Positions 1 to 64,000 of a stretch of DNA of 64,000 bases are shown here, piece by piece (positions within the stretch are counted from its first letter, which is position 1; each line of letters opens with the position of its first letter). The DNA comes from Mycobacterium sp. (GTDB lineage Bacteria > Actinomycetota > Actinomycetes > Mycobacteriales > Mycobacteriaceae), in contig DATJQO010000016.1 in NCBI GenBank assembly GCA_035505695.1, positions 627 to 64,626 on the forward strand, read 5' to 3'. Under the pieces are notes generated by a model, which did not search any database, was not told the DNA's origin, and saw nothing but the letters and a program-made list of their open reading frames with translations. A program made the translations under genes and the position numbers.

Positions 1-1
1 T

Positions 2-307
2 GCGTTGATCTGGGGCCGATTCCGGCGGCTCTCCGAAGGCTTGCACCTCGTCCGGCGTGAGGTCCAGGGCCTCCGGCATGCTCAGGCCGATCTCGCGGGC
101 CTCGGCCAGCGTGCGAGACGCCTCGCGGTGCGGCCTGGCCTGCGGTGCCTGCAACCGCTCCCCGACGACGCAATTCGGCTCCGGCTCGCCGGGACGAGCG
201 AACATTGGGGCGTGGCCGCAGCGTTGTGGCGGCTCAGTCTGCGCGCCCCCGCCGCTCCGCTCGATTGAATTCGCCTTGCCTTCAACGATGTTGCTATGTC
301 CCATCAT
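2..307 (-). CDS. hypothetical protein, N-terminal part (ORF continues past window start); island/phage-associated
   Basis: Hand translation from ATG at 307-305 gives 102 stop-free codons (MMGHSNIVEGKANSIERSGG...SRTLAEAREIGLSMPEALDLTPDEVQAF...) with G/C-rich third positions. AGGAA lies just upstream. It is absent from the ORF track because no stop lies inside the window. Confidence 0.4.
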   Translation of the reverse strand, partial: MMGHSNIVEGKANSIERSGGGAQTEPPQRCGHAPMFARPGEPEPNCVVGERLQAPQARPHREASRTLAEAREIGLSMPEALDLTPDEVQAFGEPPESAPDQR

Positions 308-340
308 TTCCTAGCTTCTCTAGAAATCAAAGTGATTGTG

Positions 341-616
341 TCATCGGGGAATACGACGAACCGCCGTTCTTCTCGTGCAGACCGTCCAAACCGGGCAGGC
401 AGCCCAGATGGCAGATATTACGACCGCCGCCACCGGCTTCCCCGCCTCGTGATACCCGCGCTCCAACAGCGCCACCCGCTCCGCTTCCTCAGCCTCGAAA
501 GCCGCCAACCGCTCTGGGCTTTCGCTTGCCGCAAGCCAGCCATCCGCCGAAGCGCCCCGCTGCTCGCACACGGCGTGTACGACATAGGCGTAAGCGCCGG
601 GAGCATGGATGCTCAT
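341..616 (-). CDS. hypothetical small protein
   Basis: 91-aa ORF co-directional with and tightly spaced to its neighbours. The first ~65 codons look protein-like (MSIHAPGAYAYVVHAVCEQRGASADGWLAASESPERLAAFEAEEAERVALLERGYHEAGK). No family recognised. Confidence 0.3.
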   Translation of the reverse strand: MSIHAPGAYAYVVHAVCEQRGASADGWLAASESPERLAAFEAEEAERVALLERGYHEAGKPVAAVVISAIWAACPVWTVCTRRTAVRRIPR

Positions 617-667
617 ATCCTGGCCACCCCGCCGCCGCGACCCCGTTGCGCACCACAGGCATTCGAA

Positions 668-1054
668 CTAGCCCCCGTTCGCCCCCTTCATTCTCTCCCG
701 GGTCCACCGTGCGTTAGCCGCCGCCTGAGCCTTCCTGCTGGTCAACGACATCGGCTGCGGTACCTCCGTGCTGATCTGCCGGTGAAGCCGGGAGATCGAA
801 CCCTCTAGCAGCCGCAGTTCCGCAGCCAGCTTGACCCTCACCCCAAGGTCTTTGCGATCCCTGCACTGCTCGTACTGCTCCGAGAGTTCGACGCGCCGGT
901 CAACCGCAGCACCAAGCATCTCGATCAAATCGAGTTCTTGGGCAGACCAAACCAGTTCCCGCCCAGTCGCTTTGGAGGCCGACGCCAACTCGTCATCGAG
1001 CGCCGCGATAAGTGCCTGCGCTGCTTGCGTTTTCGGTGCCCTCATGCCGGTCAT
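668..1054 (-). CDS. hypothetical helical protein (phage-like small protein)
   Basis: This is the C-terminal 128 codons of ORF 668..1333, starting at an internal ATG (1054) directly preceded by AGGA. The sequence is charged and helical (…LDDELASASKATGRELVWSAQELDLIEMLGAAVDRRVELSEQYEQCRDRKDLGVRVKLAAELRLLEGSISRLHRQ…). The upstream part of the ORF is His/Pro low-complexity read-through. Confidence 0.45.
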   Translation of the reverse strand: MTGMRAPKTQAAQALIAALDDELASASKATGRELVWSAQELDLIEMLGAAVDRRVELSEQYEQCRDRKDLGVRVKLAAELRLLEGSISRLHRQISTEVPQPMSLTSRKAQAAANARWTRERMKGANGG

Positions 1055-1271
1055 CCTAGCATCGCCCCAAGACAGCAGCGCGGAGCGGCAAACAGGCGCA
1101 GCGTAGCTTGCCAAGCGGCTGACCTGCCGAAACTCAGGCCGGAAGCGTGCGCGCCGGAATCCGCTGTGGCGGCCGTAGCCCTCGGGGATGGCGGCGGGGG
1201 GTGGTGCCGGGGGTGGTGTTGGTGGGCGGATGGTCACCGGTTGTGATGGGGTGGTGTCGAGGGGATGGTGG

Positions 1272-1616
1272 TCAGTCCGGGGAATGGCTGAATGGTGGCA
1301 GTCCCCAGGATGGTGCGCGGTTGGCGTGTTCACGTGATGTCGGGAAGCGCGCCGCTGGCGATGATCGGATGGTGCGCTGCATGATGGGGTGGGCTGTGAG
1401 CCGGCGGTGGGGTTGCCGGTCGGCAGATCCCCGGCGGATGGGCAGGGTGGTCGTTGGGCAGGAGATGGTTGGCGCTATGTTCGCGTTGGCCGTGCCTGCG
1501 CCCAGCGCGATGACGGCCAAGCCCAAGCCACCGGCGAGAACAGCTCGGGTGCCCACTTTCGTCGAAACGACAGTGTGCGGCCCCAACGGCGGTTCATCCT
1601 TGGACATAGATTTCAT
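1272..1616 (-). CDS. possible secreted protein or remnant (signal-peptide-like N-terminus only)
   Basis: The N-terminus MKSMSKDEPPLGPHTVVSTKVGTRAVLAGGLGLAVIALGAGTANA resembles a Sec signal peptide. The remainder is Arg/Pro/His-rich and looks out of frame or degenerate. Confidence 0.25.
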   Translation of the reverse strand: MKSMSKDEPPLGPHTVVSTKVGTRAVLAGGLGLAVIALGAGTANANIAPTISCPTTTLPIRRGSADRQPHRRLTAHPIMQRTIRSSPAARFPTSREHANRAPSWGLPPFSHSPD

Positions 1617-1821
1617 AGCTGCACTGCGCCGACAGCGTCTGAGAGCCGGCGGGCTCTTGCAGCCTGGCGCGACGTTGCTTCTACGGGCCCGGCGGCGCCG
1701 CTGCCGCGGCGAATACGGCTTGGCGCAGGTCGGTCGTCTTCAGGGCCACCGCGCCTGCCAGCCCGGGCACCAACAGTGGTGGCGAGGGAATGATCGCGAT
1801 GGCCGTCAACACACCATCTCG

Positions 1822-2718
1822 CTAACGTCGTTCGGTTTCGGCGCCATCAGCGGCGCTGGCCTCCGACTGGGCGGCGGCCTGACCACGGGCGAGCGCCGCG
1901 GTAGCCACCACCGTCACCACGACCGCCACACCCAGGGCGACATAACCTAAGGCGTTGGTGTGGATCGTCTCGCCGAGCACGACGATTCCAAGCACCGAGC
2001 CGACGACCGGCTCGGTGACCAACATGGTCGGCATAGAGGCGGTCAGCGACCCGGCCCGGAAGGATGACTGCTGAAACGCCGTAGCCGTCACCGCGATCCC
2101 CGCCCACCAGTACAGTTCCGGCGCCCGCAATAGCGCCGAGAGGCCGTGCCCAAGCAGTTCCGTCACGCCCTTTGTCAACACCGCGACCACACCCCACAGC
2201 GAGCCAGAGATCAGCGCCAGCGGCACCGCCCTGCGCGTGCCGGGCCACATCCGCGCACCCAGCCCGCACAGGATCATCGCCGGAACCATGACGGCGGCCA
2301 CCCTGAGCCAGGTCTCCGGCGACCCATGCGAGCGCCCGGGCTGCGGATTGCCGACGGTGACGATCACTGCGACGCCGGCGGCGAGCAGCACGGCCCACGT
2401 CCACTGCCAGCGGGTGACGCGGCGATGGTAGATCTTCGCATTTATCGGTAACGCGAATAGCAAAGAGGTGCACAAGATCGCCTGCACCTCCACCACCGAG
2501 CCGAGGTCGAGGGCTGCCGCCTGCAGGGCGAACCCGATGCCTCCGCCGATGGTGCCCAGCCACCACTGGCGATCGCGCAACAGCCGGGTGAACAGCCCGA
2601 CAATGCCGACTTCCTCATCGGTCACCTCGTGGGCGGACCGCAGCTGGATGACATCCCCGAGGCCGATGAAAAAGGCGGCGCCCAGGGCGAGCAGCGCGGC
2701 GATGTCTGCTTTCGCCAT
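1822..2718 (-). CDS. DMT/EamA-like integral membrane transporter
   Basis: 298 aa with about 10 hydrophobic helices arranged as two repeated halves. The hydrophobic segments are Gly/Ala/Val-rich, as is typical of drug/metabolite transporter family proteins. Confidence 0.7.
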   Translation of the reverse strand: MAKADIAALLALGAAFFIGLGDVIQLRSAHEVTDEEVGIVGLFTRLLRDRQWWLGTIGGGIGFALQAAALDLGSVVEVQAILCTSLLFALPINAKIYHRRVTRWQWTWAVLLAAGVAVIVTVGNPQPGRSHGSPETWLRVAAVMVPAMILCGLGARMWPGTRRAVPLALISGSLWGVVAVLTKGVTELLGHGLSALLRAPELYWWAGIAVTATAFQQSSFRAGSLTASMPTMLVTEPVVGSVLGIVVLGETIHTNALGYVALGVAVVVTVVATAALARGQAAAQSEASAADGAETERR

Positions 2719-2804
2719 GGGCGCCTTCTCGGAGTAAGGGGAAACCTGCGGGCAGGCAACCCGGCAACCTGTTTGGATGGCGAGGTCGGGTGGTTGACGT
2801 CTCG

Positions 2805-2816
2805 ACGATAGCTATC
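2805..2816. promoter_or_regulatory. perfect 12-bp palindrome CGATAGCTATCG upstream of the DMT gene
   Basis: Read directly. It lies 87 nt upstream of the DMT start codon (2718) and immediately before the HNH-like remnant. Confidence 0.3.
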
Positions 2817-2824
2817 GGACGCCA

Positions 2825-3180
2825 CGGCGCAAGTGCGCGGGTATCCGCGCAGACGTGCAGGTGATGAATGAGAGCCAAGCCGCCTCGAGGTGACGACGCA
2901 CTCCCAAACCCGCACCGCGTCCACGACCGCCGTGGCCATGCCCCGCCAGGGCACGCAAGTCGCCGGCACCGCGCCGACGGCCCTGAAGCGATCCTCACCG
3001 GTTCGGGCGGGGCGATCCCGACGGGACGGTGGGTGGGCGCGGTACCCTGCAGCGCCGGCGCGCCCGGCCGAGTGCCAGATCGTGGGCAACGGTCAACTTT
3101 GGACTACCGAAACACCGCCGCCGCCCATCGACGGTCCACGCAGACAAGTTCAGAGCTCAGCCCCGATCCTCTGGCGCCGA
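2825..3180 (+). pseudogene. degenerate HNH / DUF222 (REP13E12-type) C-terminal remnant
   Basis: Family-like strings appear across three plus-strand frames: RKCAGIRADVQVMNE; then AKPPRGDDALPNPHRVHDRRGH, which resembles the GG-TD..L..C..HH core; then DGGWARY...GNGQLWTTETPPPPIDGPRRQV, which resembles GGW.T..G..W.PPP.LD.G.PR. Several frame changes and a TGA interrupt it. Confidence 0.3.
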
Positions 3181-3305
3181 ACCAGCCCGAAGTCTGGCCC
3201 ACTAACCCCGGAGACCGGATGGTGTTAACCGACTTGAAGGAAGTCCATTTACGGGTCAACCATTACGGCCAACGTCAATCAGTATCTCGACGTCCTGCTA
3301 CCAGG

Positions 3306-4841
3306 TCAGCGTGAGGGATCAGCCCGAATAGCGTCTGCCTGTGGGTCGAGGCCAAAGACCTGCACGGCCGCTGATTTGCCCTTCAGCGCGTGAAACCCCC
3401 GGTCGGTGAGCGCAGCCGGTCGAGAAGACAGGGTGTCAACGGTCTGGCCGGTGAGAAGGATTGCGTCGCCAGTGTTCTTGGTGAGTTGCTCTACGCGGGC
3501 CGCGACGTTCACGGTGTCACCGATGAGGGTGAACTCCAACTTGCCGCCGCCACCGATGGTGCCCGCGATCACAACCCCGGTGTTGATCCCAATCCCGATC
3601 TGAAGCGCGCCGCCGAATCGCTCAGCGACCAAGCGATGAATCCGCACAGCAGCGCTCAACGCCGAATCGGCGTGATCCGCAAGGTCGTTCGGCGCACCGA
3701 ATACGGCCAACGCGCCATCGCCCAGGAACTTGTTGACGTGCCCACCGGCATCAACGACAGCGGGCACCACGATCTCAAACAGCGCGTTCAGGCGCGAGAC
3801 CGTATCCTCGGCGGTGTTCGCCTCGGCGAACGGCGTGAAGTCACGGATGTCCACAAACATCACCGTCACCTCGCGGCGCTCCCCGGTGAAGACATCGTCG
3901 CCCTGCTCGAGTAGCCGCGCCGCCAGCGCCGGGTCAACGTAGGTTCCGAACGCCGCCTGAAGTCGTTGCCGCTCGGCCAAACCGGCCTGCATGCGGTTGA
4001 ACGACCCCGCCAAGGCACCGAGGTCATCGTCTTGCACCACCGGCAAGCGTTGGCTGTAGTCGCCGACCGCAACACGTTTGGTGCCTTCGGCGAGGTCGCG
4101 AATCGGTTGGAGGGAGGGCGAAAACCCGGCTCCGACGGTGATCGGCAGCCCCATGCCAAACGCCAAGCTAAAGGCGATCACGACAGCGAGTAGGGGAACC
4201 TCACTGACCCGATGGAACACAGCCGCCAGCATCGCGCCCGCCAGGGCGAAGACGAAAGCGACGCCCAGCATGAACGCGTTGGACCAGGCGGCAAAAGTCG
4301 GGCGAGAGCGCGGAAGGGAATCACCGATGCCCGTATCACCGGCTAGCGCGGCTCGCGCTGGCCGCAGGGATGCTTCTGAGAAGCTGTGGCTCGCGGCCAA
4401 CTGGGTGGTAGCTCCGAGGACGGCACCCCATACGCCGTACTGGACGACCCGCGACCCGGTCGCTCCGGCGATCGCACCGACAACGACCGCAAGCAGGGTG
4501 GCCCAAACGGCGGTGATGACCACCGCTCGGAAGAACCCCTCCCGAAGGTACCTGTAGGTGTCCGTCAGGGCTGTCGCCCGATCGACCTCCTGGGCCGCCG
4601 CCCACCGCTCAACGGAGCGGAGTCGGCCCAGGCCAGGAAGAACGGTCGCGTAAACCAGCACTGGCACGGCCACAACGGTGACAGCAGCCGTCTCGACGTA
4701 ATGATTGGAATGCTCGTAGGCGGTAATGATAATCGACGACACGAGCCAGATCGGGAGCAACATAAGGGTACTGATCACAAAGATCGCCCACGAGTACCTC
4801 GCCCCGTACCGATCCCACACCCACTGCCAGATGCGATCCAT
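3306..4841 (-). CDS. membrane-anchored HAMP-domain class III adenylate/guanylate cyclase
   Basis: 511 aa with N-terminal multi-TM region and a HAMP-like linker (RDLAEGTKRVAVGDYSQRLPVVQDDDLGALAGSFNRM). Cyclase motifs are VTVMFVDIRDFTPF, GDGALAVFGAP, IGINTGVVIAG and FTLIGDTVNVAARVE. The architecture resembles the Rv1318c/Rv1319c/Rv1320c type. Confidence 0.9.
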   Translation of the reverse strand: MDRIWQWVWDRYGARYSWAIFVISTLMLLPIWLVSSIIITAYEHSNHYVETAAVTVVAVPVLVYATVLPGLGRLRSVERWAAAQEVDRATALTDTYRYLREGFFRAVVITAVWATLLAVVVGAIAGATGSRVVQYGVWGAVLGATTQLAASHSFSEASLRPARAALAGDTGIGDSLPRSRPTFAAWSNAFMLGVAFVFALAGAMLAAVFHRVSEVPLLAVVIAFSLAFGMGLPITVGAGFSPSLQPIRDLAEGTKRVAVGDYSQRLPVVQDDDLGALAGSFNRMQAGLAERQRLQAAFGTYVDPALAARLLEQGDDVFTGERREVTVMFVDIRDFTPFAEANTAEDTVSRLNALFEIVVPAVVDAGGHVNKFLGDGALAVFGAPNDLADHADSALSAAVRIHRLVAERFGGALQIGIGINTGVVIAGTIGGGGKLEFTLIGDTVNVAARVEQLTKNTGDAILLTGQTVDTLSSRPAALTDRGFHALKGKSAAVQVFGLDPQADAIRADPSR

Positions 4842-5042
4842 GCCATGAGGCTAAGCCTGAGCCGCCGAAAACGACCTTCGGTTGGGCCGCGAGTTGAACA
4901 CAGCGACAGACGGCTTCCTCGCGATGTTCGAACGGCCCTCAGCGGGCGATCCACTGCGCGATGGGCCACTCGCAGTCACTCGACGGTAGCAACGATATCC
5001 GCGACCACCGCCAGGATCAGGACGATGGTGAAACCCAGTGAG

Positions 5043-5342
5043 TCACCAGGGCATCCCCCGTGATTGGCGCGGCGGCGGTGCAGGTATCCCGGCCGGTGCC
5101 AGCCTGCCGGTGCGCCAGGCCGTCAGGTAGTCACCGTCCGGCACGCAGCCTGCCGCCGTGATCGGCCTGTCCGGTAGAGACGCACAGACAGCGGCTGTCG
5201 GCGGCGCGGTGCTGGCCTTCCAGTCCACCAGGCGCTGCGCTCTATCCCACACAGCCTCTGCGGTGTCGCCGGTCAGGAAGCACTCAGGTACACCCGTGTG
5301 CTGAGATACCGCCGCGATGAATTCGGCTGGCATGTCGCTCAT
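5043..5342 (-). CDS. hypothetical protein (orphan, 99 aa)
   Basis: ATG is preceded by GGAG at about 6 nt. It is co-directional with and 52 nt downstream of the 242-aa ORF. No family recognised. Confidence 0.55.
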   Translation of the reverse strand: MSDMPAEFIAAVSQHTGVPECFLTGDTAEAVWDRAQRLVDWKASTAPPTAAVCASLPDRPITAAGCVPDGDYLTAWRTGRLAPAGIPAPPPRQSRGMPW

Positions 5343-5394
5343 GTTGATCTCCTACCGTAGCGATGGAACTGGCAGCGGGAGGCTCGTCAAGCCG

Positions 5395-6123
5395 TCACGG
5401 GCCGGATGGGTCATACGGTTCGCCGTTCGTGTACGGCTCAGCCGTGATCGTGGCCGAGTACGGGTTATACAGCGGAGGCGGCGGGTTGTCGTTGGCGATG
5501 GCCTTGGTCAGGGCCGCGTGATTCTGCGCCAGTACGGCGTGCTGCTTGGCCTTGAGCGTGGCCTCGGCCTGCGCCTCGTCGAGGCCGGGAACTCTTGACG
5601 CCAACGCGTTCGGCAGCCAGTCGGACGGGACGCCACGCGATGCCAAGTAGTCCGGCAGTTCCTCGGCCAGGTTAGCAATCTGGTCATCAGGGGTTGAGCG
5701 AATCAATTCCTGCACGGCCGCAACCAGTTTGGCCTTGTCTGGGACGCTATCCAGCACGCGCTCCTTGCGGTGCCAGAAGGACTGCGCCGCAAGGCGGGCC
5801 TCGACATCGTTGCCAACCTTCTGGCCCTTGATAAGGTCGTCCACTTTGGTCTGCGCGTCGTCGGCGTCGGCCTTGACGGCATCGAGGGCGGGCTGCAAAG
5901 CCAGCGCGGCATCCGACACCTGGAAGGCACCAGCGTTGTGCTTCAACACGTCTGGGTCGATGTTCGGGCTATGAGCGGCACGCCAAGCGGTGTACTGATC
6001 CGCGACGGCTTGCTGCGTCCGCAGTGTGCGCTCGACAGGGGTTTTGCCGCCAGGGTCGATGAAGCCGGACGGAATTGGCGGCGGATAGGCCCGACGTGCT
6101 GGCCGGACAGTTGGAAATATCAC
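5395..6123 (-). CDS. hypothetical helical protein (orphan, 242 aa)
   Basis: GTG start is preceded by GGGAG at 7 nt and by an in-frame TAG. The protein is Ala/Asp/Lys-rich and helical, has no TM segment, and ends in a Pro-rich tail (NPPPPLYNPY...). No family recognised. Confidence 0.6.
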   Translation of the reverse strand: MIFPTVRPARRAYPPPIPSGFIDPGGKTPVERTLRTQQAVADQYTAWRAAHSPNIDPDVLKHNAGAFQVSDAALALQPALDAVKADADDAQTKVDDLIKGQKVGNDVEARLAAQSFWHRKERVLDSVPDKAKLVAAVQELIRSTPDDQIANLAEELPDYLASRGVPSDWLPNALASRVPGLDEAQAEATLKAKQHAVLAQNHAALTKAIANDNPPPPLYNPYSATITAEPYTNGEPYDPSGP

Positions 6124-6231
6124 TACTGAACTCCCTTGCAGTGCCGTCGATTTGAAGACGGACGTTCAAGGACAGTCTAACGCGCCCGACCGGTCACGCT
6201 CTGCACGCCAGCGGTGTGTCTGACGGGGCAT

Positions 6232-8907
6232 TCAGCTTCGGTGTTCGAGTTCTGTTCTGGCCTGGTCGATTTGGTCGTAGGCGTAAGTCACCATCGCGGC
6301 GGTGGTCATCGTCTCACCCTTGCGGGCGAGCGATTCGTAGGTCTGGTCGCCGAGGACATCGCGGAGGTGGGTGATCGTGGTGGTGATCTCGGGTAACACC
6401 GCCGCGGCCATCGGACTGAGGGCGAAGCCAGCGATGGTGGCCGCGGGTTCATAGCGTTCGAGCCGGTCGAAAAGAGTGGCGAGGCTAGCCAGCGGCACGC
6501 GGATCGTCGTGCTGTCGCCAGCGTTGTGGAAGTTGCGGATCGCCAGAGTCAGGTGATCGAACGCGGCCACGGTGCCGCCGTGTTCGGTCTCAAGTAGGGC
6601 CAGACGGTTCGCCAGGACTGCCGCGGCAGCGCGATTGCCGCTGTCTTGAGCGATCACCAGACCCCGCCCGAGGGCGTTAAGCGCCCCGACGGGATCTGCG
6701 TCACGGAAAGCCGAACCGTAGGCACCGAGCGCCAACGAAAGCAACATCGAGTTGCCTGTTGCCTCCGCAGCCTCGATGACGCCATCCGCGCAATCCATCG
6801 CCTCTCCACCGGAACCGGCCAGTGCAAGGGCCAAAACCCGCCATCCCCAGATGTAGACGGTGGTGTCGCGGCGGCGTGCGAGCTGGGCGCGGCACCACTC
6901 GACCATCCTTTCGGGCTGGCCGATGGCCAGGTACACAGTGCCGAGCGCGGCCTCGGTGCCGAACGGCACCTCGTAGCGGCCGGTGCCGATCACCGTCTTA
7001 CCGGCGTCGCAATAGCCGACAGCCGCCTCGATTCGTCCGGTCGTGTAGCACGCCGACGCAATCACGTACAGGAACGCCAGCCGGGGGTGGTCGACGGCGC
7101 GGGCGGGCTCGATCAGCTCTTCAGCCCAGGCGATCGGCTCAACGGTTTGGACCAAAGCGCCGAGCCACCCCGCATAGGTGGCGATAGTGGCGGCGACATC
7201 CAGGTCGCCGTGGTCGGCGGCCCACCGGAACGCGGTGCGCAGATTGGCCAGCTCGACAGCGAACCAGTCGTAGGCCTCCGGCTGGCGGGGGCTGTCCCAC
7301 AGGGCCAGGATGTCGGCTTCGCGCCCTGCGAAATAGCGCGAGTGCGCGGCCCGAATCTCGGAAGCCTCGCCACCGGCGACCAGTTGTTCCTCGGCGAACT
7401 GGCGAATCGTCTCCAGCATCGCAAACCGGGTCCGCCCCGAAGAGCGGTCGGCGACCAAAAGCGACTTGCGCACCAGCGCATCCAGCAGATCGAGGGTGGC
7501 ATAGTCGTCGACACTTTCGGATCCGGCTACCGCACAAGCGCTTTGCACGTCAAATCCACCGGCGAACACCGAACACCTAACCAGCAGCGCCTTTTCGGCA
7601 TCATCGAGGTGGTCGTAGGACCACGCCACCGCGTGGCGCAGGGTGTGGTGCCGCGCCAGGCCACGCCGGGATCCGACCAGCAGCCGGAACCGCTGATCCA
7701 GACGGTCACGGACCTCGTTCGCGGTCATCGACGCCATCCGTGACGCCGCCAACTCGATGGCCAACGGGATTCCGTCGAGGCGGCGGCAGATCTCGACCAC
7801 CGCGGCAGCCTCGCGAGGCTGTTCCATGGAGAAGCGCGGGGCCACACTGCGGGCGCGTTCGACGAACAGATCGACTGCCGCAGAGTCAATTCCCGCACCG
7901 ACGTCCAGCGACGGCACCGGCCACAGTTGGTCGTCGGCGACCCCCAAACCTTCGCGGCTGGTCACCAAGATTTTCACGGTCGCCGAGTGCGTGAGGATTG
8001 CTTCGATCAGATCGGCGGCGGCGTCGAGAACGTGTTCGCAGTTGTCGAACACCAACAACCGCAGCCTGCCCTCTAAAGCGGAGGCCACCGAGTCGGTCAC
8101 TGTCTTGCCCGGTTGCTGGGTGATGCCCAGCATCGCCGCCACCGCATCGGGTACCGCCGCCGGATCAGTGACCGTGGCGAGTTCGAAAATCCAAACTCCG
8201 TCGGGAAATTCATCGGCCAGCCGTGCCGCGACTTCCAGTGCGAGACGGGTCTTTCCGACCCCGCCCACCCCGGTCAACGTCACCAACCGATGCGACCGCA
8301 CCGCCGCTTCGATTTCGGCCACCTCGCACTCGCGCCCGATCAAGCTGGTGGTCGCCGGCCGCAGATTTCCCGGCGTCGGATCGAGCGCCCGCAAAGGCGG
8401 GAATTCGGTGCGCAGGCCCTCGGCTCGTAGCTGAAACACACCAACGGGCGTCGGCACATCGCGCAGCCGACGCGGCCCCAAGTCGAGGACGTCGACCCCG
8501 CTGAGCAGCATTGCCGTTGAGTCCGCTATCAAGACCTGACCGCCGTGACCGGCGGCCATCACCCGCGCCGCACGGTTCAGCACCGCACCGAAGTAGTCAC
8601 GCTCGCGGAGTTCTGCTTCGCCGGTCGCGATGCCCATCCGCACCGGCAACTCCAGTTCCCGCTGTGCAGCCACGGCGGCATCCACTGCTGCCCTTGGTGA
8701 CGAGAACGCCGCGCATACCCCGTCTCCGGTGTGCTTGAACAACCAGCCCCCGTGCGCCTCAATAGCGGTGCGCAGCACCTTGTCATGGGCGGCCAGGGCC
8801 GCCCGCATCGCGTTCGCGTCGGACTCCCACCGACGCGTCGAACCCTCCACATCGGTGAACAGAAACGTCACCACCCCCGAAGGAGCAGTCGCCCGGTCAG
8901 CGGACAC
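6232..8907 (-). CDS. class III nucleotide cyclase - NB-ARC/STAND P-loop NTPase - TPR-like repeat protein
   Basis: 891 aa. N-terminal cyclase motifs are VTFLFTDVEGSTRRWE, KHTGDGVCAAFSS, MGIATGEAE and LNRAARVMAAGHGGQVL. The Walker A is GVGGVGKTRLA, followed by a long helical repeat region. I see no LuxR-type HTH at the C-terminus. Confidence 0.9.
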   Translation of the reverse strand: MSADRATAPSGVVTFLFTDVEGSTRRWESDANAMRAALAAHDKVLRTAIEAHGGWLFKHTGDGVCAAFSSPRAAVDAAVAAQRELELPVRMGIATGEAELRERDYFGAVLNRAARVMAAGHGGQVLIADSTAMLLSGVDVLDLGPRRLRDVPTPVGVFQLRAEGLRTEFPPLRALDPTPGNLRPATTSLIGRECEVAEIEAAVRSHRLVTLTGVGGVGKTRLALEVAARLADEFPDGVWIFELATVTDPAAVPDAVAAMLGITQQPGKTVTDSVASALEGRLRLLVFDNCEHVLDAAADLIEAILTHSATVKILVTSREGLGVADDQLWPVPSLDVGAGIDSAAVDLFVERARSVAPRFSMEQPREAAAVVEICRRLDGIPLAIELAASRMASMTANEVRDRLDQRFRLLVGSRRGLARHHTLRHAVAWSYDHLDDAEKALLVRCSVFAGGFDVQSACAVAGSESVDDYATLDLLDALVRKSLLVADRSSGRTRFAMLETIRQFAEEQLVAGGEASEIRAAHSRYFAGREADILALWDSPRQPEAYDWFAVELANLRTAFRWAADHGDLDVAATIATYAGWLGALVQTVEPIAWAEELIEPARAVDHPRLAFLYVIASACYTTGRIEAAVGYCDAGKTVIGTGRYEVPFGTEAALGTVYLAIGQPERMVEWCRAQLARRRDTTVYIWGWRVLALALAGSGGEAMDCADGVIEAAEATGNSMLLSLALGAYGSAFRDADPVGALNALGRGLVIAQDSGNRAAAAVLANRLALLETEHGGTVAAFDHLTLAIRNFHNAGDSTTIRVPLASLATLFDRLERYEPAATIAGFALSPMAAAVLPEITTTITHLRDVLGDQTYESLARKGETMTTAAMVTYAYDQIDQARTELEHRS

Positions 8908-9017
8908 CCCAGCAGAATGTCACACAGACCTGCTACTAGCTACCTCGTAGATCGACTCGATTCGAGTTTGCCGAGCGGTGCCCGTGACGCCTCTGCCGGA
9001 TCGCTGTCGCCCAGGGC

Positions 9018-9167
9018 CTGGCGCAACTGGCGTGACTGGCGCAACTGAGCGTGACCAGGCTGTTTGTGTGACGTGGCCTGGTATGACTGGTCGGCGTGAC
9101 TGCACCTAGTCGCGCCAAGCATTTCCGCAGGTCGGCCGCAGTCACGCTAGTTGCGCCAATCACGCCA
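9018..9167. repeat. iteron-like repeat cluster: 27/28-bp inverted repeat plus direct repeats
   Basis: 9028-9055 (tggcgtgactggcgcaactgagcgtgac) matches the reverse complement of 9141-9167 at 26 of 28 positions. ctggcgcaact is directly repeated at 9018-9028 and 9036-9046. Further GCGTGAC copies start near 9067 and 9093. Confidence 0.75.
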
Positions 9168-10347
9168 GTGGTGGTGGTCGGCGTGGCCGGTCTGGCTGCC
9201 GTAGCGACCAAAATGTTTGCCGGGGAAAGCCCTCGGACTCCGAAACAACCCTGAGCCGCGCAGAGGCACGTTCGATGCTGCGCTGGCTGAATCCCTCGCT
9301 GCGTCCGGCATTCTTTACGTCTCGGGATCTCGCCCGGCCTTCCTGAAGCAGGTAGTCCTCTAGCCATTGCACCGCCTCGGGTGGCTCGTCATCATTGTTG
9401 CGGCTTAATAGGTCCCGTGCGTCGTGATCGCTATAGCCAACCCCACTGGACTCGTGGCACGCCCCGAAGGTCGTCGGGCACTAGCTGATACAGAAGCGAT
9501 GGCGGCTTGGGAGCGAGGTTGTTCTTCACCGACGCCAGCACCCGTTGATCCGCGTTGTCGGGGTCGGTGGCGACGATCATCCCGGCACGTGCCGCGCCGA
9601 CGATGCCGATGGATCCGCCGCCCCGATAGAGGGGATCACCGTTACCTTTATTTAGGTGCCGGAGCAGAAGAATTGAGCATGAGGTACTTTCGGCCAGCGC
9701 CGCCAGGCGCGCCAGTACGCGCCGAACATCTTGATCTTTGTGCGCGTCGGTGCCAGTCGGCAGATAGGCCATCAGCACGTCGATGATGACCAGCCGGGCG
9801 TGCGTCCCCGTGACAAGCGTGCGAAGCTGTTCGACATCGGCCAGTGTGGGCGGCCGCAGGGTGCCCTCGTCGTCGATTGGGACGCCCTGCACTGCAACGA
9901 CTCTGGACACGTCGGCGTTGGCGGCATCTAGCCGAGGTCGGATGGTGTCGGCCAGGCCGTCCTCTGCTGACATCAGGATCACGTCGCCCGGACAGTTGCA
10001 ACGTGTCCCGTCCGGCCATTTGCCGCCGGTACTGACGATTGCGCCGAATGTCAGTGCAAGTGTGGATTTCCCGAGTCCAGGGTCGCCGTCGAGGGTGATT
10101 ACCTTGCCCAGGGGGATCCGGCCGGGCCATAGCCTCTGACTTGCTCTGGTTGTACGGCATCAAGCCTGACGGCGGAGAATCCTAGTCCGTTCGGCTGATC
10201 CGGTGGCTCATACGGTGGTGGAATATCGTCTTCGTAGTGATTGGCGTGCGATGCGCCGTTACGGCTGGAGGGCTGTTCAGCGGCGAACCGCTCGGCAGCC
10301 GCTTTGCCTCGGGCCAACAACTTTTCGTCGGCGGTCACCGTGACCAC
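9160..10347 (-). pseudogene. RepA-like AAA_25/RecA-fold ATPase with C-terminal wHTH, frameshifted
   Basis: Three frames join into one protein. The pieces are VVTVTADEKLL...VQPEQVR, then WPGRIPLGKVITLDGDPGLGKSTLALTF...RVQW, then YSDHDARDLLSRNNDDEPPEAVQWLEDYLLQEGRARSRDVKNAGRSEGFSQRSIERASARLRV. One-nucleotide shifts lie near 10130-10134 and 9436-9446. Confidence 0.7.
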
Positions 10348-10496
10348 AACTCATCGTCGAAATCATCCTTGCGCTCGTAGCAACGGCAGGTAAGAGGCTC
10401 TCGGCAGCCGCACGCGAGCGGCGGTAAGCGGAGACTTGTTTCGCGGCGGCGGCGTAGTTGTGCGCCAACGCTTTCCGTTTTGATATGATCAGCCAT
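10335..10496 (-). CDS. small Cys-rich hypothetical protein (53 aa), below the ORF-track length cut-off
   Basis: ATG at 10496 follows GGAAGGAAGG. The translation is MADHIKTESVGAQLRRRRETSLRLPPLACGCREPLTCRCYERKDDFDDELWSR. Its TGA (10335-10337) overlaps the GTG start region of the ATPase ORF at 10347, which suggests translational coupling. Confidence 0.4.
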   Translation of the reverse strand: MADHIKTESVGAQLRRRRETSLRLPPLACGCREPLTCRCYERKDDFDDELWSR

Positions 10497-10709
10497 TAGT
10501 TGGCCCTTCCTTCCAACGGTTTGAGCAGCGTCGGGTGTTAGCAGCCCGGCGTTGCTGCTTTTGTCAGTGAGTCGATGAGTTGTTTCGGAACAGCAGACGA
10601 ACCCGCTCGCGCTGCCGGGCGGTAAGAGGCGGTGCCGTGGAGACGTTGCGCTTTACGGCTTCTCGGGACTTGGGGTCGAGCTTCCGCAACCACGGAGGCA
10701 GGTCTGCGC

Positions 10710-10928
10710 TCACGCGTCTTGACCTGTGATTGCGGCAGCGTCTTCGCGCAGAATGCGCCAGCGGTTCCCGAACTTGGTTCCACGTAGCAAGCCGGTGCGT
10801 AGCCAGCGGTGCACCGTATAAAGGTGGACCTCGGCTATGGCCGCGACATCCTCCGGAGACAGCGTGCGCTGGATCGGGTCGATGGGGGCAAGAGGGGTTG
10901 CGTGTAGCTTGTTTGATTTACCGGGCAT
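10710..10928 (-). CDS. excisionase-family helix-turn-helix DNA-binding protein (Xis/RDF candidate)
   Basis: 72 aa. The string LSPEDVAAIAEVHLYTVHRWLRTGLLRGTKFGNRWRILREDAAAI matches the MerR-like excisionase HTH pattern. The ORF is intact. Confidence 0.8.
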   Translation of the reverse strand: MPGKSNKLHATPLAPIDPIQRTLSPEDVAAIAEVHLYTVHRWLRTGLLRGTKFGNRWRILREDAAAITGQDA

Positions 10929-10951
10929 TGGGGTGAAATCCCTTCGCGGAT

Positions 10952-11014
10952 AAAAAAGCCGGGTACACCAACGAAAGGGACTCTGGCCCTACGGGTTCGT
11001 TGGCTGCCCGGCTT
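10952..11014 (-). terminator. intrinsic terminator-like hairpin followed by a T-run, between integrase and xis
   Basis: On the minus strand the sequence reads aagccgggcagccaacgaa ... ttcgttggtgtacccggctttttta. It forms a long interrupted stem followed by T6. Confidence 0.6.
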
Positions 11015-11249
11015 CACTTTCCGCTAACACCGCTTCGTACCGCACACGCGGCGGTCCTCAGCTTTCCGCCTTTGGATTACATCGCCGCGCCGTACTAGCG
11101 CCCGTATGAAATTATAAAGCGAGCTTATGCGTCGTCACATTGCGAGCGCCATGCCCGCACCAAAATATGTAGCGCGTGTCGGGCGCGACACGCCGCAACA
11201 AAATCGTGGACCCCGGTAGTGTGGCTCCATCTATCTGTCTGCAACTGCC

Positions 11250-12748
11250 CTATTCGCCGCGCCGCCAGGCGACATCCACATAGTCGGAATCGAACTTGCC
11301 CAGCCCCGGTGGGCACGGCTTAATCGTCACGACGCATAGCTCATCGACGGCCTGAGCGCGCTGCATGGGACTCATGGCCTGCCACACCTCCCAGGCGTTG
11401 GCCCCGGCAGCCACCAGAGCCGCAGCCGGTGACGTACGCGTAGCGTCGGCAAGCTGCCGGTCCACCAAGGCCAGCTTGTTGCCGGTGTCGCGGCTCGACT
11501 TGCCGAACTGCTCCGCGTCGATCTGGTCGTCATTGAACAGGTCGTCAGGTTATCCAGCTTGCGCTGCAAGGCTTCCCGTTGCACCGACAAGGCGTCGATG
11601 TCAGCGCCCCGATTAGCGAGCAGGTCGGCGCGTCGGGCTGCGTCATGCGTTCCAGCACGGTCGCGGTCACATAGTCATCGACGGGTTCACCGGCCCGCAG
11701 GACGTGTGCGTGATCGCGGCAAGCGTAGGCGCGGCTCTTGCGGTTGGTGGCGCGTCCAGCAGCGTTCCCAGGCATCGCGGCCTTCATCCGGCCACTGCAC
11801 TTACCGCAGCGATACAGGTTGGAACCGAGGTACTTTCGCTCATACGAGGTGCATTTAATCCGGGAAGGGTCGGAAAGATACCCGACCAGGCCACGATGCG
11901 TGTCGATGTCAATGAGCGGAGTCCAATTTCCCTGGAACTCGGTCACTTTCCCGGCCTTATCGGTGTGTGTCTTGATCGCGGCATACTTCGGGTTAACCAG
12001 CAGCCGCCGGACCCGCCGACCTGTCCACTCGCCGGACACGGTCACATCCTCGCCGGTGTGGGGGGTTCTTCTGCACCCGCCCTGCCAGAGTCGTCTTGAG
12101 GCCCTGAGCATTCCAGTCACGCGCTACCTGCTGAATGCTCTTGCCGCTCAACACGTCTACAACAGCCTGGCGCACAGCACTCGCCTCCGGCTCCAACGGC
12201 TCACCGGTCATGGTGTATCCGAAAGTCCGGTTGGCCGTCTGCCACTTGCCCTTCTCGGCCTTCTGCCGGTTGGACCGGATGCGACGTTCGCTCATATGCT
12301 CTGACTCCTGCCGTGCGACCGAACCGAGGATGCGGGCCACCATGCGGCCCGCAGAGGTGGACAGGTCCAACTCGCCGCCCTGTACGGTACGGATCGAAAT
12401 CTTCGCGGCTTCGGCGATCTCGATCAAGCGCTCCAAGTCCTTCATGCTGCGGTAGAGCCGGTCGGTGTGCCAGCAGATTAGTGGGTCGATCTCGCCGCGC
12501 TTCATCTCATCGAGCAGCGATTCGAAACCAGGGCGGACCTTGCCGCAGTACGCCGAGATGTCGTTGTCCACCAGGACGGTGATGACCTCCCAGCCCAGCG
12601 CGTCGGCCAGGGCGCGGCAGTCCTCCTGCTACCGCTCCACGCCCAGGCCGTCGCCGCCCCGCCTACGGGTGTCGGCAGCGGCGGTGCCGGGGTCGTTGGA
12701 TATGCGGGCATAGATCGCGGCCCGCCTCGGGGTGTTTGTGCTGTACAT
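11250..12748 (-). pseudogene. large serine recombinase (phage-type integrase), multiply disrupted
   Basis: The N-terminus MYSTNTPRRAAIYARISNDP...GVER is followed by an in-frame TAG at 12629-12631, then QEDCRALADALGWEVITVLVDNDISAY...RLYRSMKDLERLIE, which is the resolvase catalytic domain. Frameshifts lie near 12057-12063 (G-run), 11628-11631 and 11543-11548. The C-terminus ends ...DSDYVDVAWRRGE. Confidence 0.85.
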
Positions 12749-12758
12749 GCCACCCATT

Positions 12759-13861
12759 CTACAGCGCACGACTGTAACGTGCGTTGGCGTACAACATGAT
12801 TCGCTGCCCCCCAGAGGCCAGGCGTTTAGTGTGATACAACCCCATGGCTTTGCCGCCGTCGAAAATCGCGAGGTAGTGATGCGCATGGCCGGCCATGCGG
12901 ATCAGGTCCGTCATGGGCAGCAGAGTGCCGCCACCGGTGCGGCCGCGGCCGGCTGCGGCTTCGAGGTCGGTCAATGTAGTGGTGACGATGACGCTGACGG
13001 GTAGCCCGTTGTGCTGACCCAATTCTCCTGACATCAGCAGGGCGCGCAGGCCGGCGAGCAGACCATCGTGGTTACGCTGACCCTGGCTGCGGCTGTCGCG
13101 CTGCACGGCTGGTTCCGGTGCCGGGCCGTCCACTATGGGCGTCTCGTCGTCAGGGTTGCACATGCCCGGGGCGGCCAGCTTGGCCAGCGCTGCGTCGAAC
13201 GTGGCGCGCAGCTCGGGGTTGAGGTAGCCGGTGATGCGGGACATGCCATCCAATTCCTGCGACCCGATGACGATCCCGCGCCGTCGCGCCCTGTCCTCGT
13301 CGGTGAAATTGCCGTCGGGGTTGAGGCAGTCCATTAACACTTTGCCGTATTTGGTCAGCTCGTCGGGGCAGTAGTGGCGGGCTTTCCGGGCCAGGTCGGC
13401 TTCGGTGGCGTGGCGGGTGAACAGGTCCACATGCTGCGGCACTTGGGCGAAGAAGCTGCGGATCACCCTCACGTGACCTTCGCCGAGTACGCCGTCGCGC
13501 TGGGCGGCTGCCGTCGCTGTCAGCTGAGGGGCCAAGGGTTCACCGGTCAGGGCGCGGCGCGGACCTAGATCTTCGGCGTCGGCGACCGGCGGCTGGCTTC
13601 GGCGGGATTGATCCGTAGCCGGTTGGCCAAGGCGTCGCGCAGTGTGCCGCCGAGCTCCTCTTGGTTGGCCTGCTCGGCGAGTTGATTGATCAACGCATGC
13701 CCCGGTGCCCGCAGCCGGCGAGCCACCCGCTCGAGGCGCTCCAGCGCCCGCAGCCGTTCCGGTGTGGTGAGCACGTCAAACGACAACTCGGACAAGCGCT
13801 CCGCACCGGACTCGAGCACGTCGAAGGCCTCGACCATGTCCTCACGACTGCTCGACCTCAT
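12759..13861 (-). pseudogene. REP13E12 / DUF222 family ORF, 5' two-thirds only, truncated at the insertion and frameshifted
   Basis: The pieces are [31 protein letters not shown]...[12 protein letters not shown] and [41 protein letters not shown]...[12 protein letters not shown], then a foreign tail NARYSRAL and a stop. The HNH domain is missing. A one-nucleotide shift lies near 13583-13586. Confidence 0.8.
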
Positions 13862-13917
13862 GCCTCAGATCGTACGAAGGGTCACCGACAAGAAATGCTG
13901 CATGGTGGCATTGCTGG

Positions 13918-14562
13918 TCACCCCTGACGCCGCGGCCGCGGACGGTCACCGGCAAACCCCCGCACCACGTGCGCCCGCACGAACTCCGCGACTACCTCAG
14001 GATCGTCTATGTCCAGGGTCGATGAGGGCGTGCTGAATAGCGAAAACAGGATCCGGGCAAACCACTCACCGGCGGCCTCGACGTCGAGGTTCTTGCGGAC
14101 CTCGCCGGTGAGCTTGGCCGCGGACAGGTAGGGCGCGAAGAATTCTACGCACTCGCGCAGCAGCACGGCGGCATCCTTGGTCAGCAGCAGGCTGAGCGCA
14201 TCTTCGTCGAAATACCATCCTGAGGCGATGGCTTGGCGTGCTTGGGTCACGAACACCGCGGCGCGGCTGAACTTTTCCTCCAGCGACCCGCCCCGGTCCA
14301 TCGCTTTGGACATGTCACGGTAAAACTGCTCGGACGCATGCTCGGCGCACGCCTCAAGGACGGCGCCCTTGTCGCTGAAGTACTCATAGACGGTACTCCG
14401 GGAGACGTTGGCCGCCTTGGCGATATCCACTATCGTCGTCTTCTGGAGCCCCTGTCGGCAGAAGCATGCATACGCCGCCTCGACGATCAGCTCGCGGGTG
14501 TCGGTCGTCGGCTGAGATGGCTCGGTCGGCTCGGTCCTCAATCTCTCACCCACTCGGCGCAA
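13918..14562 (-). CDS. TetR-family transcriptional regulator
   Basis: The N-terminal HTH is TTIVDIAKAANVSRSTVYEYFSDKGAV, followed by a helical ligand-binding domain. The annotated start overlaps the upstream gene by 17 nt, so the true start may be slightly downstream. Confidence 0.88.
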   Translation of the reverse strand: MRRVGERLRTEPTEPSQPTTDTRELIVEAAYACFCRQGLQKTTIVDIAKAANVSRSTVYEYFSDKGAVLEACAEHASEQFYRDMSKAMDRGGSLEEKFSRAAVFVTQARQAIASGWYFDEDALSLLLTKDAAVLLRECVEFFAPYLSAAKLTGEVRKNLDVEAAGEWFARILFSLFSTPSSTLDIDDPEVVAEFVRAHVVRGFAGDRPRPRRQG

Positions 14563-15595
14563 GAATCAGCCCGCTGGTGGGCACGCCGGTCCCAGAGGTG
14601 ACCAAGACGTGCTTGAAGTTGTCGACCTGGTTGTAGGACGTGCCGCGTATCTGGCGCACACCTTCGGTAATGCCGTTCATCCCATGGATGTACGCCTCGC
14701 CGAGCAGGCCGCCGTTGGTATTGATCGGCAGCTCCCCGCCCAGCGACAGCCGTTCCACGGTAGCGAAGTCCTTGGCTTCCCCGCGGCCGCAGAAACCGAG
14801 TTCTTCGAGTTGGGTGAAGAAGAATGGCGTGAAATGGTCATAGATGAAAACGGTTTGGATGTCCTGCGGCTCGAGGCCCGAGTCACGCCACAGCCGCGCG
14901 GCGACCACCCCCATCTCAGGCAGGCCGGTGATCTCCTCGCGGTAGTAACTGGTCATCATCTCGCCGTCGCGAGCCGCACCCTGGGCGGCGGCGGCGATCA
15001 CCGCCGGCGGCTGGCGCAGGTCCCTGGCGCGTTCCGCGCTGGTCACCACCAGCGCGACCCCGCCGTCACTTTCCTGGCAGCAATCCAGCAATCTCAGCAC
15101 GGGTGCGTCGATCCAGCGGGAATTCTGATGGTCTTGCAACGTGATCGGGCGCTGGTAGAACCAGGCATCGGGATTGCTGGCGGCGTGGGTGTGGTCGACG
15201 ACGGCGATCCGGCCGAAGTCCTCGTTGGTCACCCCATGGGTCGACATGTAACGCTGCGCGTGCAACGCGACCCACGCTGCGGGAGTGAGCAATCCGAACG
15301 GCGCATAATGCGCCATGAACGCCGGCAGCTTCTTGACCATCGCTTCGGGCCCCGCCCAGTCGGTGAGGAAACGCACGCAATACCCATTGGTGGTCAAGAT
15401 GTTGATGAACAGATTCGGCGACCCCTGCTTGTTGGCGTAGTCGCGGTCGTGGTGCACCGGCATGAAGTCCCGCGACGCGATCGCGCCCGCGACGATCATC
15501 GTGGTGGTGATCGGGATCTCGAGTGCGGTGACCTCGTCCCCGATTTCGATGTCGGCCCACTTCCGTGTCGTGGTGCGAGCCTTAGCGCTCGTCAT
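14546..15595 (-). pseudogene. in-frame fusion of a truncated MaoC-like hot-dog hydratase (first ~90 aa) to an N-terminally truncated SCP-x/Ltp-type thiolase
   Basis: Residues 1-90 (…VAGAIASRDFMPVHHDRDYANKQGSPNLFINILTTNGYCVRFLTDWAGPEAMVKKL) are a MaoC core that stops mid-domain. From residue 91 (PAFMAHYAPFGLLTPAAWVALHAQRYM…LLDCCQESDGGVALVV…NTNGGLLGEAYIHGMNG) the sequence is the distal two-thirds of a thiolase-like protein. The junction is near 15315-15330. Confidence 0.65.
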
Positions 15596-16011
15596 CGTTT
15601 CCCTTCCGTCGGCCGGAATTGTTGCAGCACAAGGTCTTCAGAGCCGGCTCCGTCGAACGTCTGGTAGCAGACCTCCACGGGCATGCCGACCGTGACATCG
15701 GCCGGGTCGATATCACACAGGTTCGAAACCAGCCGCACGCCTTCATCGAGCTGCACCAGTACGACGATGTAGGGATAGTCGAAGAACGGGAACCGGGGTT
15801 CCAGCGGCATCACGTAGCTGTACACCGTGCCGCGACCCGACGATTCGATCGCATCCCACTCCAGCGAACGACAGTTCGGGCACATGGGCCGAGGCGGCTG
15901 GCGCAACGCTGCGCATCCGGTGCAGCGCTGGATCAGGAGTTTGTGCTCGCGCAGCCCGCTCCAGAAGAATTCGGTGTCCGGGCCGATCGCCGGCGCCCGT
16001 CGGGTCGCCAT
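15592..16011 (-). CDS. DUF35 Zn-ribbon/OB-fold protein (thiolase partner)
   Basis: 139 aa. CTGCAALRQPPRPMCPNCRS forms a four-Cys ribbon, followed by an OB-fold region. ATGA overlaps occur at both ends, with the upstream hydratase at 16011 and the downstream fusion ORF at 15592-15595. Confidence 0.85.
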   Translation of the reverse strand: MATRRAPAIGPDTEFFWSGLREHKLLIQRCTGCAALRQPPRPMCPNCRSLEWDAIESSGRGTVYSYVMPLEPRFPFFDYPYIVVLVQLDEGVRLVSNLCDIDPADVTVGMPVEVCYQTFDGAGSEDLVLQQFRPTEGKR

Positions 16012-16558
16012 CAGCGTTCCGGCCTGAATCGCAGCACCCGGAATCGCTGCCGCCCCAACACCTCACCGTTCTGATCGATGTAGGTGATCACCCAGGTCAG
16101 AAAGTAGCCGGTCCCCAGCGCGGTCTTCTTTTCATCGGAGACGTCCTCGAACACCGACGTTGCGCTGATGACATCACCTAGCCGGGGATAGCGTTCGATT
16201 TCGAACTCCGAGTTGGTTGCCACCGTGCTGGTATACTCGGCCTCGTCGAGGAATGCCGTTGGATTGCCGTCGATTTCGACTGGCGCGCCGCCGCGTCCCT
16301 GATGCCCTCCAGTTTGGGTGGCGGCATCACCCAGGTCTGCAACATGACCGGCGGCGACACGATCCCACCGAACCGCGACGAAGCAGCGAACTCCGGATCC
16401 AGGTACACCGGGTTCATGTCGTCGAGCGCATGCGCCCAATGCCGAATCATCGGCTCGTTGACCGGATCCGGTGCTACCGAAGGCTTTCCGGTTCCGCCGG
16501 TGGGCTGGCCGATGAGCCCGCGAAGCTTGTCGCGAAGTGCCGTTTGCGAGTCGGTCAC
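16011..16558 (-). pseudogene. MaoC-like/FAS1-type dehydratase N-terminal-domain protein, frameshifted
   Basis: GTG at 16558 overlaps the P450 stop (GTGA). VTDSQTALRDKLRGLIGQPTGG...NEPMIRHWAHALDDMNPVYLDPEFAASSRFGGIVSPPVMLQTWVMPPPKLEG is in one frame. ...APVEIDGNPTAFLDEAEYTSTVATNSEFEIERYPRLGDVISATSVFEDVSDEKKTALGTGYFLTW... is in another. The shift is near 16290-16315. Confidence 0.7.
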
Positions 16559-17752
16559 TGAGTTGATCTCCAATCTCTTCCGGGCCTGAGCTGCACGGGT
16601 ATGCGCTTGACCCCGGGCACCATGGTGGCCCGCATCCGGTCCACCTCGCCGGCTAATTCCAAATTGGGAAAGCGACGCAGTAGCTCGTCGAACATGACCG
16701 AAGCCTCCAGGCGCGCCAACTGGGCACCGACACATGAATGCTCACCGCAGCCAAAAGCGATGTGCGGGTTGTGGCGGGTGACCTTGAACTCTTCAGAGTC
16801 GCAACCAAAGACGTCCTCGTCCCGGTTGGCCGACCCGTAAAGCATGACTAACGTGTCACCTTCGGCGATCAGCTGACCGCGTATCTCGACATCGGTCGTC
16901 GCGGTGCGGGCCATATGGACCACCGGGCTGTTCCAGCGCAACATCTCTTCGACGCCGTGCGGGATCAGCGACCGATCCTCGACCACCAGGCGGCATTGAT
17001 CGGGGTGAGCGATCAATGCCAAGGTGCCCAACGCAATCAAGTTGCGAGTGGTTTCGTTGCCGGCAACCAGCAGCAGAAAGGCGAAATTGAGCAGGTCTTC
17101 ATCGGTGAGGCGATCTCCGTCGATCTCCGCGCCGGCCGGCACAGACAGCAAATCGTCGCTCGCATCGTTGCGTTTGGCGGCGATCAGCTTTCGGAAGTAC
17201 TCGTAGAGCTCGCCGATGGCCACGAAGGGGTCCAGTTCGATCTCCGGGTCCGCGGTTCCGGTGGCCGCGTGCGACCAGGCCCGGAACTGCTCCCAGTCGT
17301 CCGGCGGCGCACCGATCAGCTCGGCGATCATTCGGGTGGGCAGCGGAGCGGCAATCTCTTCGGCGAACTCGTGGACGGAGTCCGCTGCTATGCCGTCCAG
17401 GATGACCCGAACGACCTGGCGGATCTTGGGCTCGAGCACGGCCACTCGTCGCCGGGTAAACCCCGAGTTCATCAGCTTGCGCAGCTGCCGGTGCCGCGGC
17501 GGGTCGGTGAAGATGAGGCTGCCTTGCTGCACCGGGTTCGGCATCCCCGGGTCGGGGATATTGACGCCCCTTGGTGGAGGTGAAAATGGCCGGATTACTG
17601 GACACGAAGCGGATGTCCTCGTACTTCAGCAGCGCCCAGAAGCCGGTGACGTCGTTCCAGCACACCGGAGATGCGGCGCGCAGCTCTCGGTAAGCCGGGT
17701 AGGGATCACCCGCGTAAAAGTCCGGGGAATGCAGTGGAAAAGTGGTCTGCAC
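16555..17752 (-). pseudogene. cytochrome P450, single frameshift
   Basis: The N-terminus MQTTFPLHSPDFYAGDPYPAYRELRAASPVCWNDVTGFWALLKYEDIRFVSSNPAIFTSTKG continues in another frame as VNIPDPGMPNPVQQGSLIFTDPPRHRQLRKL... . This frame contains AGNETT and the heme loop FGCGEHSCVGAQLA. The shift is in a C4/G4 run at 17566-17569. Confidence 0.85.
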
Positions 17753-17938
17753 GGCAAGCCTCCCTCAACGGACCGGGCCGGGCCGCGATCGGACACACTG
17801 CCCTGATGTGTCGGTGCCGTTGTGTCTACTCCCGGCCGGCTATCCCTGTCAATACACCGGTAACGCGATGAAGTAGTTCAGGATTCACCAGTTTGGTGAT
17901 TGACGGCCGAGGCGCACGGGTGAACACTGACTTTCTAG

Positions 17939-19435
17939 GTGACCGACGTTCGGGTGAGGAAGCAGATGGCCGAGCTACAAGCCCCGGTTCCCCTTGTCGA
18001 CACTTACCAGCTCTACATCGACGGCCGATGGGTTGAACCGGAGGACGGCCGCTACGACGACATCGACCCGGCCACCGAGCAGATCATCGCCGCCGCGCCG
18101 GGCGCGAGCGTCGCGCAGGTCAGTGCGGCGATCGCCGCCGCGCGTCGCGCCTTCGACAGTGGGCCGTGGGGGACCACGAGCCCGCAGGACCGGGCCGGCT
18201 GCGTCAATCAGCTCGGCGAAGCCCTGAACAAGCACGCCGACGAATTCTTCGCGCTGTCGCAGACGGAGTGGGGCTGCGTTTCGAATGAACGCACGATGCA
18301 AATCGACGGTGCCGGATACATGTCCATGCATGCCGCCCAGCTCGCCACGAAGTTGACGGACGAGCCGGTCACTGGAGTCGGCGCCGGGACGACGTTGCTG
18401 CGACGCGAGCCGCTTGGTGTCGTGTCGATTCTGACGCCGTGGAACTTCCCGCACTGCCTCAACGTCATGAAGGTGAACAACGCGCTGGCTGCAGGGAATA
18501 CCGTCGTGCTCAAGCCGTCGCCGCTGACACCGCTGGCCGGGCTGGCGCTCGCCCGCGTCATCGACGAGGAGACCGATATTCCGCCCGGCGTCGTCAATGT
18601 GGTCACGCCATCGAGCATCGAGGCCGCCAAGCTACTCACCACCGATCCGCGCATCGACATGGTCAGCTTCACCGCCAGCTCGGCCGTCGGCTGCGAGGTG
18701 ATGCGGGCCGCGGGCGATGCCATGAAGCGGCTCTTGCTGGAGTGCGGCGGGAAGTCGGCAAGCATCGTCCTCGACGATGCGCAACTTACCGACGACATGC
18801 TGCAGCAGATGCTGTTCAATTGCTGCTCACTACATGCCGGTCAGGCGTGCATCTTGCACAGCCGGCTGCTGCTTCCCGATTCGTTGCACGACAAGGTCGT
18901 CGACCGGATCGTCGCGTTGGCCCGTGAGATCAAGGTTGGCGGCCCCAAAGACCCTGCCGCGCAAATGGGTCCGCTGATCAGCGCGGCACAGCGCGAGCGT
19001 GTGCAGGCGCATGTGGACGGCGCGGTCAACGACGGAGCGAAGCTGGTGACCGGCGGCGGCCGTCCGGCCGGCTTGGATGCCGGGTTCTACTTCGAACCGA
19101 CCATTCTCACCGACGTCGACCCCGACTCGACGATCGCGCAGGAGGAAGTGTTCGGCCCGGTGCTGTCGGTGCTGCGCTACCACGACGACAACGATGCGGT
19201 AGCGATCGCGAACAACTCGCGCTACGGACTCTCCGGTGCCGTGTGGGGTGCCGACGTGGACCGCGCCGTCGGGGTCGCCCGGCGCATCCGCACCGGCCAG
19301 GTCGCCATCAACGGGGTCGGACCGGGGGATGCGCCGTTCGGAGGCTTCAAGTTGAGCGGGTTCGGCCGGGAGAGCGGCGGAATTGGCGCACTACACCAGT
19401 ACATGGAGGTGCAGGCCATCGGCGTGCCCGCGTAA
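17939..19435 (+). CDS. NAD(P)-dependent aldehyde dehydrogenase
   Basis: 498 aa. Motifs are the catalytic Cys in LLLECGGKSA, the Glu motif EEVFGPV, and GFKLSGFGRE near the C-terminus. Confidence 0.92.
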   Translation: MTDVRVRKQMAELQAPVPLVDTYQLYIDGRWVEPEDGRYDDIDPATEQIIAAAPGASVAQVSAAIAAARRAFDSGPWGTTSPQDRAGCVNQLGEALNKHADEFFALSQTEWGCVSNERTMQIDGAGYMSMHAAQLATKLTDEPVTGVGAGTTLLRREPLGVVSILTPWNFPHCLNVMKVNNALAAGNTVVLKPSPLTPLAGLALARVIDEETDIPPGVVNVVTPSSIEAAKLLTTDPRIDMVSFTASSAVGCEVMRAAGDAMKRLLLECGGKSASIVLDDAQLTDDMLQQMLFNCCSLHAGQACILHSRLLLPDSLHDKVVDRIVALAREIKVGGPKDPAAQMGPLISAAQRERVQAHVDGAVNDGAKLVTGGGRPAGLDAGFYFEPTILTDVDPDSTIAQEEVFGPVLSVLRYHDDNDAVAIANNSRYGLSGAVWGADVDRAVGVARRIRTGQVAINGVGPGDAPFGGFKLSGFGRESGGIGALHQYMEVQAIGVPA

Positions 19436-19489
19436 GGCGCGCCCCGTGAGCCTGTTGTAAGCGGGCCGTCACATGACAGGCTGCTCGAC

Positions 19490-20398
19490 ATGGTCATCGA
19501 GATCGCCCGCCCCAAACTCGAAGGCAACGTCGCAGTCGGCGAAGACCGCCAGATCGGCTTCGCCGAGTTCGGCGACCCGCAGGGCCGGGCGTTTTTCTGG
19601 CTGCATGGCACCCCCGGCGCCCGGCGCCAGATTCCCACCGAAGCCCGCCTGTACGCGGAAAACCACAAGATCCGGCTGATCGGCCTGGACCGCCCCGGTA
19701 TCGGCTCGTCGACACCCCATCGCTACGAGAACATCCGGGCGTTCGGTGACGACTTGCGCACCATCGCGGACACGCTGGGCATCGACAAGATGGCCGTCAT
19801 CGGGCTGTCCGGCGGCGGTCCGTACGCGCTCGCGTCCGCCGCGGTGTTGCCGGATCGGGTGGTGGCGGCCGGCGTACTCGGTGGCGTCGCCCCCTTCCTC
19901 GGCGAGGAAGGAATCACCAGCGGTCTGATGAACCTCGGCAAGCGGGCGGCGCCACTGCTGCGGCTGGGTGGCGACCCGCTGCGGATCGGCGCGAGCTTGG
20001 TGATCCGGATGATTCGTCCGGTCGCGAACCCCGCGCTGTATCTGTATGCCGCGGTATCGCCGGAAGCCGACCGGCGCCTGCTGACCCGGCCCGAGTTCGC
20101 CGCCATGTTCCTCGACGACCTGCTCAACGGCAGCCGCAAGCAACTCGCTGCCCCGTTCAATGACATCATCCTGTTCACCCAGGACTGGGGATTCCGGCTG
20201 GACGAAGTCAAAGTCCCGGTGCGGTGGTGGCACGGGGACAGCGACCACATCGTTCCGTTTGAACACGGTGAGCACGTCGTGTCCTTGCTGCCCGACGGCG
20301 AGCTGTTGGTGCTGCCCGGCGAAAGCCACCTCGCCGGACTGGGCCGCGGCGAGGAGATCCTGTCCACCCTGATGAAGATTTGGGACGAACGAGACTGA
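19490..20398 (+). CDS. alpha/beta-fold hydrolase (Rv1191-like by position)
   Basis: 302 aa. The HGTPG oxyanion region and the nucleophile elbow GLSGGG are present. Its position immediately upstream of fadD36 matches the remembered H37Rv order. Confidence 0.88.
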   Translation: MVIEIARPKLEGNVAVGEDRQIGFAEFGDPQGRAFFWLHGTPGARRQIPTEARLYAENHKIRLIGLDRPGIGSSTPHRYENIRAFGDDLRTIADTLGIDKMAVIGLSGGGPYALASAAVLPDRVVAAGVLGGVAPFLGEEGITSGLMNLGKRAAPLLRLGGDPLRIGASLVIRMIRPVANPALYLYAAVSPEADRRLLTRPEFAAMFLDDLLNGSRKQLAAPFNDIILFTQDWGFRLDEVKVPVRWWHGDSDHIVPFEHGEHVVSLLPDGELLVLPGESHLAGLGRGEEILSTLMKIWDERD

Positions 20399-20425
20399 CG
20401 CGCAGCGGCCGGTTAGCCTGCTGAC

Positions 20426-21847
20426 GTGTTGCTGACATCCTTGAATCCTTCGGCGGTTAACGCCACCGATATCTCCGATGCGGTACGCATCGACGGCGCT
20501 GTGCTGAGCCGCAGCGACTTGGTGGGTGCGGCAACCTCGGTCGCCGAGCGAGTCGCCGGCGCGCAGCGGGTTGCGGTCATGGCGACGCCGACCGCGTCGA
20601 CCGTGCTGGCGGTCACCGGCTGCCTGATCTCGGGCGTGCCGTTCGTGCCGGTGCCCGCCGACGTCGGTGCGGCCGAACGCCGCCACATGATCACCGACTC
20701 CGGGGTGCAAGCCTGGCTCGGCCCGGTACCCGACGAGCCAGAAGGGTTGCCGCACATACCCGTTCGACTGCACGCCCGGTCCTGGCACCGCTATCCCGAG
20801 CCGTCGCCGGACGCCACCGCGATGATCATCTACACCTCGGGCACCACCGGACTGCCCAAGGGTGTGGTGCTGAGCCGGCGGGCGATCGCGGCTGACCTGG
20901 ACGCACTGGCGCAAGCCTGGCAGTGGACGGCCGACGACGTGCTGGTGCATGGACTGCCGCTGTTTCACGTCCACGGGCTGGTGCTGGGCCTACTCGGCTC
21001 GTTGCGGATCGGGAATCGCTTCGTGCACACCGGAAAACCGACACCGGCCGGGTACGCCCAGGCCTGCTCGGAATCGGGGGGCTCGCTGTTCTTCGCGGTT
21101 CCCACCGTGTGGTCGCGGATCGTGGCGGACTCCTCGGCCGCCGAGGCGCTGCGGGCAGCGCGGCTGCTGGTGTCCGGGAGCGCGCCACTGCCGGTGCCGG
21201 TGTTCGACCGGCTCGCCGAGCTGACCGGGCATCAGCCCATCGAACGGTATGGCGCCTCGGAGTCGCTGATCACCCTCTCCACCCGGGCCGATGGCGAGCG
21301 GCGCGCGGGCTGGGTGGGACTGCCACTGGCCGGCGTGCAGACCAGGGTGCTCGACGACAATGACAATCCCATTCCGCATGACGGGGAAACCGTTGGCAGA
21401 CTTCAGGTTCGGGGTCCGATGATGTTCGACGGCTACCTGAATCGGCCGGAGGCCACGGCCGAAGCGTTCGCCGCCGACGGCTGGTATCGCACCGGCGACG
21501 TCGCGGTGATCGACGGCGGCGGCATGCACCGCATTGTGGGACGCGAATCGGTCGACCTGATCAAGTCCGGCGGCTACCGTATCGGGGCCGGCGAAATCGA
21601 GACGTCACTGCTCGGCCACCCCGGCGTGCAGGAGGCGGCGGTCATCGGGCTGCCCGACGACGACTTGGGTCAGCGCATCGTCGCGTTCGTCGTCGGCTCG
21701 TCCGGCCTGAACGCCGATGAGCTGATCAACCATGTCGCTCATGAGCTTTCGATACACAAGCGACCGCGTGAGGTGCGGATCGTCGACGCGCTGCCCCGCA
21801 ACGCGATGGGCAAGGTGCTCAAGAAGCAGCTGCTAGCCGACGGCTGA
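20426..21847 (+). CDS. fadD36: acyl-CoA synthetase / AMP-dependent ligase
   Basis: 473 aa. The AMP-binding motifs YTSGTTGLPKGV and YRTGD are present. Length and position agree with Rv1193 as I recall it. Confidence 0.8.
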   Translation: MLLTSLNPSAVNATDISDAVRIDGAVLSRSDLVGAATSVAERVAGAQRVAVMATPTASTVLAVTGCLISGVPFVPVPADVGAAERRHMITDSGVQAWLGPVPDEPEGLPHIPVRLHARSWHRYPEPSPDATAMIIYTSGTTGLPKGVVLSRRAIAADLDALAQAWQWTADDVLVHGLPLFHVHGLVLGLLGSLRIGNRFVHTGKPTPAGYAQACSESGGSLFFAVPTVWSRIVADSSAAEALRAARLLVSGSAPLPVPVFDRLAELTGHQPIERYGASESLITLSTRADGERRAGWVGLPLAGVQTRVLDDNDNPIPHDGETVGRLQVRGPMMFDGYLNRPEATAEAFAADGWYRTGDVAVIDGGGMHRIVGRESVDLIKSGGYRIGAGEIETSLLGHPGVQEAAVIGLPDDDLGQRIVAFVVGSSGLNADELINHVAHELSIHKRPREVRIVDALPRNAMGKVLKKQLLADG

Positions 21848-21914
21848 GCCGCGGCCCAGCTCGCGCGGTAAAACACAGACCGGCTTTAAGACCCGGCAGT
21901 AACGCCCACCCCGA

Positions 21915-22337
21915 CTAGGACTCGGCAGGCGCTTGCTGAGCGGCTTCATCCTTGATCTTGGGAACCATCTCCGGCGCGTACACGAAGACCGCGGACTCGA
22001 CCTCCCACTCAGCCTGCTTCGCGTCCATCGACGTCGTATCGGTAAGCAACGTCATCAGAGATTTGGCCCTGGCCATTGGATCGGCTGCCGTACGTACTTG
22101 ATTGGCCAACCACCGACCCTCGGTGGTCAGGCGGCAGTCGTTGAAATCGGCCGTGTGGATCATGTTGTTCTGACCCAGCAAGTGGATGTATTGCTCGTCT
22201 TCGGCTGTCAAGTTGCAGTTCGCCGATGCCGGTGGTGCCGCCAGCACGACTTGGCCCAGCATTGCGGCCATCAGTGCACCGCCGGCTACCCACACCGACC
22301 AGCCAGGCCGGTGCACGCTCGAACGTTCAGTTGCCAT
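21915..22337 (-). CDS. DUF732-type secreted protein
   Basis: I take the start at the internal ATG (22337). The protein has a signal-like N-terminus (WVAGGALMAAMLGQVVLAAPPASA) and a mature domain with Cys...Cys and the DEQYIHLL motif typical of mycobacterial DUF732. Confidence 0.7.
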   Translation of the reverse strand: MATERSSVHRPGWSVWVAGGALMAAMLGQVVLAAPPASANCNLTAEDEQYIHLLGQNNMIHTADFNDCRLTTEGRWLANQVRTAADPMARAKSLMTLLTDTTSMDAKQAEWEVESAVFVYAPEMVPKIKDEAAQQAPAES

Positions 22338-22763
22338 CCGCAGCCCCCTTTGCGTGGAATCTTGCTGCTTTCCAGAGCGCCAAACATAGATACCGCAAAC
22401 GGCCAGTGCCCGAATAGGCGAGCGCCGCAAACAACGAGTTAACAACGAGTACTCCAAGCTCGGCAACCGGTCGGCGGCCTCGGCCTTTCTCTACCGCATA
22501 GGCAGGGCCCGACCAGACAGCCGAGTTCGATCCTGCCAACGTCTGCCCCGCGCCCAACCTCTGATGACTATCGCGCTGTGCCTGCGCGGGATCTATGCCG
22601 ATGACGCCCTTGCGACGACCCGACATCCCCGCCAATGGCTGAGCATCCGGCAGCCCTCATCTGGACACGCAGGATGTTGCCAGCTGTCCCGTCCAGCGAG
22701 ACCGCGAACCTTCACCTACCGTCGTAACCGTGTATCGATGCAGCCGGACAGCCAGCGGCCTCC

Positions 22764-24113
22764 ATGAGTGAGCCGAATCGGTCAGTGGGCACCGCTGTCA
22801 CGATTGCCGCCGAAACGCCGTCAACTCCCATCGGGCGGATAGCGGCCGCCTGTGTTGTCGGCTCGGCAATCGAGTTCTACGACTTCCTCATCTACGGCAC
22901 CGCGGCCGCGCTGGTGTTTCCCACCGTCTTCTTCCCGCACCTCGGCCCCACGGTGGCCATGATCGCCTCGATGGGCACATTCGCGACGGCGTTCCTGTCG
23001 CGGCCGTTGGGCGCGGCCGTGTTCGGCCACTTCGGGGATCGGTTGGGCCGCAAGAAGACCCTCATCGCCACGCTGCTGATCATGGCTTTGTCCACCGTAA
23101 CCGTCGGACTGGTGCCCAGCACGGCTGCCATCGGTGTGGCGGCCCCCTTGATTCTGGTCGCCCTGCGGCTACTGCAGGGATTCGCCGTGGGCGGCGAGTG
23201 GGCAGGGTCGGCCTTGCTCAGCGCCGAATACGCGCCCGCCGGCAAACGCGGACGTTATGGCATGTTCACCCTGCTCGGTGGCGGCACTGCGGCGCTGCTG
23301 AGCAGCCTCACCTTTCTCGGGGTGAACTTCACCATCGGCGAAAAAAGCCCCGCGTTCATGCAGTGGGGATGGCGAATCCCGTTCCTGATCAGCGCCGGGC
23401 TCATCGCGATCGCCTTCTACGTACGGCTCAACATCAACGAAACCCCGGTTTTCGCCGAGGAGAAGGCCCGCAACCTTGTTCCCAAAGCGCCGATCGCCGA
23501 GGTGCTGCAGCTGCAACGCCGGGAGATCGGGTTGGCCGCCGGAAGCATGCTGGCCGGCTTTGGCCTGGCTTATATGGGCAACACCTATCTGACCATGTAC
23601 GCCCACTCGCACCTGGGTTATTCGCGCAACTTCATCTGGTCGGTCGGTGCGCTGGGCGGGTTGGCGAGCATCTCGTGCGTCGCGCTCTCGGCCACGCTGT
23701 GTGATCGAGTGGGCCGCCGCCGCATGATGCTGGTTGGGTGGGCTGCCTGCCTGCCCTGGTCGTTGGTCATGCTGCCGTTGATGAACACCGGCAAACCGGC
23801 TTTGTACGCGGTCGCCATCGTCGGCATGTTCGCCCTGGTCGCGATCGGCTCTGGACCCACCGGAGCGTTCATTCCCGAGTTGTTCGCCACCCGCTATCGC
23901 TACAGCGGAGCGGCGCTGGCGCAGAATCTCGCCGGCGTGGTCGGTGGCGCTCTGCCGCCGCTGATCGCCGGGACGCTGGTGGCGACCTACGGCAGTTGGG
24001 CGATCGGCGTGATGCTGGCCACCTTGGTGATGGCCAGCCTGGTGTGCACGCTGTTGCTCCCGGAAACCAACGGGACGGCATTGGGTTCGGGTCTGGACAT
24101 CGTGCGCCGCTAG
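22764..24113 (+). CDS. MFS metabolite:H+ symporter family transporter (Rv1200-like)
   Basis: 449 aa with about 12 TM segments. Motifs are [24 protein letters not shown] and EYAPAGKRG, which are typical of the MHS subfamily. Confidence 0.9.
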
Positions 24114-24114
24114 C

Positions 24115-25059
24115 TCAGTTGGCGTGCAGGTCCTCGTTGAGGGCGATGCCCTGACCGTCACGGGCCACCACTTCAACGGCCCCGGTGACCGAATTGCGGC
24201 GGAACAACAGGTTGTTGGCGCCGGAGAGCTCACGCGCCTTGACCACCTTGCCTTCTGCTGTGCTGACTTTGGTGCCCGCGGTGACATACAAGCCCGCTTC
24301 GACGACGCAGTCGTCGCCCAGCGAGATCCCGAGTCCCGCGTTCGCGCCGAGCAGACACCGCTTGCCGATGGAAATCACTTCGGTGCCCCCGCCGGACAGC
24401 GTGCCCATGATCGACGCTCCGCCACCGACATCCGACCCGTCGCCCACCACCACACCGGCGGAGATGCGGCCCTCCACCATGGAGGCGCCCAAGGTGCCGG
24501 CGTTGTAGTTGACGAACCCCTCGTGCATCACCGTCGTGCCCGGCGCCAAGTGGGCGCCCAGCCGCACCCGATCGGCATCGGCGATGCGCACCCCGGTGGG
24601 CAGGACGTAGTCGACCATCCGCGGGAACTTGTCGACGCTGTAGACCGTCACCGGCCCGTGCCGGCGCAGCCGCGCCCGGACCGCCTCGAAACCGTCGACC
24701 GCGCACGGGCCGCGATTGGTCCACACCACATTGGTCAACACTCCAAACAAGCCGCCGGCGTTCAGCCCGTGCGGCGCCACCAGCCGGTGCGACAGCAGAT
24801 GCAACCGCAGGTAGGCGTCGTAGGCGTCGGCGGCCGCGTCGTCGAGCGAGCCGATCACCGTGCGTACGGCGATGGTCTCGGTGCCCCGGTCGTCGTCCCG
24901 GCCGACGAGCCCGACCAGCTCCGGGGGAACATCCGACAGCGCGAGCCGCGACGTGGCGCTGACGCCCGGCTCGGTCAGTTCCGGTGCCGGAAACCACGTG
25001 TCGAGAATCGATCCGTCGGAGGCCAGTGTCGCCAGCCCGATACCTGCAGCTCCAGTCAC
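24115..25059 (-). CDS. dapD: 2,3,4,5-tetrahydropyridine-2,6-dicarboxylate N-succinyltransferase
   Basis: Starting at GTG (25059) gives 314 aa: [32 protein letters not shown]...[13 protein letters not shown]. This is nearly colinear with M. tuberculosis DapD as I remember it and contains hexapeptide repeats. The listed 614-aa ORF is upstream read-through. Confidence 0.93.
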
Positions 25060-25104
25060 GGCGGTCAGGTTACTTGCTGCTCGGCAGCGGATAACCTGGG
25101 ACCC

Positions 25105-26169
25105 GTGCTGGACTTGCGCGGGGACCCGATCGAGCTGACCGCGGCGTTGGTCGACATCCCCAGCGAATCGAGAAACGAAGCGCGCCTGGCCGATGCGGTG
25201 GAGGCCGCGCTGCGTGCCCAGACGTCCGGCTTCGAGATTGTCCGCAACGGCAACGCCGTGCTGGCGCGCACCCGGCGCCAGCGGCCGTCGCGGGTGCTGC
25301 TGGGCGGGCATCTGGACACCGTCCCGGTCACGGGAAACGTTCCCAGCCGTCGCGAAAACGGCGACCTGTACGGATGCGGCGCCGCGGACATGAAGTCGGG
25401 TGACGCGGTGTTCCTTCATCTGGCCGCCACAGTGGCCGCGCCCGTCCACGATCTGACGCTGGTGCTCTACGACTGTGAGGAAATCGACGCCGCGGCAAAC
25501 GGTTTGGGCCGCATCGAACGCGAGCTGCCCGATTGGTTGTCCGCGGATGTGGCGATCCTGGGCGAGCCCACCGGCGGCTACATCGAAGCCGGCTGCCAGG
25601 GCACGCTGCGGGTGGTGATCAGCGCGACTGGGACCCGTGCTCACTCGGCACGGTCCTGGTTGGGCGACAACGCCATTCACAAACTCGGCGCTGTCCTGCA
25701 GCGGCTGTCCGCATACCAGGCACGCACGGTCGACATCGACGGCTGCGTCTACCGCGAGGGCTTGTCGGCCGTGCGCGTCGACGGTGGCGTGGCGGGCAAC
25801 GTGATTCCCGATGCGGCTTCGGTGACCGTCAACTTCCGGTTTGCTCCCGACCGTTCGGTTTCCGCGGCACTCCAACACGTACATGAGGTATTCGACGGCC
25901 TCGACGTGCGCATCGAGCAGACCGACGCCGCAGCGGGCGCGATGCCCGGCCTGTCTCAACCTGCCGCCAAGGCGCTGGTCGAGGCCGCCGGCGGTCAGGT
26001 CAGGGCCAAGTACGGCTGGACGGACGTCTCACGTTTCGCCGCGAGAGGAGTACCGGCGGTCAATTTCGGGCCGGGTGACCCCAACCTGGCGCACCGTCGC
26101 GATGAACGGGTCCCGGTCGCCAACATCACCGCCGCGGTGGCCGTGCTGCGCGCCTACCTGACCGGCTAG
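25105..26169 (+). CDS. dapE: succinyl-diaminopimelate desuccinylase
   Basis: Starting at GTG (25105) gives 354 aa: [22 protein letters not shown]...HLDTVP...GAADMKSG... . It is an M20 peptidase and is divergent from dapD, as in other mycobacteria. Confidence 0.93.
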
Positions 26170-28286
26170 CGACACCGTTGAGCCTGCGCCGCGGCGTCGG
26201 CGGCGGCCGCGCGCATTCCGATCGTCGCGAAGTCGTCCGACACCGCCCGCAGCGCGGTTTCGTCACCGGCTGCCAGCGCGCGCGCCTGCGCGAGAGCCAA
26301 TTGGCCAAAAACGCAATCGATTTCGCGGCACAGACGGGTCAGCGGATCGACCGCACGGGTGTCGCCGAGCCGGACGGCTTCGTGCCAAGCGCGTAACGCC
26401 ACGGCACGCTGCCCGCCGCGTTCGGCCATGCGGGCAGCCTCGCGGGCGGCGGCCACCGCCCCGGGCGCGTCACGCATGACGGCCAGCCGCCATGCTTGGG
26501 CTACCCCGAGCTCCGGTGCGAACAACGCCGACTTGGTTCCGTGCCGAGATTCGGCTCTGCTCAACGCTTTTGCCGCCCCGGCGGTATCTCCCTGCTGGGC
26601 CAGCGCGGTGGCCAGCAGCATCAGTGACAGAGGCCCCCACGAGTAGCCGGTGCGTTGCAGGGTAGCGGCCGCCGGCCCGAGCAGCGCCGCGGCTTCGGCG
26701 AATGCTCCCTCGGCGATCAGCACGTGAGCCACCAGGACCTCGCCGATCGCGCGGCCAGGCTGTTGCAGTTCGGCGAAGTCGGTGAACTGCTCGGCCATTT
26801 CGCGGGCGCCGGCCAGCTGACCCGCCATCAACAAGGCGGTGGTCTGGCCGAGCCCGATGGTGAAGCGCAGCAGGCCGGGATGTTCGGCGGCCAAGGCCCG
26901 CTGCGCCAGCGGCTCGACCTCATCGAAGCGACCCTGCCGGGCCGAACACAGCGCGTGCGTACTGGCCGCCCAGGCGACCGCCTGGTCGTCGGCCCACGGC
27001 GACTCGAGCACCGCGCGAGCCGTTTTCACCGCGTGTCCGAAGTTGCCGGCGTTCATCGCGAACGTGGCGCTCAGCGCGTCGAGGGTAAGGCGCGGGCCCG
27101 CATCCGAGACCCGGTTACGCACCGTCCGCAGGAACGCGGTGGCGCGCTCCGGCTCGCTGAGCATCCAGAACTGGTTGGCCGCCCGCAGCAGGGCCCAGTC
27201 CATCAGCGCCGGTTCGGCCAACGCGGCCGAGTCGACGGCGGCCAGCACCGCATCGGCTTCACGTCCACGGCCCTGCCACCCCAGGGCATTCGCCAGCGCC
27301 AGCCGCGCCGCCAACCCGCCGGATCGGTCCAGTGCCGAGCGGGCAAGTCGCTCGCCGAGCGCGAGGTCGCCCAGTCGCAACGCCTCCTGCGCGGCAGCGA
27401 CCACCTCGGCGGCCAGCTGCGGGGTGTCGCTGTCCAACGCCAGGGACGCCAACCGCAACCGGTCGCTGGGATGGTCCGACGGATGCTGTCCCAGCAGTGT
27501 GACGAGCTCGCTCCGTCGGCGGCGCGCATCGTCGGCGCCCAGCGCGGCGCGCGCCCGCTCGGCGAACAGCGGGTGCGCCGTGTAGACGACTGGGTCATCT
27601 GAGGTTCCGCCGCGTACGCGAGCTTCCGCCGCGCCGAGATCCTCTGCCTCGCTCACCGCCCGGTCACCGGCCAGGACGCTCAGGTCGGCGAGCGACAGCG
27701 GCTCCTCGACGGCGAGGTAGTCCAGCACCGCCCGCGCGCCCTCGGGCAACTCGGCGATGAAGGTGTCCAGCTCGGCCGGCGTGGTTGCGTCGCCCGACGC
27801 CTCGACGTCGATCCGATCCAGCAGGCCATCGGTCCACAGCGCCGCGATGGCGTGCGGCGCTGAGTCGGCGCGGGCGGTGACGATCATCCGGGCCGCGCCG
27901 GCCAGCGCCAATTGGTACACCAGGGTGCCCGACAGGACGTCCAGCTCGTGGGCATCGTCGACCACCAGCAGCAGATTGTCATCGGCGAGGGAAGCCCGGG
28001 CCGCTCGCAGCAGCGCGGCCGGCTTGCCCACGTCAGCGATTCGGACCAGGTGGCTGAACGCCCCGAACGGCACCGCGCGCTCGGTCGGGGTGCCGGTGAC
28101 CCAACGGGTGAGGGTGCCGGGGTGCTGGCTGGCGTAGCTTTCTGCCGCCAATCGGGCCAGCGTGGATTTGCCGACGCCGTCGGGTCCGAGCACGACAGCG
28201 CCGGTCCGCGGCGCCGGGTCACGCAGCGAAGCGGTGAGCCGCTGCAAGGCCGCCGCGTGTCGGGGGACGTTCCATCGAATCGGCAC
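26166..28286 (-). CDS. large P-loop ATPase with helical repeat C-terminus (Rv1204c-like position)
   Basis: 706 aa. The Walker A is [11 protein letters not shown] and the Walker B-like motif is [12 protein letters not shown], followed by a long Ala/Leu-rich helical region. No clear HTH. Its stop overlaps the dapE stop by 4 nt (convergent). Confidence 0.8.
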
Positions 28287-28365
28287 TGCCGGATTTTATG
28301 GCGCCCGATGCCGGCGGCGGGCCGAAAGCCCTACATGTGACGGGTGATAAGGGATTGGTCTACCT

Positions 28366-28938
28366 TTGGCGGATATGGGCCCGGCACCCGATTCGTCACC
28401 CGATTGGGCGGTGTGTGTGTACTGCGCGTCCGGCCCGGAGCATCCCGAATTGCTTGCCGTCGCTGCCGAACTCGGCGAGGCGATCGCCGAGCGCGGCTGG
28501 ACCCTAGTGTGGGGCGGCGGGCGTGTTTCGGCAATGGGCGCGGTGGCAAGTGCGGCGCGGGCCCGCGGTGGCAAGACCGTCGGCGTCATCCCGCGAATCT
28601 TGATGCGGCACGAGATCGCCGACGCAGACGCCGACGAGCTGGTCGTCAGCGAGACGATGCGTGTGCGCAAGCAAGTGATGGAAGACCGCGCCGATGCGTT
28701 CATCGTGCTCCCGGGCGGCGTCGGCACGCTGGACGAGCTACTGGATGCGTGGACCACAGGTTATCTGGGTCTACACCGCAAACCCATCGTCATGCTGGAT
28801 CCGCTGGGGCATTACGAGGGCCTGTGGATCTGGTTGTGCGGATTGCTGGACAGCGGTTACATCTCCCAGACCGCCATGGACCGGTTGATGCTGGTCGACA
28901 AGGTCAGTGCGGCCGTGGAGGCGTGTGCGCCCGCCTGA
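28366..28938 (+). CDS. LOG-family cytokinin riboside 5'-monophosphate phosphoribohydrolase (Rv1205-like)
   Basis: 190 aa. Motifs are VWGGGRVSAMG and PGGVGTLDEL (the PGGxGTxxE signature). Confidence 0.9.
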   Translation: MADMGPAPDSSPDWAVCVYCASGPEHPELLAVAAELGEAIAERGWTLVWGGGRVSAMGAVASAARARGGKTVGVIPRILMRHEIADADADELVVSETMRVRKQVMEDRADAFIVLPGGVGTLDELLDAWTTGYLGLHRKPIVMLDPLGHYEGLWIWLCGLLDSGYISQTAMDRLMLVDKVSAAVEACAPA

Positions 28939-29009
28939 GCCGCCCGCGACCTGTTGCCACCTATTAGGCTGTCCGCCGAGCTTCTAGTTTTCACGGAATC
29001 GAGGAGTAC

Positions 29010-30794
29010 GTGTCCGATCACGATGGGGGAGGGCGTACGGCGGTCGGCCTGACCGATATCGCCTCGCGGGTGCCGGGCCTACTGGCCGACATGCCGGTGA
29101 TCATGCGTGGGGCGTTGACCGGGTTGCTCGCCCGACCGACCTCCAGAAAGTCGATCGGCACGGTCTTTCAAGACCGGGCCGCGCGCTACGGCGACCGGAT
29201 TTTCCTGCGATTCGGCGACCAGGAGCTGAGTTACCGCGACGCCAACGCGACCACCAATAGGTACGCCGCGGTGCTGGCCGCGCGCGGCGTGGGCAAGGGC
29301 GACGTGGTGGGCATCATGCTGCGCAACTCGCCCAACACCGTGCTGGCGATGCTGGCGGCGGTCAAGTGCGGTGCCGTCGGCGGCATGCTCAACTACCACC
29401 AGCGCGGCGAGGTGCTGGCGCATAGCCTGGGACTGCTCAAAGCCAAGGTGTTGATTGCCGAGACCGACCTGGTCAGCGCGGTAGCCGAATGCGGCGGCGC
29501 GGGCGATACCGAGGTGCTCACCGTCGAGGATCTGGAGCGATTCGCCCAGAGCGCTCCGGCCACCAATCCGGCGTCGGCGTCGGCAGTGCTGGCCAAAGAC
29601 ACCGCGTTCTACATCTTCACCTCGGGCACCACGGGATTTCCGAAGGCCAGCGTGATGACGCACCTGCGCTGGCTGAAGGCGCTCGCCGCATTCGGAGGCG
29701 TGGGGCTGCGGCTGAAGAGCTCCGACACCCTGTACAGCTGCCTGCCGCTCTACCACAACAATGCGCTGACGGTTGCGCTGTCGTCGGCGATCAACTCCGG
29801 CGCGACGCTGGCGATCGGCAACTCGTTCTCGGCGTCGAAGTTCTGGGACGAGGTGATTGCCAGCCAGGCGACCGCGTTCATCTACATCGGCGAGATCTGC
29901 CGGTATCTAGTCAACCAGCCGCCCAAGTCGACCGACCGGGCGCACCAGGTGCGCGTGATCGCCGGCAACGGCCTGCGGCCAGAGATCTGGGACGAGTTCA
30001 CCGAGCGATTCGGCATCCCGCGCATCTGCGAGTTCTACGCTTCGAGCGAGGGCAACACCGCTTTCATCAACGTCTTCAACGTGCCGCGCAGCACCGGCGT
30101 CTTTCCGATGCCGCTGGCCTACGTGGAATACGACCCTGAAACCGGCGCCCCGCTGCGTGACGAGGACGGACGGGTGCGTCGGGTGCCGCCCGGTGAGCCG
30201 GGACTGCTGCTCAGCCCCGTCAACCGGTTGCAGCCGTTCGACGGCTACACCGACAAAGAGTCGAGCGAAAAGAAACTGGTCCGCAACGCGTTTCGCGAGG
30301 GCGACGTCTGGTTCAACTCGGGCGACGTGATGAGCCCGCAGGGCATGGGTCACGCCGCGTTCGTCGACCGGCTCGGCGACACCTTCCGCTGGAAGAGCGA
30401 GAACGTCGCCACCACCCAGGTGGAAGCGGCGCTGGCGTCGGACAAGTCGGTCGAGGAGTGCACCGTCTTCGGCGTCGAGATTCCCCGCACCGGCGGTCGC
30501 GCCGGGATGGCGACGGTCCAGCTGCGCGACGGCGCCGAGTTCGACGGCAAGTCTTTGGCCCGCGCCGTCTACGGCCAGCTGCCCGCCTATGCGCTGCCAT
30601 TGTTCGTCCGGGTGGTGAAGTCGCTCGAGCACACGACGACGTTCAAGAGCCGCAAGGTCGAGTTGCGTGAGCAGGGCTACGGTCCCGACGTGAAGGACCC
30701 ACTGTATGTGCTGGCCGGGCGCGAGGAGGGCTACGTTCCCTATTACGACGAGTACCCCGACGAAGTGGCCTCGGGTAAGCGACCGCAAGGCTGA
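29010..30794 (+). CDS. fadD6: long-chain fatty-acid-CoA ligase / FATP-like
   Basis: 594 aa. Motifs are FTSGTTGFPKAS and FNSGD...FVDRLGDTFRWKSENV (the very-long-chain acyl-CoA synthetase/FATP signature). Its position before folP2 matches Rv1206. Confidence 0.88.
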   Translation: MSDHDGGGRTAVGLTDIASRVPGLLADMPVIMRGALTGLLARPTSRKSIGTVFQDRAARYGDRIFLRFGDQELSYRDANATTNRYAAVLAARGVGKGDVVGIMLRNSPNTVLAMLAAVKCGAVGGMLNYHQRGEVLAHSLGLLKAKVLIAETDLVSAVAECGGAGDTEVLTVEDLERFAQSAPATNPASASAVLAKDTAFYIFTSGTTGFPKASVMTHLRWLKALAAFGGVGLRLKSSDTLYSCLPLYHNNALTVALSSAINSGATLAIGNSFSASKFWDEVIASQATAFIYIGEICRYLVNQPPKSTDRAHQVRVIAGNGLRPEIWDEFTERFGIPRICEFYASSEGNTAFINVFNVPRSTGVFPMPLAYVEYDPETGAPLRDEDGRVRRVPPGEPGLLLSPVNRLQPFDGYTDKESSEKKLVRNAFREGDVWFNSGDVMSPQGMGHAAFVDRLGDTFRWKSENVATTQVEAALASDKSVEECTVFGVEIPRTGGRAGMATVQLRDGAEFDGKSLARAVYGQLPAYALPLFVRVVKSLEHTTTFKSRKVELREQGYGPDVKDPLYVLAGREEGYVPYYDEYPDEVASGKRPQG

Positions 30795-30880
30795 GTGCGC
30801 GTCGGCTGTGCGGCCAGCCGCACCTTCGGCGTCGACCGTGCCGCTGGCCGCACGCTCGTCCCCGGGCCGCACACCAAGCG

Positions 30881-31777
30881 GTGACCGGGCACCATATAGC
30901 TGTGCAGTCAACTTTGTGCGGCCGGCCGGTCGCAGCCAATCGCCCGCTGATTATGGCAATCATCAACCGCACCCCGGACTCGTTTTTTGACCACGGTGCG
31001 ACCTTCAGCGACGAGGCTGCCAGGGCCGCCGCACACCGCGCCGTGGCCGAAGGCGCCGACGTCATCGACGTCGGCGGTGTCAAAGCGGGCCCCGGCCACG
31101 AGGTCGATGCGGACACCGAGATCGCCCGGCTGGTGCCCTTCATCGAATGGCTGCGCGACGCCTATCCGGACCAGCTGATCAGCGTCGATACCTGGCGCTC
31201 GGAAGTTGCCAAGCTGGCCTGCGCGGTGGGAGCCGACTTGATCAACGACACCTGGGGTGGCATTGACCCGGCCCTGCCCGAGGTGGCCGCCGAGTTCGGC
31301 GCCGGTCTGGTGTGCTCGCATACCGGCGGCGCGCGACCCCGCACGCGTCCGTTCCGGGTGAGCTACGGAACCACCACCCGCGGCGTGGTTGACGATGTCA
31401 TTCGCCAAGTGACCGCCGCCGCCGAGCGGGCGGTCGGGCTGGGAGTGGCCCGGGACCGGGTGCTGATCGACCCGGCCCACGATTTCGGCAAGAACACCTT
31501 CCACGGGTTGATGCTGTTGCGCCACGCCCGCGATCTTGTGAATACCGGATGGCCGGTTCTCATGGCTCTGAGTAACAAGGACTTTGTCGGGGAGACTCTG
31601 GGGGTGGGTGTGACCGAGCGGCTGGAGGGAACGTTGGCGGCCACCGCGCTGGCTGCGGCCGCGGGTGTGCGAATGTTTCGCGTGCACCAGGTCGCGGCCA
31701 CGCGACGGGTGCTGGAGATGGTGGCCTCGATCCAGGGAACACGTGCGCCGGCGAGCGTGGTGAGGGGACTGGCATGA
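30881..31777 (+). CDS. folP2: dihydropteroate synthase paralogue
   Basis: The pterin-binding domain (MAIINRTPDSFFD...DVIDVGG...LINDTWGG...SNKDFVGE) is almost colinear with Rv1207 as I remember it. The exact start is uncertain. Confidence 0.88.
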   Translation: MTGHHIAVQSTLCGRPVAANRPLIMAIINRTPDSFFDHGATFSDEAARAAAHRAVAEGADVIDVGGVKAGPGHEVDADTEIARLVPFIEWLRDAYPDQLISVDTWRSEVAKLACAVGADLINDTWGGIDPALPEVAAEFGAGLVCSHTGGARPRTRPFRVSYGTTTRGVVDDVIRQVTAAAERAVGLGVARDRVLIDPAHDFGKNTFHGLMLLRHARDLVNTGWPVLMALSNKDFVGETLGVGVTERLEGTLAATALAAAAGVRMFRVHQVAATRRVLEMVASIQGTRAPASVVRGLA

Positions 31778-32772
31778 CGGCATCGGACCTGGTGGCAGGC
31801 GATCTCACCAACGACGGAGTGCTTGCCGCCCGTCCCGGAGACGCCTGGCTGTCCAACCGCAGCTGGAGTCGTCCCAGCTGGAGCGTCGCCGAACTGGAAG
31901 CCGCCAAGGCCGGGCGGACCATCTCGGTGGTGCTGCCGGCGCTCGACGAAGAAGAAACTATCGGATCGGTGATTGGGAGCATCTCACCGCTGGTGGATGG
32001 CTTGGTTGACGAGCTGATCGTGCTCGACTCCGGCTCGACCGACGACACCGAGATCCGTGCCGTCGCCGCCGGTGCCCGTGTCGTCAGCCGTGAGCAGGCG
32101 TTGCCCGAGGTGCCGATACGACCGGGTAAGGGCGAGGCGCTGTGGCGCTCGCTCGCGGCTACCAGCGGTGACATCGTGGTGTTCGTCGATTCCGACCTGA
32201 TCGACCCGTACCCCATGTTCGTGCCGTGGCTGGTCGGCCCGCTGCTCACCGGCGACGGCATCCACCTGGTCAAAAGCTTTTACCGGCGACCGCTGAATGT
32301 CGGCGATGCGGGCGGCACCGCGAGTGCCACCGGTGGTGGGCGGGTCACCGAGCTGGTGGCCCGCCCGCTGCTTGCCGCGCTGCGGCCGGAGCTGGGCTGC
32401 ATGCTGCAGCCGCTCGGCGGCGAATACGCGGCCACCCGGGAACTGTTGACGTCGGTGCCGTTCGCCCCGGGCTACGGTGTGGAAATCGGCCTGCTGGTGG
32501 ACACCTTCGACCGGCTGGGCCTGGATGCGATCGCCCAGGTCAATCTGGGTGTCCGCGCACACCGCAACCGCCCGCTGGGTGAGCTGGGCGCGATGAGTCG
32601 CCAGGTCATCGCGACCCTGCTCTCGCGCTGCGGGATTCCCGACTCCGGCGTCGGGTTGACCCAGTTCGTCGTCCTTGAGCCTGAAGGGCCCGATGGTCAG
32701 AGCTATACGCAGCACACCTGGCCGGTGTCGCTCGCGGACCGCCCGCCCATGAAAGTGCTCAGACCTCGGTGA
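31774..32772 (+). CDS. gpgS: glucosyl-3-phosphoglycerate synthase
   Basis: 332 aa, GT-A fold, with ISVVLPALDEEETIG and the DSD motif. An ATGA overlap links it to folP2. The position matches Rv1208. Confidence 0.9.
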   Translation: MTASDLVAGDLTNDGVLAARPGDAWLSNRSWSRPSWSVAELEAAKAGRTISVVLPALDEEETIGSVIGSISPLVDGLVDELIVLDSGSTDDTEIRAVAAGARVVSREQALPEVPIRPGKGEALWRSLAATSGDIVVFVDSDLIDPYPMFVPWLVGPLLTGDGIHLVKSFYRRPLNVGDAGGTASATGGGRVTELVARPLLAALRPELGCMLQPLGGEYAATRELLTSVPFAPGYGVEIGLLVDTFDRLGLDAIAQVNLGVRAHRNRPLGELGAMSRQVIATLLSRCGIPDSGVGLTQFVVLEPEGPDGQSYTQHTWPVSLADRPPMKVLRPR

Positions 32773-32819
32773 GCCACGCTGATCGTCCGGTGTCGGCGGG
32801 ATAGGGCAATATCGTTCGC

Positions 32820-33197
32820 GTGGCGTTGGTGTTGCTGTACCTGGTGGTGCTGGTGCTGGTGGCGATCGTGCTGTTCGGTGCGGCCAGCCTGCTGTTCGGT
32901 CGTGGTGAGCAGCTGCCGCCCTTGCCGCGGGGCACCACAGCCACCGTCTTGCCCGCGTACGGTGTGACCGGCGCCGACGTCGACGCCGTCAAGTTCACCC
33001 AAGTGCTGCGCGGCTACAAGACCAGCGAGGTGGACTGGGTACTGGACCGGCTCGCCCGTGAGCTCGAGGCATTACGCGGTCAGCTGGCCGCCGTCGACGC
33101 CGCACCGCCCGGTGAGGCTGATCTCGAGGCCGAGCGCCCAGACGCCCCGAACACCGATCACAGCCCGGACATTGGTGAGCGTCAGGATCTGACGTGA
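32820..33197 (+). CDS. small membrane-anchored DivIVA-motif protein (Rv1209-like)
   Basis: It has an N-terminal TM helix (LLYLVVLVLVAIVLFGAASLLF) followed by KFTQVLRGYKTSEVDWVLDRLARELEALRGQL. Confidence 0.7.
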   Translation: MALVLLYLVVLVLVAIVLFGAASLLFGRGEQLPPLPRGTTATVLPAYGVTGADVDAVKFTQVLRGYKTSEVDWVLDRLARELEALRGQLAAVDAAPPGEADLEAERPDAPNTDHSPDIGERQDLT

Positions 33198-33775
33198 GCG
33201 ATGATGTCCTGGTTCGCTGCGGCTGGGCGGAGATTCGGCCCGGGAGCGACTTCGAGCTGTACCGCGACTACCACGATCAGGAGTGGGGCCGCCCGGTGCG
33301 CGACGGGGTGGCGTTGTTCGAGCGGTTGAGCCTAGAGGCCTTTCAGAGCGGGCTGTCGTGGCTGGTCATCCTGCGTAAACGCGAGAATTTCCGGCGCGCG
33401 TTCGCTCGGTTCGACATCGAGCAGGTCGCCGGATACACCGACGCCGACGTGCAACGGCTGATGGCGTACGACGGAATCGTCCGCAACCGGGCCAAGATCG
33501 AGGCAACCATCGCCAACGCGCGCGCCGCCGCCGAGCTGGGAACCCCGATGGGGCTGGCGGAGCTGCTGTGGTCATTTGCGCCGTCACCGCGGCCCCGCCC
33601 GGCCCACGGCTTCGAAATCCCTTCGGCCACTGCCGAATCGCAAGCGATGGCGCGCGAACTGAAACGGCGTGGATTCCGCTTCGTCGGGCCAACCATCGCT
33701 TACGCGTTGATGCAGGCAACCGGCATGGTCGATGACCACATTCGCGATTGCTGGGTTCCTATGGCGGCCCGATAA
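33194..33775 (+). CDS. tagA: DNA-3-methyladenine glycosylase I
   Basis: 193 aa with YHDQEWGRPV...FERLSLEAFQSGLSW...ILRKRENFR. A GTGA overlap links it to the upstream gene. Confidence 0.92.
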   Translation: MSDDVLVRCGWAEIRPGSDFELYRDYHDQEWGRPVRDGVALFERLSLEAFQSGLSWLVILRKRENFRRAFARFDIEQVAGYTDADVQRLMAYDGIVRNRAKIEATIANARAAAELGTPMGLAELLWSFAPSPRPRPAHGFEIPSATAESQAMARELKRRGFRFVGPTIAYALMQATGMVDDHIRDCWVPMAAR

Positions 33776-33941
33776 GACCCGAGAACCGGGTCTTTGTACA
33801 ACTCGTGACCTGGATAGGGAACAATGGAGGGGTGATTTGGCAGTTCGATGCCGGGTGTGGCTGGAAATTCGCTGGCGGGGCATGCTCGGTGCCGACCAGG
33901 TCCGCGACGGCGGGCCGGCTCGAACCTGGAGGGAGCACTCG

Positions 33942-34115
33942 ATGGCGGCGATGAAGCCCCGGACCGGCGACGGTCCTCTGGAAGCAACCAAGGAGGGGCG
34001 CGGCATCGTGATGCGGGTACCACTTGAGGGAGGCGGTCGACTGGTCGTTGAGCTGACGCCGGACGAAGCCGCCGCCCTCAGTGACGAACTCAAGGGTGTT
34101 ACGAGTTCGAGCTAA
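33942..34115 (+). CDS. small conserved protein (Rv1211-like)
   Basis: ATG at 33942 follows GGAGGGAG. MAAMKPRTGDGPLEATKEGRGIVMRVPLEGGGRLVVELTPDEAAALSDELKGV is near-identical to my recollection of Rv1211. Confidence 0.8.
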   Translation: MAAMKPRTGDGPLEATKEGRGIVMRVPLEGGGRLVVELTPDEAAALSDELKGVTSSS

Positions 34116-34145
34116 GGCCCCGCTGCCGGACCACCGTCTGCGGCG

Positions 34146-35309
34146 CTAAGTGCACACCTTCCGATAGATTTCCAGGGTCTGCTCGGCGACGTGGGCCCAG
34201 GAGAATTCCTCGATGCAGCGCTGGCGTCCGGCTTGGCCGTAGCGCCGGGCTTTCGCCGGGTCGGCGACGAGTTCATTGACCGCTGCGGCCAACCTCGCCT
34301 GGTAACCGGTCGGGTCGCCGGCGTCATAATGCACCAATGAGCCGGTGATCCCGTCGACGACAACCTCCGGTATCCCGCCGACGTCGGAGGCCACCACCGC
34401 AGTCGCGCAGGCCATCGCCTCAAGGTTGACGATGCCCAGCGGTTCATACACCGAGGGGCATACGAAAACTGTTGCTGCAGAGAGTATTTCACGTAGCTCC
34501 CCGGTGGGAAGCATTTCCCGGATCCAGAACACCCCGTCGCGACTGCGGGCCAGCCTGGCCACCGCGGCCCCGACCTCGTCGGCTATCTCAGGGGTATCAG
34601 GCGCACCGGCGCACAGCACCAGCTGCACTCCGGGGCTGAACTGGTGTGCCGCCGCCACCAGGTGACTGACGCCTTTCTGCCGAGTGATGCGCCCAACGAA
34701 AGCCACCATCGGTCGGTGCGGGTCGACGCCGAGTTCGGCCAGCACCGAGCCGCTTTGCACCGGCCCGGCCGGATGCCAGACATCGGTGTCGATTCCGTTG
34801 CGGATGACGTGCACCAGGCTGGGGTCCAGCGCGGGGTAGACCCGCAGAATGTCTTCTCGCATCGCGGCGCTGACCGCGATGATGGCCCGGGCGGCCAGCA
34901 CCGCGGTTTGCTCCACCCACGTCGACACGCGATAGCCGCCGCCGAGTTGTTCGGCCTTCCATGGCCGCAGCGGCTCCAGCGAATGCGCGGTCAAAACGTG
35001 CGGAATGTCGTAGAGCAACGCGGCCAAGTGGCCGGCCATCCCGGTGTACCAGGTGTGTGAATGCACCACAGTGGCAGCCGACACCCCGTTGGCCATCATC
35101 AGGTCCGCCGACAATGTCGACAGGGCGGCGTTGGCATGCCCCAACCGCGGATCGGGCTGATGGACGAAGGCGTTCGGCCGCGGCGCGCCCATGCAATGCA
35201 CATCTACCGCGCATAATCGGCGCAGATGGGTAACCAGTTCAGTGACGTGTACTCCGGCTCCCCCGTAGACCTCTGGTGGGTACTCCCTAGTCATCATCGC
35301 CACCTGCAT
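34146..35309 (-). CDS. glgA: GT4 alpha-glucosyltransferase (ADP-glucose-dependent maltose-1-phosphate synthase type)
   Basis: Starting at the internal ATG (35309) gives 387 aa: MQVAMMTREYPPEVYGGAGVHVTEL...EPLGIVNLEAMACATAVVASDVGGIPEVV. It is colinear with Rv1212c (GlgM). Confidence 0.93.
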   Translation of the reverse strand: MQVAMMTREYPPEVYGGAGVHVTELVTHLRRLCAVDVHCMGAPRPNAFVHQPDPRLGHANAALSTLSADLMMANGVSAATVVHSHTWYTGMAGHLAALLYDIPHVLTAHSLEPLRPWKAEQLGGGYRVSTWVEQTAVLAARAIIAVSAAMREDILRVYPALDPSLVHVIRNGIDTDVWHPAGPVQSGSVLAELGVDPHRPMVAFVGRITRQKGVSHLVAAAHQFSPGVQLVLCAGAPDTPEIADEVGAAVARLARSRDGVFWIREMLPTGELREILSAATVFVCPSVYEPLGIVNLEAMACATAVVASDVGGIPEVVVDGITGSLVHYDAGDPTGYQARLAAAVNELVADPAKARRYGQAGRQRCIEEFSWAHVAEQTLEIYRKVCT

Positions 35310-35463
35310 ACCCGCACCGTAGTTCGGTGACGACAGGGCCCGCGAGTCGGGCCTGTCAATCGTGACCGGCTCGCGGATTACCTTGACGGACAGCCGCACA
35401 GAACGTGGCGAAATAGCACAATGCCCCTGGCAGCGCCCCGCGGCGGCCGATAGGTTTGACACC

Positions 35464-36678
35464 ATGAGGGAAGCGCCACACGTGCTGGGCATTGTCCTGG
35501 CCGGAGGTGAGGGCAAGCGGCTGTATCCGCTGACCGCGGATCGCGCCAAACCCGCAGTTCCCTTCGGCGGCGCCTACCGACTGATCGACTTCGTGCTGTC
35601 CAATCTTGTCAATGCGCGCTATTTGAGGATCTGCGTTCTCACGCAGTACAAGTCGCACTCACTCGACCGTCACATTTCGCAAAACTGGCGGTTGTCCGGC
35701 CTGGCCGGTGAGTACATCACCCCGGTACCGGCGCAGCAGCGCCTGGGACCACGCTGGTACACGGGATCCGCCGACGCGATCTACCAATCGCTCAACTTGA
35801 TCTACGACGAAGACCCGGACTACATAGTAGTTTTCGGTGCCGACCACGTGTATCGCATGGACCCCGAGCAGATGGTTAGGTTCCACATCGACAGTGGCGC
35901 CGGCGCCACCGTGGCCGGCATCCGCGTTCCCCGCAGCGACGCCGCAGCTTTCGGTTGCATCGACGCCGACGATTCCGGGCGCATCCGCAGTTTCCTGGAG
36001 AAGCCCCTGGAGCCGCCGGGAACCCCGGATGACCCCGACTCAACGTTCGTCTCGATGGGCAACTACATCTTCACCACCAAGGTGCTCATCGACGCGATTC
36101 GCGCCGACGCCGATGACGACCACTCGGATCACGACATGGGCGGTGACATCATTCCGCGACTGGTGGACGACGGGATGGCCGCGGTTTACGACTTCAACGA
36201 CAACGAGGTCCCCGGCGCGACCGATCGGGACCGGGCATACTGGCGAGACGTGGGGACGCTAGACGCGTTCTACGACGCGCACATGGATCTGGTGTCGGTG
36301 CATCCGGTGTTCAACCTCTACAACAAGCGCTGGCCGATTCGTGGTGAGTCGGAGAACCTGGCGCCGGCGAAGTTCGTCAACGGTGGCTCGGCCCAGGAGT
36401 CGGTCGTGGGTGCCGGCAGCATCATCTCGGCGGCCTCGGTGCGCAACTCCGTGCTGTCGTCCAACGTGGTCGTTGACGACGGCGCCATCGTGGAGGGCAG
36501 TGTGATCATGCCCGGCGCCCGGGTCGGTCGTGGGGCGGTGGTCCGCCACGCGATCCTGGACAAGAACGTCGTCGTCGGGCCGGGGGAGATGGTCGGCGTG
36601 GATTTGGAAAAGGACCGGGAGCGCTTCGCGATCAGCGCCGGCGGTGTGGTCGCGGTGGGTAAGGGCGTCTGGATCTGA
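35464..36678 (+). CDS. glgC: glucose-1-phosphate adenylyltransferase
   Basis: Starting at ATG (35464) gives 404 aa: [36 protein letters not shown]... . It is divergent from glgA. Confidence 0.95.
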
Positions 36679-36690
36679 CGGTCACCGCCT

Positions 36691-36746
36691 GAGCAGACGC
36701 AAAATCGCCCTTTTCGTGCCGAAAATGGGCGATTTTGCGTCTGCTC
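36691..36746. terminator. perfect 20-bp-stem hairpin between convergent genes
   Basis: gagcagacgcaaaatcgccc (36691-36710) pairs perfectly with gggcgattttgcgtctgctc (36727-36746). The 16-nt loop (ttttcgtgccgaaaat) is itself partly self-complementary. Confidence 0.8.
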
Positions 36747-36752
36747 GGCGGA

Positions 36753-38435
36753 CTACGCGATCTCCGGGATCAGCAGGTGCGCGTCGTAACGCGGGCCCCA
36801 GTGCAGCGTGACGCGACCGCGCGGCGAGCGCTGGTAGGCCGCCGGGAACTGCCCGACGAGCGGGTTGCGCGGACACAACCAGCGCCCGGCGACCACCAAC
36901 CGCAGCTGCTCACCGGCGCGGAACAGCGTGGCCGACGGGCCCAGCGCGACATCAACCGCGACCACCTCACCCGCGGGCACCGGCCGCGACTCGGTGCACG
37001 CCGAGACCGGCTCCCAGGGCCGGGAGAGCTCGAGGTCCAGTGCGCGCAGCGCGACGCGCTGCCAGCCGGTGGTCACCCGGTCGCGGCCGTAGCCATACGA
37101 TCCCTCGAATGCGACGAACGTTCCGCCGCGCCACTTCTCCACGCCCACGAAAAGGTTCGCGTCGTTGCAGCCGTCCAGTTCAACCCACAACCGCGCGGCC
37201 ATCGGGCCGGTCAGCTCGATGTCCGTGGGGAACGTCCAGTTGAATGCCGCTGCCCGAGAGAGAGTTTCGAATGTGATGCTGCCCGTAGTCTGCGGCCGCT
37301 CGGCTACCAGCGCGCCGCCTGCGCCCATATACAAAGGTCGCCAATGGGTCCGGGCCAGCGGCCACTCGGCCTCCTCGCGCACACTGACGACGGTGTCGCG
37401 ATCCTCGCGCACCTCGAGGCGCACGCTGCGAGAAGCGGCTGCGCCGTCGAGCACGTCGCGGAAGAAGGTGAGCTGTTCGGCCAGTGCGGCTTTCGAGTAG
37501 AAGGTCGCCCATTTGCCGCCGCGGTGCGTGTAGAGGCGGGCGTGGGTGGAGCCGGCGTCGGTGAATGCCCGGATCGACCCGCGGCTGTGTAGGTTGTTAT
37601 CCGAAAAGCTGCCGCAGACCAGCATGGGAACCTTGATTGCCGATAGGTCGGGTGCCAGGGAGCGCCAAAAGTCGTCGCGCAGGGGGTGCTCATGCTGCAT
37701 CGGCCCGAGGGTGTAGGTCTGCCGGGTATCGCGACGGACGTTGCGTGACCACACCGCCGTGAAGCCGGACTCCCGAATACCGCCCGGAAACGTCAGGTCA
37801 CGATACGCGTCGCTGAAGCCTTCCCACGGACAGATCGCCCGCAGCGCCGGTGGTTGCAGGGCCGCGACTGCGTACTGGCTGATCGCCAGGTAGGACACCC
37901 CGAGCATGACGACACTGCCGTCGCACCACGGTTGGCCGGCGATCCACTGCACCAGCTCGTAGGTGTCCTCGGCTTCTTGGCGCGACAGCAGTTTCCCGGT
38001 GCCGTCGGAATGGCCGCAGCCGCGCGAGTCGGCGTTCACCAGGGTGAAGCCGTGGGGGACCCACCAGGCCGGGTCCGGCGCTTCCCAGCCGGTCAGCGCG
38101 GAGAAGGTCACCGGTATGGGCTGGCGCGACATGCGGTATCGCAGGGAGTAGGTCCACCGCTTGCCGCGCCGCCGCGGCAGATTGTCCTTGCCGTAGGGAT
38201 GGATGCTCAAGATGACCGGTCGCCCGGTATCGCCGCTTCTGCGGTAGACATTGATCCGCAACACCGTCCCGTCGCGGGTGGAGACACCGACATCCCGATT
38301 CATGAGGATCTCCGATGGTGGCGCGGTGACGGTGATGGGGGGTTTGGCGATGCCGCGAACCCGGCCCAGGGCGTAGCGGAGTGCACCGGGACGTCGCCAT
38401 GGCCGGTCCAGCGTTGGTGCCATAATTCGCGCCAC
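36753..38435 (-). CDS. CocE/NonD-family (S15 X-Pro dipeptidyl-peptidase-like) hydrolase
   Basis: 560 aa. It has the nucleophile elbow GVSYLA and a C-terminal beta-sandwich region. The position matches Rv1215c. Confidence 0.85.
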   Translation of the reverse strand: MARIMAPTLDRPWRRPGALRYALGRVRGIAKPPITVTAPPSEILMNRDVGVSTRDGTVLRINVYRRSGDTGRPVILSIHPYGKDNLPRRRGKRWTYSLRYRMSRQPIPVTFSALTGWEAPDPAWWVPHGFTLVNADSRGCGHSDGTGKLLSRQEAEDTYELVQWIAGQPWCDGSVVMLGVSYLAISQYAVAALQPPALRAICPWEGFSDAYRDLTFPGGIRESGFTAVWSRNVRRDTRQTYTLGPMQHEHPLRDDFWRSLAPDLSAIKVPMLVCGSFSDNNLHSRGSIRAFTDAGSTHARLYTHRGGKWATFYSKAALAEQLTFFRDVLDGAAASRSVRLEVREDRDTVVSVREEAEWPLARTHWRPLYMGAGGALVAERPQTTGSITFETLSRAAAFNWTFPTDIELTGPMAARLWVELDGCNDANLFVGVEKWRGGTFVAFEGSYGYGRDRVTTGWQRVALRALDLELSRPWEPVSACTESRPVPAGEVVAVDVALGPSATLFRAGEQLRLVVAGRWLCPRNPLVGQFPAAYQRSPRGRVTLHWGPRYDAHLLIPEIA

Positions 38436-38465
38436 GCCAATACCTTAGGCGGACCGACTCGGCCG

Positions 38466-39164
38466 CTACCACACATTGGGTACCAACCGGTAGCGCACCT
38501 GCCGAGTGTATTCGGGGTATCCCGGCAAATCCGTGTTGAGCAGTCGTTCCTCGTCGCGAATGCGGAAGACGAGGACCACGACGCCCGGGATGATGAAGAG
38601 AAGTCCCCAGTAAGAGCCGAGCGCCAGGGGTATGCCCACCATCATGATGACGTCTCCGAGATACATCGGGTGCCGAACGATCCGATAGAGACCCTGGGAG
38701 GCCAATTTCTGGCCGCTCTCCACCCGGACGGTGGCAGCTGCGTAACCGTTCTCGACGATGACCAGCATGGCGATGCTCAGCCCGACCGCGACCAGGACGT
38801 CGCCGAGCAGGCACACCCACACCGGCATCGTCGACCAGCCCATCCGATGGTCGAACGCGCTGAACGCCATCATAGCGAAGAGACTCACGAATAACCCTGC
38901 GCTGATGATCTTTTGGGCCGTTCGGGTCTCCGCGCGTGGCCCGGCACGCATGCGTCGCTGCAGGGCTGCGGGGTTGGTCCGCGCCAGGTAAATGGTGGGG
39001 ATGATCGACGCCGCGGTGAACACGGCGATGAAAACCCACCCCTGCCAGTAATGCAGCGTGCCGGCCGGTAGGAACAGGACCAGGCAAAAGGCGGCCAGTC
39101 CGAAAACTGAGTTTGCCGCCAGTCGGACAGCAAGGTTCATGACGCTCCTAACCACGCAGATCAC
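38466..39164 (-). CDS. membrane methyltransferase (isoprenylcysteine carboxyl methyltransferase-like)
   Basis: 232 aa with about 5 TM segments. It has the RHPMYLG motif and the C-terminal EERLL pattern of the ICMT/PEMT-like family. Confidence 0.75.
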   Translation of the reverse strand: MICVVRSVMNLAVRLAANSVFGLAAFCLVLFLPAGTLHYWQGWVFIAVFTAASIIPTIYLARTNPAALQRRMRAGPRAETRTAQKIISAGLFVSLFAMMAFSAFDHRMGWSTMPVWVCLLGDVLVAVGLSIAMLVIVENGYAAATVRVESGQKLASQGLYRIVRHPMYLGDVIMMVGIPLALGSYWGLLFIIPGVVVLVFRIRDEERLLNTDLPGYPEYTRQVRYRLVPNVW

Positions 39165-40791
39165 GTCGTCGGAAAGCTGCGGCCCCCGCGATGATCAGCG
39201 CCGCATCGATGGCCAGCAGCCACAATAGCGGCACGGCGGTGAAGTCGGTGCCGACTCGCGGAATGTGGGCAAACGGTTCGCAGTCCAGCAGCCATTGCGG
39301 GAAACGGGCCAGCTCACCGATCAGGTACACGGCCACGAATGCGGTCAGGATGCCCCAGGACACTGGCGTCAAGCGCGGCAGCAGACCGAACAATCCGACC
39401 GTGATCGCGGCAAGCAGCCAGACGGCAGGTAGCTGGACGGCCGCGCTTGCCGCGACGATGGCCAGCTTGCCCCCGACGTCGCCGGCCGCGAGTCCGTAGA
39501 CGAGCCCGCCGACCAACCCGGAGACCAGCATCGCGACCGCTGATCCAATCAACGCGGCTACCAAATAACTTGCCAGCCAACGAGTTCGAGCGACCGCACC
39601 GGCCAGTGTCGTCTCGGCGCGCTGGCCGGTCTCCTCCTGGTAAAGCCGCAGGCTGAGCGAGATGGCCAACGCAGCGGCAACCATGCCCATCATGGTGTAT
39701 GCCACCGCGATGAAAGCCTCCTCCAAGGCGCTGGTGCCGCCCATCCGCGCGACGATGTCACGCGCGACCGTGCTGTTACCCAGCTCGTCACCGATGCCGT
39801 GCACCACGCTGCCCATCACGACGCCATACAGGCACAAACCGACGGTCCACGCCAGCAGCGCGCCGCGGTCCAACCGCCAGGTCAGGCCGTCAACACTGCT
39901 CAACCACTTGTCAGCCGTTCCAGGACCGGCTCGTTCGGCAATGAGCCCGGCGCCCACGTCGCGGCCGGCGAGCAGTCGGTAGGCCAGCATGGTGAGCGCG
40001 GCCGTCGTCACCAGATGCAGCAGAAGAACCCACCAGCGATCACCGGCGTACGGCCTGACTTGCAGCGACCACCCCAACGGTGACAGCCAAGACAGCCGGC
40101 CGTCGCCGGCATCACCGACGGCGCGCAACGCGAACGCGACGCCCAATGCGGCGAAGGCGGCGCCGCGGGCAAACCTGGCGCTCGGCGACAGCTGGGCGGC
40201 CACCGCGGCGACCGCGGTGAACACCAGGCCCGAGCAGGCCAGCGCCGCCCCGAAAGCTAGTGAGCCGCCTGCCGGGATGCCGGTGGTGAGCAATCCCGCC
40301 GCGCCGATCGCGCCGGTGGCGATCGATGCCCCGAATGACAACAGCAGCGCCGCAATCAGGCCGGCATACCGGCCCACCGCGGTGGAGTCCAGCAATTCAG
40401 TGCGGCCGGTTTCCTCATCGGCGCGGGTGTGCCGGATGACGGTGAGAATGACCGCTATACCGATGAGCAGGTGGAACATCCCGGCCTTCCAAATGCCCAC
40501 GGCGCCAATGCTGTCGTTGTAGATCTGCCCGTAGAGCGCACGCTGGGCCGGGCTGGCCATGATGGATGCGGCGAACTGCGCACGGGCGGCCTGGGTGGGG
40601 TAGACCGTCAGGATGCTGCCGACGTAAACAGTGGCCAGCGGGACCGACAGCAGCAACACCCACAGTGGCAGAGAAATTCGGTCGCGGCGTAAGTAAAGGC
40701 GCAACATCGCAAGCGTTCCGGCGAAGTTGGAACCGGCCCGCGGCGCCGGGTGCGCTGGGCGGGGTGGCCGATCCAGGGTTGCGGCGCTCAT
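39148..40791 (-). CDS. ABC-2-type exporter permease (Rv1217c-like)
   Basis: 547 aa with about 12 TM segments. It overlaps the upstream ATPase gene by 4 nt. Confidence 0.85.
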
Positions 40792-41738
40792 GACGCCGAC
40801 ACCTTCTTCTCGCTGTGCCCTCGCTCACCGTTCGCGTCGTAGTGGCGCAGAAACAGTTCCTCCAGCGTGGGCGGCTGGCTGACCAGACTGCGCACACCGG
40901 CGTCGCCGAGCGCCCGGATAAGTTCGCCCAAACTCTCACTGTCCACCTGGGCGCGCAGCGTGTTGCCATCGACCCTGACGTCCTCGACGCCTTTGATTCG
41001 CGTGATATCGCCTGGATCACCGGTCATTTCGGCTTTGATCGAGGTGCGGCTGAGGTGCCGCATCGAGTCGAGCGAACCGCTCTCGACGGTCTTGCCGGCC
41101 CGGATTATGGTCACCTGTTCACACAGCGCCTCTGTTTCGGCGAGGATGTGGCTGGACAGCAAGACAGTGGTACCCCGGTCGCGCGCCTCGCCGACGCACT
41201 GCTGAAAGACGTTCTCCATCAAGGGGTCCAGACCGGTGCTGGGCTCGTCCAATAGCAGCAGCCTGGCGTGTGAGGAGAAGGCCGAAATTAGGGAGACCTT
41301 TTGCCGGTTGCCCTTCGAGTAGGTGCGCGCCTTCTTGTGCGGGTCGAGGTCGAAGCGCTCGATCAACTCGGCGCGACGCTGTTGGTGGAGGCCACCGCGC
41401 ATGCGGGCGAGCAGGTCGATGGTCTCGCCGCCAGTCAGTGACGGCCACAGCGTCACATCGCCTGGCACATAGGCAATTTGGCGGTGTAGTTGGACCGCGT
41501 CCGTCCACGGGTCGCCGCCCAGCAAGCGAACGGTTCCGCGGTCGGCTCGCACCAGACCCAAAAGGATGCGGATGGTCGTGGACTTCCCGGCTCCGTTGGG
41601 TCCGAGGAACCCGTGTACTTCTCCTTCGCGCACGGTCAGATCGAGGCCGTCCAGCGCTCTTACCGTGCCGAAGTTCTTTGTCAATCCCCGGATTTCGATG
41701 GACGCGAACTCGTCAGTCGGCATGAGGTCCTCCTTCAC
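40788..41738 (-). CDS. ABC transporter ATP-binding protein (Rv1218c-like)
   Basis: The Walker A is GPNGAGKST, the signature is [10 protein letters not shown] and the Walker B is LLLLDEP. Confidence 0.93.
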
Positions 41739-42351
41739 CTTCGGCGGCCAGGAATGCGTCGTACATGGTGGAGTCTGCCATCAGGCCTTCGGTGTAGATC
41801 TCCAGAGCCGGGAGAATCATGTCCCGGGCGTAGTCGCGCAGCACCGTACGCAGATCGCCTGGAGTCTCATGCATTTGCAGGTACAGCAGGAAACCGCCAC
41901 CGCCGGTTATCGCCAAATACCTCGCCCGGGCGCGGGGATCGCGGCTTGGCTTTAGCAGCCCCGTTCGCACCCCGTCGTCCAGATAACTCTCGGCATCGTC
42001 AATCATCTTCTGCCACAAAGCGTTTGCCAGTTCGCCGCCGGTCTGCATACTGCGGACCAGGTAAGCCATCAACGGCGCGTAGCTTTCGATCTCAGCCATC
42101 TGCGCAAACCAGGTAGCCGGATCCGTGGACCGCATGGCTTCGGACTTGCCGGTGCGAATCTCCTCGGCGATGTAGTCGTCGCAGGCTTTGCGCAGGCCCT
42201 CCTTGGAGCCGAAGTGATGAATGACCAGCGCGGCGCTCACCCCGGCCGCTTCGGCGATCGCCCGTACCCCGACGCCGAACCCGTGCTCGCCGAACTGCTC
42301 GATGGCCGCGTCGCGGATCCGAGCGGCCGCGGTCAGGTCGGCTGAACGCAT
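41713..42351 (-). CDS. raaS: TetR-family regulator upstream of the ABC exporter (Rv1219c/RaaS-like)
   Basis: 212 aa. The HTH is [25 protein letters not shown]. Synteny with the two ABC genes matches Rv1219c-Rv1217c. Confidence 0.8.
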
Positions 42352-42364
42352 GTTCAGTACATTA
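42343..42364 (-). promoter_or_regulatory. candidate TetR operator (CTGAAC-N4-GTTCAG) overlapping the start codon, plus a -10-like TAATGT hexamer suggesting a leaderless transcript
   Basis: The palindrome arms are at 42343-42348 and 42353-42358, and a third GTTCAG is at 42372-42377. On the minus strand TAATGT (42364-42359) lies 7 nt before the ATG (42351). Confidence 0.35.
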
Positions 42365-42431
42365 AACGGGCGTTCAGTCGAGAGTCAAGGACGCCGCGTC
42401 AAGGATCCGTAAAAGGTTCCGGTGGTCCGCC

Positions 42432-43100
42432 CTAGTCGCGGACCGCCGCCAGAATGCCGTCGCCGAGCGGCACCAGCGCCGGAGTCAGGCGCTCGTCCTC
42501 GGCGATGAGCCGGGCCGCTTCCCGCACGGCCACCACCTCGGCGTCACGGGCGGACGGATCGCCGGCTCGTCCGCCGAGGGCGGCCCGGTGCACCACGATG
42601 ACGCCACCGGATCGCAGCAGCCGCACGCCCTCCACCACGTAGTCCGGCTGGTCGATTGGGTCGGCGTCGATGAAGACCAAGTCATAGGAGTCGTCAGCGA
42701 GCCGGGTGAGAACCTCTTGCGCGCGGCCGCTGATCAGGCGGGTGCGCGACGGCCCGATTCCGGCTTCGGTGAAGGCCTGCTTGGCCAGGCGCAGATATTC
42801 GGGCTCGATGTCGATGGTGGTCAACACACCGTCGTCGCTCATCCCCGATAACAGCCAAAGCCCGCTGACCCCGGCGCCGGTGCCCACCTCGGCGACCGCT
42901 TTGCCGCCGCTGAGCTTGGCCAACAGGCTCAACAGGGCACCGACCGCCGGCGTGACCGCCCCGGCGCCGATGTCCACGGCCCGCTCGCGGGCGGCCGCCA
43001 ACAGCGCGTCTTCCGATATCGACGCCTCGGCGTGGGCGGAGAGTGATTCGGCTCGACTGGCCGCCGGCTGGTCGAGGGTTCCTGGATCGGTGCCGTCCAT
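42432..43100 (-). CDS. class I SAM-dependent O-methyltransferase (Rv1220c-like)
   Basis: The start is taken at MDGTDPG (43100). The SAM motif is [15 protein letters not shown], and there is a DLVFIDAD motif. Confidence 0.9.
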
Positions 43101-43241
43101 GCCCGCAGCGTATTCCAAATCGTGGCGCACGCCGGCAGGCGCGCCTAAATCCGACCATCTGTGACACGCCCGGCGGATTCGATGCGTTTAAGATCACTTC
43201 GCGACGGATATGCCCTGCGCAACGCACGTAACGATAGGGTT

Positions 43242-43259
43242 TCTCAGGCTCAGCTCAGA
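43242..43259 (+). promoter_or_regulatory. direct CTCAG repeats upstream of sigE (possible MprA-type response-regulator box)
   Basis: The sequence tctcaggctcagctcaga is read directly. In M. tuberculosis one sigE promoter is MprA-dependent and is bound at tandem direct repeats. I do not remember the exact consensus. Confidence 0.3.
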
Positions 43260-43302
43260 TTGCTCATATATCGCGCATACGCCGATACGCGACGGTGTCC
43301 CT

Positions 43303-44070
43303 ATGGATCGCGGAGCGCGTTGGTACGGGAATAACGAGTGGCAGCTAACTGTTGCCGCCGGGGACGAACTGCCACTGATTGGCAGGCCGAGTTCGGAGGA
43401 CTTGATCATCACCACGCTTTTAAGCCCGACCAGCATGTCCCATGCGCAGGTCTGCCCCACCGACGAATGGGTGGAGACGTCCGGTGCGCGGCAGGGCACC
43501 GCGGTTTTCGACGCGACCGGCGACAAGGCCACCATGCCGTCGTGGGACGAGCTGGTGCGCCAGCATGCCGATCGGGTGTACCGGCTGGCTTATCGCCTGT
43601 CCGGCAATCAGCAGGACGCTGAGGACCTCACCCAGGAGACCTTCATCCGGGTTTTCCGCTCGGTGCAGAACTACCAGCCCGGAACGTTTGAAGGCTGGCT
43701 GCACCGGATCACCACCAATCTCTTCCTCGACATGGTGCGGCGGCGCACCCGCATCCGTATGGAGGCGTTGCCCGAGGATTACGAACGGGTGCCCGCCGAC
43801 GAGCCCAACCCTGAGCAGATCTACCACGATGCGCGGCTTGGGCCTGACCTGCAGGCCGCCCTGGATTCGCTAGCGCCGGAGTTTCGTGCCGCTGTCGTTC
43901 TGTGTGACATCGAAGGTCTGTCGTATGAAGAGATCGGTGCCACGCTGGGGGTAAAACTGGGCACCGTGCGCAGCCGCATCCACCGCGGACGTCAGGCGTT
44001 GCGTGATTACTTGGCCGCCCATCCCGAAGCGGGCGCTCGGGGCGACGCTCTGCGCACCGAATCGGCTTAG
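43303..44070 (+). CDS. sigE: ECF sigma factor SigE
   Basis: ...[82 protein letters not shown]... is nearly identical to M. tuberculosis SigE. The start is uncertain, with several in-frame candidates between 43210 and about 43530. Confidence 0.92.
43328..43353 (+). promoter_or_regulatory. SigH/SigE-type promoter-like element GGAAT-N18-GTT inside the extended sigE ORF
   Basis: ggaat is at 43328-43332 and gtt at 43351-43353. This is consistent with the internal stress promoter known for M. tuberculosis sigE. It is a pattern match only. Confidence 0.3.
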
Positions 44071-44206
44071 GCTGGCGGCGGCTCCGGCACGGACCGGTTC
44101 CTTCCCATCATCGGGGATAACCCAGCGGTTTTGCGCCTTTCGCCGCGGTATTGGGCGCCACCTCGCGCTACATTCGAGATATAAGGGATAACGAAGGGAG
44201 CCGGTC

Positions 44207-44602
44207 ATGCCCGACCGAGGACATGTGTTCCGCCGCGCGTTCTCTTGGCTCCCGGCCCAATTCGCCTCTCAGAATGATGCGCCGGTCGGCGCGCCACGTC
44301 AGTTTGGTTCCACCGAGCATCTGTCCGTCGAAGCGATTGCCGCGTTCGTCGACGGTGAGCTGCGAATGAACGCGCATCTGCGCGCCGCACATCATCTTTC
44401 GCTGTGCCCGGAGTGCGCGGCCGAAGTCGATGATCAGAGCAGGGCGCGGGCGGCGTTGCGCGACTCCCAGCCGATCCGCATCCCCAGCACGTTGCTTGGG
44501 ATGCTGGCTGACATTCCCTACGGTGCGCCCGACGACTCGACCACGCAGGTATCCGACCGCCTCGCGGACCGCGATGTCCGCGAACAGCGTAAGCGCCGCT
44601 AG
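44207..44602 (+). CDS. rseA: anti-sigma-E factor (ZAS family)
   Basis: 131 aa with VFRRAFSWLPAQFASQNDAPVGAPRQF...HLRAAHHLSLCPECAAEVDDQ. The HxxxCxxC zinc motif is present. It lies immediately downstream of sigE. Confidence 0.9.
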   Translation: MPDRGHVFRRAFSWLPAQFASQNDAPVGAPRQFGSTEHLSVEAIAAFVDGELRMNAHLRAAHHLSLCPECAAEVDDQSRARAALRDSQPIRIPSTLLGMLADIPYGAPDDSTTQVSDRLADRDVREQRKRR

Positions 44603-44715
44603 CTTGAAACCTGCTCGGCAAGCGGCGCAGGCGTGCGTTCATGGGCGACCATCACCGAACTGTGGATACTAGGGTGGACACAGACAACGCCGGTGCAGCG
44701 TATTGCGCCCGGTAA

Positions 44716-46287
<1,572 letters not shown>

Positions 46288-46692
46288 ATGTTCGCGAACC
46301 TGAGCTGGGAGCACATCCTGGTCCTCGTCGTGGTCGGGTTGGTGATCCTCGGTCCCGAGCGCCTCCCCGGCGCCATCCGGTGGACTTCGAATGCCTTGCG
46401 CCAGGCGCGTGAGTACTTAACCGGGGTGACCTCCCAGCTGCGCCAAGACCTCGGACCCGAGTTCGACGATCTGCGCGGTCCGATCAACGAGCTGCAGAAG
46501 TTACGCGGCATGACACCGCGGGCAGCACTGACAAAGCACCTCTTGGACGGCGATGACTCCTTCTTCACCGGGAACTTCGACAGACCGGTCAATGGAGTTG
46601 CGGCTACACCCGCGGAGCCGCTGCAGCCCACGCCCGCCACGCAGCCGGAGCGCCACACCGGCCCCACGCCGTTCGACGCCGACGCGACCTGA
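46288..46692 (+). CDS. tatB: twin-arginine translocase subunit TatB
   Basis: The protein begins [32 protein letters not shown]... . Its ATG directly follows the htrA stop codon. Confidence 0.9.
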
Positions 46693-46696
46693 CGCG

Positions 46697-47857
46697 TCAG
46701 CGGCGCGTGGGATCGAGCCCCAGCGACACGCCCGCCAGTCCGCGCCGTCGCGACGACAGTTTGTCGGCGACGCTGCGCAGTTCCTTGCCCGGCGGTGAGT
46801 CTGGAGCGGTCAGCACGATCGGCGTGCCGGAATCGCCGGCCGCCACCAGCGCGGGATCCAGCGGGATCTGCCCCAACAGCGGCACATCGGCGCCTACCGC
46901 GCGCGACAGCCGCTCGGCCACCTGCTGACCACCGCCCTCGCCGAACACCTGCATCGTTGAGCCGTCCGGCAGTGTCAGGCCCGACATGTTCTCCACCACG
47001 CCGACGATGCGCTGGCGCGTCTGCAGGGCGATGCTGCCGGCCCGCTCGGCGACCTCGGCCGCGGCCAGCTGTGGCGTCGTCACCACCATGATCTCCGCAT
47101 TCGGGATCAGTTGAGCCACCGAGATGGCGATGTCACCGGTGCCGGGCGGCAGATCCAGTAGGAGTACGTCCAGATCGCCCCAGTAGACGTCGGCCAGGAA
47201 CTGCTGCAACGCTCGGTGCAGCATCGGCCCGCGCCAGACCACCGGGGTGTTGCCTTCGGTGAACTGCGCGATTGAAATGACCTTGACCTCATGTGCGATG
47301 GGCGGCAGGATCATCGACTCCACCTGGGTGGGCCGGTCGGTGCTGCCCATCATCCTCGGGATGGAATGGCCGTGGATGTCGGCGTCAAGCACGCCCACCG
47401 AGAGACCACGCGCCGCCATCGCCGCGGCCAGGTTCACCGTGACGGTGGACTTGCCGACGCCACCTTTTCCTGATGCCACCGCGTACACCCGCGTCAGCGA
47501 GGCCGGCTGGGCGAACGGGATGACCGGCTCACGGGCATCCCCGCGCAACTGCTTGCGCAGTTCGGTGCGCTGTTCGTCGCCCATCACGTCCAGCGTGACC
47601 TTTACCGCCCCGGTGCCCGGAACGTCAGAAACCGCCTGGGTGACTCGGTCGCTGATTTCGGTCTTCTTCGGGCAGCTGGCGGTGGTCAGGTAGATCGCCA
47701 CGTGCACGCCGCCGTCGGGGTCGATGTCAATACTCTTGACCATCCCGAGTTCGGTGATCGGGCGCCGCAGTTCGGGGTCGATCACTTTTCCCAGTGCGGT
47801 GCGGATGGCTGCGCTCAGGTCGGCTTCTGAATCAGACGAGTCATGACGGGACATCAC
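46697..47857 (-). CDS. mrp: Mrp/ApbC-family Fe-S cluster carrier ATPase
   Basis: 386 aa with an N-terminal DUF59-like domain. It has the deviant Walker A SGKGGVGKST and a CPKK motif. Confidence 0.93.
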   Translation of the reverse strand: MMSRHDSSDSEADLSAAIRTALGKVIDPELRRPITELGMVKSIDIDPDGGVHVAIYLTTASCPKKTEISDRVTQAVSDVPGTGAVKVTLDVMGDEQRTELRKQLRGDAREPVIPFAQPASLTRVYAVASGKGGVGKSTVTVNLAAAMAARGLSVGVLDADIHGHSIPRMMGSTDRPTQVESMILPPIAHEVKVISIAQFTEGNTPVVWRGPMLHRALQQFLADVYWGDLDVLLLDLPPGTGDIAISVAQLIPNAEIMVVTTPQLAAAEVAERAGSIALQTRQRIVGVVENMSGLTLPDGSTMQVFGEGGGQQVAERLSRAVGADVPLLGQIPLDPALVAAGDSGTPIVLTAPDSPPGKELRSVADKLSSRRRGLAGVSLGLDPTRR

Positions 47858-48013
47858 CCCGAGTGTAGGCGTGTGCGGTTGGGTCGTGCGGCGGCGACCC
47901 GTCGCGCCCGGCTTCGCCGCGCTTGCGATCGCCGCTGGTCTCCCGGTCAGCCGGCCGCAGTGTGCGCCGGCTGAGTGGGCACCGGCGCGTTCGACGCCGC
48001 GGCCGGTGGCTGG

Positions 48014-49267
48014 TTAGCCGGTTTGGGCGCCGGTGACGCTGGTGCGGCCGGGGGCGCCGGGCGGGGGCGGCGGCGCGGCGGGCGGCATGCCGACCTGCGG
48101 GGCCCACGGCGGGACACCGTTCGGCGGCGGGGCCAGCCCCGGTGCTAAGACCCCCGGTGGCGGGGTCTGCGGGCCGATGCAGATCACCGTGCAACCAGGC
48201 AGCTGCGTCTGCGACTGCGGTGGGGTCGTCGGCGCCATCCACGGGAACATCGGCTGCTGGCTCGGCAGCTGTTGGGGACCGAAGTCGATCAGCGGCACGC
48301 GGGCCAATGGGTCGTCCATCGGCAGACCGTTGATGTTCATCGGCAGGTTAGGTCCGAGCCCTTCGGGACGCTCGAAGTGAGCGTCGCCGAGCGGCGGTGG
48401 CGGCCCGGTCATCGGTGGCAAGTCGACAGGAACGACCCCAGTGGCGTACGCCGCGGCCCATCCCAGCACGTTCTGCGCATACGCCATCGAGTTGTTGTAG
48501 CGCAGGATCGCGGACATCACTTGCGACGGGTCACGCAGGTTGAGCCCCCCGCTGCATAGGTACCGAGCCGCCGCCAGTGTGGAGTCGAACAGGTTCTGCG
48601 GGTCGGCCACCCCGTCGCCTTTGCCGTCGGAGGCGTAGCGCGCCCATGTGCCGGGCAAGAACTGCATCGGTCCCATCGCGCGGGCGTAGCTGACGCGATT
48701 GCCGACGCTGCTTTGGATGATGACTTCATTGCCGGGCAGGGTGCCGTCCAAAGCGGGTCCATAGATCGGAACGACCGCGGTCCCGCGCGGGTCAACCGCG
48801 CCGCCGCCCGCATGGCCAGACTCGATGCGCCCGATTCCGGCCAACAGGTTCCAGCTGACGCCGCATCCCGGGGCGGCCACGGCCATCTTTTGTTCGGCAC
48901 TGCGATAGGCCGCTAGTGCGATACTCGGAATGCCCAGCGCGCCAGGCGCATTCACGATCATCGGTGGTGGCGGCGCGGATAATGCCGGCTCGGCGACGTG
49001 GAACGCGGTCGGACCCCGGTCGATCGCGATCACGGTCGGTCCGGAGAGGTCAGGCACGGCAGGAGAAACCGCGGCCACTGGCGTGACGGCGGCGTGCACC
49101 GGCGGGATTCTTGCGGGCAGTGCCGGCGGCTCGCCGCTGACCGCTCCGGCGAATACCAAGGGAATGATCACCGCCACGCCGAACGCCGGCGTCCGCGTGA
49201 CGCGAAGTGCTCGCAGCCGCACCATCGCGTCGGCCGGGCGTCTATCCCGGCGTCCCCCTATGCGCAC
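48014..49267 (-). CDS. membrane-anchored lytic transglycosylase-like protein with Pro-rich C-terminus (Rv1230c-like)
   Basis: 417 aa with an N-terminal TM segment. The transglycosylase-like core is ...GIGRIESGHAGGGAVD...GPMQFLPGTWARYASDG... . The tail is Pro-rich. Confidence 0.8.
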   Translation of the reverse strand: MRIGGRRDRRPADAMVRLRALRVTRTPAFGVAVIIPLVFAGAVSGEPPALPARIPPVHAAVTPVAAVSPAVPDLSGPTVIAIDRGPTAFHVAEPALSAPPPPMIVNAPGALGIPSIALAAYRSAEQKMAVAAPGCGVSWNLLAGIGRIESGHAGGGAVDPRGTAVVPIYGPALDGTLPGNEVIIQSSVGNRVSYARAMGPMQFLPGTWARYASDGKGDGVADPQNLFDSTLAAARYLCSGGLNLRDPSQVMSAILRYNNSMAYAQNVLGWAAAYATGVVPVDLPPMTGPPPPLGDAHFERPEGLGPNLPMNINGLPMDDPLARVPLIDFGPQQLPSQQPMFPWMAPTTPPQSQTQLPGCTVICIGPQTPPPGVLAPGLAPPPNGVPPWAPQVGMPPAAPPPPPGAPGRTSVTGAQTG

Positions 49268-49373
49268 TCGACCGTCCTAGGTATGTGAGGTGGTCAACCG
49301 CTTTTCAGCCGTGAACTAGATCACCATACATAACTCTTGTGACGAGAGTGGCGCAATGGTCGAAACTGAATTC

Positions 49374-49917
49374 TCAGCCGGAGTTCTTGGCCGTCCGCTC
49401 CAGTCCGTCACCGCCCTGTACCGCCCCTGCCTCGTCGTTTTGGGAGTTCAGATTGGTCAGCAGCGCGCGCCGATCGTCCAGTTCGTGCCGCAAATATTCG
49501 CAAGTCACAACCTCGCCGACGGCTAGCCGCAGCGCAGCGAGCTCGCAGAGCCAGATACTCGGTGTCGGCCTTGGTTTGCGCGGCACGATGGCGATCCTGT
49601 TCGAGCGCCACCCGGTCTCGGTTCTCCTGGCGGTTCTGCGCCAGCAAAATCAGCGGCGCCGCATAGGCCGCCTGGGTGGAGAAAGCCAAATTGAGCAAGA
49701 TTAAGGGGTATGGGTCAAAGCGGGCCTCGGCCGCGAACAGATTCACCCCAATCCGCACCACCACCACGATTGTCTGCACCAGCAGGTAGCGGCCGGTGCC
49801 GAAGAAACGCGCGATCGACTCGGTGACCTGGCCGACGGCCTCGGGGTCCAGGCGTGGTGAGTATCTGCGCGACGTCCGCGGGGTGTACAGCCGTCGTGGC
49901 GCCGTCGATTTGCTCAC
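49374..49917 (-). pseudogene. DUF1003 membrane protein (Rv1231c-like), frameshifted
   Basis: GTG at 49917 overlaps the upstream stop (GTGA). ...FDPYPLILLNLAFSTQAAYAAPLILLAQNRQENRDRVALEQDRHRAAQTKADTEYLA continues in another frame as ELAALRLAVGEVVTCEYLRHELDDRRALL... . The shift is near 49546-49551. Confidence 0.75.
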
Positions 49918-51077
49918 ACGGGTCCTCCCGACTCTTCCAGCCGGCCGGCAGCGTCGAGTTTTTGCACGTCGACTCGCCGGTCGTGCGGCAGCAAGTGATC
50001 GAGAAGGTCGTCTACGGTTACCGCTCCCAACAGGTGAATTCTGGTCGTCGACCACCGGTCCGCACACCAGGTTGTAAGCGGCCAGATAGCGAGTCACCGC
50101 GGCGAGCGGCGTCTCCGGCTTCAGGGTGAGCAGGTCACTGTCGACGATGCCACCGACCAGTTCGGCCGGCGCTTCGCAGAGCAGCCGCTGCAGCGGCACG
50201 CAACCCAGGTAGCGACCAGTGGGGGTGGCCGTCGGTGGGCGCGCCACGAACACCATGGACGACAGCTCGGCGGTGAGGTCGGAGTCGCGGGCGTGGGCCA
50301 GCGCTTCGGCAACCTACGTGTCGGGAGTCAGCACCACCGGATCCGAGGTCATCAGGCCGCCCGCTGTGTCCGGGGAATGCGTCAGCAGCCGACGCACCGG
50401 TTCCGAGTCGTCGGGGTCCACCCTGGTCAGCAGCATCTCGGAGTCGGTTGGATTCAGCACAGCGAGCAGGTCGGCGACGTCGCCGGGATCCATTTCTTCG
50501 GGCACGTCGGCCGATCGTTCGGGGCCCAGCTGCGAGAGCACATCGGCCTGATCCAGCTCGGGCAGCTCTTGCAGAACGTCGGCCAGCCGGGGGGTCAAGC
50601 CGTGGACATTGTGCCAGTCCACGACGTGCACCGGGCCGCGCCGGCCCAGCCGGCGCTGGCTGCGGACGGCGACTCTGGTCACCGTCCAGTCTCGGGTGCG
50701 GGTCTTTTCGATTCCCAGGTCGGTGACGACGTCGACGCCGCCAGCTCCGGCAGCGCGGGATCGTTGACCTTGACCTGGGTGTCGAGCACCTGGCCGATCG
50801 CCAGTACCTCGCCCGGCTGCTGTTCGAAGTGGCGTAGCGACACGCTGCCGGTGCTCAGTGTCACCGCCTCGGGCTCGATCGCGCCGACCCGCAACATCGG
50901 GATGAAGATGCTGCGTCGGGTGGCTAATTCCACGACCGGTCCCAGCACGCGTGGTTGCTGGCGCACGATGCTGATGCTGATCACGACATCACGGACCCGC
51001 TCCATGGACTCCCCGAGTGGACCCAACACCAACATCCGGGCGAGCCGGGCGGCGTACACCCTGTTGACCGATGCCAT
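49914..51077 (-). pseudogene. MgtE-N/CBS-domain protein (Rv1232c-like), two frameshifts and one in-frame TAG
   Basis: The first piece is MASVNRVYAARLARMLVLGPLGESMERVRDVV... . After a shift near 50736-50742 comes ...VDVVTDLGIEKTRTRDWTVTRVAVRSQ...LLAVLNPTDSEMLL.... An in-frame TAG lies at 50314-50316, followed by VAEALAHARD...RYLAAYNLVCGPVVDDQN. After a shift near 50046-50050 comes HLLGAVTVDDLLDHLLP. Confidence 0.8.
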
Positions 51078-51140
51078 GAAAGGGAGCCTCTAGGCAGCCA
51101 TCGGGATGCGCAGCGGTATTGGCCTCGCGAAGAAATGTCG

Positions 51141-51764
51141 CTATCGCGAATGCATGGCGAACATCACGATGATCGAACCCACCACCAGCGTCGCGATGCC
51201 GATGACGATGCCGGCGACTGCCAGGCCGTAGCCATCTTGCCGAGTCCGCTTGACCTGATCGAGTGCGATCGCACCCAGCACGATGGCCACGATCGAGCCG
51301 ATGCAGCAGAACACCCCGGTGAACGACGAGATGAGCGAGGCGATCGCCAACCCGTTCGTCCCAGGCTTCATTGCCTCCCGGTGCCCGTAGCCAGGCGGGT
51401 AATCGGGTGCGGGGTAGTAACCGCCCGAATAGGGAGCCGGCCCATAGCCGGAAGGCATCCCGCCAAATTGCGGCGGCCCGGGCTGGTAGGGCGGTGCGCC
51501 GTAACCGGGCGGTTGCTCGTATCCGGATGAAGGCTCGTATCCGGGTGGGGGACTGAATTGCGGTGGGTACGGCGCTGCATAGCCGGCTTGGTACTCCGTT
51601 GACGAAGCCGACGTTGGATACGCCGGGCCAGGGTATCCGGCCGGCGGCGATGCGGGCGGCTCCCAGGGAGCTGTCCAATCCGGCTGCGCGGGGGCCTCGC
51701 CGGCGGCGGGGGGCGACTTAGCCTCGTCGTCCTTCTCGCCGAAGCCAGCGCCGGGAGCTGTCAT
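51141..51764 (-). CDS. Pro/Tyr/Gly-rich protein with C-terminal DUF4190-type double TM (Rv1233c-like)
   Basis: 207 aa. It has repetitive PPGY/GYxxP motifs, then LAIASLISSFTGVFCCIGSIVAIVLGAIAL...AVAGIVIGIATLVVGSIIV. Confidence 0.75.
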   Translation of the reverse strand: MTAPGAGFGEKDDEAKSPPAAGEAPAQPDWTAPWEPPASPPAGYPGPAYPTSASSTEYQAGYAAPYPPQFSPPPGYEPSSGYEQPPGYGAPPYQPGPPQFGGMPSGYGPAPYSGGYYPAPDYPPGYGHREAMKPGTNGLAIASLISSFTGVFCCIGSIVAIVLGAIALDQVKRTRQDGYGLAVAGIVIGIATLVVGSIIVMFAMHSR

Positions 51765-51923
51765 GCGTTCAACCTAGCCCATGCCCAGGTGGCGAAGGCC
51801 GCCCCTGATAGCCGGGTCGCGGCGCAGGACACATAGCTTTCCGCCGGTTTGCCGGACTGTCGCTGGATAGGGTATTAGGACCGGAGATGAGACGATCGCC
51901 AAGGCGGAGCAGAATGAGCACTG

Positions 51924-52451
51924 ATGACTAATCCATTCCAGCCTGGGCAAGTTCCCGGCGCCGCGCCACCGGGCGCGGCGGGTGCCCGGCGCGGTGTGCC
52001 TTCCTTGCCGACCCCGCCCAAAGGCTGGCCAGTCGGGTCGTATCCCACTTACGCCGAGGCGCAGCGCGCCGTCGACTATCTATCCGAGCAACAATTCCCG
52101 GTGCAGCAGGTGACCATCGTGGGCGTCGATCTGATGCAGGTGGAGCGAGTCACCGGCCGACTGACGTGGGCCAAGGTACTGGGCGGCGGCGTGCTCAGCG
52201 GGGCCTGGCTGGGCTTATTCATCGGGTTGGTGCTCGGCTTCTTCAGCCCCAACCCATGGGCCGCGCTCGTCACTGGCCTGACCGCCGGTGTCTTCTTTGG
52301 ACTGATCACCTCCGCCGTCCCGTACGCAATGGCGCGCGGCACAAGAGATTTCAGCTCGACGATGCAATTGGTGGCTGGGCGCTACGACGTACTCTGCGAT
52401 CCGCAGAATGCGGAGAAGGCGCGGGATCTGTTGGCGCGCTTGGCGATTTGA
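51924..52451 (+). CDS. conserved membrane protein (Rv1234-like)
   Basis: 175 aa with a soluble N-domain (YPTYAEAQRAVDYLSEQQFPVQQVTIVGVDL) and two TM helices. Confidence 0.8.
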   Translation: MTNPFQPGQVPGAAPPGAAGARRGVPSLPTPPKGWPVGSYPTYAEAQRAVDYLSEQQFPVQQVTIVGVDLMQVERVTGRLTWAKVLGGGVLSGAWLGLFIGLVLGFFSPNPWAALVTGLTAGVFFGLITSAVPYAMARGTRDFSSTMQLVAGRYDVLCDPQNAEKARDLLARLAI

Positions 52452-52467
52452 GGCGTGCAGGACATAA

Positions 52468-54819
<2,352 letters not shown>

Positions 54820-54830
<11 letters not shown>

Positions 54831-55659
54831 ATTGGTGGGCGTTCGGCGCGCCACGATCTGGGCGGTCATCGACACCGTGGTCGTGGTGTATGCGCTTCTT
54901 CCGGTGCTGTGGATCCTGAGCCTCTCACTCAAACCGACGTCTACGGTCAAGGACGGCAAGCTGATCCCGTCGTCGGTGTCCTTGGACAACTATCGTGGCA
55001 TCTTCCGGGGTGAATTTTTCAGTTCGGCGCTGATCAACTCCATTGGGATCGGCTTGATCACCACCGCGATTGCGGTCGTGCTCGGCGCGATGGCGGCTTA
55101 CGCCATTGCGCGGCTGGACTTTCCGGGCAAGCGGCTGCTCATCGGTGCCACCCTGCTGGTCACCATGTTTCCGGCGATTTCGCTTGTCACGCCGCTGTTC
55201 AACATCGAACGCTTCATCGGTCTGTTCGACACCTGGCCGGGCCTCATTCTGCCCTACATCACGTTCGCTTTGCCCCTGGCCATCTACACCTTGTCGGCGT
55301 TCTTCCGTGAGATCCCATGGGATCTGGAGAAGGCGGCCAAAATGGACGGTGCCACACCGGCCCAGGCTTTCCGCAAGGTGATCGTCCCGCTGGCCGCACC
55401 CGGAGTGGTGACCGCCGCCATCCTGGTATTCATCTTCGCCTGGAACGACCTGCTGCTGGCGCTGTCTCTGACCGCCACCAAAGCCGCGATCACTGCCCCA
55501 GTGGCGATCGTGAACTTCAGTGGCAGTTCGCAGTTCGAGGAGCCAACCGGATCCATCGCGGCCGGTGCGATCGTGATTACGGTGCCGATCGTCGTTTTTG
55601 TTCTAATCTTCCAACGACGAATCGTCGCCGGACTGACCTCTGGCGCTGTGAAGGGATAG
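54820..55659 (+). CDS. sugB: sugar ABC transporter permease
   Basis: ATG at 54820 overlaps the end of sugA. ...[26 protein letters not shown]...[18 protein letters not shown]... is near-identical to SugB. Confidence 0.92.
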
Positions 55660-55663
55660 CTCA

Positions 55664-56842
55664 ATGGCTGAGATTGTGTTGGACCACATCAGCAAAAGCT
55701 ATCCCGACGGCGCGATCGCGGTGAAAGACCTGAGCATCACCATTGCTGACGGCGAGTTCCTGATCTTGGTCGGCCCTTCTGGCTGTGGCAAGACCACGAC
55801 GCTCAATATGATTGCCGGGCTTGAAGATATCTCATCCGGCGAGCTACGCATCGGCGGCGAACGGATGAACGAGAAGGCGCCCAAGGATCGCGACATCGCG
55901 ATGGTGTTTCAGTCCTACGCGCTCTACCCGCATATGACCGTGCGGCAAAACATCGCGTTTCCGTTGACCCTGGCGAAGATGAAGAAAGCCGAAATCGCCC
56001 AGAAGGTCGATGAGACGGCCAAGATCCTCGACCTGACGGAACTCCTGGACCGCAAGCCGTCCCAGTTATCGGGCGGCCAGCGCCAGCGGGTTGCGATGGG
56101 CCGGGCAATCGTGCGCCATCCCAAGGCATTTCTGATGGACGAGCCGCTGTCCAACCTGGACGCCAAACTACGAGTACAGATGCGCGGCGAGATCGCGCGG
56201 CTGCAGAAGAGGTTGGGCACCACCACCGTCTACGTTACCCACGACCAGACTGAGGCGATGACGCTGGGCGACCGTGTGGTGGTGATGCACAGTGGCGTCG
56301 CGCAGCAAATCGGCACTCCCGATGAGCTTTACGAGCAGCCCACCAACCTGTTTGTCGCGGGGTTCATCGGCTCACCGGCGATGAATTTCTTCCCGGCGAC
56401 GTTGACACCCATCGGGCTGACGCTTCCCTTCGGCGAAGTGATGCTGACACCGGAGATTCAACAGATGATCGCCCGGTACCCGACGCCGGAGAGCGTCATC
56501 GTGGGCGTGCGGCCCGAGCATCTGGCCGACGCCGCATTGATCGACGGGTACCAGCGCATCGGGGCGCTCATCTTCGAGGTGCAGGTCGACCTGGTCGAAT
56601 CGCTGGGCGCCGACAAGTACGTGTACTTTTCCACCGCGGGTTGGGCTGCGCACTCTACCCAGTTGGACGAGCTCGCTGCCGAGGCGGATGCGCACGAAAG
56701 CCAGTTCGTGGCAAGGGTTCCCGCGGAGTCCAAAGCAGCAATTGGGCAATCGATCGAGTTGGCGTTCGACACCACCAAACTTGCCGTGTTCGACGCCGGC
56801 TCCGGGTCGAACCTGACCATTGCGCCGACAGAGATGCAGTGA
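55664..56842 (+). CDS. sugC: sugar ABC transporter ATPase (MsiK/MalK type)
   Basis: 392 aa with GPSGCGKTT, LSGGQRQRVAMGRA and FLMDEPLSNLD. Confidence 0.95.
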   Translation: MAEIVLDHISKSYPDGAIAVKDLSITIADGEFLILVGPSGCGKTTTLNMIAGLEDISSGELRIGGERMNEKAPKDRDIAMVFQSYALYPHMTVRQNIAFPLTLAKMKKAEIAQKVDETAKILDLTELLDRKPSQLSGGQRQRVAMGRAIVRHPKAFLMDEPLSNLDAKLRVQMRGEIARLQKRLGTTTVYVTHDQTEAMTLGDRVVVMHSGVAQQIGTPDELYEQPTNLFVAGFIGSPAMNFFPATLTPIGLTLPFGEVMLTPEIQQMIARYPTPESVIVGVRPEHLADAALIDGYQRIGALIFEVQVDLVESLGADKYVYFSTAGWAAHSTQLDELAAEADAHESQFVARVPAESKAAIGQSIELAFDTTKLAVFDAGSGSNLTIAPTEMQ

Positions 56843-57432
56843 CGCGGACTTTGGACGAAGTGCGCGCGCATCTGCGCGGTCACTTCGGTGACGCCGAGCC
56901 CGGTTCGGCGAGTGTGACCTTTCTGGGCACCGAGCCGTTCGAGGTGCTGCGATTTCATGGCGTCGACGGCTCAGTGCATTACGTGTCGCTGGGTTGCTCG
57001 CGCCACCCGATGACCGACCCGGCGCAGATGGTCGGTGACCCACAGCGCGGACCCCGGGCCGAAGTGGTGCTCTGCCTGCGCGACCCCGGCCCCATCGCCG
57101 GCATTGCCCGCAGCCTCGCGATACTCGCGGCAACGCCGGCAGTAGAGGGCGTGGCGCTGACCGCCGACTCATTGATTGACCTCGGCTCGCCGCTGTGGGG
57201 ATGGCCGTCGCGCCACGTACCGTTCACCGCAGTGCTGTTGGGCCGCAGCGACATTCCCGATCTGGCGCTGCGGCCGCCGTGCGAGCCGGTACAGTTCCTT
57301 TCGGCGACGCCGATCACGGCGACCGAAGCGGCCTGGGTGCGACTCAAGGGCGCCGGGGCCATGCGCGAGGCGTGGCAGAACGATGGCGTCGACGTGCTGG
57401 ACCCGAATCGGCGGGCCGCACAGCCTGATTGA
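56839..57432 (+). CDS. hypothetical protein, possibly SUFU-like (suppressor-of-fused domain), translationally coupled to sugC
   Basis: GTG at 56839 overlaps the sugC TGA (GTGA). The 197-aa protein begins VTRTLDEVRAHLRGHFGDAEPGSASVTFLGTEPFEVLRFHGVDGSVHYVSLGCSRHPM... . The domain call is from pattern memory only. Confidence 0.6.
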   Translation: MTRTLDEVRAHLRGHFGDAEPGSASVTFLGTEPFEVLRFHGVDGSVHYVSLGCSRHPMTDPAQMVGDPQRGPRAEVVLCLRDPGPIAGIARSLAILAATPAVEGVALTADSLIDLGSPLWGWPSRHVPFTAVLLGRSDIPDLALRPPCEPVQFLSATPITATEAAWVRLKGAGAMREAWQNDGVDVLDPNRRAAQPD

Positions 57433-57437
57433 CTGCG

Positions 57438-58538
57438 CTAAAGCCAGTTGTTACGTCGGAACTGGAAGTACAGCACCAGGCACACGAGGGCCATTGCGGC
57501 CATCACCCCCGGATAACCCCACGTCCAGTTCAGCTCCGGCATGAAATGGAAGTTCATACCGTAGATCGCGGCGACCATGGTCGGCACCGCCAAGATCGCG
57601 GCCCAGGCCGCCATCCTGCGCATGTCGTTGTTTTGCTGCATGCCGACGCGGGCCAGTGCCGCCTGTATCAGCGAGTTGAGCATCTCGTCGTAGCTGGCGA
57701 TGTGGTCTGCGGCCTCGGAATGGTGGTTGGCGACGTCGCGCAGGTAACGCCGCACCTCTTTGGGAAGCAGGTCTTTGTTCTCCTGCTGGATCCGCTGGAA
57801 CGCGCCGGAGAGCGGCGTGACGCAGCGGCGCAGTTCGACGACTTCGCGTTTGAGCAGGTAGATCGGTTCGACATCGAGCTTGCGGCCCGGGGCGAACGCC
57901 AAACCCTCGATGCTGTCGATGTCGGCTTCAATTAGTTGGCTCACCTCGAGATAGTGGTTCACCACCTCGTGGGCGATGGCATGCATCACCGCGTATGGTC
58001 CCAGGCGCAACTGCTCGGGGTCGGCATCCATCCGCTTACGCAGTTCAGACAGTCCGCCGTGTTCGCCATGACGGACCGTGATCACGAAATCCTTGCCGAC
58101 GAAGATCATGATTTCGCCGGTTTCGACGATCTGGCGGGCCAGCACCACTGATTCGTGCGGGACGTAACTGACGGTCTTCAGGACCAGAAAGAGGGTGTCG
58201 TCGTATCGCTCCACCTTGGGCCGCTGGTGCGCGCAGACGGCGTCTTCGACAACCAACGGGTGCAGGCCGAAAACGTCCGCCACTTCTTGCATTTGATCCG
58301 TGTCCGGTTCCCGCAAACCGACCCAGACGAATCCATGGTGTCCGAGGAATTCAACCTCGCGGACCTTGTTGAGTGCGGCGGCGTAGCTGAATTTTCCGGG
58401 GAGCCGGTGACCTTCGGCGTAAACGGCGCAGTCGATCAAGGCCTCGTTGGTCTTTTGGGGAGCCTGCTTGGGCTGCGGATCGTGGGCGAGCGGTCGAAGC
58501 ACTTCGGGCAATGCGTCGAATCCTTGGATCATGTCCAC
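57438..58538 (-). CDS. corA: CorA-family Mg2+/Co2+ transporter
   Basis: 366 aa. The GMN motif is in YGMNFHFMPEL, with two C-terminal TM helices. Confidence 0.93.
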   Translation of the reverse strand: MDMIQGFDALPEVLRPLAHDPQPKQAPQKTNEALIDCAVYAEGHRLPGKFSYAAALNKVREVEFLGHHGFVWVGLREPDTDQMQEVADVFGLHPLVVEDAVCAHQRPKVERYDDTLFLVLKTVSYVPHESVVLARQIVETGEIMIFVGKDFVITVRHGEHGGLSELRKRMDADPEQLRLGPYAVMHAIAHEVVNHYLEVSQLIEADIDSIEGLAFAPGRKLDVEPIYLLKREVVELRRCVTPLSGAFQRIQQENKDLLPKEVRRYLRDVANHHSEAADHIASYDEMLNSLIQAALARVGMQQNNDMRRMAAWAAILAVPTMVAAIYGMNFHFMPELNWTWGYPGVMAAMALVCLVLYFQFRRNNWL

Positions 58539-58723
58539 CTCCGATCGCAGTGCACATCTGGCCGGGCGGTCATCAATGCTACGCGTGCTTACTTACCGAA
58601 GCGCAACGATCCGGTGTGCACAAAGCCCTGGTAAAGGACCGGAGATCGACGGCCCGCAGGGGTGCGCTAGTTTCGAGCCGAGACACGAATCGGCATGAAC
58701 TTCTCCACAAGGAGTAAATCGAC

Positions 58724-59713
58724 GTGAGCGCAAGTCCTATCAAGGTCGCCGTCACCGGCGCCGCCGGCCAGATCGGCTACAGCCTGTTGTTCCGCCTGGC
58801 GAGCGGATCGCTGCTGGGGCCCGACCGCCCGATCGAGCTACGCCTGCTCGAGATCGAGCCTGCGCTCAAGGCGCTCGAAGGCGTCGTGATGGAACTCGAC
58901 GACTGTGCCTTCCCGCTGCTGTCCGGGGTTCAGATCGGCGCCGACCCGAACAAGGTTTTCGACGGCGCGAACCTGGCCCTGCTCGTCGGTGCCCGTCCCC
59001 GCACCAAGGGCATGGAGCGCGGCGACCTGCTGGAGGCCAACGGCGCCATCTTCACCGCACAGGGCAAGGCGCTCAACTCGGTGGCAGCAGACGACATTCG
59101 CATCGGTGTGACCGGCAACCCGGCCAACACCAACGCTTTGATCGCGATGAGCAACGCACCCGACATCCCCCGCGAGCGGTTCTCCGCACTCACCCGTCTC
59201 GACCACAACCGGGCGATCACTCAGCTGGCCAAGAAAACCGGCGCTGCGGTGACCGACATCAAGAAGATGACGATCTGGGGCAACCACTCCGCCACCCAGT
59301 ACCCGGATGTGTTTCACGCCGAGGTCGGCGGCAAGAACGCCGCGGAGGTCGTCAACGACCAGGCGTGGATCGAGAACGACTTCATTCCCACCGTCGCCAA
59401 GCGGGGCGCGGCAATCATCGACGCGCGCGGCGCCTCCTCGGCCGCATCCGCCGCGTCGGCGACCATCGACGCTGCCCGCGACTGGCTGCTCGGTAGCCCC
59501 GAGGGTAACTGGGTGTCGATGGCCGTCGTCTCCGACGGTTCATACGGCGTGCCCGAGGGCCTGATCTCGTCTTTCCCGGTGACCACCAAGGACGGCAACT
59601 GGTCGATCGTGACAGGCCTGGAGATCGACGAGTTCTCCCGCGGCCGCATCGACGCGTCTACGGCCGAGCTCGCCGACGAGCGCAATGCGGTCACGGAACT
59701 CGGCCTGATCTGA
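58724..59713 (+). CDS. mdh: malate dehydrogenase
   Basis: 329 aa with [27 protein letters not shown] lies upstream of the GTG start. The protein is colinear with Rv1240. Confidence 0.95.
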
Positions 59714-59763
59714 CGTGGCGATCGCAAGCGCGGTGGAGCCGGGCGTAGCGGGTCGCCACTTCA

Positions 59764-59780
59764 GACGCGCTCGGCGCGTC
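59764..59780 (+). terminator. GC hairpin downstream of mdh (gacgcgc-tcg-gcgcgtc), no U-tract
   Basis: It has a perfect 7-bp stem and a 3-nt loop, 50 nt after the mdh stop. Confidence 0.35.
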
Positions 59781-59841
59781 GCCAGCTGAAATTCACCATT
59801 TCCATTAGTTCTACTAACGGGTAGTAAGTACTCTGGGGCGG

Positions 59842-61041
59842 GTGTCCGAATTGCTTGAATCGATACAGACCCGCGCCGAGTCGGCCGTGATCACCGACGC
59901 GGAGATTTTCGACGCACATGTAGGCGGCAAGCTTTCGGTAGGTTTGACGGCTCGGCTGGACACCCAACGTTCCTTGTCTATCGCCTACACGCCGGGTGTG
60001 GCGCAGGTGAGTCGTGCGATCGCCGCCAATCACACCCAAGCCGCCAGTTATACCTGGGCCAATCGCCTGGTGGCGGTCGTCAGCGATGGCAGCGCGGTTC
60101 TGGGCCTTGGCGACATCGGACCGGCGGCGTCGCTGCCGGTGATGGAGGGCAAGTGCGCCCTCTTCAAGGCATGTGGCGGACTCAACGCCATCCCGATCGT
60201 GCTCGACACCAAGGACCCCGACGAGATCGTCGAAACCCTGGTGCGACTGCGGCCCACATTCGGCGCCGTGAACCTCGAGGACATCTCCGCGCCGCGCTGC
60301 TTTGAGATCGAACGACGCGTCATCGAAGCAATGGACTGCCCGGTGATGCACGACGACCAGCACGGCACGGCCATCGTGGTGCTCGCGGCGCTGATGGGCG
60401 CCAGCAAGTTGCTTGGCCGTGACATGACGTCGCTGAAGGTGGCGGTTTCCGGCGCCGGGGCCGCCGGTGTCGCTTGCTCGAATCTCCTTCTGGCGATGGG
60501 TGCTTCAGACGTCACTGTGCTCGATTCGCGCGGAATTCTGCATCCCTTGCGCGACGACATGAACAGTGTCAAGGCCGAGCTGGCACGCCGCAGCAACCCC
60601 CGCGGCCTGGCAGGGGGCATCGCGGAAGCGCTCGAGGGGGCAGACGTGTTCCTCGGCTTGTCGGCGGGCGTGGTGCCTGAAGAGCTGATCGCCACCATGG
60701 CGCCCAACGGGATCGTGTTTGCGCTGTCCAACCCCGATCCGGAGATCCATCCCCAGGTCGCGGCGAAGTACGCGGCCGTGGTGGCCACCGGCCGTAGCGA
60801 CTTCTGCAACCAGATCAATAATGTGCTGGCTTTTCCCGGCGTGTTCCGGGGTGCGCTGGACGCCGGCGCACGCCGGATCACCGAGAAAATGATGGTCGCC
60901 GCGGCCGAGGCCATCTTCTCCGTCGTCAGTGCCGACCTCGCAGCCGACCGAATTGTCCCCAGCCCGCTGGATCTTCGTGTCGGGGATGCAGTCGCCACGG
61001 CGGTGGCCCTGGCCGCAGAGTCCTCTGACACCGCGGGGTGA
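59842..61041 (+). CDS. NAD(P)-dependent malic enzyme (short, MaeB-N-type)
   Basis: 399 aa with YTPGVAQVSRAIA, GLGDIGPAASLPVMEGKCALFK and the dinucleotide fold VSGAGAAGVAC. Confidence 0.9.
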   Translation: MSELLESIQTRAESAVITDAEIFDAHVGGKLSVGLTARLDTQRSLSIAYTPGVAQVSRAIAANHTQAASYTWANRLVAVVSDGSAVLGLGDIGPAASLPVMEGKCALFKACGGLNAIPIVLDTKDPDEIVETLVRLRPTFGAVNLEDISAPRCFEIERRVIEAMDCPVMHDDQHGTAIVVLAALMGASKLLGRDMTSLKVAVSGAGAAGVACSNLLLAMGASDVTVLDSRGILHPLRDDMNSVKAELARRSNPRGLAGGIAEALEGADVFLGLSAGVVPEELIATMAPNGIVFALSNPDPEIHPQVAAKYAAVVATGRSDFCNQINNVLAFPGVFRGALDAGARRITEKMMVAAAEAIFSVVSADLAADRIVPSPLDLRVGDAVATAVALAAESSDTAG

Positions 61042-61907
61042 GAGCCGGCCGGCTGGTGGCGCCGCTGGTCGCCGCCGTACTCGCTGCGGCTGGTTGCGCC
61101 ACCGACTCGGGCGACCGTCGTGCTGGTCGGGAACTAGTGGTCGGCTCCCGCGCTGACTCCGAATCGGCGCTGCTGGCCGACGTCTATGTTGCTGCGCTTG
61201 CGTCATACGGTTTTCCAGCGCGCGCCGAGACCGCCGCCGACCCGATGGCGCAAATGGACACGGGCGCGTTCACAGTTGTCCCCGCCTTCACCGGCCGTAC
61301 ATTGCAAGCCTTGCAGCCGGGCGCGGCGGCGATGTCCGACACTGCGGTCTACCGTGCGATGGTGGCTGCGTTGCCAGAGGGCATCACTGCGGGCGACTAC
61401 ACGACGGCTGCCGAAGACAAACCCGTGCTGCTGGTGACTGGGTCCACCGCCAAGGCGTGGGGCGGTAGTGATGTCAGCGCAGAATTGAGCTCGTTGCCGA
61501 AGCACTGCGACGGCCTGATCGTCGGAACTGTCACCGGTCAACCGGCACCGTCGACCGTCGGCACCTGCCGGCTTCCCGCCGCGCGCGAGCTCCCGGACGA
61601 CGCGACGATGTTTGCTGCGGTGCGGGACGGTCAGCTGACGGCAGGGTGGACGACGACCGCCGACCCCGGCATTCCCGCCGACCTGGTTTCGCTGGCCGAC
61701 GGCAAACCCGCACTGGTACGGGCGGAGAACGTGGTGCCGCTGTATCGACGCAACGCACTGAGCGATCGGCAACTGCTGGCGATCAACGAAGTGGCCGGCG
61801 TGCTGGACACCACGGCACTGGCCGAGATGCGCCGCCAAGTGGCCGGCGGAGCCAACCCGCAGGCGGTGGCATCCGGATGGTTGACAGAACACCCGCTGGG
61901 GCGTTGA
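61038..61907 (+). CDS. lpqZ: lipoprotein, glycine-betaine/OpuAC-like substrate-binding fold
   Basis: It has a signal peptide with lipobox LAAAGC and is 289 aa. It overlaps the malic enzyme stop by 4 nt. The position next to the SDR and kgd matches Rv1244. Confidence 0.75.
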   Translation: MRAGRLVAPLVAAVLAAAGCATDSGDRRAGRELVVGSRADSESALLADVYVAALASYGFPARAETAADPMAQMDTGAFTVVPAFTGRTLQALQPGAAAMSDTAVYRAMVAALPEGITAGDYTTAAEDKPVLLVTGSTAKAWGGSDVSAELSSLPKHCDGLIVGTVTGQPAPSTVGTCRLPAARELPDDATMFAAVRDGQLTAGWTTTADPGIPADLVSLADGKPALVRAENVVPLYRRNALSDRQLLAINEVAGVLDTTALAEMRRQVAGGANPQAVASGWLTEHPLGR

Positions 61908-61931
61908 GGTGGGCCGACGAAACCCCGGAGA

Positions 61932-62778
61932 TCAGCGTCTGTGCATCAACCGCAGCACAGCGTGCTTGGCGCGGCTCATGACAGGACCGGGCAGCAGCTG
62001 CTGATAACTCGAAGCCGTCAGCCGCACTAGCAGGTCCATTGCCTTGACGTCCGATCCGACCAGGACCCGCGACTTTGTTCTTGCGGACCACCTCGAGGAT
62101 GATCCGAGCGGCTTTTTGCGGGCTGGTGCCGGCTTGTTGCGCCTCGAACTGATTGGCCAGCTCGTCCTGGTCCAGCCCTTCGGCGAAGGTGGCATTGCGG
62201 GCGAACCCCGTCTTAACAGCGCCCGGGTGCACCGTGGTCACCCGCACCGGGTGGCCGGCGGCCAGCATCTGCTGGCGCAGCGCCTCGGTGAAGCGCCGCA
62301 CGGCGAACTTGGCGGACACGTATGCCGCCTGCCCGGCCGCCGCAAACGGGCCTAGGGCGCTCGAGATGTTGATGATGTGGCCGTCGCCGGAAGCGATCGG
62401 GTGGGGAGGAAAGCCTTGGTGCCGTTGACCCCAAAAGTCGACGTCCATCACCCGTTCCATGTCCTTGAACCGGCTCTCTTCGATGGATCCGATGAACGTG
62501 ATGCCGGCGTTGTTGTAGACCTGGTTGACCATGCCGAAGTGCTCGTTGACCGCGTCGGCGTAGGCCAGGAAGGCCTCCCGCTCGGTCACGTCGAGCCGAT
62601 CCGCTTGACCGGTGCACCGATTGCCTTCAGCTGCTCCCCGGTTTCGGCCAGGCCCTCGATGTCGACGTCACTGATCGCCAGCTTGGCTCCAGCACGACCG
62701 AGCTCGACGGCCAGCGCCCGGTCCTATGCCGGAACCGGCACCCGTCACCACGGCAACCTTGCCGGCGAACTCATGCAT
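61932..62778 (-). pseudogene. short-chain dehydrogenase/reductase paralogue, multiply frameshifted
   Basis: MHEFAGKVAVVTGAGSGIG is followed by shifts near 62720, 62604 and 62070-62078. A locally scrambled segment lies at about 62400-62435. When re-phased, the protein is colinear with the intact neighbour (…DVTEREAFLAYADAVNEHFGMVNQVYNNAGI…SAKFAVRRFTEALRQ…RVLVGSDVKAMDLLVRLT…). Confidence 0.8.
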
Positions 62779-62850
62779 GCAACACTCCCTCGTGGAGGCT
62801 CGATCGCGTTGGGGCTGGCCGTGGCAGCAATTACGGGCAGAGAAAAAAAT

Positions 62851-63684
62851 TTACTGCTTGAGCATCAACCGACCCATGACGGGCCCGAATAGCTGCTGAT
62901 ACCGCGGGCCGGTCAGCCGGACCAGGGCGTCCAGGACCTTGGCATCCGTGCCGACCAGTACCCGGGCCTTCTTCTTGCGCACCGCCTCCAGGATGATCTG
63001 CGCGGCTCGTTGTGGACTGGTCCTGGCCAGCCGTTTGTCGAACGTCCTCGCCAGCTCAGCCTGGTCGAGTCCGTCGGCCACGGTGGCGTTGCGGGCGATG
63101 GCGGTTCTGATCCCGCCAGGATGCACGGTGGTGACCGCCACCGGATGTCCGGCGATCGACATCTCCTGTCGCAGTGCCTCTGTGAAGCCGCGCACGGCGA
63201 ACTTGGCCGAGTTGTAGGCCGCTTGTCCCGGCGCCGAGAAGAGCCCGAACACGCTGGAGATGTTGATGACGTGGCCGTCACCGGAGGCGATCAGGTGCGG
63301 AAGGAACGCCTTGGTGCCGTTGACGACACCCCAGAAGTCGACGTCCATCACGCGTTCGATGTCTTTGAACTGGCTGACTTCGACGTCGCCGGTGAAGGCG
63401 ATGCCGGCGTTGTTATAAATCTGGTTCACCCGGCCGAAGTGCTCGCTGACTGCGTCGGCGTAGGCCAGGAAGGCCTCGCGCTCGGTCACATCGAGGCGGT
63501 CCGCTTTGACCGGGGCACCAATTGCCTGCAACCGTTCTTCCGTCTGCGCCAGGCTCTCGGTGTCGACGTCACTGATCGCCACCTTGGCGCCCGAGCGAGC
63601 CAGCTCGACGGCCAGCGCTTGTCCGATACCCGAACCCGCACCCGTCACCACGGCGACCTTGCCGGCGAACCCTTGCATGAGCAC
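62851..63684 (-). CDS. short-chain dehydrogenase/reductase (Rv1245c-like)
   Basis: 277 aa with TGAGSGIG, NNAG and the S...YNSAK catalytic pattern. Confidence 0.92.
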   Translation of the reverse strand: MLMQGFAGKVAVVTGAGSGIGQALAVELARSGAKVAISDVDTESLAQTEERLQAIGAPVKADRLDVTEREAFLAYADAVSEHFGRVNQIYNNAGIAFTGDVEVSQFKDIERVMDVDFWGVVNGTKAFLPHLIASGDGHVINISSVFGLFSAPGQAAYNSAKFAVRGFTEALRQEMSIAGHPVAVTTVHPGGIRTAIARNATVADGLDQAELARTFDKRLARTSPQRAAQIILEAVRKKKARVLVGTDAKVLDALVRLTGPRYQQLFGPVMGRLMLKQ

Positions 63685-63762
63685 CCTTCCTTGTCGGCTC
63701 GTTTGAGTCGAGGCTAGCCGGTACCAGCGGTCCCTGATACCAGCGGGCTGTCGCCGGGCTGG

Positions 63763-64000
63763 CTAGGCGAACGCCGTGTCGAGGATCTCCTGCTGCTCGA
63801 CGGCGTGCACCTTCGACGAACCCGACGACGGCGCCGACATCGCCCGACGCGAGATGCGGTTGATGCCGGTCAAGGTGTCGGGCAGCAACTCGGGCAGCTC
63901 GAGGCCGAAGCGGGGCCACGCGCCCTGGTTGGCCGGCTCCTCCTGCACCCAGAAGAACTCCTCGACGCTTGGGTAGCGGTCCAGCGTTTCACCCAGCCGG
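63763..64000 (-). CDS. kgd: 2-oxoglutarate decarboxylase/dehydrogenase E1, C-terminal end (gene continues past window end)
   Basis: ...[60 protein letters not shown] is almost identical to the C-terminus of M. tuberculosis Kgd (Rv1248c) as I remember it. Confidence 0.9.

What the first reader, a model, noticed from the sequence alone, without database searches (positions are those of the whole stretch)
3306..8907. Co-directional two-cyclase cassette (cyclase-STAND-TPR, two orphan ORFs, membrane HAMP-cyclase) inside mobile-element-flanked DNA
Four consecutive minus-strand genes are separated by gaps of 108, 52 and 201 nt.
- 8907-6232 encodes a class III cyclase domain fused to a P-loop NB-ARC-like NTPase (GVGGVGKTRLA) and a long TPR-like region, with no LuxR HTH that I can see.
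- 6123-5395 encodes a 242-aa helical protein with no TM segment and a good RBS.
- 5342-5043 encodes a 99-aa protein with a good RBS.
- 4841-3306 encodes a multi-TM + HAMP + class III cyclase.
The block lies between a decayed integrase/Xis/RepA module and phage-like small ORFs, so it is in accessory DNA. STAND NTPases carrying an N-terminal effector domain are the architecture of Avs/NLR-like antiphage sensors. Nucleotide cyclases generate the signal in CBASS and Pycsar. I know of no assigned function for a cyclase-STAND paired with a second membrane cyclase and two orphans. The counter-argument is that cyclase-ATPase-(TPR/LuxR) proteins form a large paralogous family in mycobacteria (the Rv0386/Rv1358/Rv2488c types) usually regarded as regulators.
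Basis: partly seen in the sequence, partly recalled or inferred. Interest (0 to 1): 0.7.

Follow-up and report, generated by a model that had tools for sequence, protein, structure and literature searches.

The report
Cyclase genes riding a decayed mycobacterial satellite element
The four genes are real, but they are not one machine: two adenylyl cyclases of common mycobacterial types sit as cargo beside two backbone genes of a decayed, phiRv1-like phage-satellite element.

Summary
Four intact minus-strand genes lie at the stated coordinates, with gaps of 108, 52 and 201 nt and the stated domains.

The 'cassette' reading mostly fails.
- **The two 'orphans'.** They are conserved backbone genes of a family of roughly 14-kb integrative elements in slow-growing mycobacteria. 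The gene order is integrase, excisionase, DUF2742, replication/primase, HNH, ORF242, ORF99. Two relatives are bounded by a 21-bp tRNA-Arg repeat.
- **ORF99.** It is a truncated homologue of phage head-scaffolding proteins.
- **ORF242/ORF99 without cyclases.** Most elements that carry this pair have no cyclase next to it.
- **The 891-aa protein.** It belongs to a very large mycobacterial family of cyclase, NB-ARC and TPR proteins, the Rv0386 type. An 85%-identical relative carries the LuxR tail.
- **The 511-aa protein.** It is a standard class IIIb HAMP adenylyl cyclase. Homologues of 77-88% identity sit in unrelated chromosomal places.
- **All four together.** This occurs only in the window's own lineage.

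One link is real. In at least six lineages the cyclase-STAND gene sits directly upstream of ORF242. The 108-nt junction is 90-95% identical across them, while synonymous sites in ORF242 are near saturation.

Whether the cyclase-STAND is satellite-borne immunity or regulation remains open.

The parts
12759..13861 (-). DUF222 (REP13E12-type) gene, split into two ORFs (13861-13565 and 13535-12759) and lacking its C-terminal part. It is the likely integration target of the element.
   Evidence: Pfam DUF222, E 6e-87 and 3.6e-11. The serine recombinase starts immediately after it. This is the arrangement known for phiRv1 (own knowledge: Bibb & Hatfull 2002, cited in PMC10654092).
11635..12733 (-). 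Serine recombinase pseudogene in two frames, with the C-terminal third missing.
   Evidence: Pfam Resolvase, E 1e-21. tblastn with the 486-aa M. asiaticum recombinase matches residues 9-218 and 217-347 in different frames.
10722..10928 (-). Excisionase-like HTH_17 gene.
   Evidence: 39% identity to the M. asiaticum element HTH_17 protein. PHROG excisionase families, E 3e-6 to 3e-3.
9431..9982 (-). Fragment of a primase/helicase (AAA_25), the decayed replication module.
   Evidence: Pfam AAA_25, E 3.5e-15, covering only the last 118 profile positions. PHROG primase/helicase families.
6232..8907 (-). Cyclase-STAND: class III adenylyl cyclase, NB-ARC-type NTPase and a helical-repeat (TPR-like) C-terminus. 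It sits as cargo in slot 1 of the element.
   Evidence: The catalytic residues D19, K58, D62, D104, N111 and R115, and the Walker A/B motifs, are invariant in 34 homologues. The AlphaFold2 (AF2) model shows helical hairpins at 550-890 with pLDDT 70-93.
6124..6231 (-). Conserved non-coding junction between cyclase-STAND and ORF242. It contains a candidate -10 element (TAGACT, fitting TANNNT) and an invariant 45-nt leader with the RBS.
   Evidence: 90-95% nt identity in every locus with cyclase-STAND upstream of ORF242, while ORF242 dS between the same lineages is 0.8-1.5. No RNA structure is supported.
5395..6123 (-). ORF242: all-helical soluble protein and a backbone gene of the element family. 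Its molecular function is not established.
   Evidence: 65 close homologues and 392 clusters at 50% identity. The AlphaFold2 (AF2) model has pLDDT 87.6. dN/dS is 0.2-0.4. No fold or PHROG match.
5043..5342 (-). ORF99: short form of a phage head-scaffolding-like protein. It keeps the C-terminal half and lacks the N-terminal coiled coil of the 134-135-aa forms.
   Evidence: PHROG head-scaffolding families: window protein E 1.6e-6; homologues E 6e-5, 8e-15 and 7e-15. Shared motifs are visible in the alignment of 11 homologues.
3306..4841 (-). Class IIIb membrane adenylyl cyclase with multiple TM segments and a HAMP domain. It sits as cargo in slot 2 of the element.
   Evidence: D331, K371, D375, T438, N445, R449. 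Homologues of 77-88% identity lie in three unrelated chromosomal contexts.
1822..2718 (-). EamA-family transporter, further slot-2 cargo. It is absent from related elements.
   Evidence: Pfam EamA, E 9e-7. Present only in the window lineage.
668..1045 (-). Conserved 125-aa element gene ('o221'). It recurs downstream of ORF242/ORF99 in other elements, so the right end of the element lies beyond the window start.
   Evidence: 45-77% identical homologues downstream of ORF99 in M. parmense, M. scrofulaceum, L032-35, L042 and L048-50.

Best explanation
The block is the middle of a decayed, phiRv1-type (PICI-like) integrative element. The element carries a serine recombinase and is inserted in a REP13E12/DUF222 gene.

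**ORF242 and ORF99** are backbone genes of that element family. ORF99 is a truncated head-scaffolding homologue. By inference, the pair acts on a helper phage's capsid assembly, and it has its own conserved promoter and leader.

**The two cyclases** are independent cargo in two variable slots.
- The 891-aa protein is a ligand-gated adenylyl cyclase. Inferred mechanism: a ligand binds the TPR-like repeats, nucleotide-dependent oligomerisation of the NB-ARC module follows, and this brings cyclase domains into the dimer that class III catalysis requires, so cAMP is made.
- The 511-aa protein is a class IIIb membrane cyclase. Its HAMP domain relays a membrane signal to the catalytic dimer.

The four genes are neighbours by descent of a mosaic element. 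They are not subunits of one system.
For: **Shown.**

1. *Backbone status of ORF242/ORF99.* The order integrase, excisionase, (DUF2742), replication/primase, (HNH), ORF242, (p81), ORF99 is seen in M. asiaticum L011, MAG L005, MAG L013, M. scrofulaceum L007, L034 and L042. The integrases are of both the tyrosine and the serine type.
2. *Element boundaries.* An exact 21-bp repeat of the tRNA-Arg 3' end flanks a 14.66-kb element in L042 and a 14.0-kb element in L007. The same 21-mer lies just upstream of the integrase in L005 and L034, and at the tRNA-Arg that closes the M. parmense remnant.
3. *ORF99 family and phage head scaffolding.* PHROG hits give E values from 1.6e-6 to 7e-15.
4. *Elements without cyclases.* About nine ORF242 lineages have no adjacent cyclase.
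5. *Cyclase-STAND is not a co-evolving partner of ORF242.* Copies in elements are no closer to each other (69-82%) than to copies elsewhere (83-87%). Near-identical strains carry alleles only 77% identical, inside flanks that are 100% identical. Three of five close homologues looked up lie in other contexts together with other cyclases; none of the five has ORF242 or ORF99 nearby.
6. *Catalytic competence.* The six catalytic residues and Walker A/B are invariant in 34 homologues. The HAMP cyclase has the class IIIb Lys/Thr pair.
7. *Own promoter for ORF242.* TANNNT is preserved despite two substitutions, and the 45-nt leader is invariant.

**From the literature.** phiRv1 and phiRv2 are regarded as PICI-like satellites (PMC10654092, PMC10085698). 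CHD+LuxR proteins such as Rv0386 are active cyclases (PMC3466318).
Against: - The cyclase-STAND / ORF242 adjacency is not random. It occurs in at least six sequence-distinct lineages with a junction 90-95% identical.
- L034 and L042 are collinear at about 75% nt identity from the integrase through cyclase-STAND to ORF242. Cyclase-STAND is therefore a long-term resident, and a functional link with ORF242/ORF99 cannot be excluded.
- Cyclases of three architectures recur in both slots: STAND, HAMP and LipJ-like. This could reflect selection for cAMP production by the element rather than chance.
- The satellite nature is inferred from gene content and att sites. No helper phage, capsid gene or terminase was found, and ORF242 has no detectable relative of known function.
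- The right end of the window's own element was not located.
- No transcript data exist. No terminator was predicted in the gaps, so co-transcription is possible.
Confidence: 0.6

Rival explanations
1. The cyclase-STAND is a single-gene, Avs/NLR-like anti-phage sensor carried in a satellite cargo hotspot. The TPR region would recognise a phage protein, the NB-ARC module would oligomerise, and the cyclase domains would flood the cell with cAMP (or another cyclic nucleotide), arresting growth or activating an effector encoded elsewhere.
For: - The tripartite layout (N-terminal enzyme, STAND NTPase, C-terminal repeat sensor) is the Avs layout.
- It sits in a variable slot of a PICI-like element. 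Satellites are known to carry defence systems (abstract of PMC10085698).
- There is allele replacement between otherwise identical strains.
- Variability is concentrated in periodic patches of the repeat region, at residues 641-660, 681-700, 721-740 and 761-780.
- Some paralogues lie next to defence-like genes, such as a PLD-helicase-DUF3427 gene in L015 and a GmrSD_C gene in L056.
Against: - There is no hit to any Avs or other STAND defence model in PADLOC.
- The NTPase resembles the AfsR/FxSxx-TPR regulator type and the kinase- or BTAD-linked regulators found on plasmids.
- An 85%-identical relative carries a LuxR DNA-binding tail, which marks a transcription regulator.
- The family is very large and forms tandem arrays.
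- The text search of the 2026 survey of defence STANDs found the word 'cyclase' nowhere in its main text.
- cAMP is an abundant housekeeping messenger in mycobacteria (own knowledge), so it is a poor suicide signal.
- No dedicated effector gene lies nearby.
Confidence: 0.17
2. The cyclase-STAND is the satellite's own sensor or regulator. It would detect helper-phage infection or a host state and, through cAMP and a cAMP-responsive regulator binding the conserved junction, switch on ORF242/ORF99.
For: - The 108-nt junction with a promoter-like element is far more conserved than synonymous sites, and is found only where cyclase-STAND precedes ORF242.
- L034 and L042 keep cyclase-STAND in place across about 25% nt divergence.
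- LuxR-tailed relatives are transcription factors (PMC3466318).
Against: - By eye I found no CRP-type palindrome in the junction. This was an inspection, not a formal scan.
- Most elements run ORF242/ORF99 without any cyclase-STAND.
- Alleles in the slot are exchanged with paralogues from elsewhere.
- The conserved 3' end of the gene, shared by paralogues, could by itself explain part of the junction's conservation, through recombination.
Confidence: 0.1
3. All four genes form one signalling or defence system: a STAND cyclase, two accessory proteins and a membrane cyclase acting together.
For: - The four genes are co-directional with short gaps, and no terminator is predicted between them.
- ORF99 followed by the HAMP cyclase recurs in M. 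parmense (as a remnant), L037 and L043.
- All four genes are intact in a decayed element.
Against: - All four are found together only in the window lineage.
- In slot 2 the HAMP cyclase is replaced by a LipJ-like cyclase or by nothing.
- HAMP cyclase homologues of 77-88% identity stand alone elsewhere.
- In M. parmense the HAMP cyclase is truncated.
- ORF242/ORF99 occur mostly without cyclases.
- Clustering of cyclases is general in these genomes.
Confidence: 0.05

Closest known systems
Mycobacterial CHD-ATPase-TPR-LuxR cyclases (Rv0386, Rv1358, Rv2488c)
   Same: The order is the same: an N-terminal class III cyclase, a P-loop NB-ARC/AAA NTPase and a helical-repeat region. A relative 85% identical over 881 residues ends in a GerE/LuxR HTH. 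The subfamily is restricted to Mycobacterium, and Rv0386 is an active cyclase (PMC3466318).
   Different: The window protein stops before the LuxR domain, as do nearly all of its 120 closest relatives. It has the canonical Lys/Asp substrate pair. Rv0386 uses Gln/Asn (own knowledge: Castro et al. 2005). It lies in a mobile element.
Class IIIb HAMP adenylyl cyclases of M. tuberculosis (Rv3645, Rv1318c-Rv1320c, Rv2435c)
   Same: Multi-TM anchor, HAMP domain and a class IIIb catalytic domain with Lys371/Thr438.
   Different: Direct orthology to a named M. tuberculosis gene was not tested. Here the gene is cargo in a mobile element, and 77-88% identical copies occupy different loci in M. marinum, M. 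malmoense and M. asiaticum.
phiRv1 / phiRv2 and other PICI-like satellites of mycobacteria
   Same: A serine or tyrosine integrase, an HTH_17 excisionase, DUF2742, a DUF3631 or other primase/replication gene, and HNH. Size is about 14 kb. Insertion is in REP13E12/DUF222 or in a tRNA (PMC10654092).
   Different: No capsid, protease or terminase gene was found. In their place are ORF242 and a truncated scaffolding homologue. Such elements would be missed by searches that require integrase plus capsid (method described in PMC10654092). The cargo consists of cyclases.
Antiviral STAND (Avs) / bacterial NLR-like sensors
   Same: The tripartite layout of effector, STAND NTPase and repeat sensor, and location in accessory DNA.
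   Different: No match to a defence model. The NTPase is of the regulator type. A cyclase effector is not among the described Avs effectors. The paralogue family is very large.
Capsid-redirecting scaffold mimics of satellites (SaPI CpmB, P4 Sid)
   Same: A small satellite-encoded protein related to the capsid-binding end of a phage scaffolding protein (ORF99). The comparison with CpmB and Sid rests on my own knowledge.
   Different: There is no sequence relationship to CpmB or Sid. No helper phage is known, and the function is untested.

Membership tests
Avs / antiviral STAND | STAND NTPase core with Walker A and B | tested here: met
   NB-ARC, E 3.3e-6. GVGGVGKT at 213-220 and LLVFDN at 284-289, both invariant.
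Avs / antiviral STAND | Match to a curated defence model (PADLOC Avs and related) | tested here: not met
   The only hits are weak ones to PycC, TRIP13 and mad8, E 1.5e-3 to 4e-3.
Avs / antiviral STAND | Sensor binds a phage protein and the gene protects against phage | not testable with these tools
   This needs phage challenge and binding assays.
Pycsar | Cyclase (PycC) next to a cyclic-nucleotide-binding effector (TM or TIR) | tested here: not met
   PycC profiles hit the catalytic domain of the HAMP cyclase (E 1.6e-24). No effector model hits ORF242 or ORF99. Neither has a TM segment. The specificity residues are of the adenylyl type.
CBASS | CD-NTase-fold cyclase | tested here: not met
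   Both cyclases are class III (PF00211), and there are no CD-NTase hits.
CHD-ATPase-TPR-LuxR cyclases (Rv0386 type) | N-terminal class III cyclase with intact catalytic residues | tested here: met
   D19, K58, D62, D104, N111 and R115 are invariant in 34 homologues. The closest solved domains are GRESAG4, Ma1120, Rv1900c and Rv1264.
CHD-ATPase-TPR-LuxR cyclases (Rv0386 type) | C-terminal LuxR/GerE HTH | tested here: not met
   There is no GerE hit. The protein ends at the point where the 85%-identical P0069 continues into GerE.
Class IIIb HAMP adenylyl cyclases | Multi-TM anchor, HAMP domain and a catalytic domain with Lys/Thr substrate residues | tested here: met
   HAMP, E 2.4e-12, and cyclase, E 8.5e-23. 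5-6 hydrophobic segments; K371 and T438. The best solved relatives are class IIIb enzymes (OaPAC, bPAC, CyaB, sAC).
PICI-like / phiRv-type satellite | Integrase, excisionase and replication module in conserved order | tested here: met
   In the window these are decayed. They are intact in the relatives L005, L011, L034 and L042.
PICI-like / phiRv-type satellite | Defined att sites and a size of about 10-15 kb | tested here: inconclusive
   Met in relatives: a 21-bp tRNA-Arg repeat bounds 14.0 and 14.66 kb. In the window only the REP13E12 side is visible. The 21-mer is absent, and the other end lies beyond position 1.
PICI-like / phiRv-type satellite | Capsid or packaging gene related to phage genes | tested here: inconclusive
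   Only a scaffolding-like gene (ORF99) and an HNH gene in relatives were found. No capsid, protease or terminase was found among the ORFs scanned.
PICI-like / phiRv-type satellite | Induction and packaging by a helper phage | not testable with these tools
   tblastn of ORF242, ORF99 and the 135-aa form found nothing in 50,697 phage records. ORF242 found nothing in IMG/VR.
Phage head scaffolding proteins (PHROGs 2592, 9857, 1793) | Profile match over the scaffolding domain | tested here: inconclusive
   The window ORF99 matches only residues 7-46 (E 1.6e-6). The 134-135-aa homologues match profile positions 95-201 of 209 (E 7e-15 and 8e-15). In all cases only the C-terminal half of the profile is covered.

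The most novel reading that the evidence does not exclude
A lineage of capsid-less, PICI-like satellites of slow-growing mycobacteria has stably recruited a cyclase-STAND protein next to its scaffold-mimic genes. The protein would be a phage-sensing NLR-like receptor whose output is a cyclic nucleotide. It would serve either to trigger the satellite's own morphogenesis genes through the hyper-conserved junction, or to abort infection. That would make cAMP synthesis a new STAND effector type, and it would suggest an immune or phage-sensing origin for part of the enigmatic mycobacterial cyclase expansion.
Probability: 0.15. Interest if true: 0.8.

Novelty: new variant of a known kind. Interest (0 to 1): 0.4.

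Why it matters
Mycobacteria carry unusually many adenylyl cyclases, and most have no known input signal.

This analysis shows that members of three cyclase architectures travel as cargo on small satellite-like elements, and that alleles are swapped between near-identical strains. That gives a concrete route for how the cyclase repertoire expands and diversifies.

It also outlines a capsid-less relative of phiRv1/phiRv2 that searches requiring integrase plus capsid would miss. This relative has a scaffold-like gene that could be tested for capsid hijacking.

If the cyclase-STAND senses phage, it would add a new effector class to bacterial NLR-like immunity. If it does not, the finding is an ordinary mosaic of known gene families.

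Tried and rejected
- **Fold search for ORF242.** The AF2 model is confident (pLDDT 87.6). Foldseek against the PDB and BFVD gave nothing better than E 0.8, so no function could be assigned.
- **PHROG scan of 40 distant ORF242 relatives.** No consistent family emerged.
- **Searches for ORF242 elsewhere.** There were no matches in phage records, plasmids or IMG/VR.
- **Scan of GTDB genomes.** A wide alignment failed. A narrower one returned only five loci. The metagenome scan was what revealed the recurrent adjacency.
- **AF2 of the 891-aa protein.** The model was poor (pLDDT 58) because the alignment was shallow. I therefore did not run a fold search on it, and I do not claim a closest solved STAND.
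- **RNA element in the conserved junction.** This is not supported: no Rfam hit, z-score -0.46 and no covarying pair.
- **Intrinsic terminators or sigma-70 promoters in the three gaps.** None were found on the minus strand. That scan is not tuned to mycobacteria.
- **Repeats flanking the cyclase-STAND that might mark an insertion.** Only chance-level matches were found.
- **The missing HNH end of the DUF222 gene.** It would mark the other end of the element, but it was not found in the window.
- **orf148 (2868-3314) and orf143 (8936-9367).** I considered these as genes and rejected them. They have no homologues, and their Arg/Pro-rich translations are typical of spurious high-GC ORFs.
- **The 21-bp tRNA-Arg att sequence.** It is absent from the window.

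Full report
**1. Observation**

The gaps are 108, 52 and 201 nt. All four have the third-position GC bias of genuine genes in this 65% GC genome.

Pfam gives these results:
- In the 891-aa protein: a class III cyclase domain at residues 10-136 and an NB-ARC-type NTPase at residues 207-431.
- In the 511-aa protein: HAMP and a class III cyclase.
- In the two small proteins: nothing.

NCBIfam aligns residues 185-547 of the large protein with the FxSxx-TPR and AfsR regulator models. No LuxR domain is present.

PADLOC returns only PycC-type hits to the catalytic domains, which is generic class III homology. It returns no Avs or other STAND model.

**2. The flanks**

Upstream, at higher coordinates, lie four pieces of mobile-element debris:
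- a split DUF222 (REP13E12-type) gene;
- a serine recombinase broken into two frames;
- an HTH_17 excisionase-like ORF;
- the tail of an AAA_25 primase/helicase.

A serine integrase abutting a truncated REP13E12 gene is the arrangement of phiRv1 in M. tuberculosis. That comparison rests on my own knowledge; the work is cited in PMC10654092. Beyond 13.9 kb the genes are ordinary lipid or steroid-type catabolism genes.

**3. The two 'orphans' are not orphans**

- ORF242 has 65 close homologues in Mycobacterium, including M. parmense, M. asiaticum and M. scrofulaceum. An exhaustive profile search finds 392 clusters.
- ORF242 evolves under purifying selection, with dN/dS 0.2-0.4.
- Its predicted structure is a confident all-helical bundle (pLDDT 87.6). 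It has no structural or PHROG relative.
- ORF99 and its homologues match phage head-scaffolding PHROGs. E is 1.6e-6 for the window protein, 6e-5 for the M. asiaticum protein, and 8e-15 and 7e-15 for the 134-135-aa forms in L005 and L042.
- All of these cover only the C-terminal half of the scaffolding profile.
- The short forms, including the window's, lack the N-terminal coiled coil of the long forms but share the remaining motifs.

**4. Context of the pair**

In M. asiaticum the order is: DUF222 fragment, serine recombinase, HTH_17, a 235-aa protein, DUF3631, ORF242, p81, ORF99.

| Locus | Gene order |
|---|---|
| MAG L005 | tyrosine integrase, excisionase-like, DUF3631, ORF242, ORF99 |
| M. 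scrofulaceum L007, MAG L013 | the same plan |
| L034, L042 | tyrosine integrase, excisionase, DUF2742, replication initiator, HNH, then the block |

An exact 21-bp repeat, GTGCCCCCGGCAGGATTCGAA, is the 3' end of a tRNA-Arg.
- It lies just upstream of the integrase and again at the tRNA itself in L042 (14.66 kb apart) and in L007 (14.0 kb apart).
- It also lies just upstream of the integrase in L005 and L034.
- It closes the M. parmense remnant at its tRNA-Arg.

These are therefore site-specific integrative elements of about 14 kb, with ORF242/ORF99 in their interior. By gene content and size they are relatives of phiRv1 and phiRv2, which are regarded as PICI-like satellites (PMC10654092, PMC10085698). 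However, I found no capsid, protease or terminase gene among the ORFs scanned.

The window's copy is a decayed version of the serine-recombinase type. Its right end lies beyond position 1, because a conserved element gene (668-1045) is still inside the window.

**5. The cyclase-STAND**

- It belongs to a very large family. More than 8000 proteins pass E 1e-20 among the candidates scored. Hundreds are 81-85% identical, and nearly all are 875-905 aa without LuxR.
- One relative, 85% identical over 881 residues, continues into a GerE/LuxR HTH. This ties the family to the CHD+LuxR proteins Rv0386, Rv1358 and Rv2488c (PMC3466318).
- The two metal aspartates, the Lys/Asp substrate pair, the Asn/Arg transition-state pair and Walker A/B are invariant in 34 homologues. 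Both enzymatic modules are therefore under selection.
- Variation is concentrated in patches about 40 residues apart in the C-terminal helical repeats.
- Close homologues occur in many contexts:

| Locus | Context |
|---|---|
| L014 | tandem array of four, next to LipJ-like cyclases |
| L015 | beside a PLD-helicase gene |
| L018 | beside a stressosome operon |
| L056 | at the glpR-moeA locus |
| L057 | beside an IS110 and two LipJ-like cyclases |

- Clustering of cyclases with each other is thus general in these genomes.

**6. The HAMP cyclase**

It has the class IIIb signature: D331, K371, D375, T438, N445 and R449. Its closest solved relatives are class IIIb enzymes.

Homologues of 88%, 88% and 77% identity in M. 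marinum, M. malmoense and M. asiaticum sit in three unrelated chromosomal neighbourhoods. None has ORF242, ORF99 or a cyclase-STAND nearby. The M. asiaticum copy occupies the same glpR-moeA locus where another organism carries the LuxR-tailed cyclase-STAND. This underlines that cyclases are interchangeable accessory genes.

**7. How far the synteny goes**

The metagenome scan corrected my first impression that the cyclases were simply unrelated neighbours.

- A cyclase-STAND gene lies directly upstream of ORF242 in at least six sequence-distinct lineages: the window; the L001-type allele; L030; the L031-35 group; the L038-42 group; and L023, judged by its junction.
- About nine lineages have none.
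- L034 and L042 are collinear at about 75% nt identity from the integrase through cyclase-STAND to ORF242. The gene has therefore been resident in that element lineage for a long time.
- The 108-nt junction (window 6124-6231) is 90-95% identical in all of these loci, although synonymous sites in ORF242 differ by dS 0.8-1.5.
- The junction sequence is absent downstream of cyclase-STAND paralogues elsewhere, and absent upstream of ORF242 in elements without a cyclase.
- It keeps a TANNNT motif (TAGACT or TAAGCT) and an invariant 45-nt leader with the RBS.
- It shows no sign of being a structured RNA.
- I read it as the promoter, operator and leader of ORF242/ORF99. This is an inference.

The occupant of the slot is nevertheless exchangeable.
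- Element copies are no closer to each other (69-82%) than to non-element paralogues (83-87%).
- Contigs that are 100% identical to the window from position 1 to about 6250 carry an allele only about 80% identical at the nucleotide level (77% protein). Beyond 8956 they carry a different upstream neighbour.
- The same kind of breakpoint, about 85 nt upstream of the start codon, separates L039 from L042.

The HAMP cyclase follows ORF99 only in three settings:
- the window lineage;
- M. parmense, where it is a truncated remnant inside the element;
- two short contigs.

In other elements that slot holds a LipJ-like cyclase or nothing. All four genes together are seen only in the window lineage.

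**8. Interpretation**

The best-supported account is a mosaic.
- The backbone is a satellite-like element. ORF242 and ORF99 are probably directed at a helper phage's capsid assembly. This is inferred from the scaffolding homology and by analogy with scaffold mimics of other satellites.
- The element has two variable slots that have picked up adenylyl cyclases.
- The cyclase-STAND most likely works as a ligand-gated cyclase. Class III domains are active only as dimers, and STAND modules oligomerise on ligand and nucleotide binding, so oligomerisation would assemble active sites. Both premises are established for their families. The coupling here is inferred.
- The HAMP cyclase is a conventional membrane-signal-to-cAMP transducer.

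Rivals that remain open:
- an Avs-like immune role for the cyclase-STAND as satellite cargo;
- a role as the satellite's own sensor controlling the conserved junction.

**9. Novelty and score**

Each gene family is known, and the element type is a variant of a known kind. Three things are new:
- the capsid-less element family with a scaffold-like gene;
- the recurrent cyclase cargo;
- the hyper-conserved junction.

None of this yet demonstrates a new mechanism. I score interest at 0.4. The reading in which a satellite-borne cyclase-STAND senses phage gets a 15% probability and would deserve about 0.8.

Noticed in passing
window 6124-6231 (minus strand): The 108-nt spacer between cyclase-STAND and ORF242 is 90-95% identical across lineages whose ORF242 synonymous sites differ by dS 0.8-1.5. 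A TANNNT motif is kept despite substitutions, and the last 45 nt are invariant. No RNA structure or Rfam family explains it.
   Followed up: partly
window 6250-8956 versus L001:1209-3900: Metagenome contigs that are 100% identical to the window over positions 1-6250 drop to about 80% nt identity exactly across the cyclase-STAND gene, and become unalignable beyond 8956. There they carry a divergent cyclase in place of the integrase debris. Both configurations are supported by independent assemblies, so this is an allele or segment replacement between near-identical strains.
   Followed up: yes
L042:1269-1289 and 15913-15933; L007:4151-4171 and 18166-18186: An exact 21-bp direct repeat of the tRNA-Arg 3' end bounds elements of 14.66 and 14.0 kb. 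The same 21-mer marks the integrase side in L005 and L034, and the tRNA side in M. parmense (L010:14827).
   Followed up: yes
L056:7001-9895 and L021:7001-8518: The LuxR-tailed relative of cyclase-STAND (85% identity) and the M. asiaticum homologue of the HAMP cyclase (77%) occupy the same chromosomal locus, upstream of glpR, an acetyltransferase, moeA and galU, in different organisms. This locus seems to accept different cyclases.
   Followed up: no
L014:1-13480; L057:251-7889; L039:1918-5023: Cyclase-STAND genes occur in tandem arrays (four in a row in L014) and repeatedly next to LipJ-like alpha/beta-hydrolase cyclases. Cyclase 'islands' appear to be a general feature of these soil mycobacteria.
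   Followed up: partly
L032 versus L034 (L032:4122 onward, L034:3136 onward): Two contigs are 99% identical from the HNH gene through cyclase-STAND, ORF242 and ORF99. Upstream, one carries a serine-recombinase module and the other a tyrosine-integrase module. Integration modules are therefore swapped on the same right-hand part.
   Followed up: partly
window residues 641-780 of the 891-aa protein (about 6570-6985): Sequence variability among 119 close homologues peaks in four patches about 40 residues apart in the helical-repeat region. The pattern is expected for a variable binding surface on a repeat protein. No codon-level selection test was run.
   Followed up: partly
window 2868-3314 (+) and 8936-9367 (-): These two ORFs have Arg/Pro-rich translations that look like junk, and no homologues or family hits. 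One of them (2868-3314) is called as a gene on the related metagenome contigs. They are probably not genes.
   Followed up: partly
L005:7278-14529: Next to the small element in this MAG lie a GmrSD-type restriction enzyme, IS elements and a type I restriction R subunit. This looks like a defence or mobile-element island beside the tRNA-Arg site.
   Followed up: no
window 14546-21847: Beyond the TetR gene the window carries a thiolase-like gene, a ChsH2-type OB-fold gene, a P450, an aldehyde dehydrogenase, a hydrolase and an acyl-CoA ligase. This is a lipid or steroid-type catabolic cluster that forms the chromosomal flank. A similar cluster precedes the element remnant in M. parmense.
   Followed up: no

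Follow-up and report, generated by a model that had tools for sequence, protein, structure and literature searches.

The window analysed here, i.e., the whole stretch of 64,000 nucleotides of mycobacterial DNA, harbors a series of disrupted ORFs next to intact housekeeping genes. It raises the question whether these ORFs are genuine pseudogenes and, if so, whether they document a few local losses or the reductive evolution of a host-restricted lineage, as the initial annotation had proposed.

Lesions shared by independent assemblies

Each disrupted ORF was checked against intact orthologues, and the lesions were mapped by tblastn with proteins from M. palustre, M. seoulense, M. paraseoulense, L031 and P0241 as queries. 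The comparison revealed about 21 lesions in ten ancestral genes, comprising insertions or deletions of 1 nt, TAG codons at two sites and losses of 576 bp and ~141 bp. All nine ORFs of the initial annotation turned out to be disrupted, at or a few nucleotides from where the lesions had been placed. The count itself was too low, because a fusion ORF destroys two ancestral genes and raises the total to ten, and the listed lesions are real but several genes carry further ones. The ancestral genes show full-length homology (tblastn) to genes that are intact in relatives, where more than 90% of the corresponding loci are intact.

The same broken ORFs are present on contigs 99.84-100% identical to the window in seven other metagenome assemblies (ENA ERZ27256600, ERZ27256505 and ERZ27256510; Logan SRR8879130, SRR8879131 and SRR8879134; JGI 3300032829). 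These assemblies differ mutually by SNPs and are thus based on different read sets. The contig from IMG 3300032829 (99.84% identity) spans the same fusion junction and originates from Loxahatchee (Everglades) soil; this is the one sample with a documented source, and all samples may share one ecosystem. An independent assembly with restored reading frames had been named as the finding that would overturn the pseudogene call, but the frames remain broken in the other assemblies. Our comparison of assembled contigs hence confirms that the lesions represent genuine pseudogenes present in several assemblies of an uncultured Mycobacterium.

Two of the ~21 lesions are located in short homopolymer runs (C4, G6), which is where sequencing or assembly errors would be expected to mimic frameshifts in genes that are intact in the organism. 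Such an artefact is nevertheless extremely improbable for the set as a whole, given the recurrence of the lesions in seven further assemblies distinguishable by SNPs, the stop substitutions and the two larger deletions. Moreover, the lesions are confined to ~9 kb of decayed genes with none in ~47 kb of other coding sequence, and contig names of the k141 type hint at short reads assembled with MEGAHIT. The earlier statement that homopolymer sequencing errors cannot account for the lesions therefore holds. In methodological terms, near-identical contigs from other samples, together with the pattern of between-strain variation, allow a metagenomic pseudogene call to be validated without reads.

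The sparing of housekeeping genes was likewise verified. Gene order is conserved with relatives for dapD, dapE and the adjacent genes as far as ~30 kb, and every gene between 40.8 and 61.1 kb aligns with M. seoulense in one full-length segment; for 30-40.8 kb the assessment is based on Pfam domain matches to the ORFs. Broken chromosomal loci amount to 8 of 52 (15%) in the window and to none of four in the additional 9.7 kb of flanking sequence on contig ERZ27256600. A pseudogene density of a few percent is expected for free-living mycobacteria, and the local value of 15% is well above it.

A serine-integrase element within a DUF222 gene

An integrated serine-integrase mobile element occupies positions 1..12785 (minus strand); it comprises at least 12.8 kb and runs off the start of the window. 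Its backbone genes have counterparts in the intact elements L095 and L096, which match the window at 12781-11255, 10695-10585, 6123-5401, 5324-5055, 919-677 and 241-2, and its cargo consists of an EamA-like transporter and two adenylate-cyclase-domain proteins. Window positions 1-12780 have no match at the locus of any relative. The genes called in L095, L096 and the window, many of them small and without a Pfam match, revealed no capsid, terminase or protease domains, i.e., no prophage structural or packaging genes.

The large serine integrase (11250..12754, minus strand; Pfam Resolvase and Recombinase) is a pseudogene with a TAG codon replacing Gln at 12629-12631, frameshifts at the G6 run 12060-12065 and around 11600, and the loss of 1 nt at 11543. 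The TAG codon and the homopolymer indel (previously placed at 12057-12063) had been recognized correctly. The indel formerly reported at 11545 corresponds to the real deletion at 11543, but it is specific to the strain of the window, since the extra base is present in L090 and L091. The frame-corrected integrase covers 96-98% of phage serine integrases and aligns end-to-end with intact homologues at 82-88% identity (497 aa at 88% with intact P0241). A small intact HTH_17 gene (excisionase/MerR-like, PF12728; 10710..10928, minus strand) also comes next after the integrase in L095 and L096. The RepA-like ATPase (9160..10347, minus strand; Pfam AAA_25) is, in a three-frame reading, interrupted by frameshifts at ~10130 and ~9435, and its frame-corrected product covers 78-84% of phage primase/helicase-type proteins.

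The adjacent DUF222 (REP13E12-type) pseudogene (12759..13861, minus strand) exhibits Pfam DUF222 matches on both fragments. Its frameshift, located at ~13586, had been noted correctly, but the gene is further truncated by the insertion of the mobile element. A tblastn comparison with the intact L031 orthologue showed that the gene breaks off after residue 362 of 453, exactly at the start of the element, with residues 363-453 including the HNH part missing. In L095, a homologous integrase abuts residues 352-453 of a DUF222 protein in opposite orientation, which represents the complementary half broken at the same codons. Judged from the sequences of these two loci, with one end of the element in view, insertion appears to occur at a recurrent site within DUF222. 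The element would thus have inserted site-specifically into a chromosomal DUF222 gene, splitting it, and would afterwards have lost its own integrase and RepA-like ATPase by frameshifts and a stop codon. The loss of both genes suggests that it is now immobile.

A comparable arrangement is known from M. tuberculosis, where the partial REP13E12 protein Rv1587c adjoins the phiRv1 integrase Rv1586c (PMC1931498). The prophage-like element phiRv1 and the element of the window share a large serine integrase directly beside a truncated DUF222/REP13E12 ORF. In contrast to phiRv1, the latter harbors the HTH_17 gene, the RepA-like ATPase, small genes of unassigned function and cargo, lacks recognized phage structural genes, and has dead integrase and RepA genes; the likeness is drawn from gene adjacency. 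The REP13E12 ORF next to phiRv1 is itself in two pieces, Rv1587c and Rv1588c. A family of serine-integrase elements with one recurrent DUF222/REP13E12 target site is documented here, from two loci, beyond the M. tuberculosis complex.

A hydratase-aldolase operon, a membrane-protein pair and an SDR paralogue

At higher window coordinates than the DUF222 remnant lies a decayed operon, whose TetR regulator (13918..14562, minus strand) retains an intact ORF. The following in-frame MaoC::thiolase fusion ORF (14546..15595, minus strand) is open for 349 codons and is the remnant of a 576-bp deletion with its junction at 15320-15326, in agreement with the in-frame loss of several hundred base pairs described before. 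It joins residues 1-90 (of 152) of a ChsH1-like MaoC protein to residues 131-389 (of 389) of an Ltp2-like thiolase-fold aldolase. The ChsH2-C-type zinc-ribbon and OB-fold (DUF35) gene (15592..16011, minus strand; Pfam zf-ChsH2 and OB_ChsH2_C) is intact and aligns as a single tblastn segment. The MaoC-N (ChsH2-N-like) hydratase (16011..16573, minus strand) has lost 1 nt at ~16296, outside any run, and the cytochrome P450 gene (16555..17752, minus strand) has gained 1 nt in the C4 run 17566-17569, where this lesion had originally been located. Three of the four parts of the hydratase-aldolase system are accordingly broken.

Among relatives, intact copies prevail for the P450 (66 of 69), the MaoC-N hydratase (74 of 77) and the thiolase (70 of 74), and most exceptions are MAGs with several frameshifts. 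With the intact orthologues of M. palustre, PDB matches were obtained to 6ok1_A (lipid-transfer protein, E 6e-174) as well as to 4wnb_B and 4w78_B (ChsH1/ChsH2). By Pfam domains and PDB matches, the ancestral operon that is intact in relatives conforms to the ChsH1-ChsH2-Ltp2 pattern, i.e., a MaoC pair, DUF35 and an Ltp2-type aldolase. With its additional P450 it resembles the ChsH1-ChsH2-Ltp2 plus Cyp125 system of the igr operon of M. tuberculosis. However, the MaoC-N and DUF35 portions of ChsH2 are encoded by two genes, the operon includes no FadE28/29 and has none next to it, and genes for TetR-regulator, aldehyde dehydrogenase, hydrolase and CoA ligase proteins lie on its flanks. The igr-type system acts on the steroid side chain; in the window, the operon likened to it by gene content has been destroyed. 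An operon homologous to the ChsH1/ChsH2/Ltp2 hydratase and retro-aldolase, with an added P450, was probably inactivated, and its remaining members may have decayed or begun to drift once the pathway had become useless. The aldehyde dehydrogenase beside the dead operon (17939..19435, plus strand) retains an intact ORF but appears to be drifting: 4 of 218 invariant sites carry private substitutions, one being G246A in the FTGS..G motif, and all four population SNPs are nonsynonymous.

A further unit consists of a DUF1003 membrane-protein pseudogene (49374..49917, minus strand) and a pseudogene for an MgtE-N/CBS protein (49920..51077, minus strand; aligned by tblastn). DUF1003 carries a frameshift at ~49547, consistent with the indel outside a run that had been assigned to 49548, and strain L085 exhibits an additional 1-nt deletion at 49791. 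In MgtE-N/CBS we found frameshifts at ~50739 and ~50030, the loss of 47 codons at ~50590 and of one codon elsewhere, and the previously reported TAG codon, which replaces Ser at 50314-50316. The pair is intact in M. seoulense and M. paraseoulense, and a length of 435-436 aa is shared by almost every one of the 120 closest MgtE-N/CBS homologues. Both overlapping genes have apparently been lost, which suggests that this widely conserved pair is dispensable in at least one natural lineage.

The last pseudogene is SDR paralogue 2 (61935..62778, minus strand), with compensating frameshifts at ~62720 and ~62605; two codons are missing at ~62420, and the frame is broken again at ~62078. Its orthologue is intact in M. 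paraseoulense (283 aa). The retained tandem copy, SDR paralogue 1 (62851..63684, minus strand; 275-277 aa), is intact, and both SDRs are intact in M. seoulense and M. paraseoulense. One of two redundant tandem paralogues would thus have decayed.

Timing and extent of the decay

All strain-variable indels are located in pseudogenes (11543, 49791) or between genes. SNP densities per kb are 1.3 in pseudogenes, 1.5 at synonymous and 0.54 at nonsynonymous sites (small SNP counts). The between-strain variation fits neutral decay, with pseudogenes evolving without purifying selection. Private substitutions, scored at residues invariant in 47-120 relatives, amount to 8 of 159 in the P450 (5.0%), ~11 of ~190 in MgtE-N (~5.8%), 2 of 77 in TetR (2.6%), 2.0% in the thiolase part and 1.8% in the aldehyde dehydrogenase; the hydrolase, fadD and dapD show 0%. 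In pairwise dN/dS the pseudogenes are level with functional orthologues, and their excess of changes at otherwise invariant residues is only 2-6%, which argues for a recent inactivation. A first hit in each unit may have relaxed selection, so that neutral indels, stops and deletions could pile up; the order of hits within each unit is inferred. The decay would be recent relative to the split from the sequenced relatives and still ongoing within the population.

The lesions presumably abolished the function of the affected genes, but action as split or fused proteins, or rescue by frameshifting at homopolymer runs, is conceivable, with the in-frame MaoC::thiolase fusion and the P450, whose only lesion is an extra base in a C-run, as candidates. 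The open frame of 349 codons in the fusion, the single lesions in P450, MaoC-N and DUF1003, and the low pairwise dN/dS agree with this idea, and the fusion ORF and the genes with one lesion might be translated into protein fragments. We consider residual function very improbable, because changes at invariant residues are most in excess in the P450 (8 of 159, while no relative exceeds 1.9%), the hot-dog fold of the fusion is short of 62 residues and its aldolase part of ~130 N-terminal ones, DUF1003 has suffered a further strain-specific deletion, and recent inactivation accounts for the low dN/dS.

The ten broken genes correspond to about four independent losses rather than nine, namely, the integrase element, the operon, the MgtE-N/DUF1003 pair and SDR2, because integrase and RepA belong to one element whose insertion truncated DUF222, four genes to one operon and two to one pair. 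It is quite probable that genuine pseudogenes are fixed in the population sampled from an uncultured environmental Mycobacterium and that ten genes were lost in about four events followed by neutral decay. This reading covers ~75 kb of the genome, an extent at which piecemeal loss and genome-wide decay are indistinguishable.

The alternative is genome-wide reduction in a lineage that turned host-restricted, perhaps with a soil protist as host; the window would then be representative of a genome whose pseudogene fraction is 15-30%, comparable to M. ulcerans, M. lepraemurium or M. leprae. The local proportion of ~15% pseudogenes among chromosomal loci and the loss of widely conserved genes such as MgtE-N/CBS are in line with this scenario, as are GC and GC3 in the lower quartile of the relatives, although GC3 is no outlier. 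The wetland-soil origin of one matching contig, the clustering of the lesions in four functional units, one of them a mobile element, and the additional 9.7 kb of ERZ27256600 free of broken genes make it unlikely. The genes retained in the window point in the same direction: dN/dS, which had been suggested as a check of disrupted versus intact genes, is not raised in intact genes (omega 0.09-0.20 against relatives versus 0.12-0.20 among the relatives themselves; 5-6 genes), and population pN/pS of ~0.25-0.35 (~0.25 excluding the aldehyde dehydrogenase) is unremarkable. Relaxed purifying selection in retained genes is hence not apparent.

IS copies or other repeats were not detected within the window apart from the SDR paralogue pair, and its GC content of 65.7% falls within the range of the relatives (63.5-71.9, median 68.1%). 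Neither the IS expansion of the M. ulcerans type nor the AT drift of the M. leprae type is therefore observed. M. lepraemurium also exhibits little AT shift, few IS copies and few repeats (PMC5646247), so that their absence here would be compatible with an early stage. The host-restricted source postulated initially is not supported by the 99.84% identical contig from Everglades soil (one documented sample), and closeness to the M. avium complex or M. lepraemurium is not supported either. The closest relatives are Mycobacterium sp. 852002-51057, M. palustre, M. nebraskense, M. seoulense and M. paraseoulense with 88-91% amino-acid identity, and the M. avium complex members M. colombiense and M. 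arosiense reach 80-81% for the aldehyde dehydrogenase.

The mixture of frameshifts, stops and deletions in accessory genes including P450 and SDR, with core metabolism spared, resembles the reduction of M. lepraemurium, M. ulcerans and M. leprae. These are host-restricted pathogens in which pseudogenes make up 30-45% of all genes (in M. lepraemurium 1,139 of 3,821), whereas the organism of the window is represented by 64-75 kb of sequence, has wetland soil as one source and has relatives of the M. palustre/M. seoulense type. M. lepraemurium further differs in its GC content of 68.99% (PMC5646247), and the intact genes of the window are without relaxed selection. Pseudogenes fixed in conserved single-copy genes and strain-specific lesions indicative of continuing decay leave some room for a wetland-soil Mycobacterium in early genome reduction, e.g., after a shift into a soil protist or a narrow niche; we regard this environmental counterpart of the M. 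ulcerans/M. lepraemurium trajectory as slightly less likely still than the host-restricted lineage. If the high local density were true genome-wide, it would represent an environmental mycobacterium undergoing reduction.

Returning to the favored scenario of few local losses, pseudogenes of free-living prokaryotes are reported to stem from horizontal transfers that failed and from paralogues in decay (Liu et al. 2004, cited in PMC5646247). The hits in mobile-element genes, P450, SDR and a redundant tandem paralogue follow this trend (PMC5646247). The loss of the conserved single-copy MgtE-N/CBS and DUF1003 genes and the local density above the usual level set the window apart from such ordinary pseudogenes.

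Lesions and their presence in independent assemblies

The lesions were located by tblastn of intact orthologues combined with local DNA alignments, using M. palustre (locus L019) as a reference for the catabolic cluster, M. seoulense (L081) for the MgtE-N/CBS and DUF1003 genes and M. paraseoulense (L094) for the second SDR copy (SDR2). Ten ancestral genes are broken by about 21 lesions. Zero lesions were seen in the remaining ~47 kb of coding sequence, where the genes between 30 and 40.8 kb were judged by Pfam domain matches to ORFs alone. In the catabolic cluster, one extra C in the C run 17566-17569 switches the frame of the P450 gene, one base is missing at ~16296 in the MaoC-N hydratase gene, and a deletion of 576 bp (junction at 15320-15326) has fused residues 1-90 of the 152-aa MaoC protein in frame to residues 131-389 (the last 259) of the 389-aa thiolase-fold protein (fusion ORF 14546-15595, minus strand). 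The DUF35/OB-fold and TetR genes are undamaged ORFs. The relatives harbor the TetR, thiolase, MaoC, DUF35, MaoC-N and P450 genes on the same strand, contiguous or overlapping. The thiolase-fold protein matches the lipid-transfer protein PDB 6ok1_A (E 6e-174) and the MaoC protein matches ChsH1 and ChsH2; judged by sequence, the operon is a predicted igr-like hydratase and retro-aldolase module.

The MgtE-N/CBS gene has widespread orthologues, and almost all of its 120 nearest homologues are 435-436 aa long; in the window it has accumulated two frameshifts, deletions of 47 codons and of 1 codon, and a TAG in place of a Ser codon. A single frameshift disrupts the downstream DUF1003 gene, which overlaps MgtE-N/CBS by 4 nt in M. 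seoulense. SDR2 exhibits three frameshifts, two of which compensate each other, and a 2-codon deletion; it is the redundant neighbor of the adjoining intact SDR1 (77% nucleotide identity), and both tandem copies are intact in M. paraseoulense. The DUF222 gene has a frameshift at ~13586 and stops short at residue 362 of 453, the integrase gene carries a TAG for Gln and three frameshifts, and the RepA-like ATPase gene two frameshifts.

Contigs with 99.85-100% identity to the window were recovered by exact-protein look-ups from ENA (ERZ27256600, 68.9 kb; ERZ27256505; ERZ27256510), Logan (SRR8879130, SRR8879131, SRR8879134) and the JGI metagenome 3300032829. Look-ups with the window's aldehyde dehydrogenase and the fusion ORF, both of which hold SNPs private to the window strain, gave no match. 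The near-identical contigs together cover every lesion, and their scattered SNPs relative to the window and among themselves document that they originate from different read sets. All lesions are common to the window and these contigs with one exception, the base at 11543 in the integrase gene that is missing in the window alone. The base at 49791 in DUF1003 is missing only in the ERZ27256510 contig, and the other indel differences are exclusively intergenic (51088-51089, 59770-59778). The disrupted ORFs listed in the initial annotation are thus real pseudogenes according to both orthologue mapping and independent assemblies, in which the reading frames are not restored. An exact scan of the JGI metagenomes did not retrieve the deletion junction, and a JGI metagenome protein scan yielded relatives at ≤90% identity only and no intermediate relative for dating the lesions. 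A literature search on the SRR and ERZ accessions gave no match.

Within 90 nt (49702-49791), the DUF1003 pseudogene of ERZ27256510 differs by four SNPs and lacks one base, a density far above that elsewhere, which could reflect local recombination, mis-assembly or simply neutral decay. The relatives' loci L076, L044, L017, L049 and L057 (a few MAGs, all MFD isolates) have frameshifts in many unrelated genes including dapD and dapE; this scatter is more suggestive of assembly error than of biology, unlike the clustered lesions of the window.

The integrated element and its DUF222 target

The frame-corrected integrase aligns over 497 residues with an intact 499-aa homologue (88% identity). Other metagenome contigs contain intact homologues with 82-88% identity at the edges of mobile elements, and the backbone genes of these intact elements match the window past the integrase (10585-10695, 5055-6123, 677-919, 2-241). 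Positions 1-12785 therefore represent a single integrated element extending beyond the window start, which explains why no relative matches this region. The element makes up the left fifth of the window, and its cargo comprises genes for an EamA-like transporter at 1822-2718, a HAMP adenylate cyclase at 3306-4841 and, at 6232-8907, a cyclase/NB-ARC-type ATPase of 891 aa.

The integrase of the intact element L095 adjoins DUF222 residues 352-453 in opposite orientation, and the integrase of the window adjoins the complementary half, residues 1-362; the same point, i.e., the codons for MLYAK, is accordingly the target in both. DUF222 is also adjacent to the TetR gene in the relatives' loci L031 and L076, which identifies it as an ancestral gene of this locus. 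A search of the window for the DUF222 HNH half gave no signal over noise; that half is presumably located beyond the window start. The arrangement parallels phiRv1 of M. tuberculosis, an element that integrates into a REP13E12 repeat and whose integrase lies beside a partial REP13E12, just as the integrase of the window lies beside a partial DUF222. In M. tuberculosis, Rv1588c/Rv1587c (partial REP13E12) adjoin Rv1586c, the phiRv1 integrase (PMC1931498).

Three further features were observed within the element. The RepA-like pseudogene is followed directly downstream by imperfect inverted repeats (21-28 nt; 9019-9046, 9139-9169) with GGCGCAACT and GGCGTGACT motifs, which may represent an origin or iteron-like site. 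A 117-aa backbone gene of L095 has a homologue at ~313-650 (minus strand) that is distributed over two frames, lacks its middle part and shows weak similarity (38-59%), a possible additional pseudogene. The ERZ27256600 contig diverges sharply for its last 80 nt (~19690-19770), at the 3' end of the gene for the 891-aa protein (6247-6328), and then ends, which suggests a strain-variable junction.

Indications of neutral evolution and age of the pseudogenes

Between the strains, the intact genes show 12 SNPs at synonymous sites (1.5 per kb) and 12 at nonsynonymous sites (0.54 per kb), and the about 9.15 kb of pseudogenes contain 12 SNPs and 2 indels. The resulting density of 1.3 SNPs per kb places the pseudogenes at the synonymous level. 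Private changes, defined as window substitutions at residues invariant in 47-120 relatives, were found at 8 of 159 invariant sites in the P450, about 11 of 190 in MgtE-N/CBS, 3 of 152 in the thiolase part, 2 of 77 in TetR and 4 of 218 in the aldehyde dehydrogenase; hydrolase (151 sites), fadD (214) and dapD (186) have none. The values of the window for P450, MgtE-N, TetR and aldehyde dehydrogenase are matched by no relative.

The pairwise dN/dS of the pseudogenes versus the relatives (0.08-0.16 at a dS of ~0.6) equals the level of functional orthologues among the relatives, indicating that selection acted nearly throughout that divergence. An excess dN of ~0.02 dates the inactivation to a few percent of the divergence from the relatives. 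This age exceeds that of the synonymous diversity of the population (0.0015) roughly tenfold and fits with the lesions being fixed. The ORF of the aldehyde dehydrogenase (17939-19435) is open, and four changes affect residues that are invariant in 76 relatives. All four of its between-strain SNPs are nonsynonymous, and the window allele carries G246A in the FTGS..G motif. The gene is probably drifting, apparently as the next component of the inactivated pathway to degenerate.

Pseudogene density, host restriction and relatives

Host-restricted reductive evolution, as initially proposed, is not supported by what is testable. IMG 3300032829 corresponds to Lox_Sample_1.3, a soil from the Everglades (Loxahatchee refuge; source per PMC8067648). 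Neither raised dN/dS in the intact genes nor an IS or repeat expansion in the window was found, and GC and GC3 of the window fall within the range of the relatives, towards its low end. M. lepraemurium differs in its GC content (68.99% versus 65.7%), and the window has different relatives (PMC5646247). Across prokaryotes in general, pseudogenes often occur in the P450 and SDR families (Liu et al. 2004, as cited in PMC5646247).

The local pseudogene density is still high, with 8 of 52 chromosomal loci broken, or 11-12 of ~65 if the element is counted; expressed as independent units (about 4 in about 35), it is only modestly unusual. The ERZ27256600 contig extends 9.7 kb past the window end with four intact genes. 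The pseudogenes represent a recent, fixed and still-progressing decay that affects four functional units in an uncultured Mycobacterium from soil; the phenomenon is of a known kind.

The window (GC 65.7%) is a segment of slow-growing-type Mycobacterium, and its part from 22.7 to 64 kb follows the M. tuberculosis Rv1200-Rv1248c region. Based on Pfam and the M. seoulense gene list, the order is MFS, dapD, dapE, LOG, fadD6, folP2, gpgS, tagA, glgA, glgC, sigE, rseA, htrA, tatB, mrp, lpqY-sugABC, corA, mdh and kgd. Neither the Rfam nor the tRNA scan revealed an RNA gene in the window. For the aldehyde dehydrogenase, no match in the genome collection exceeds 90% amino acid identity, and the best relatives (86-90%) belong to Mycobacterium sp. 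852002-51057, M. palustre, M. nebraskense and M. scrofulaceum; the top named matches of two further proteins are other species, at about 76% (a pseudogene) and 90-91% identity. Most housekeeping proteins share 77-93% identity with those of M. seoulense, with a lower value for DUF4190 (67%), and MAC species are no nearer to the window than the M. palustre, M. nebraskense, M. scrofulaceum and M. seoulense relatives.

Between fadD and the MFS gene, a lineage-specific insert of ~810 bp (21850-22664) is without counterpart in the relatives, Pfam match or homologue among the fetched loci. It contains a 140-aa ORF on the minus strand (21915-22337) whose start resembles a signal peptide; the interpretation of the insert as a relic was set aside, and it is treated as a small gene.
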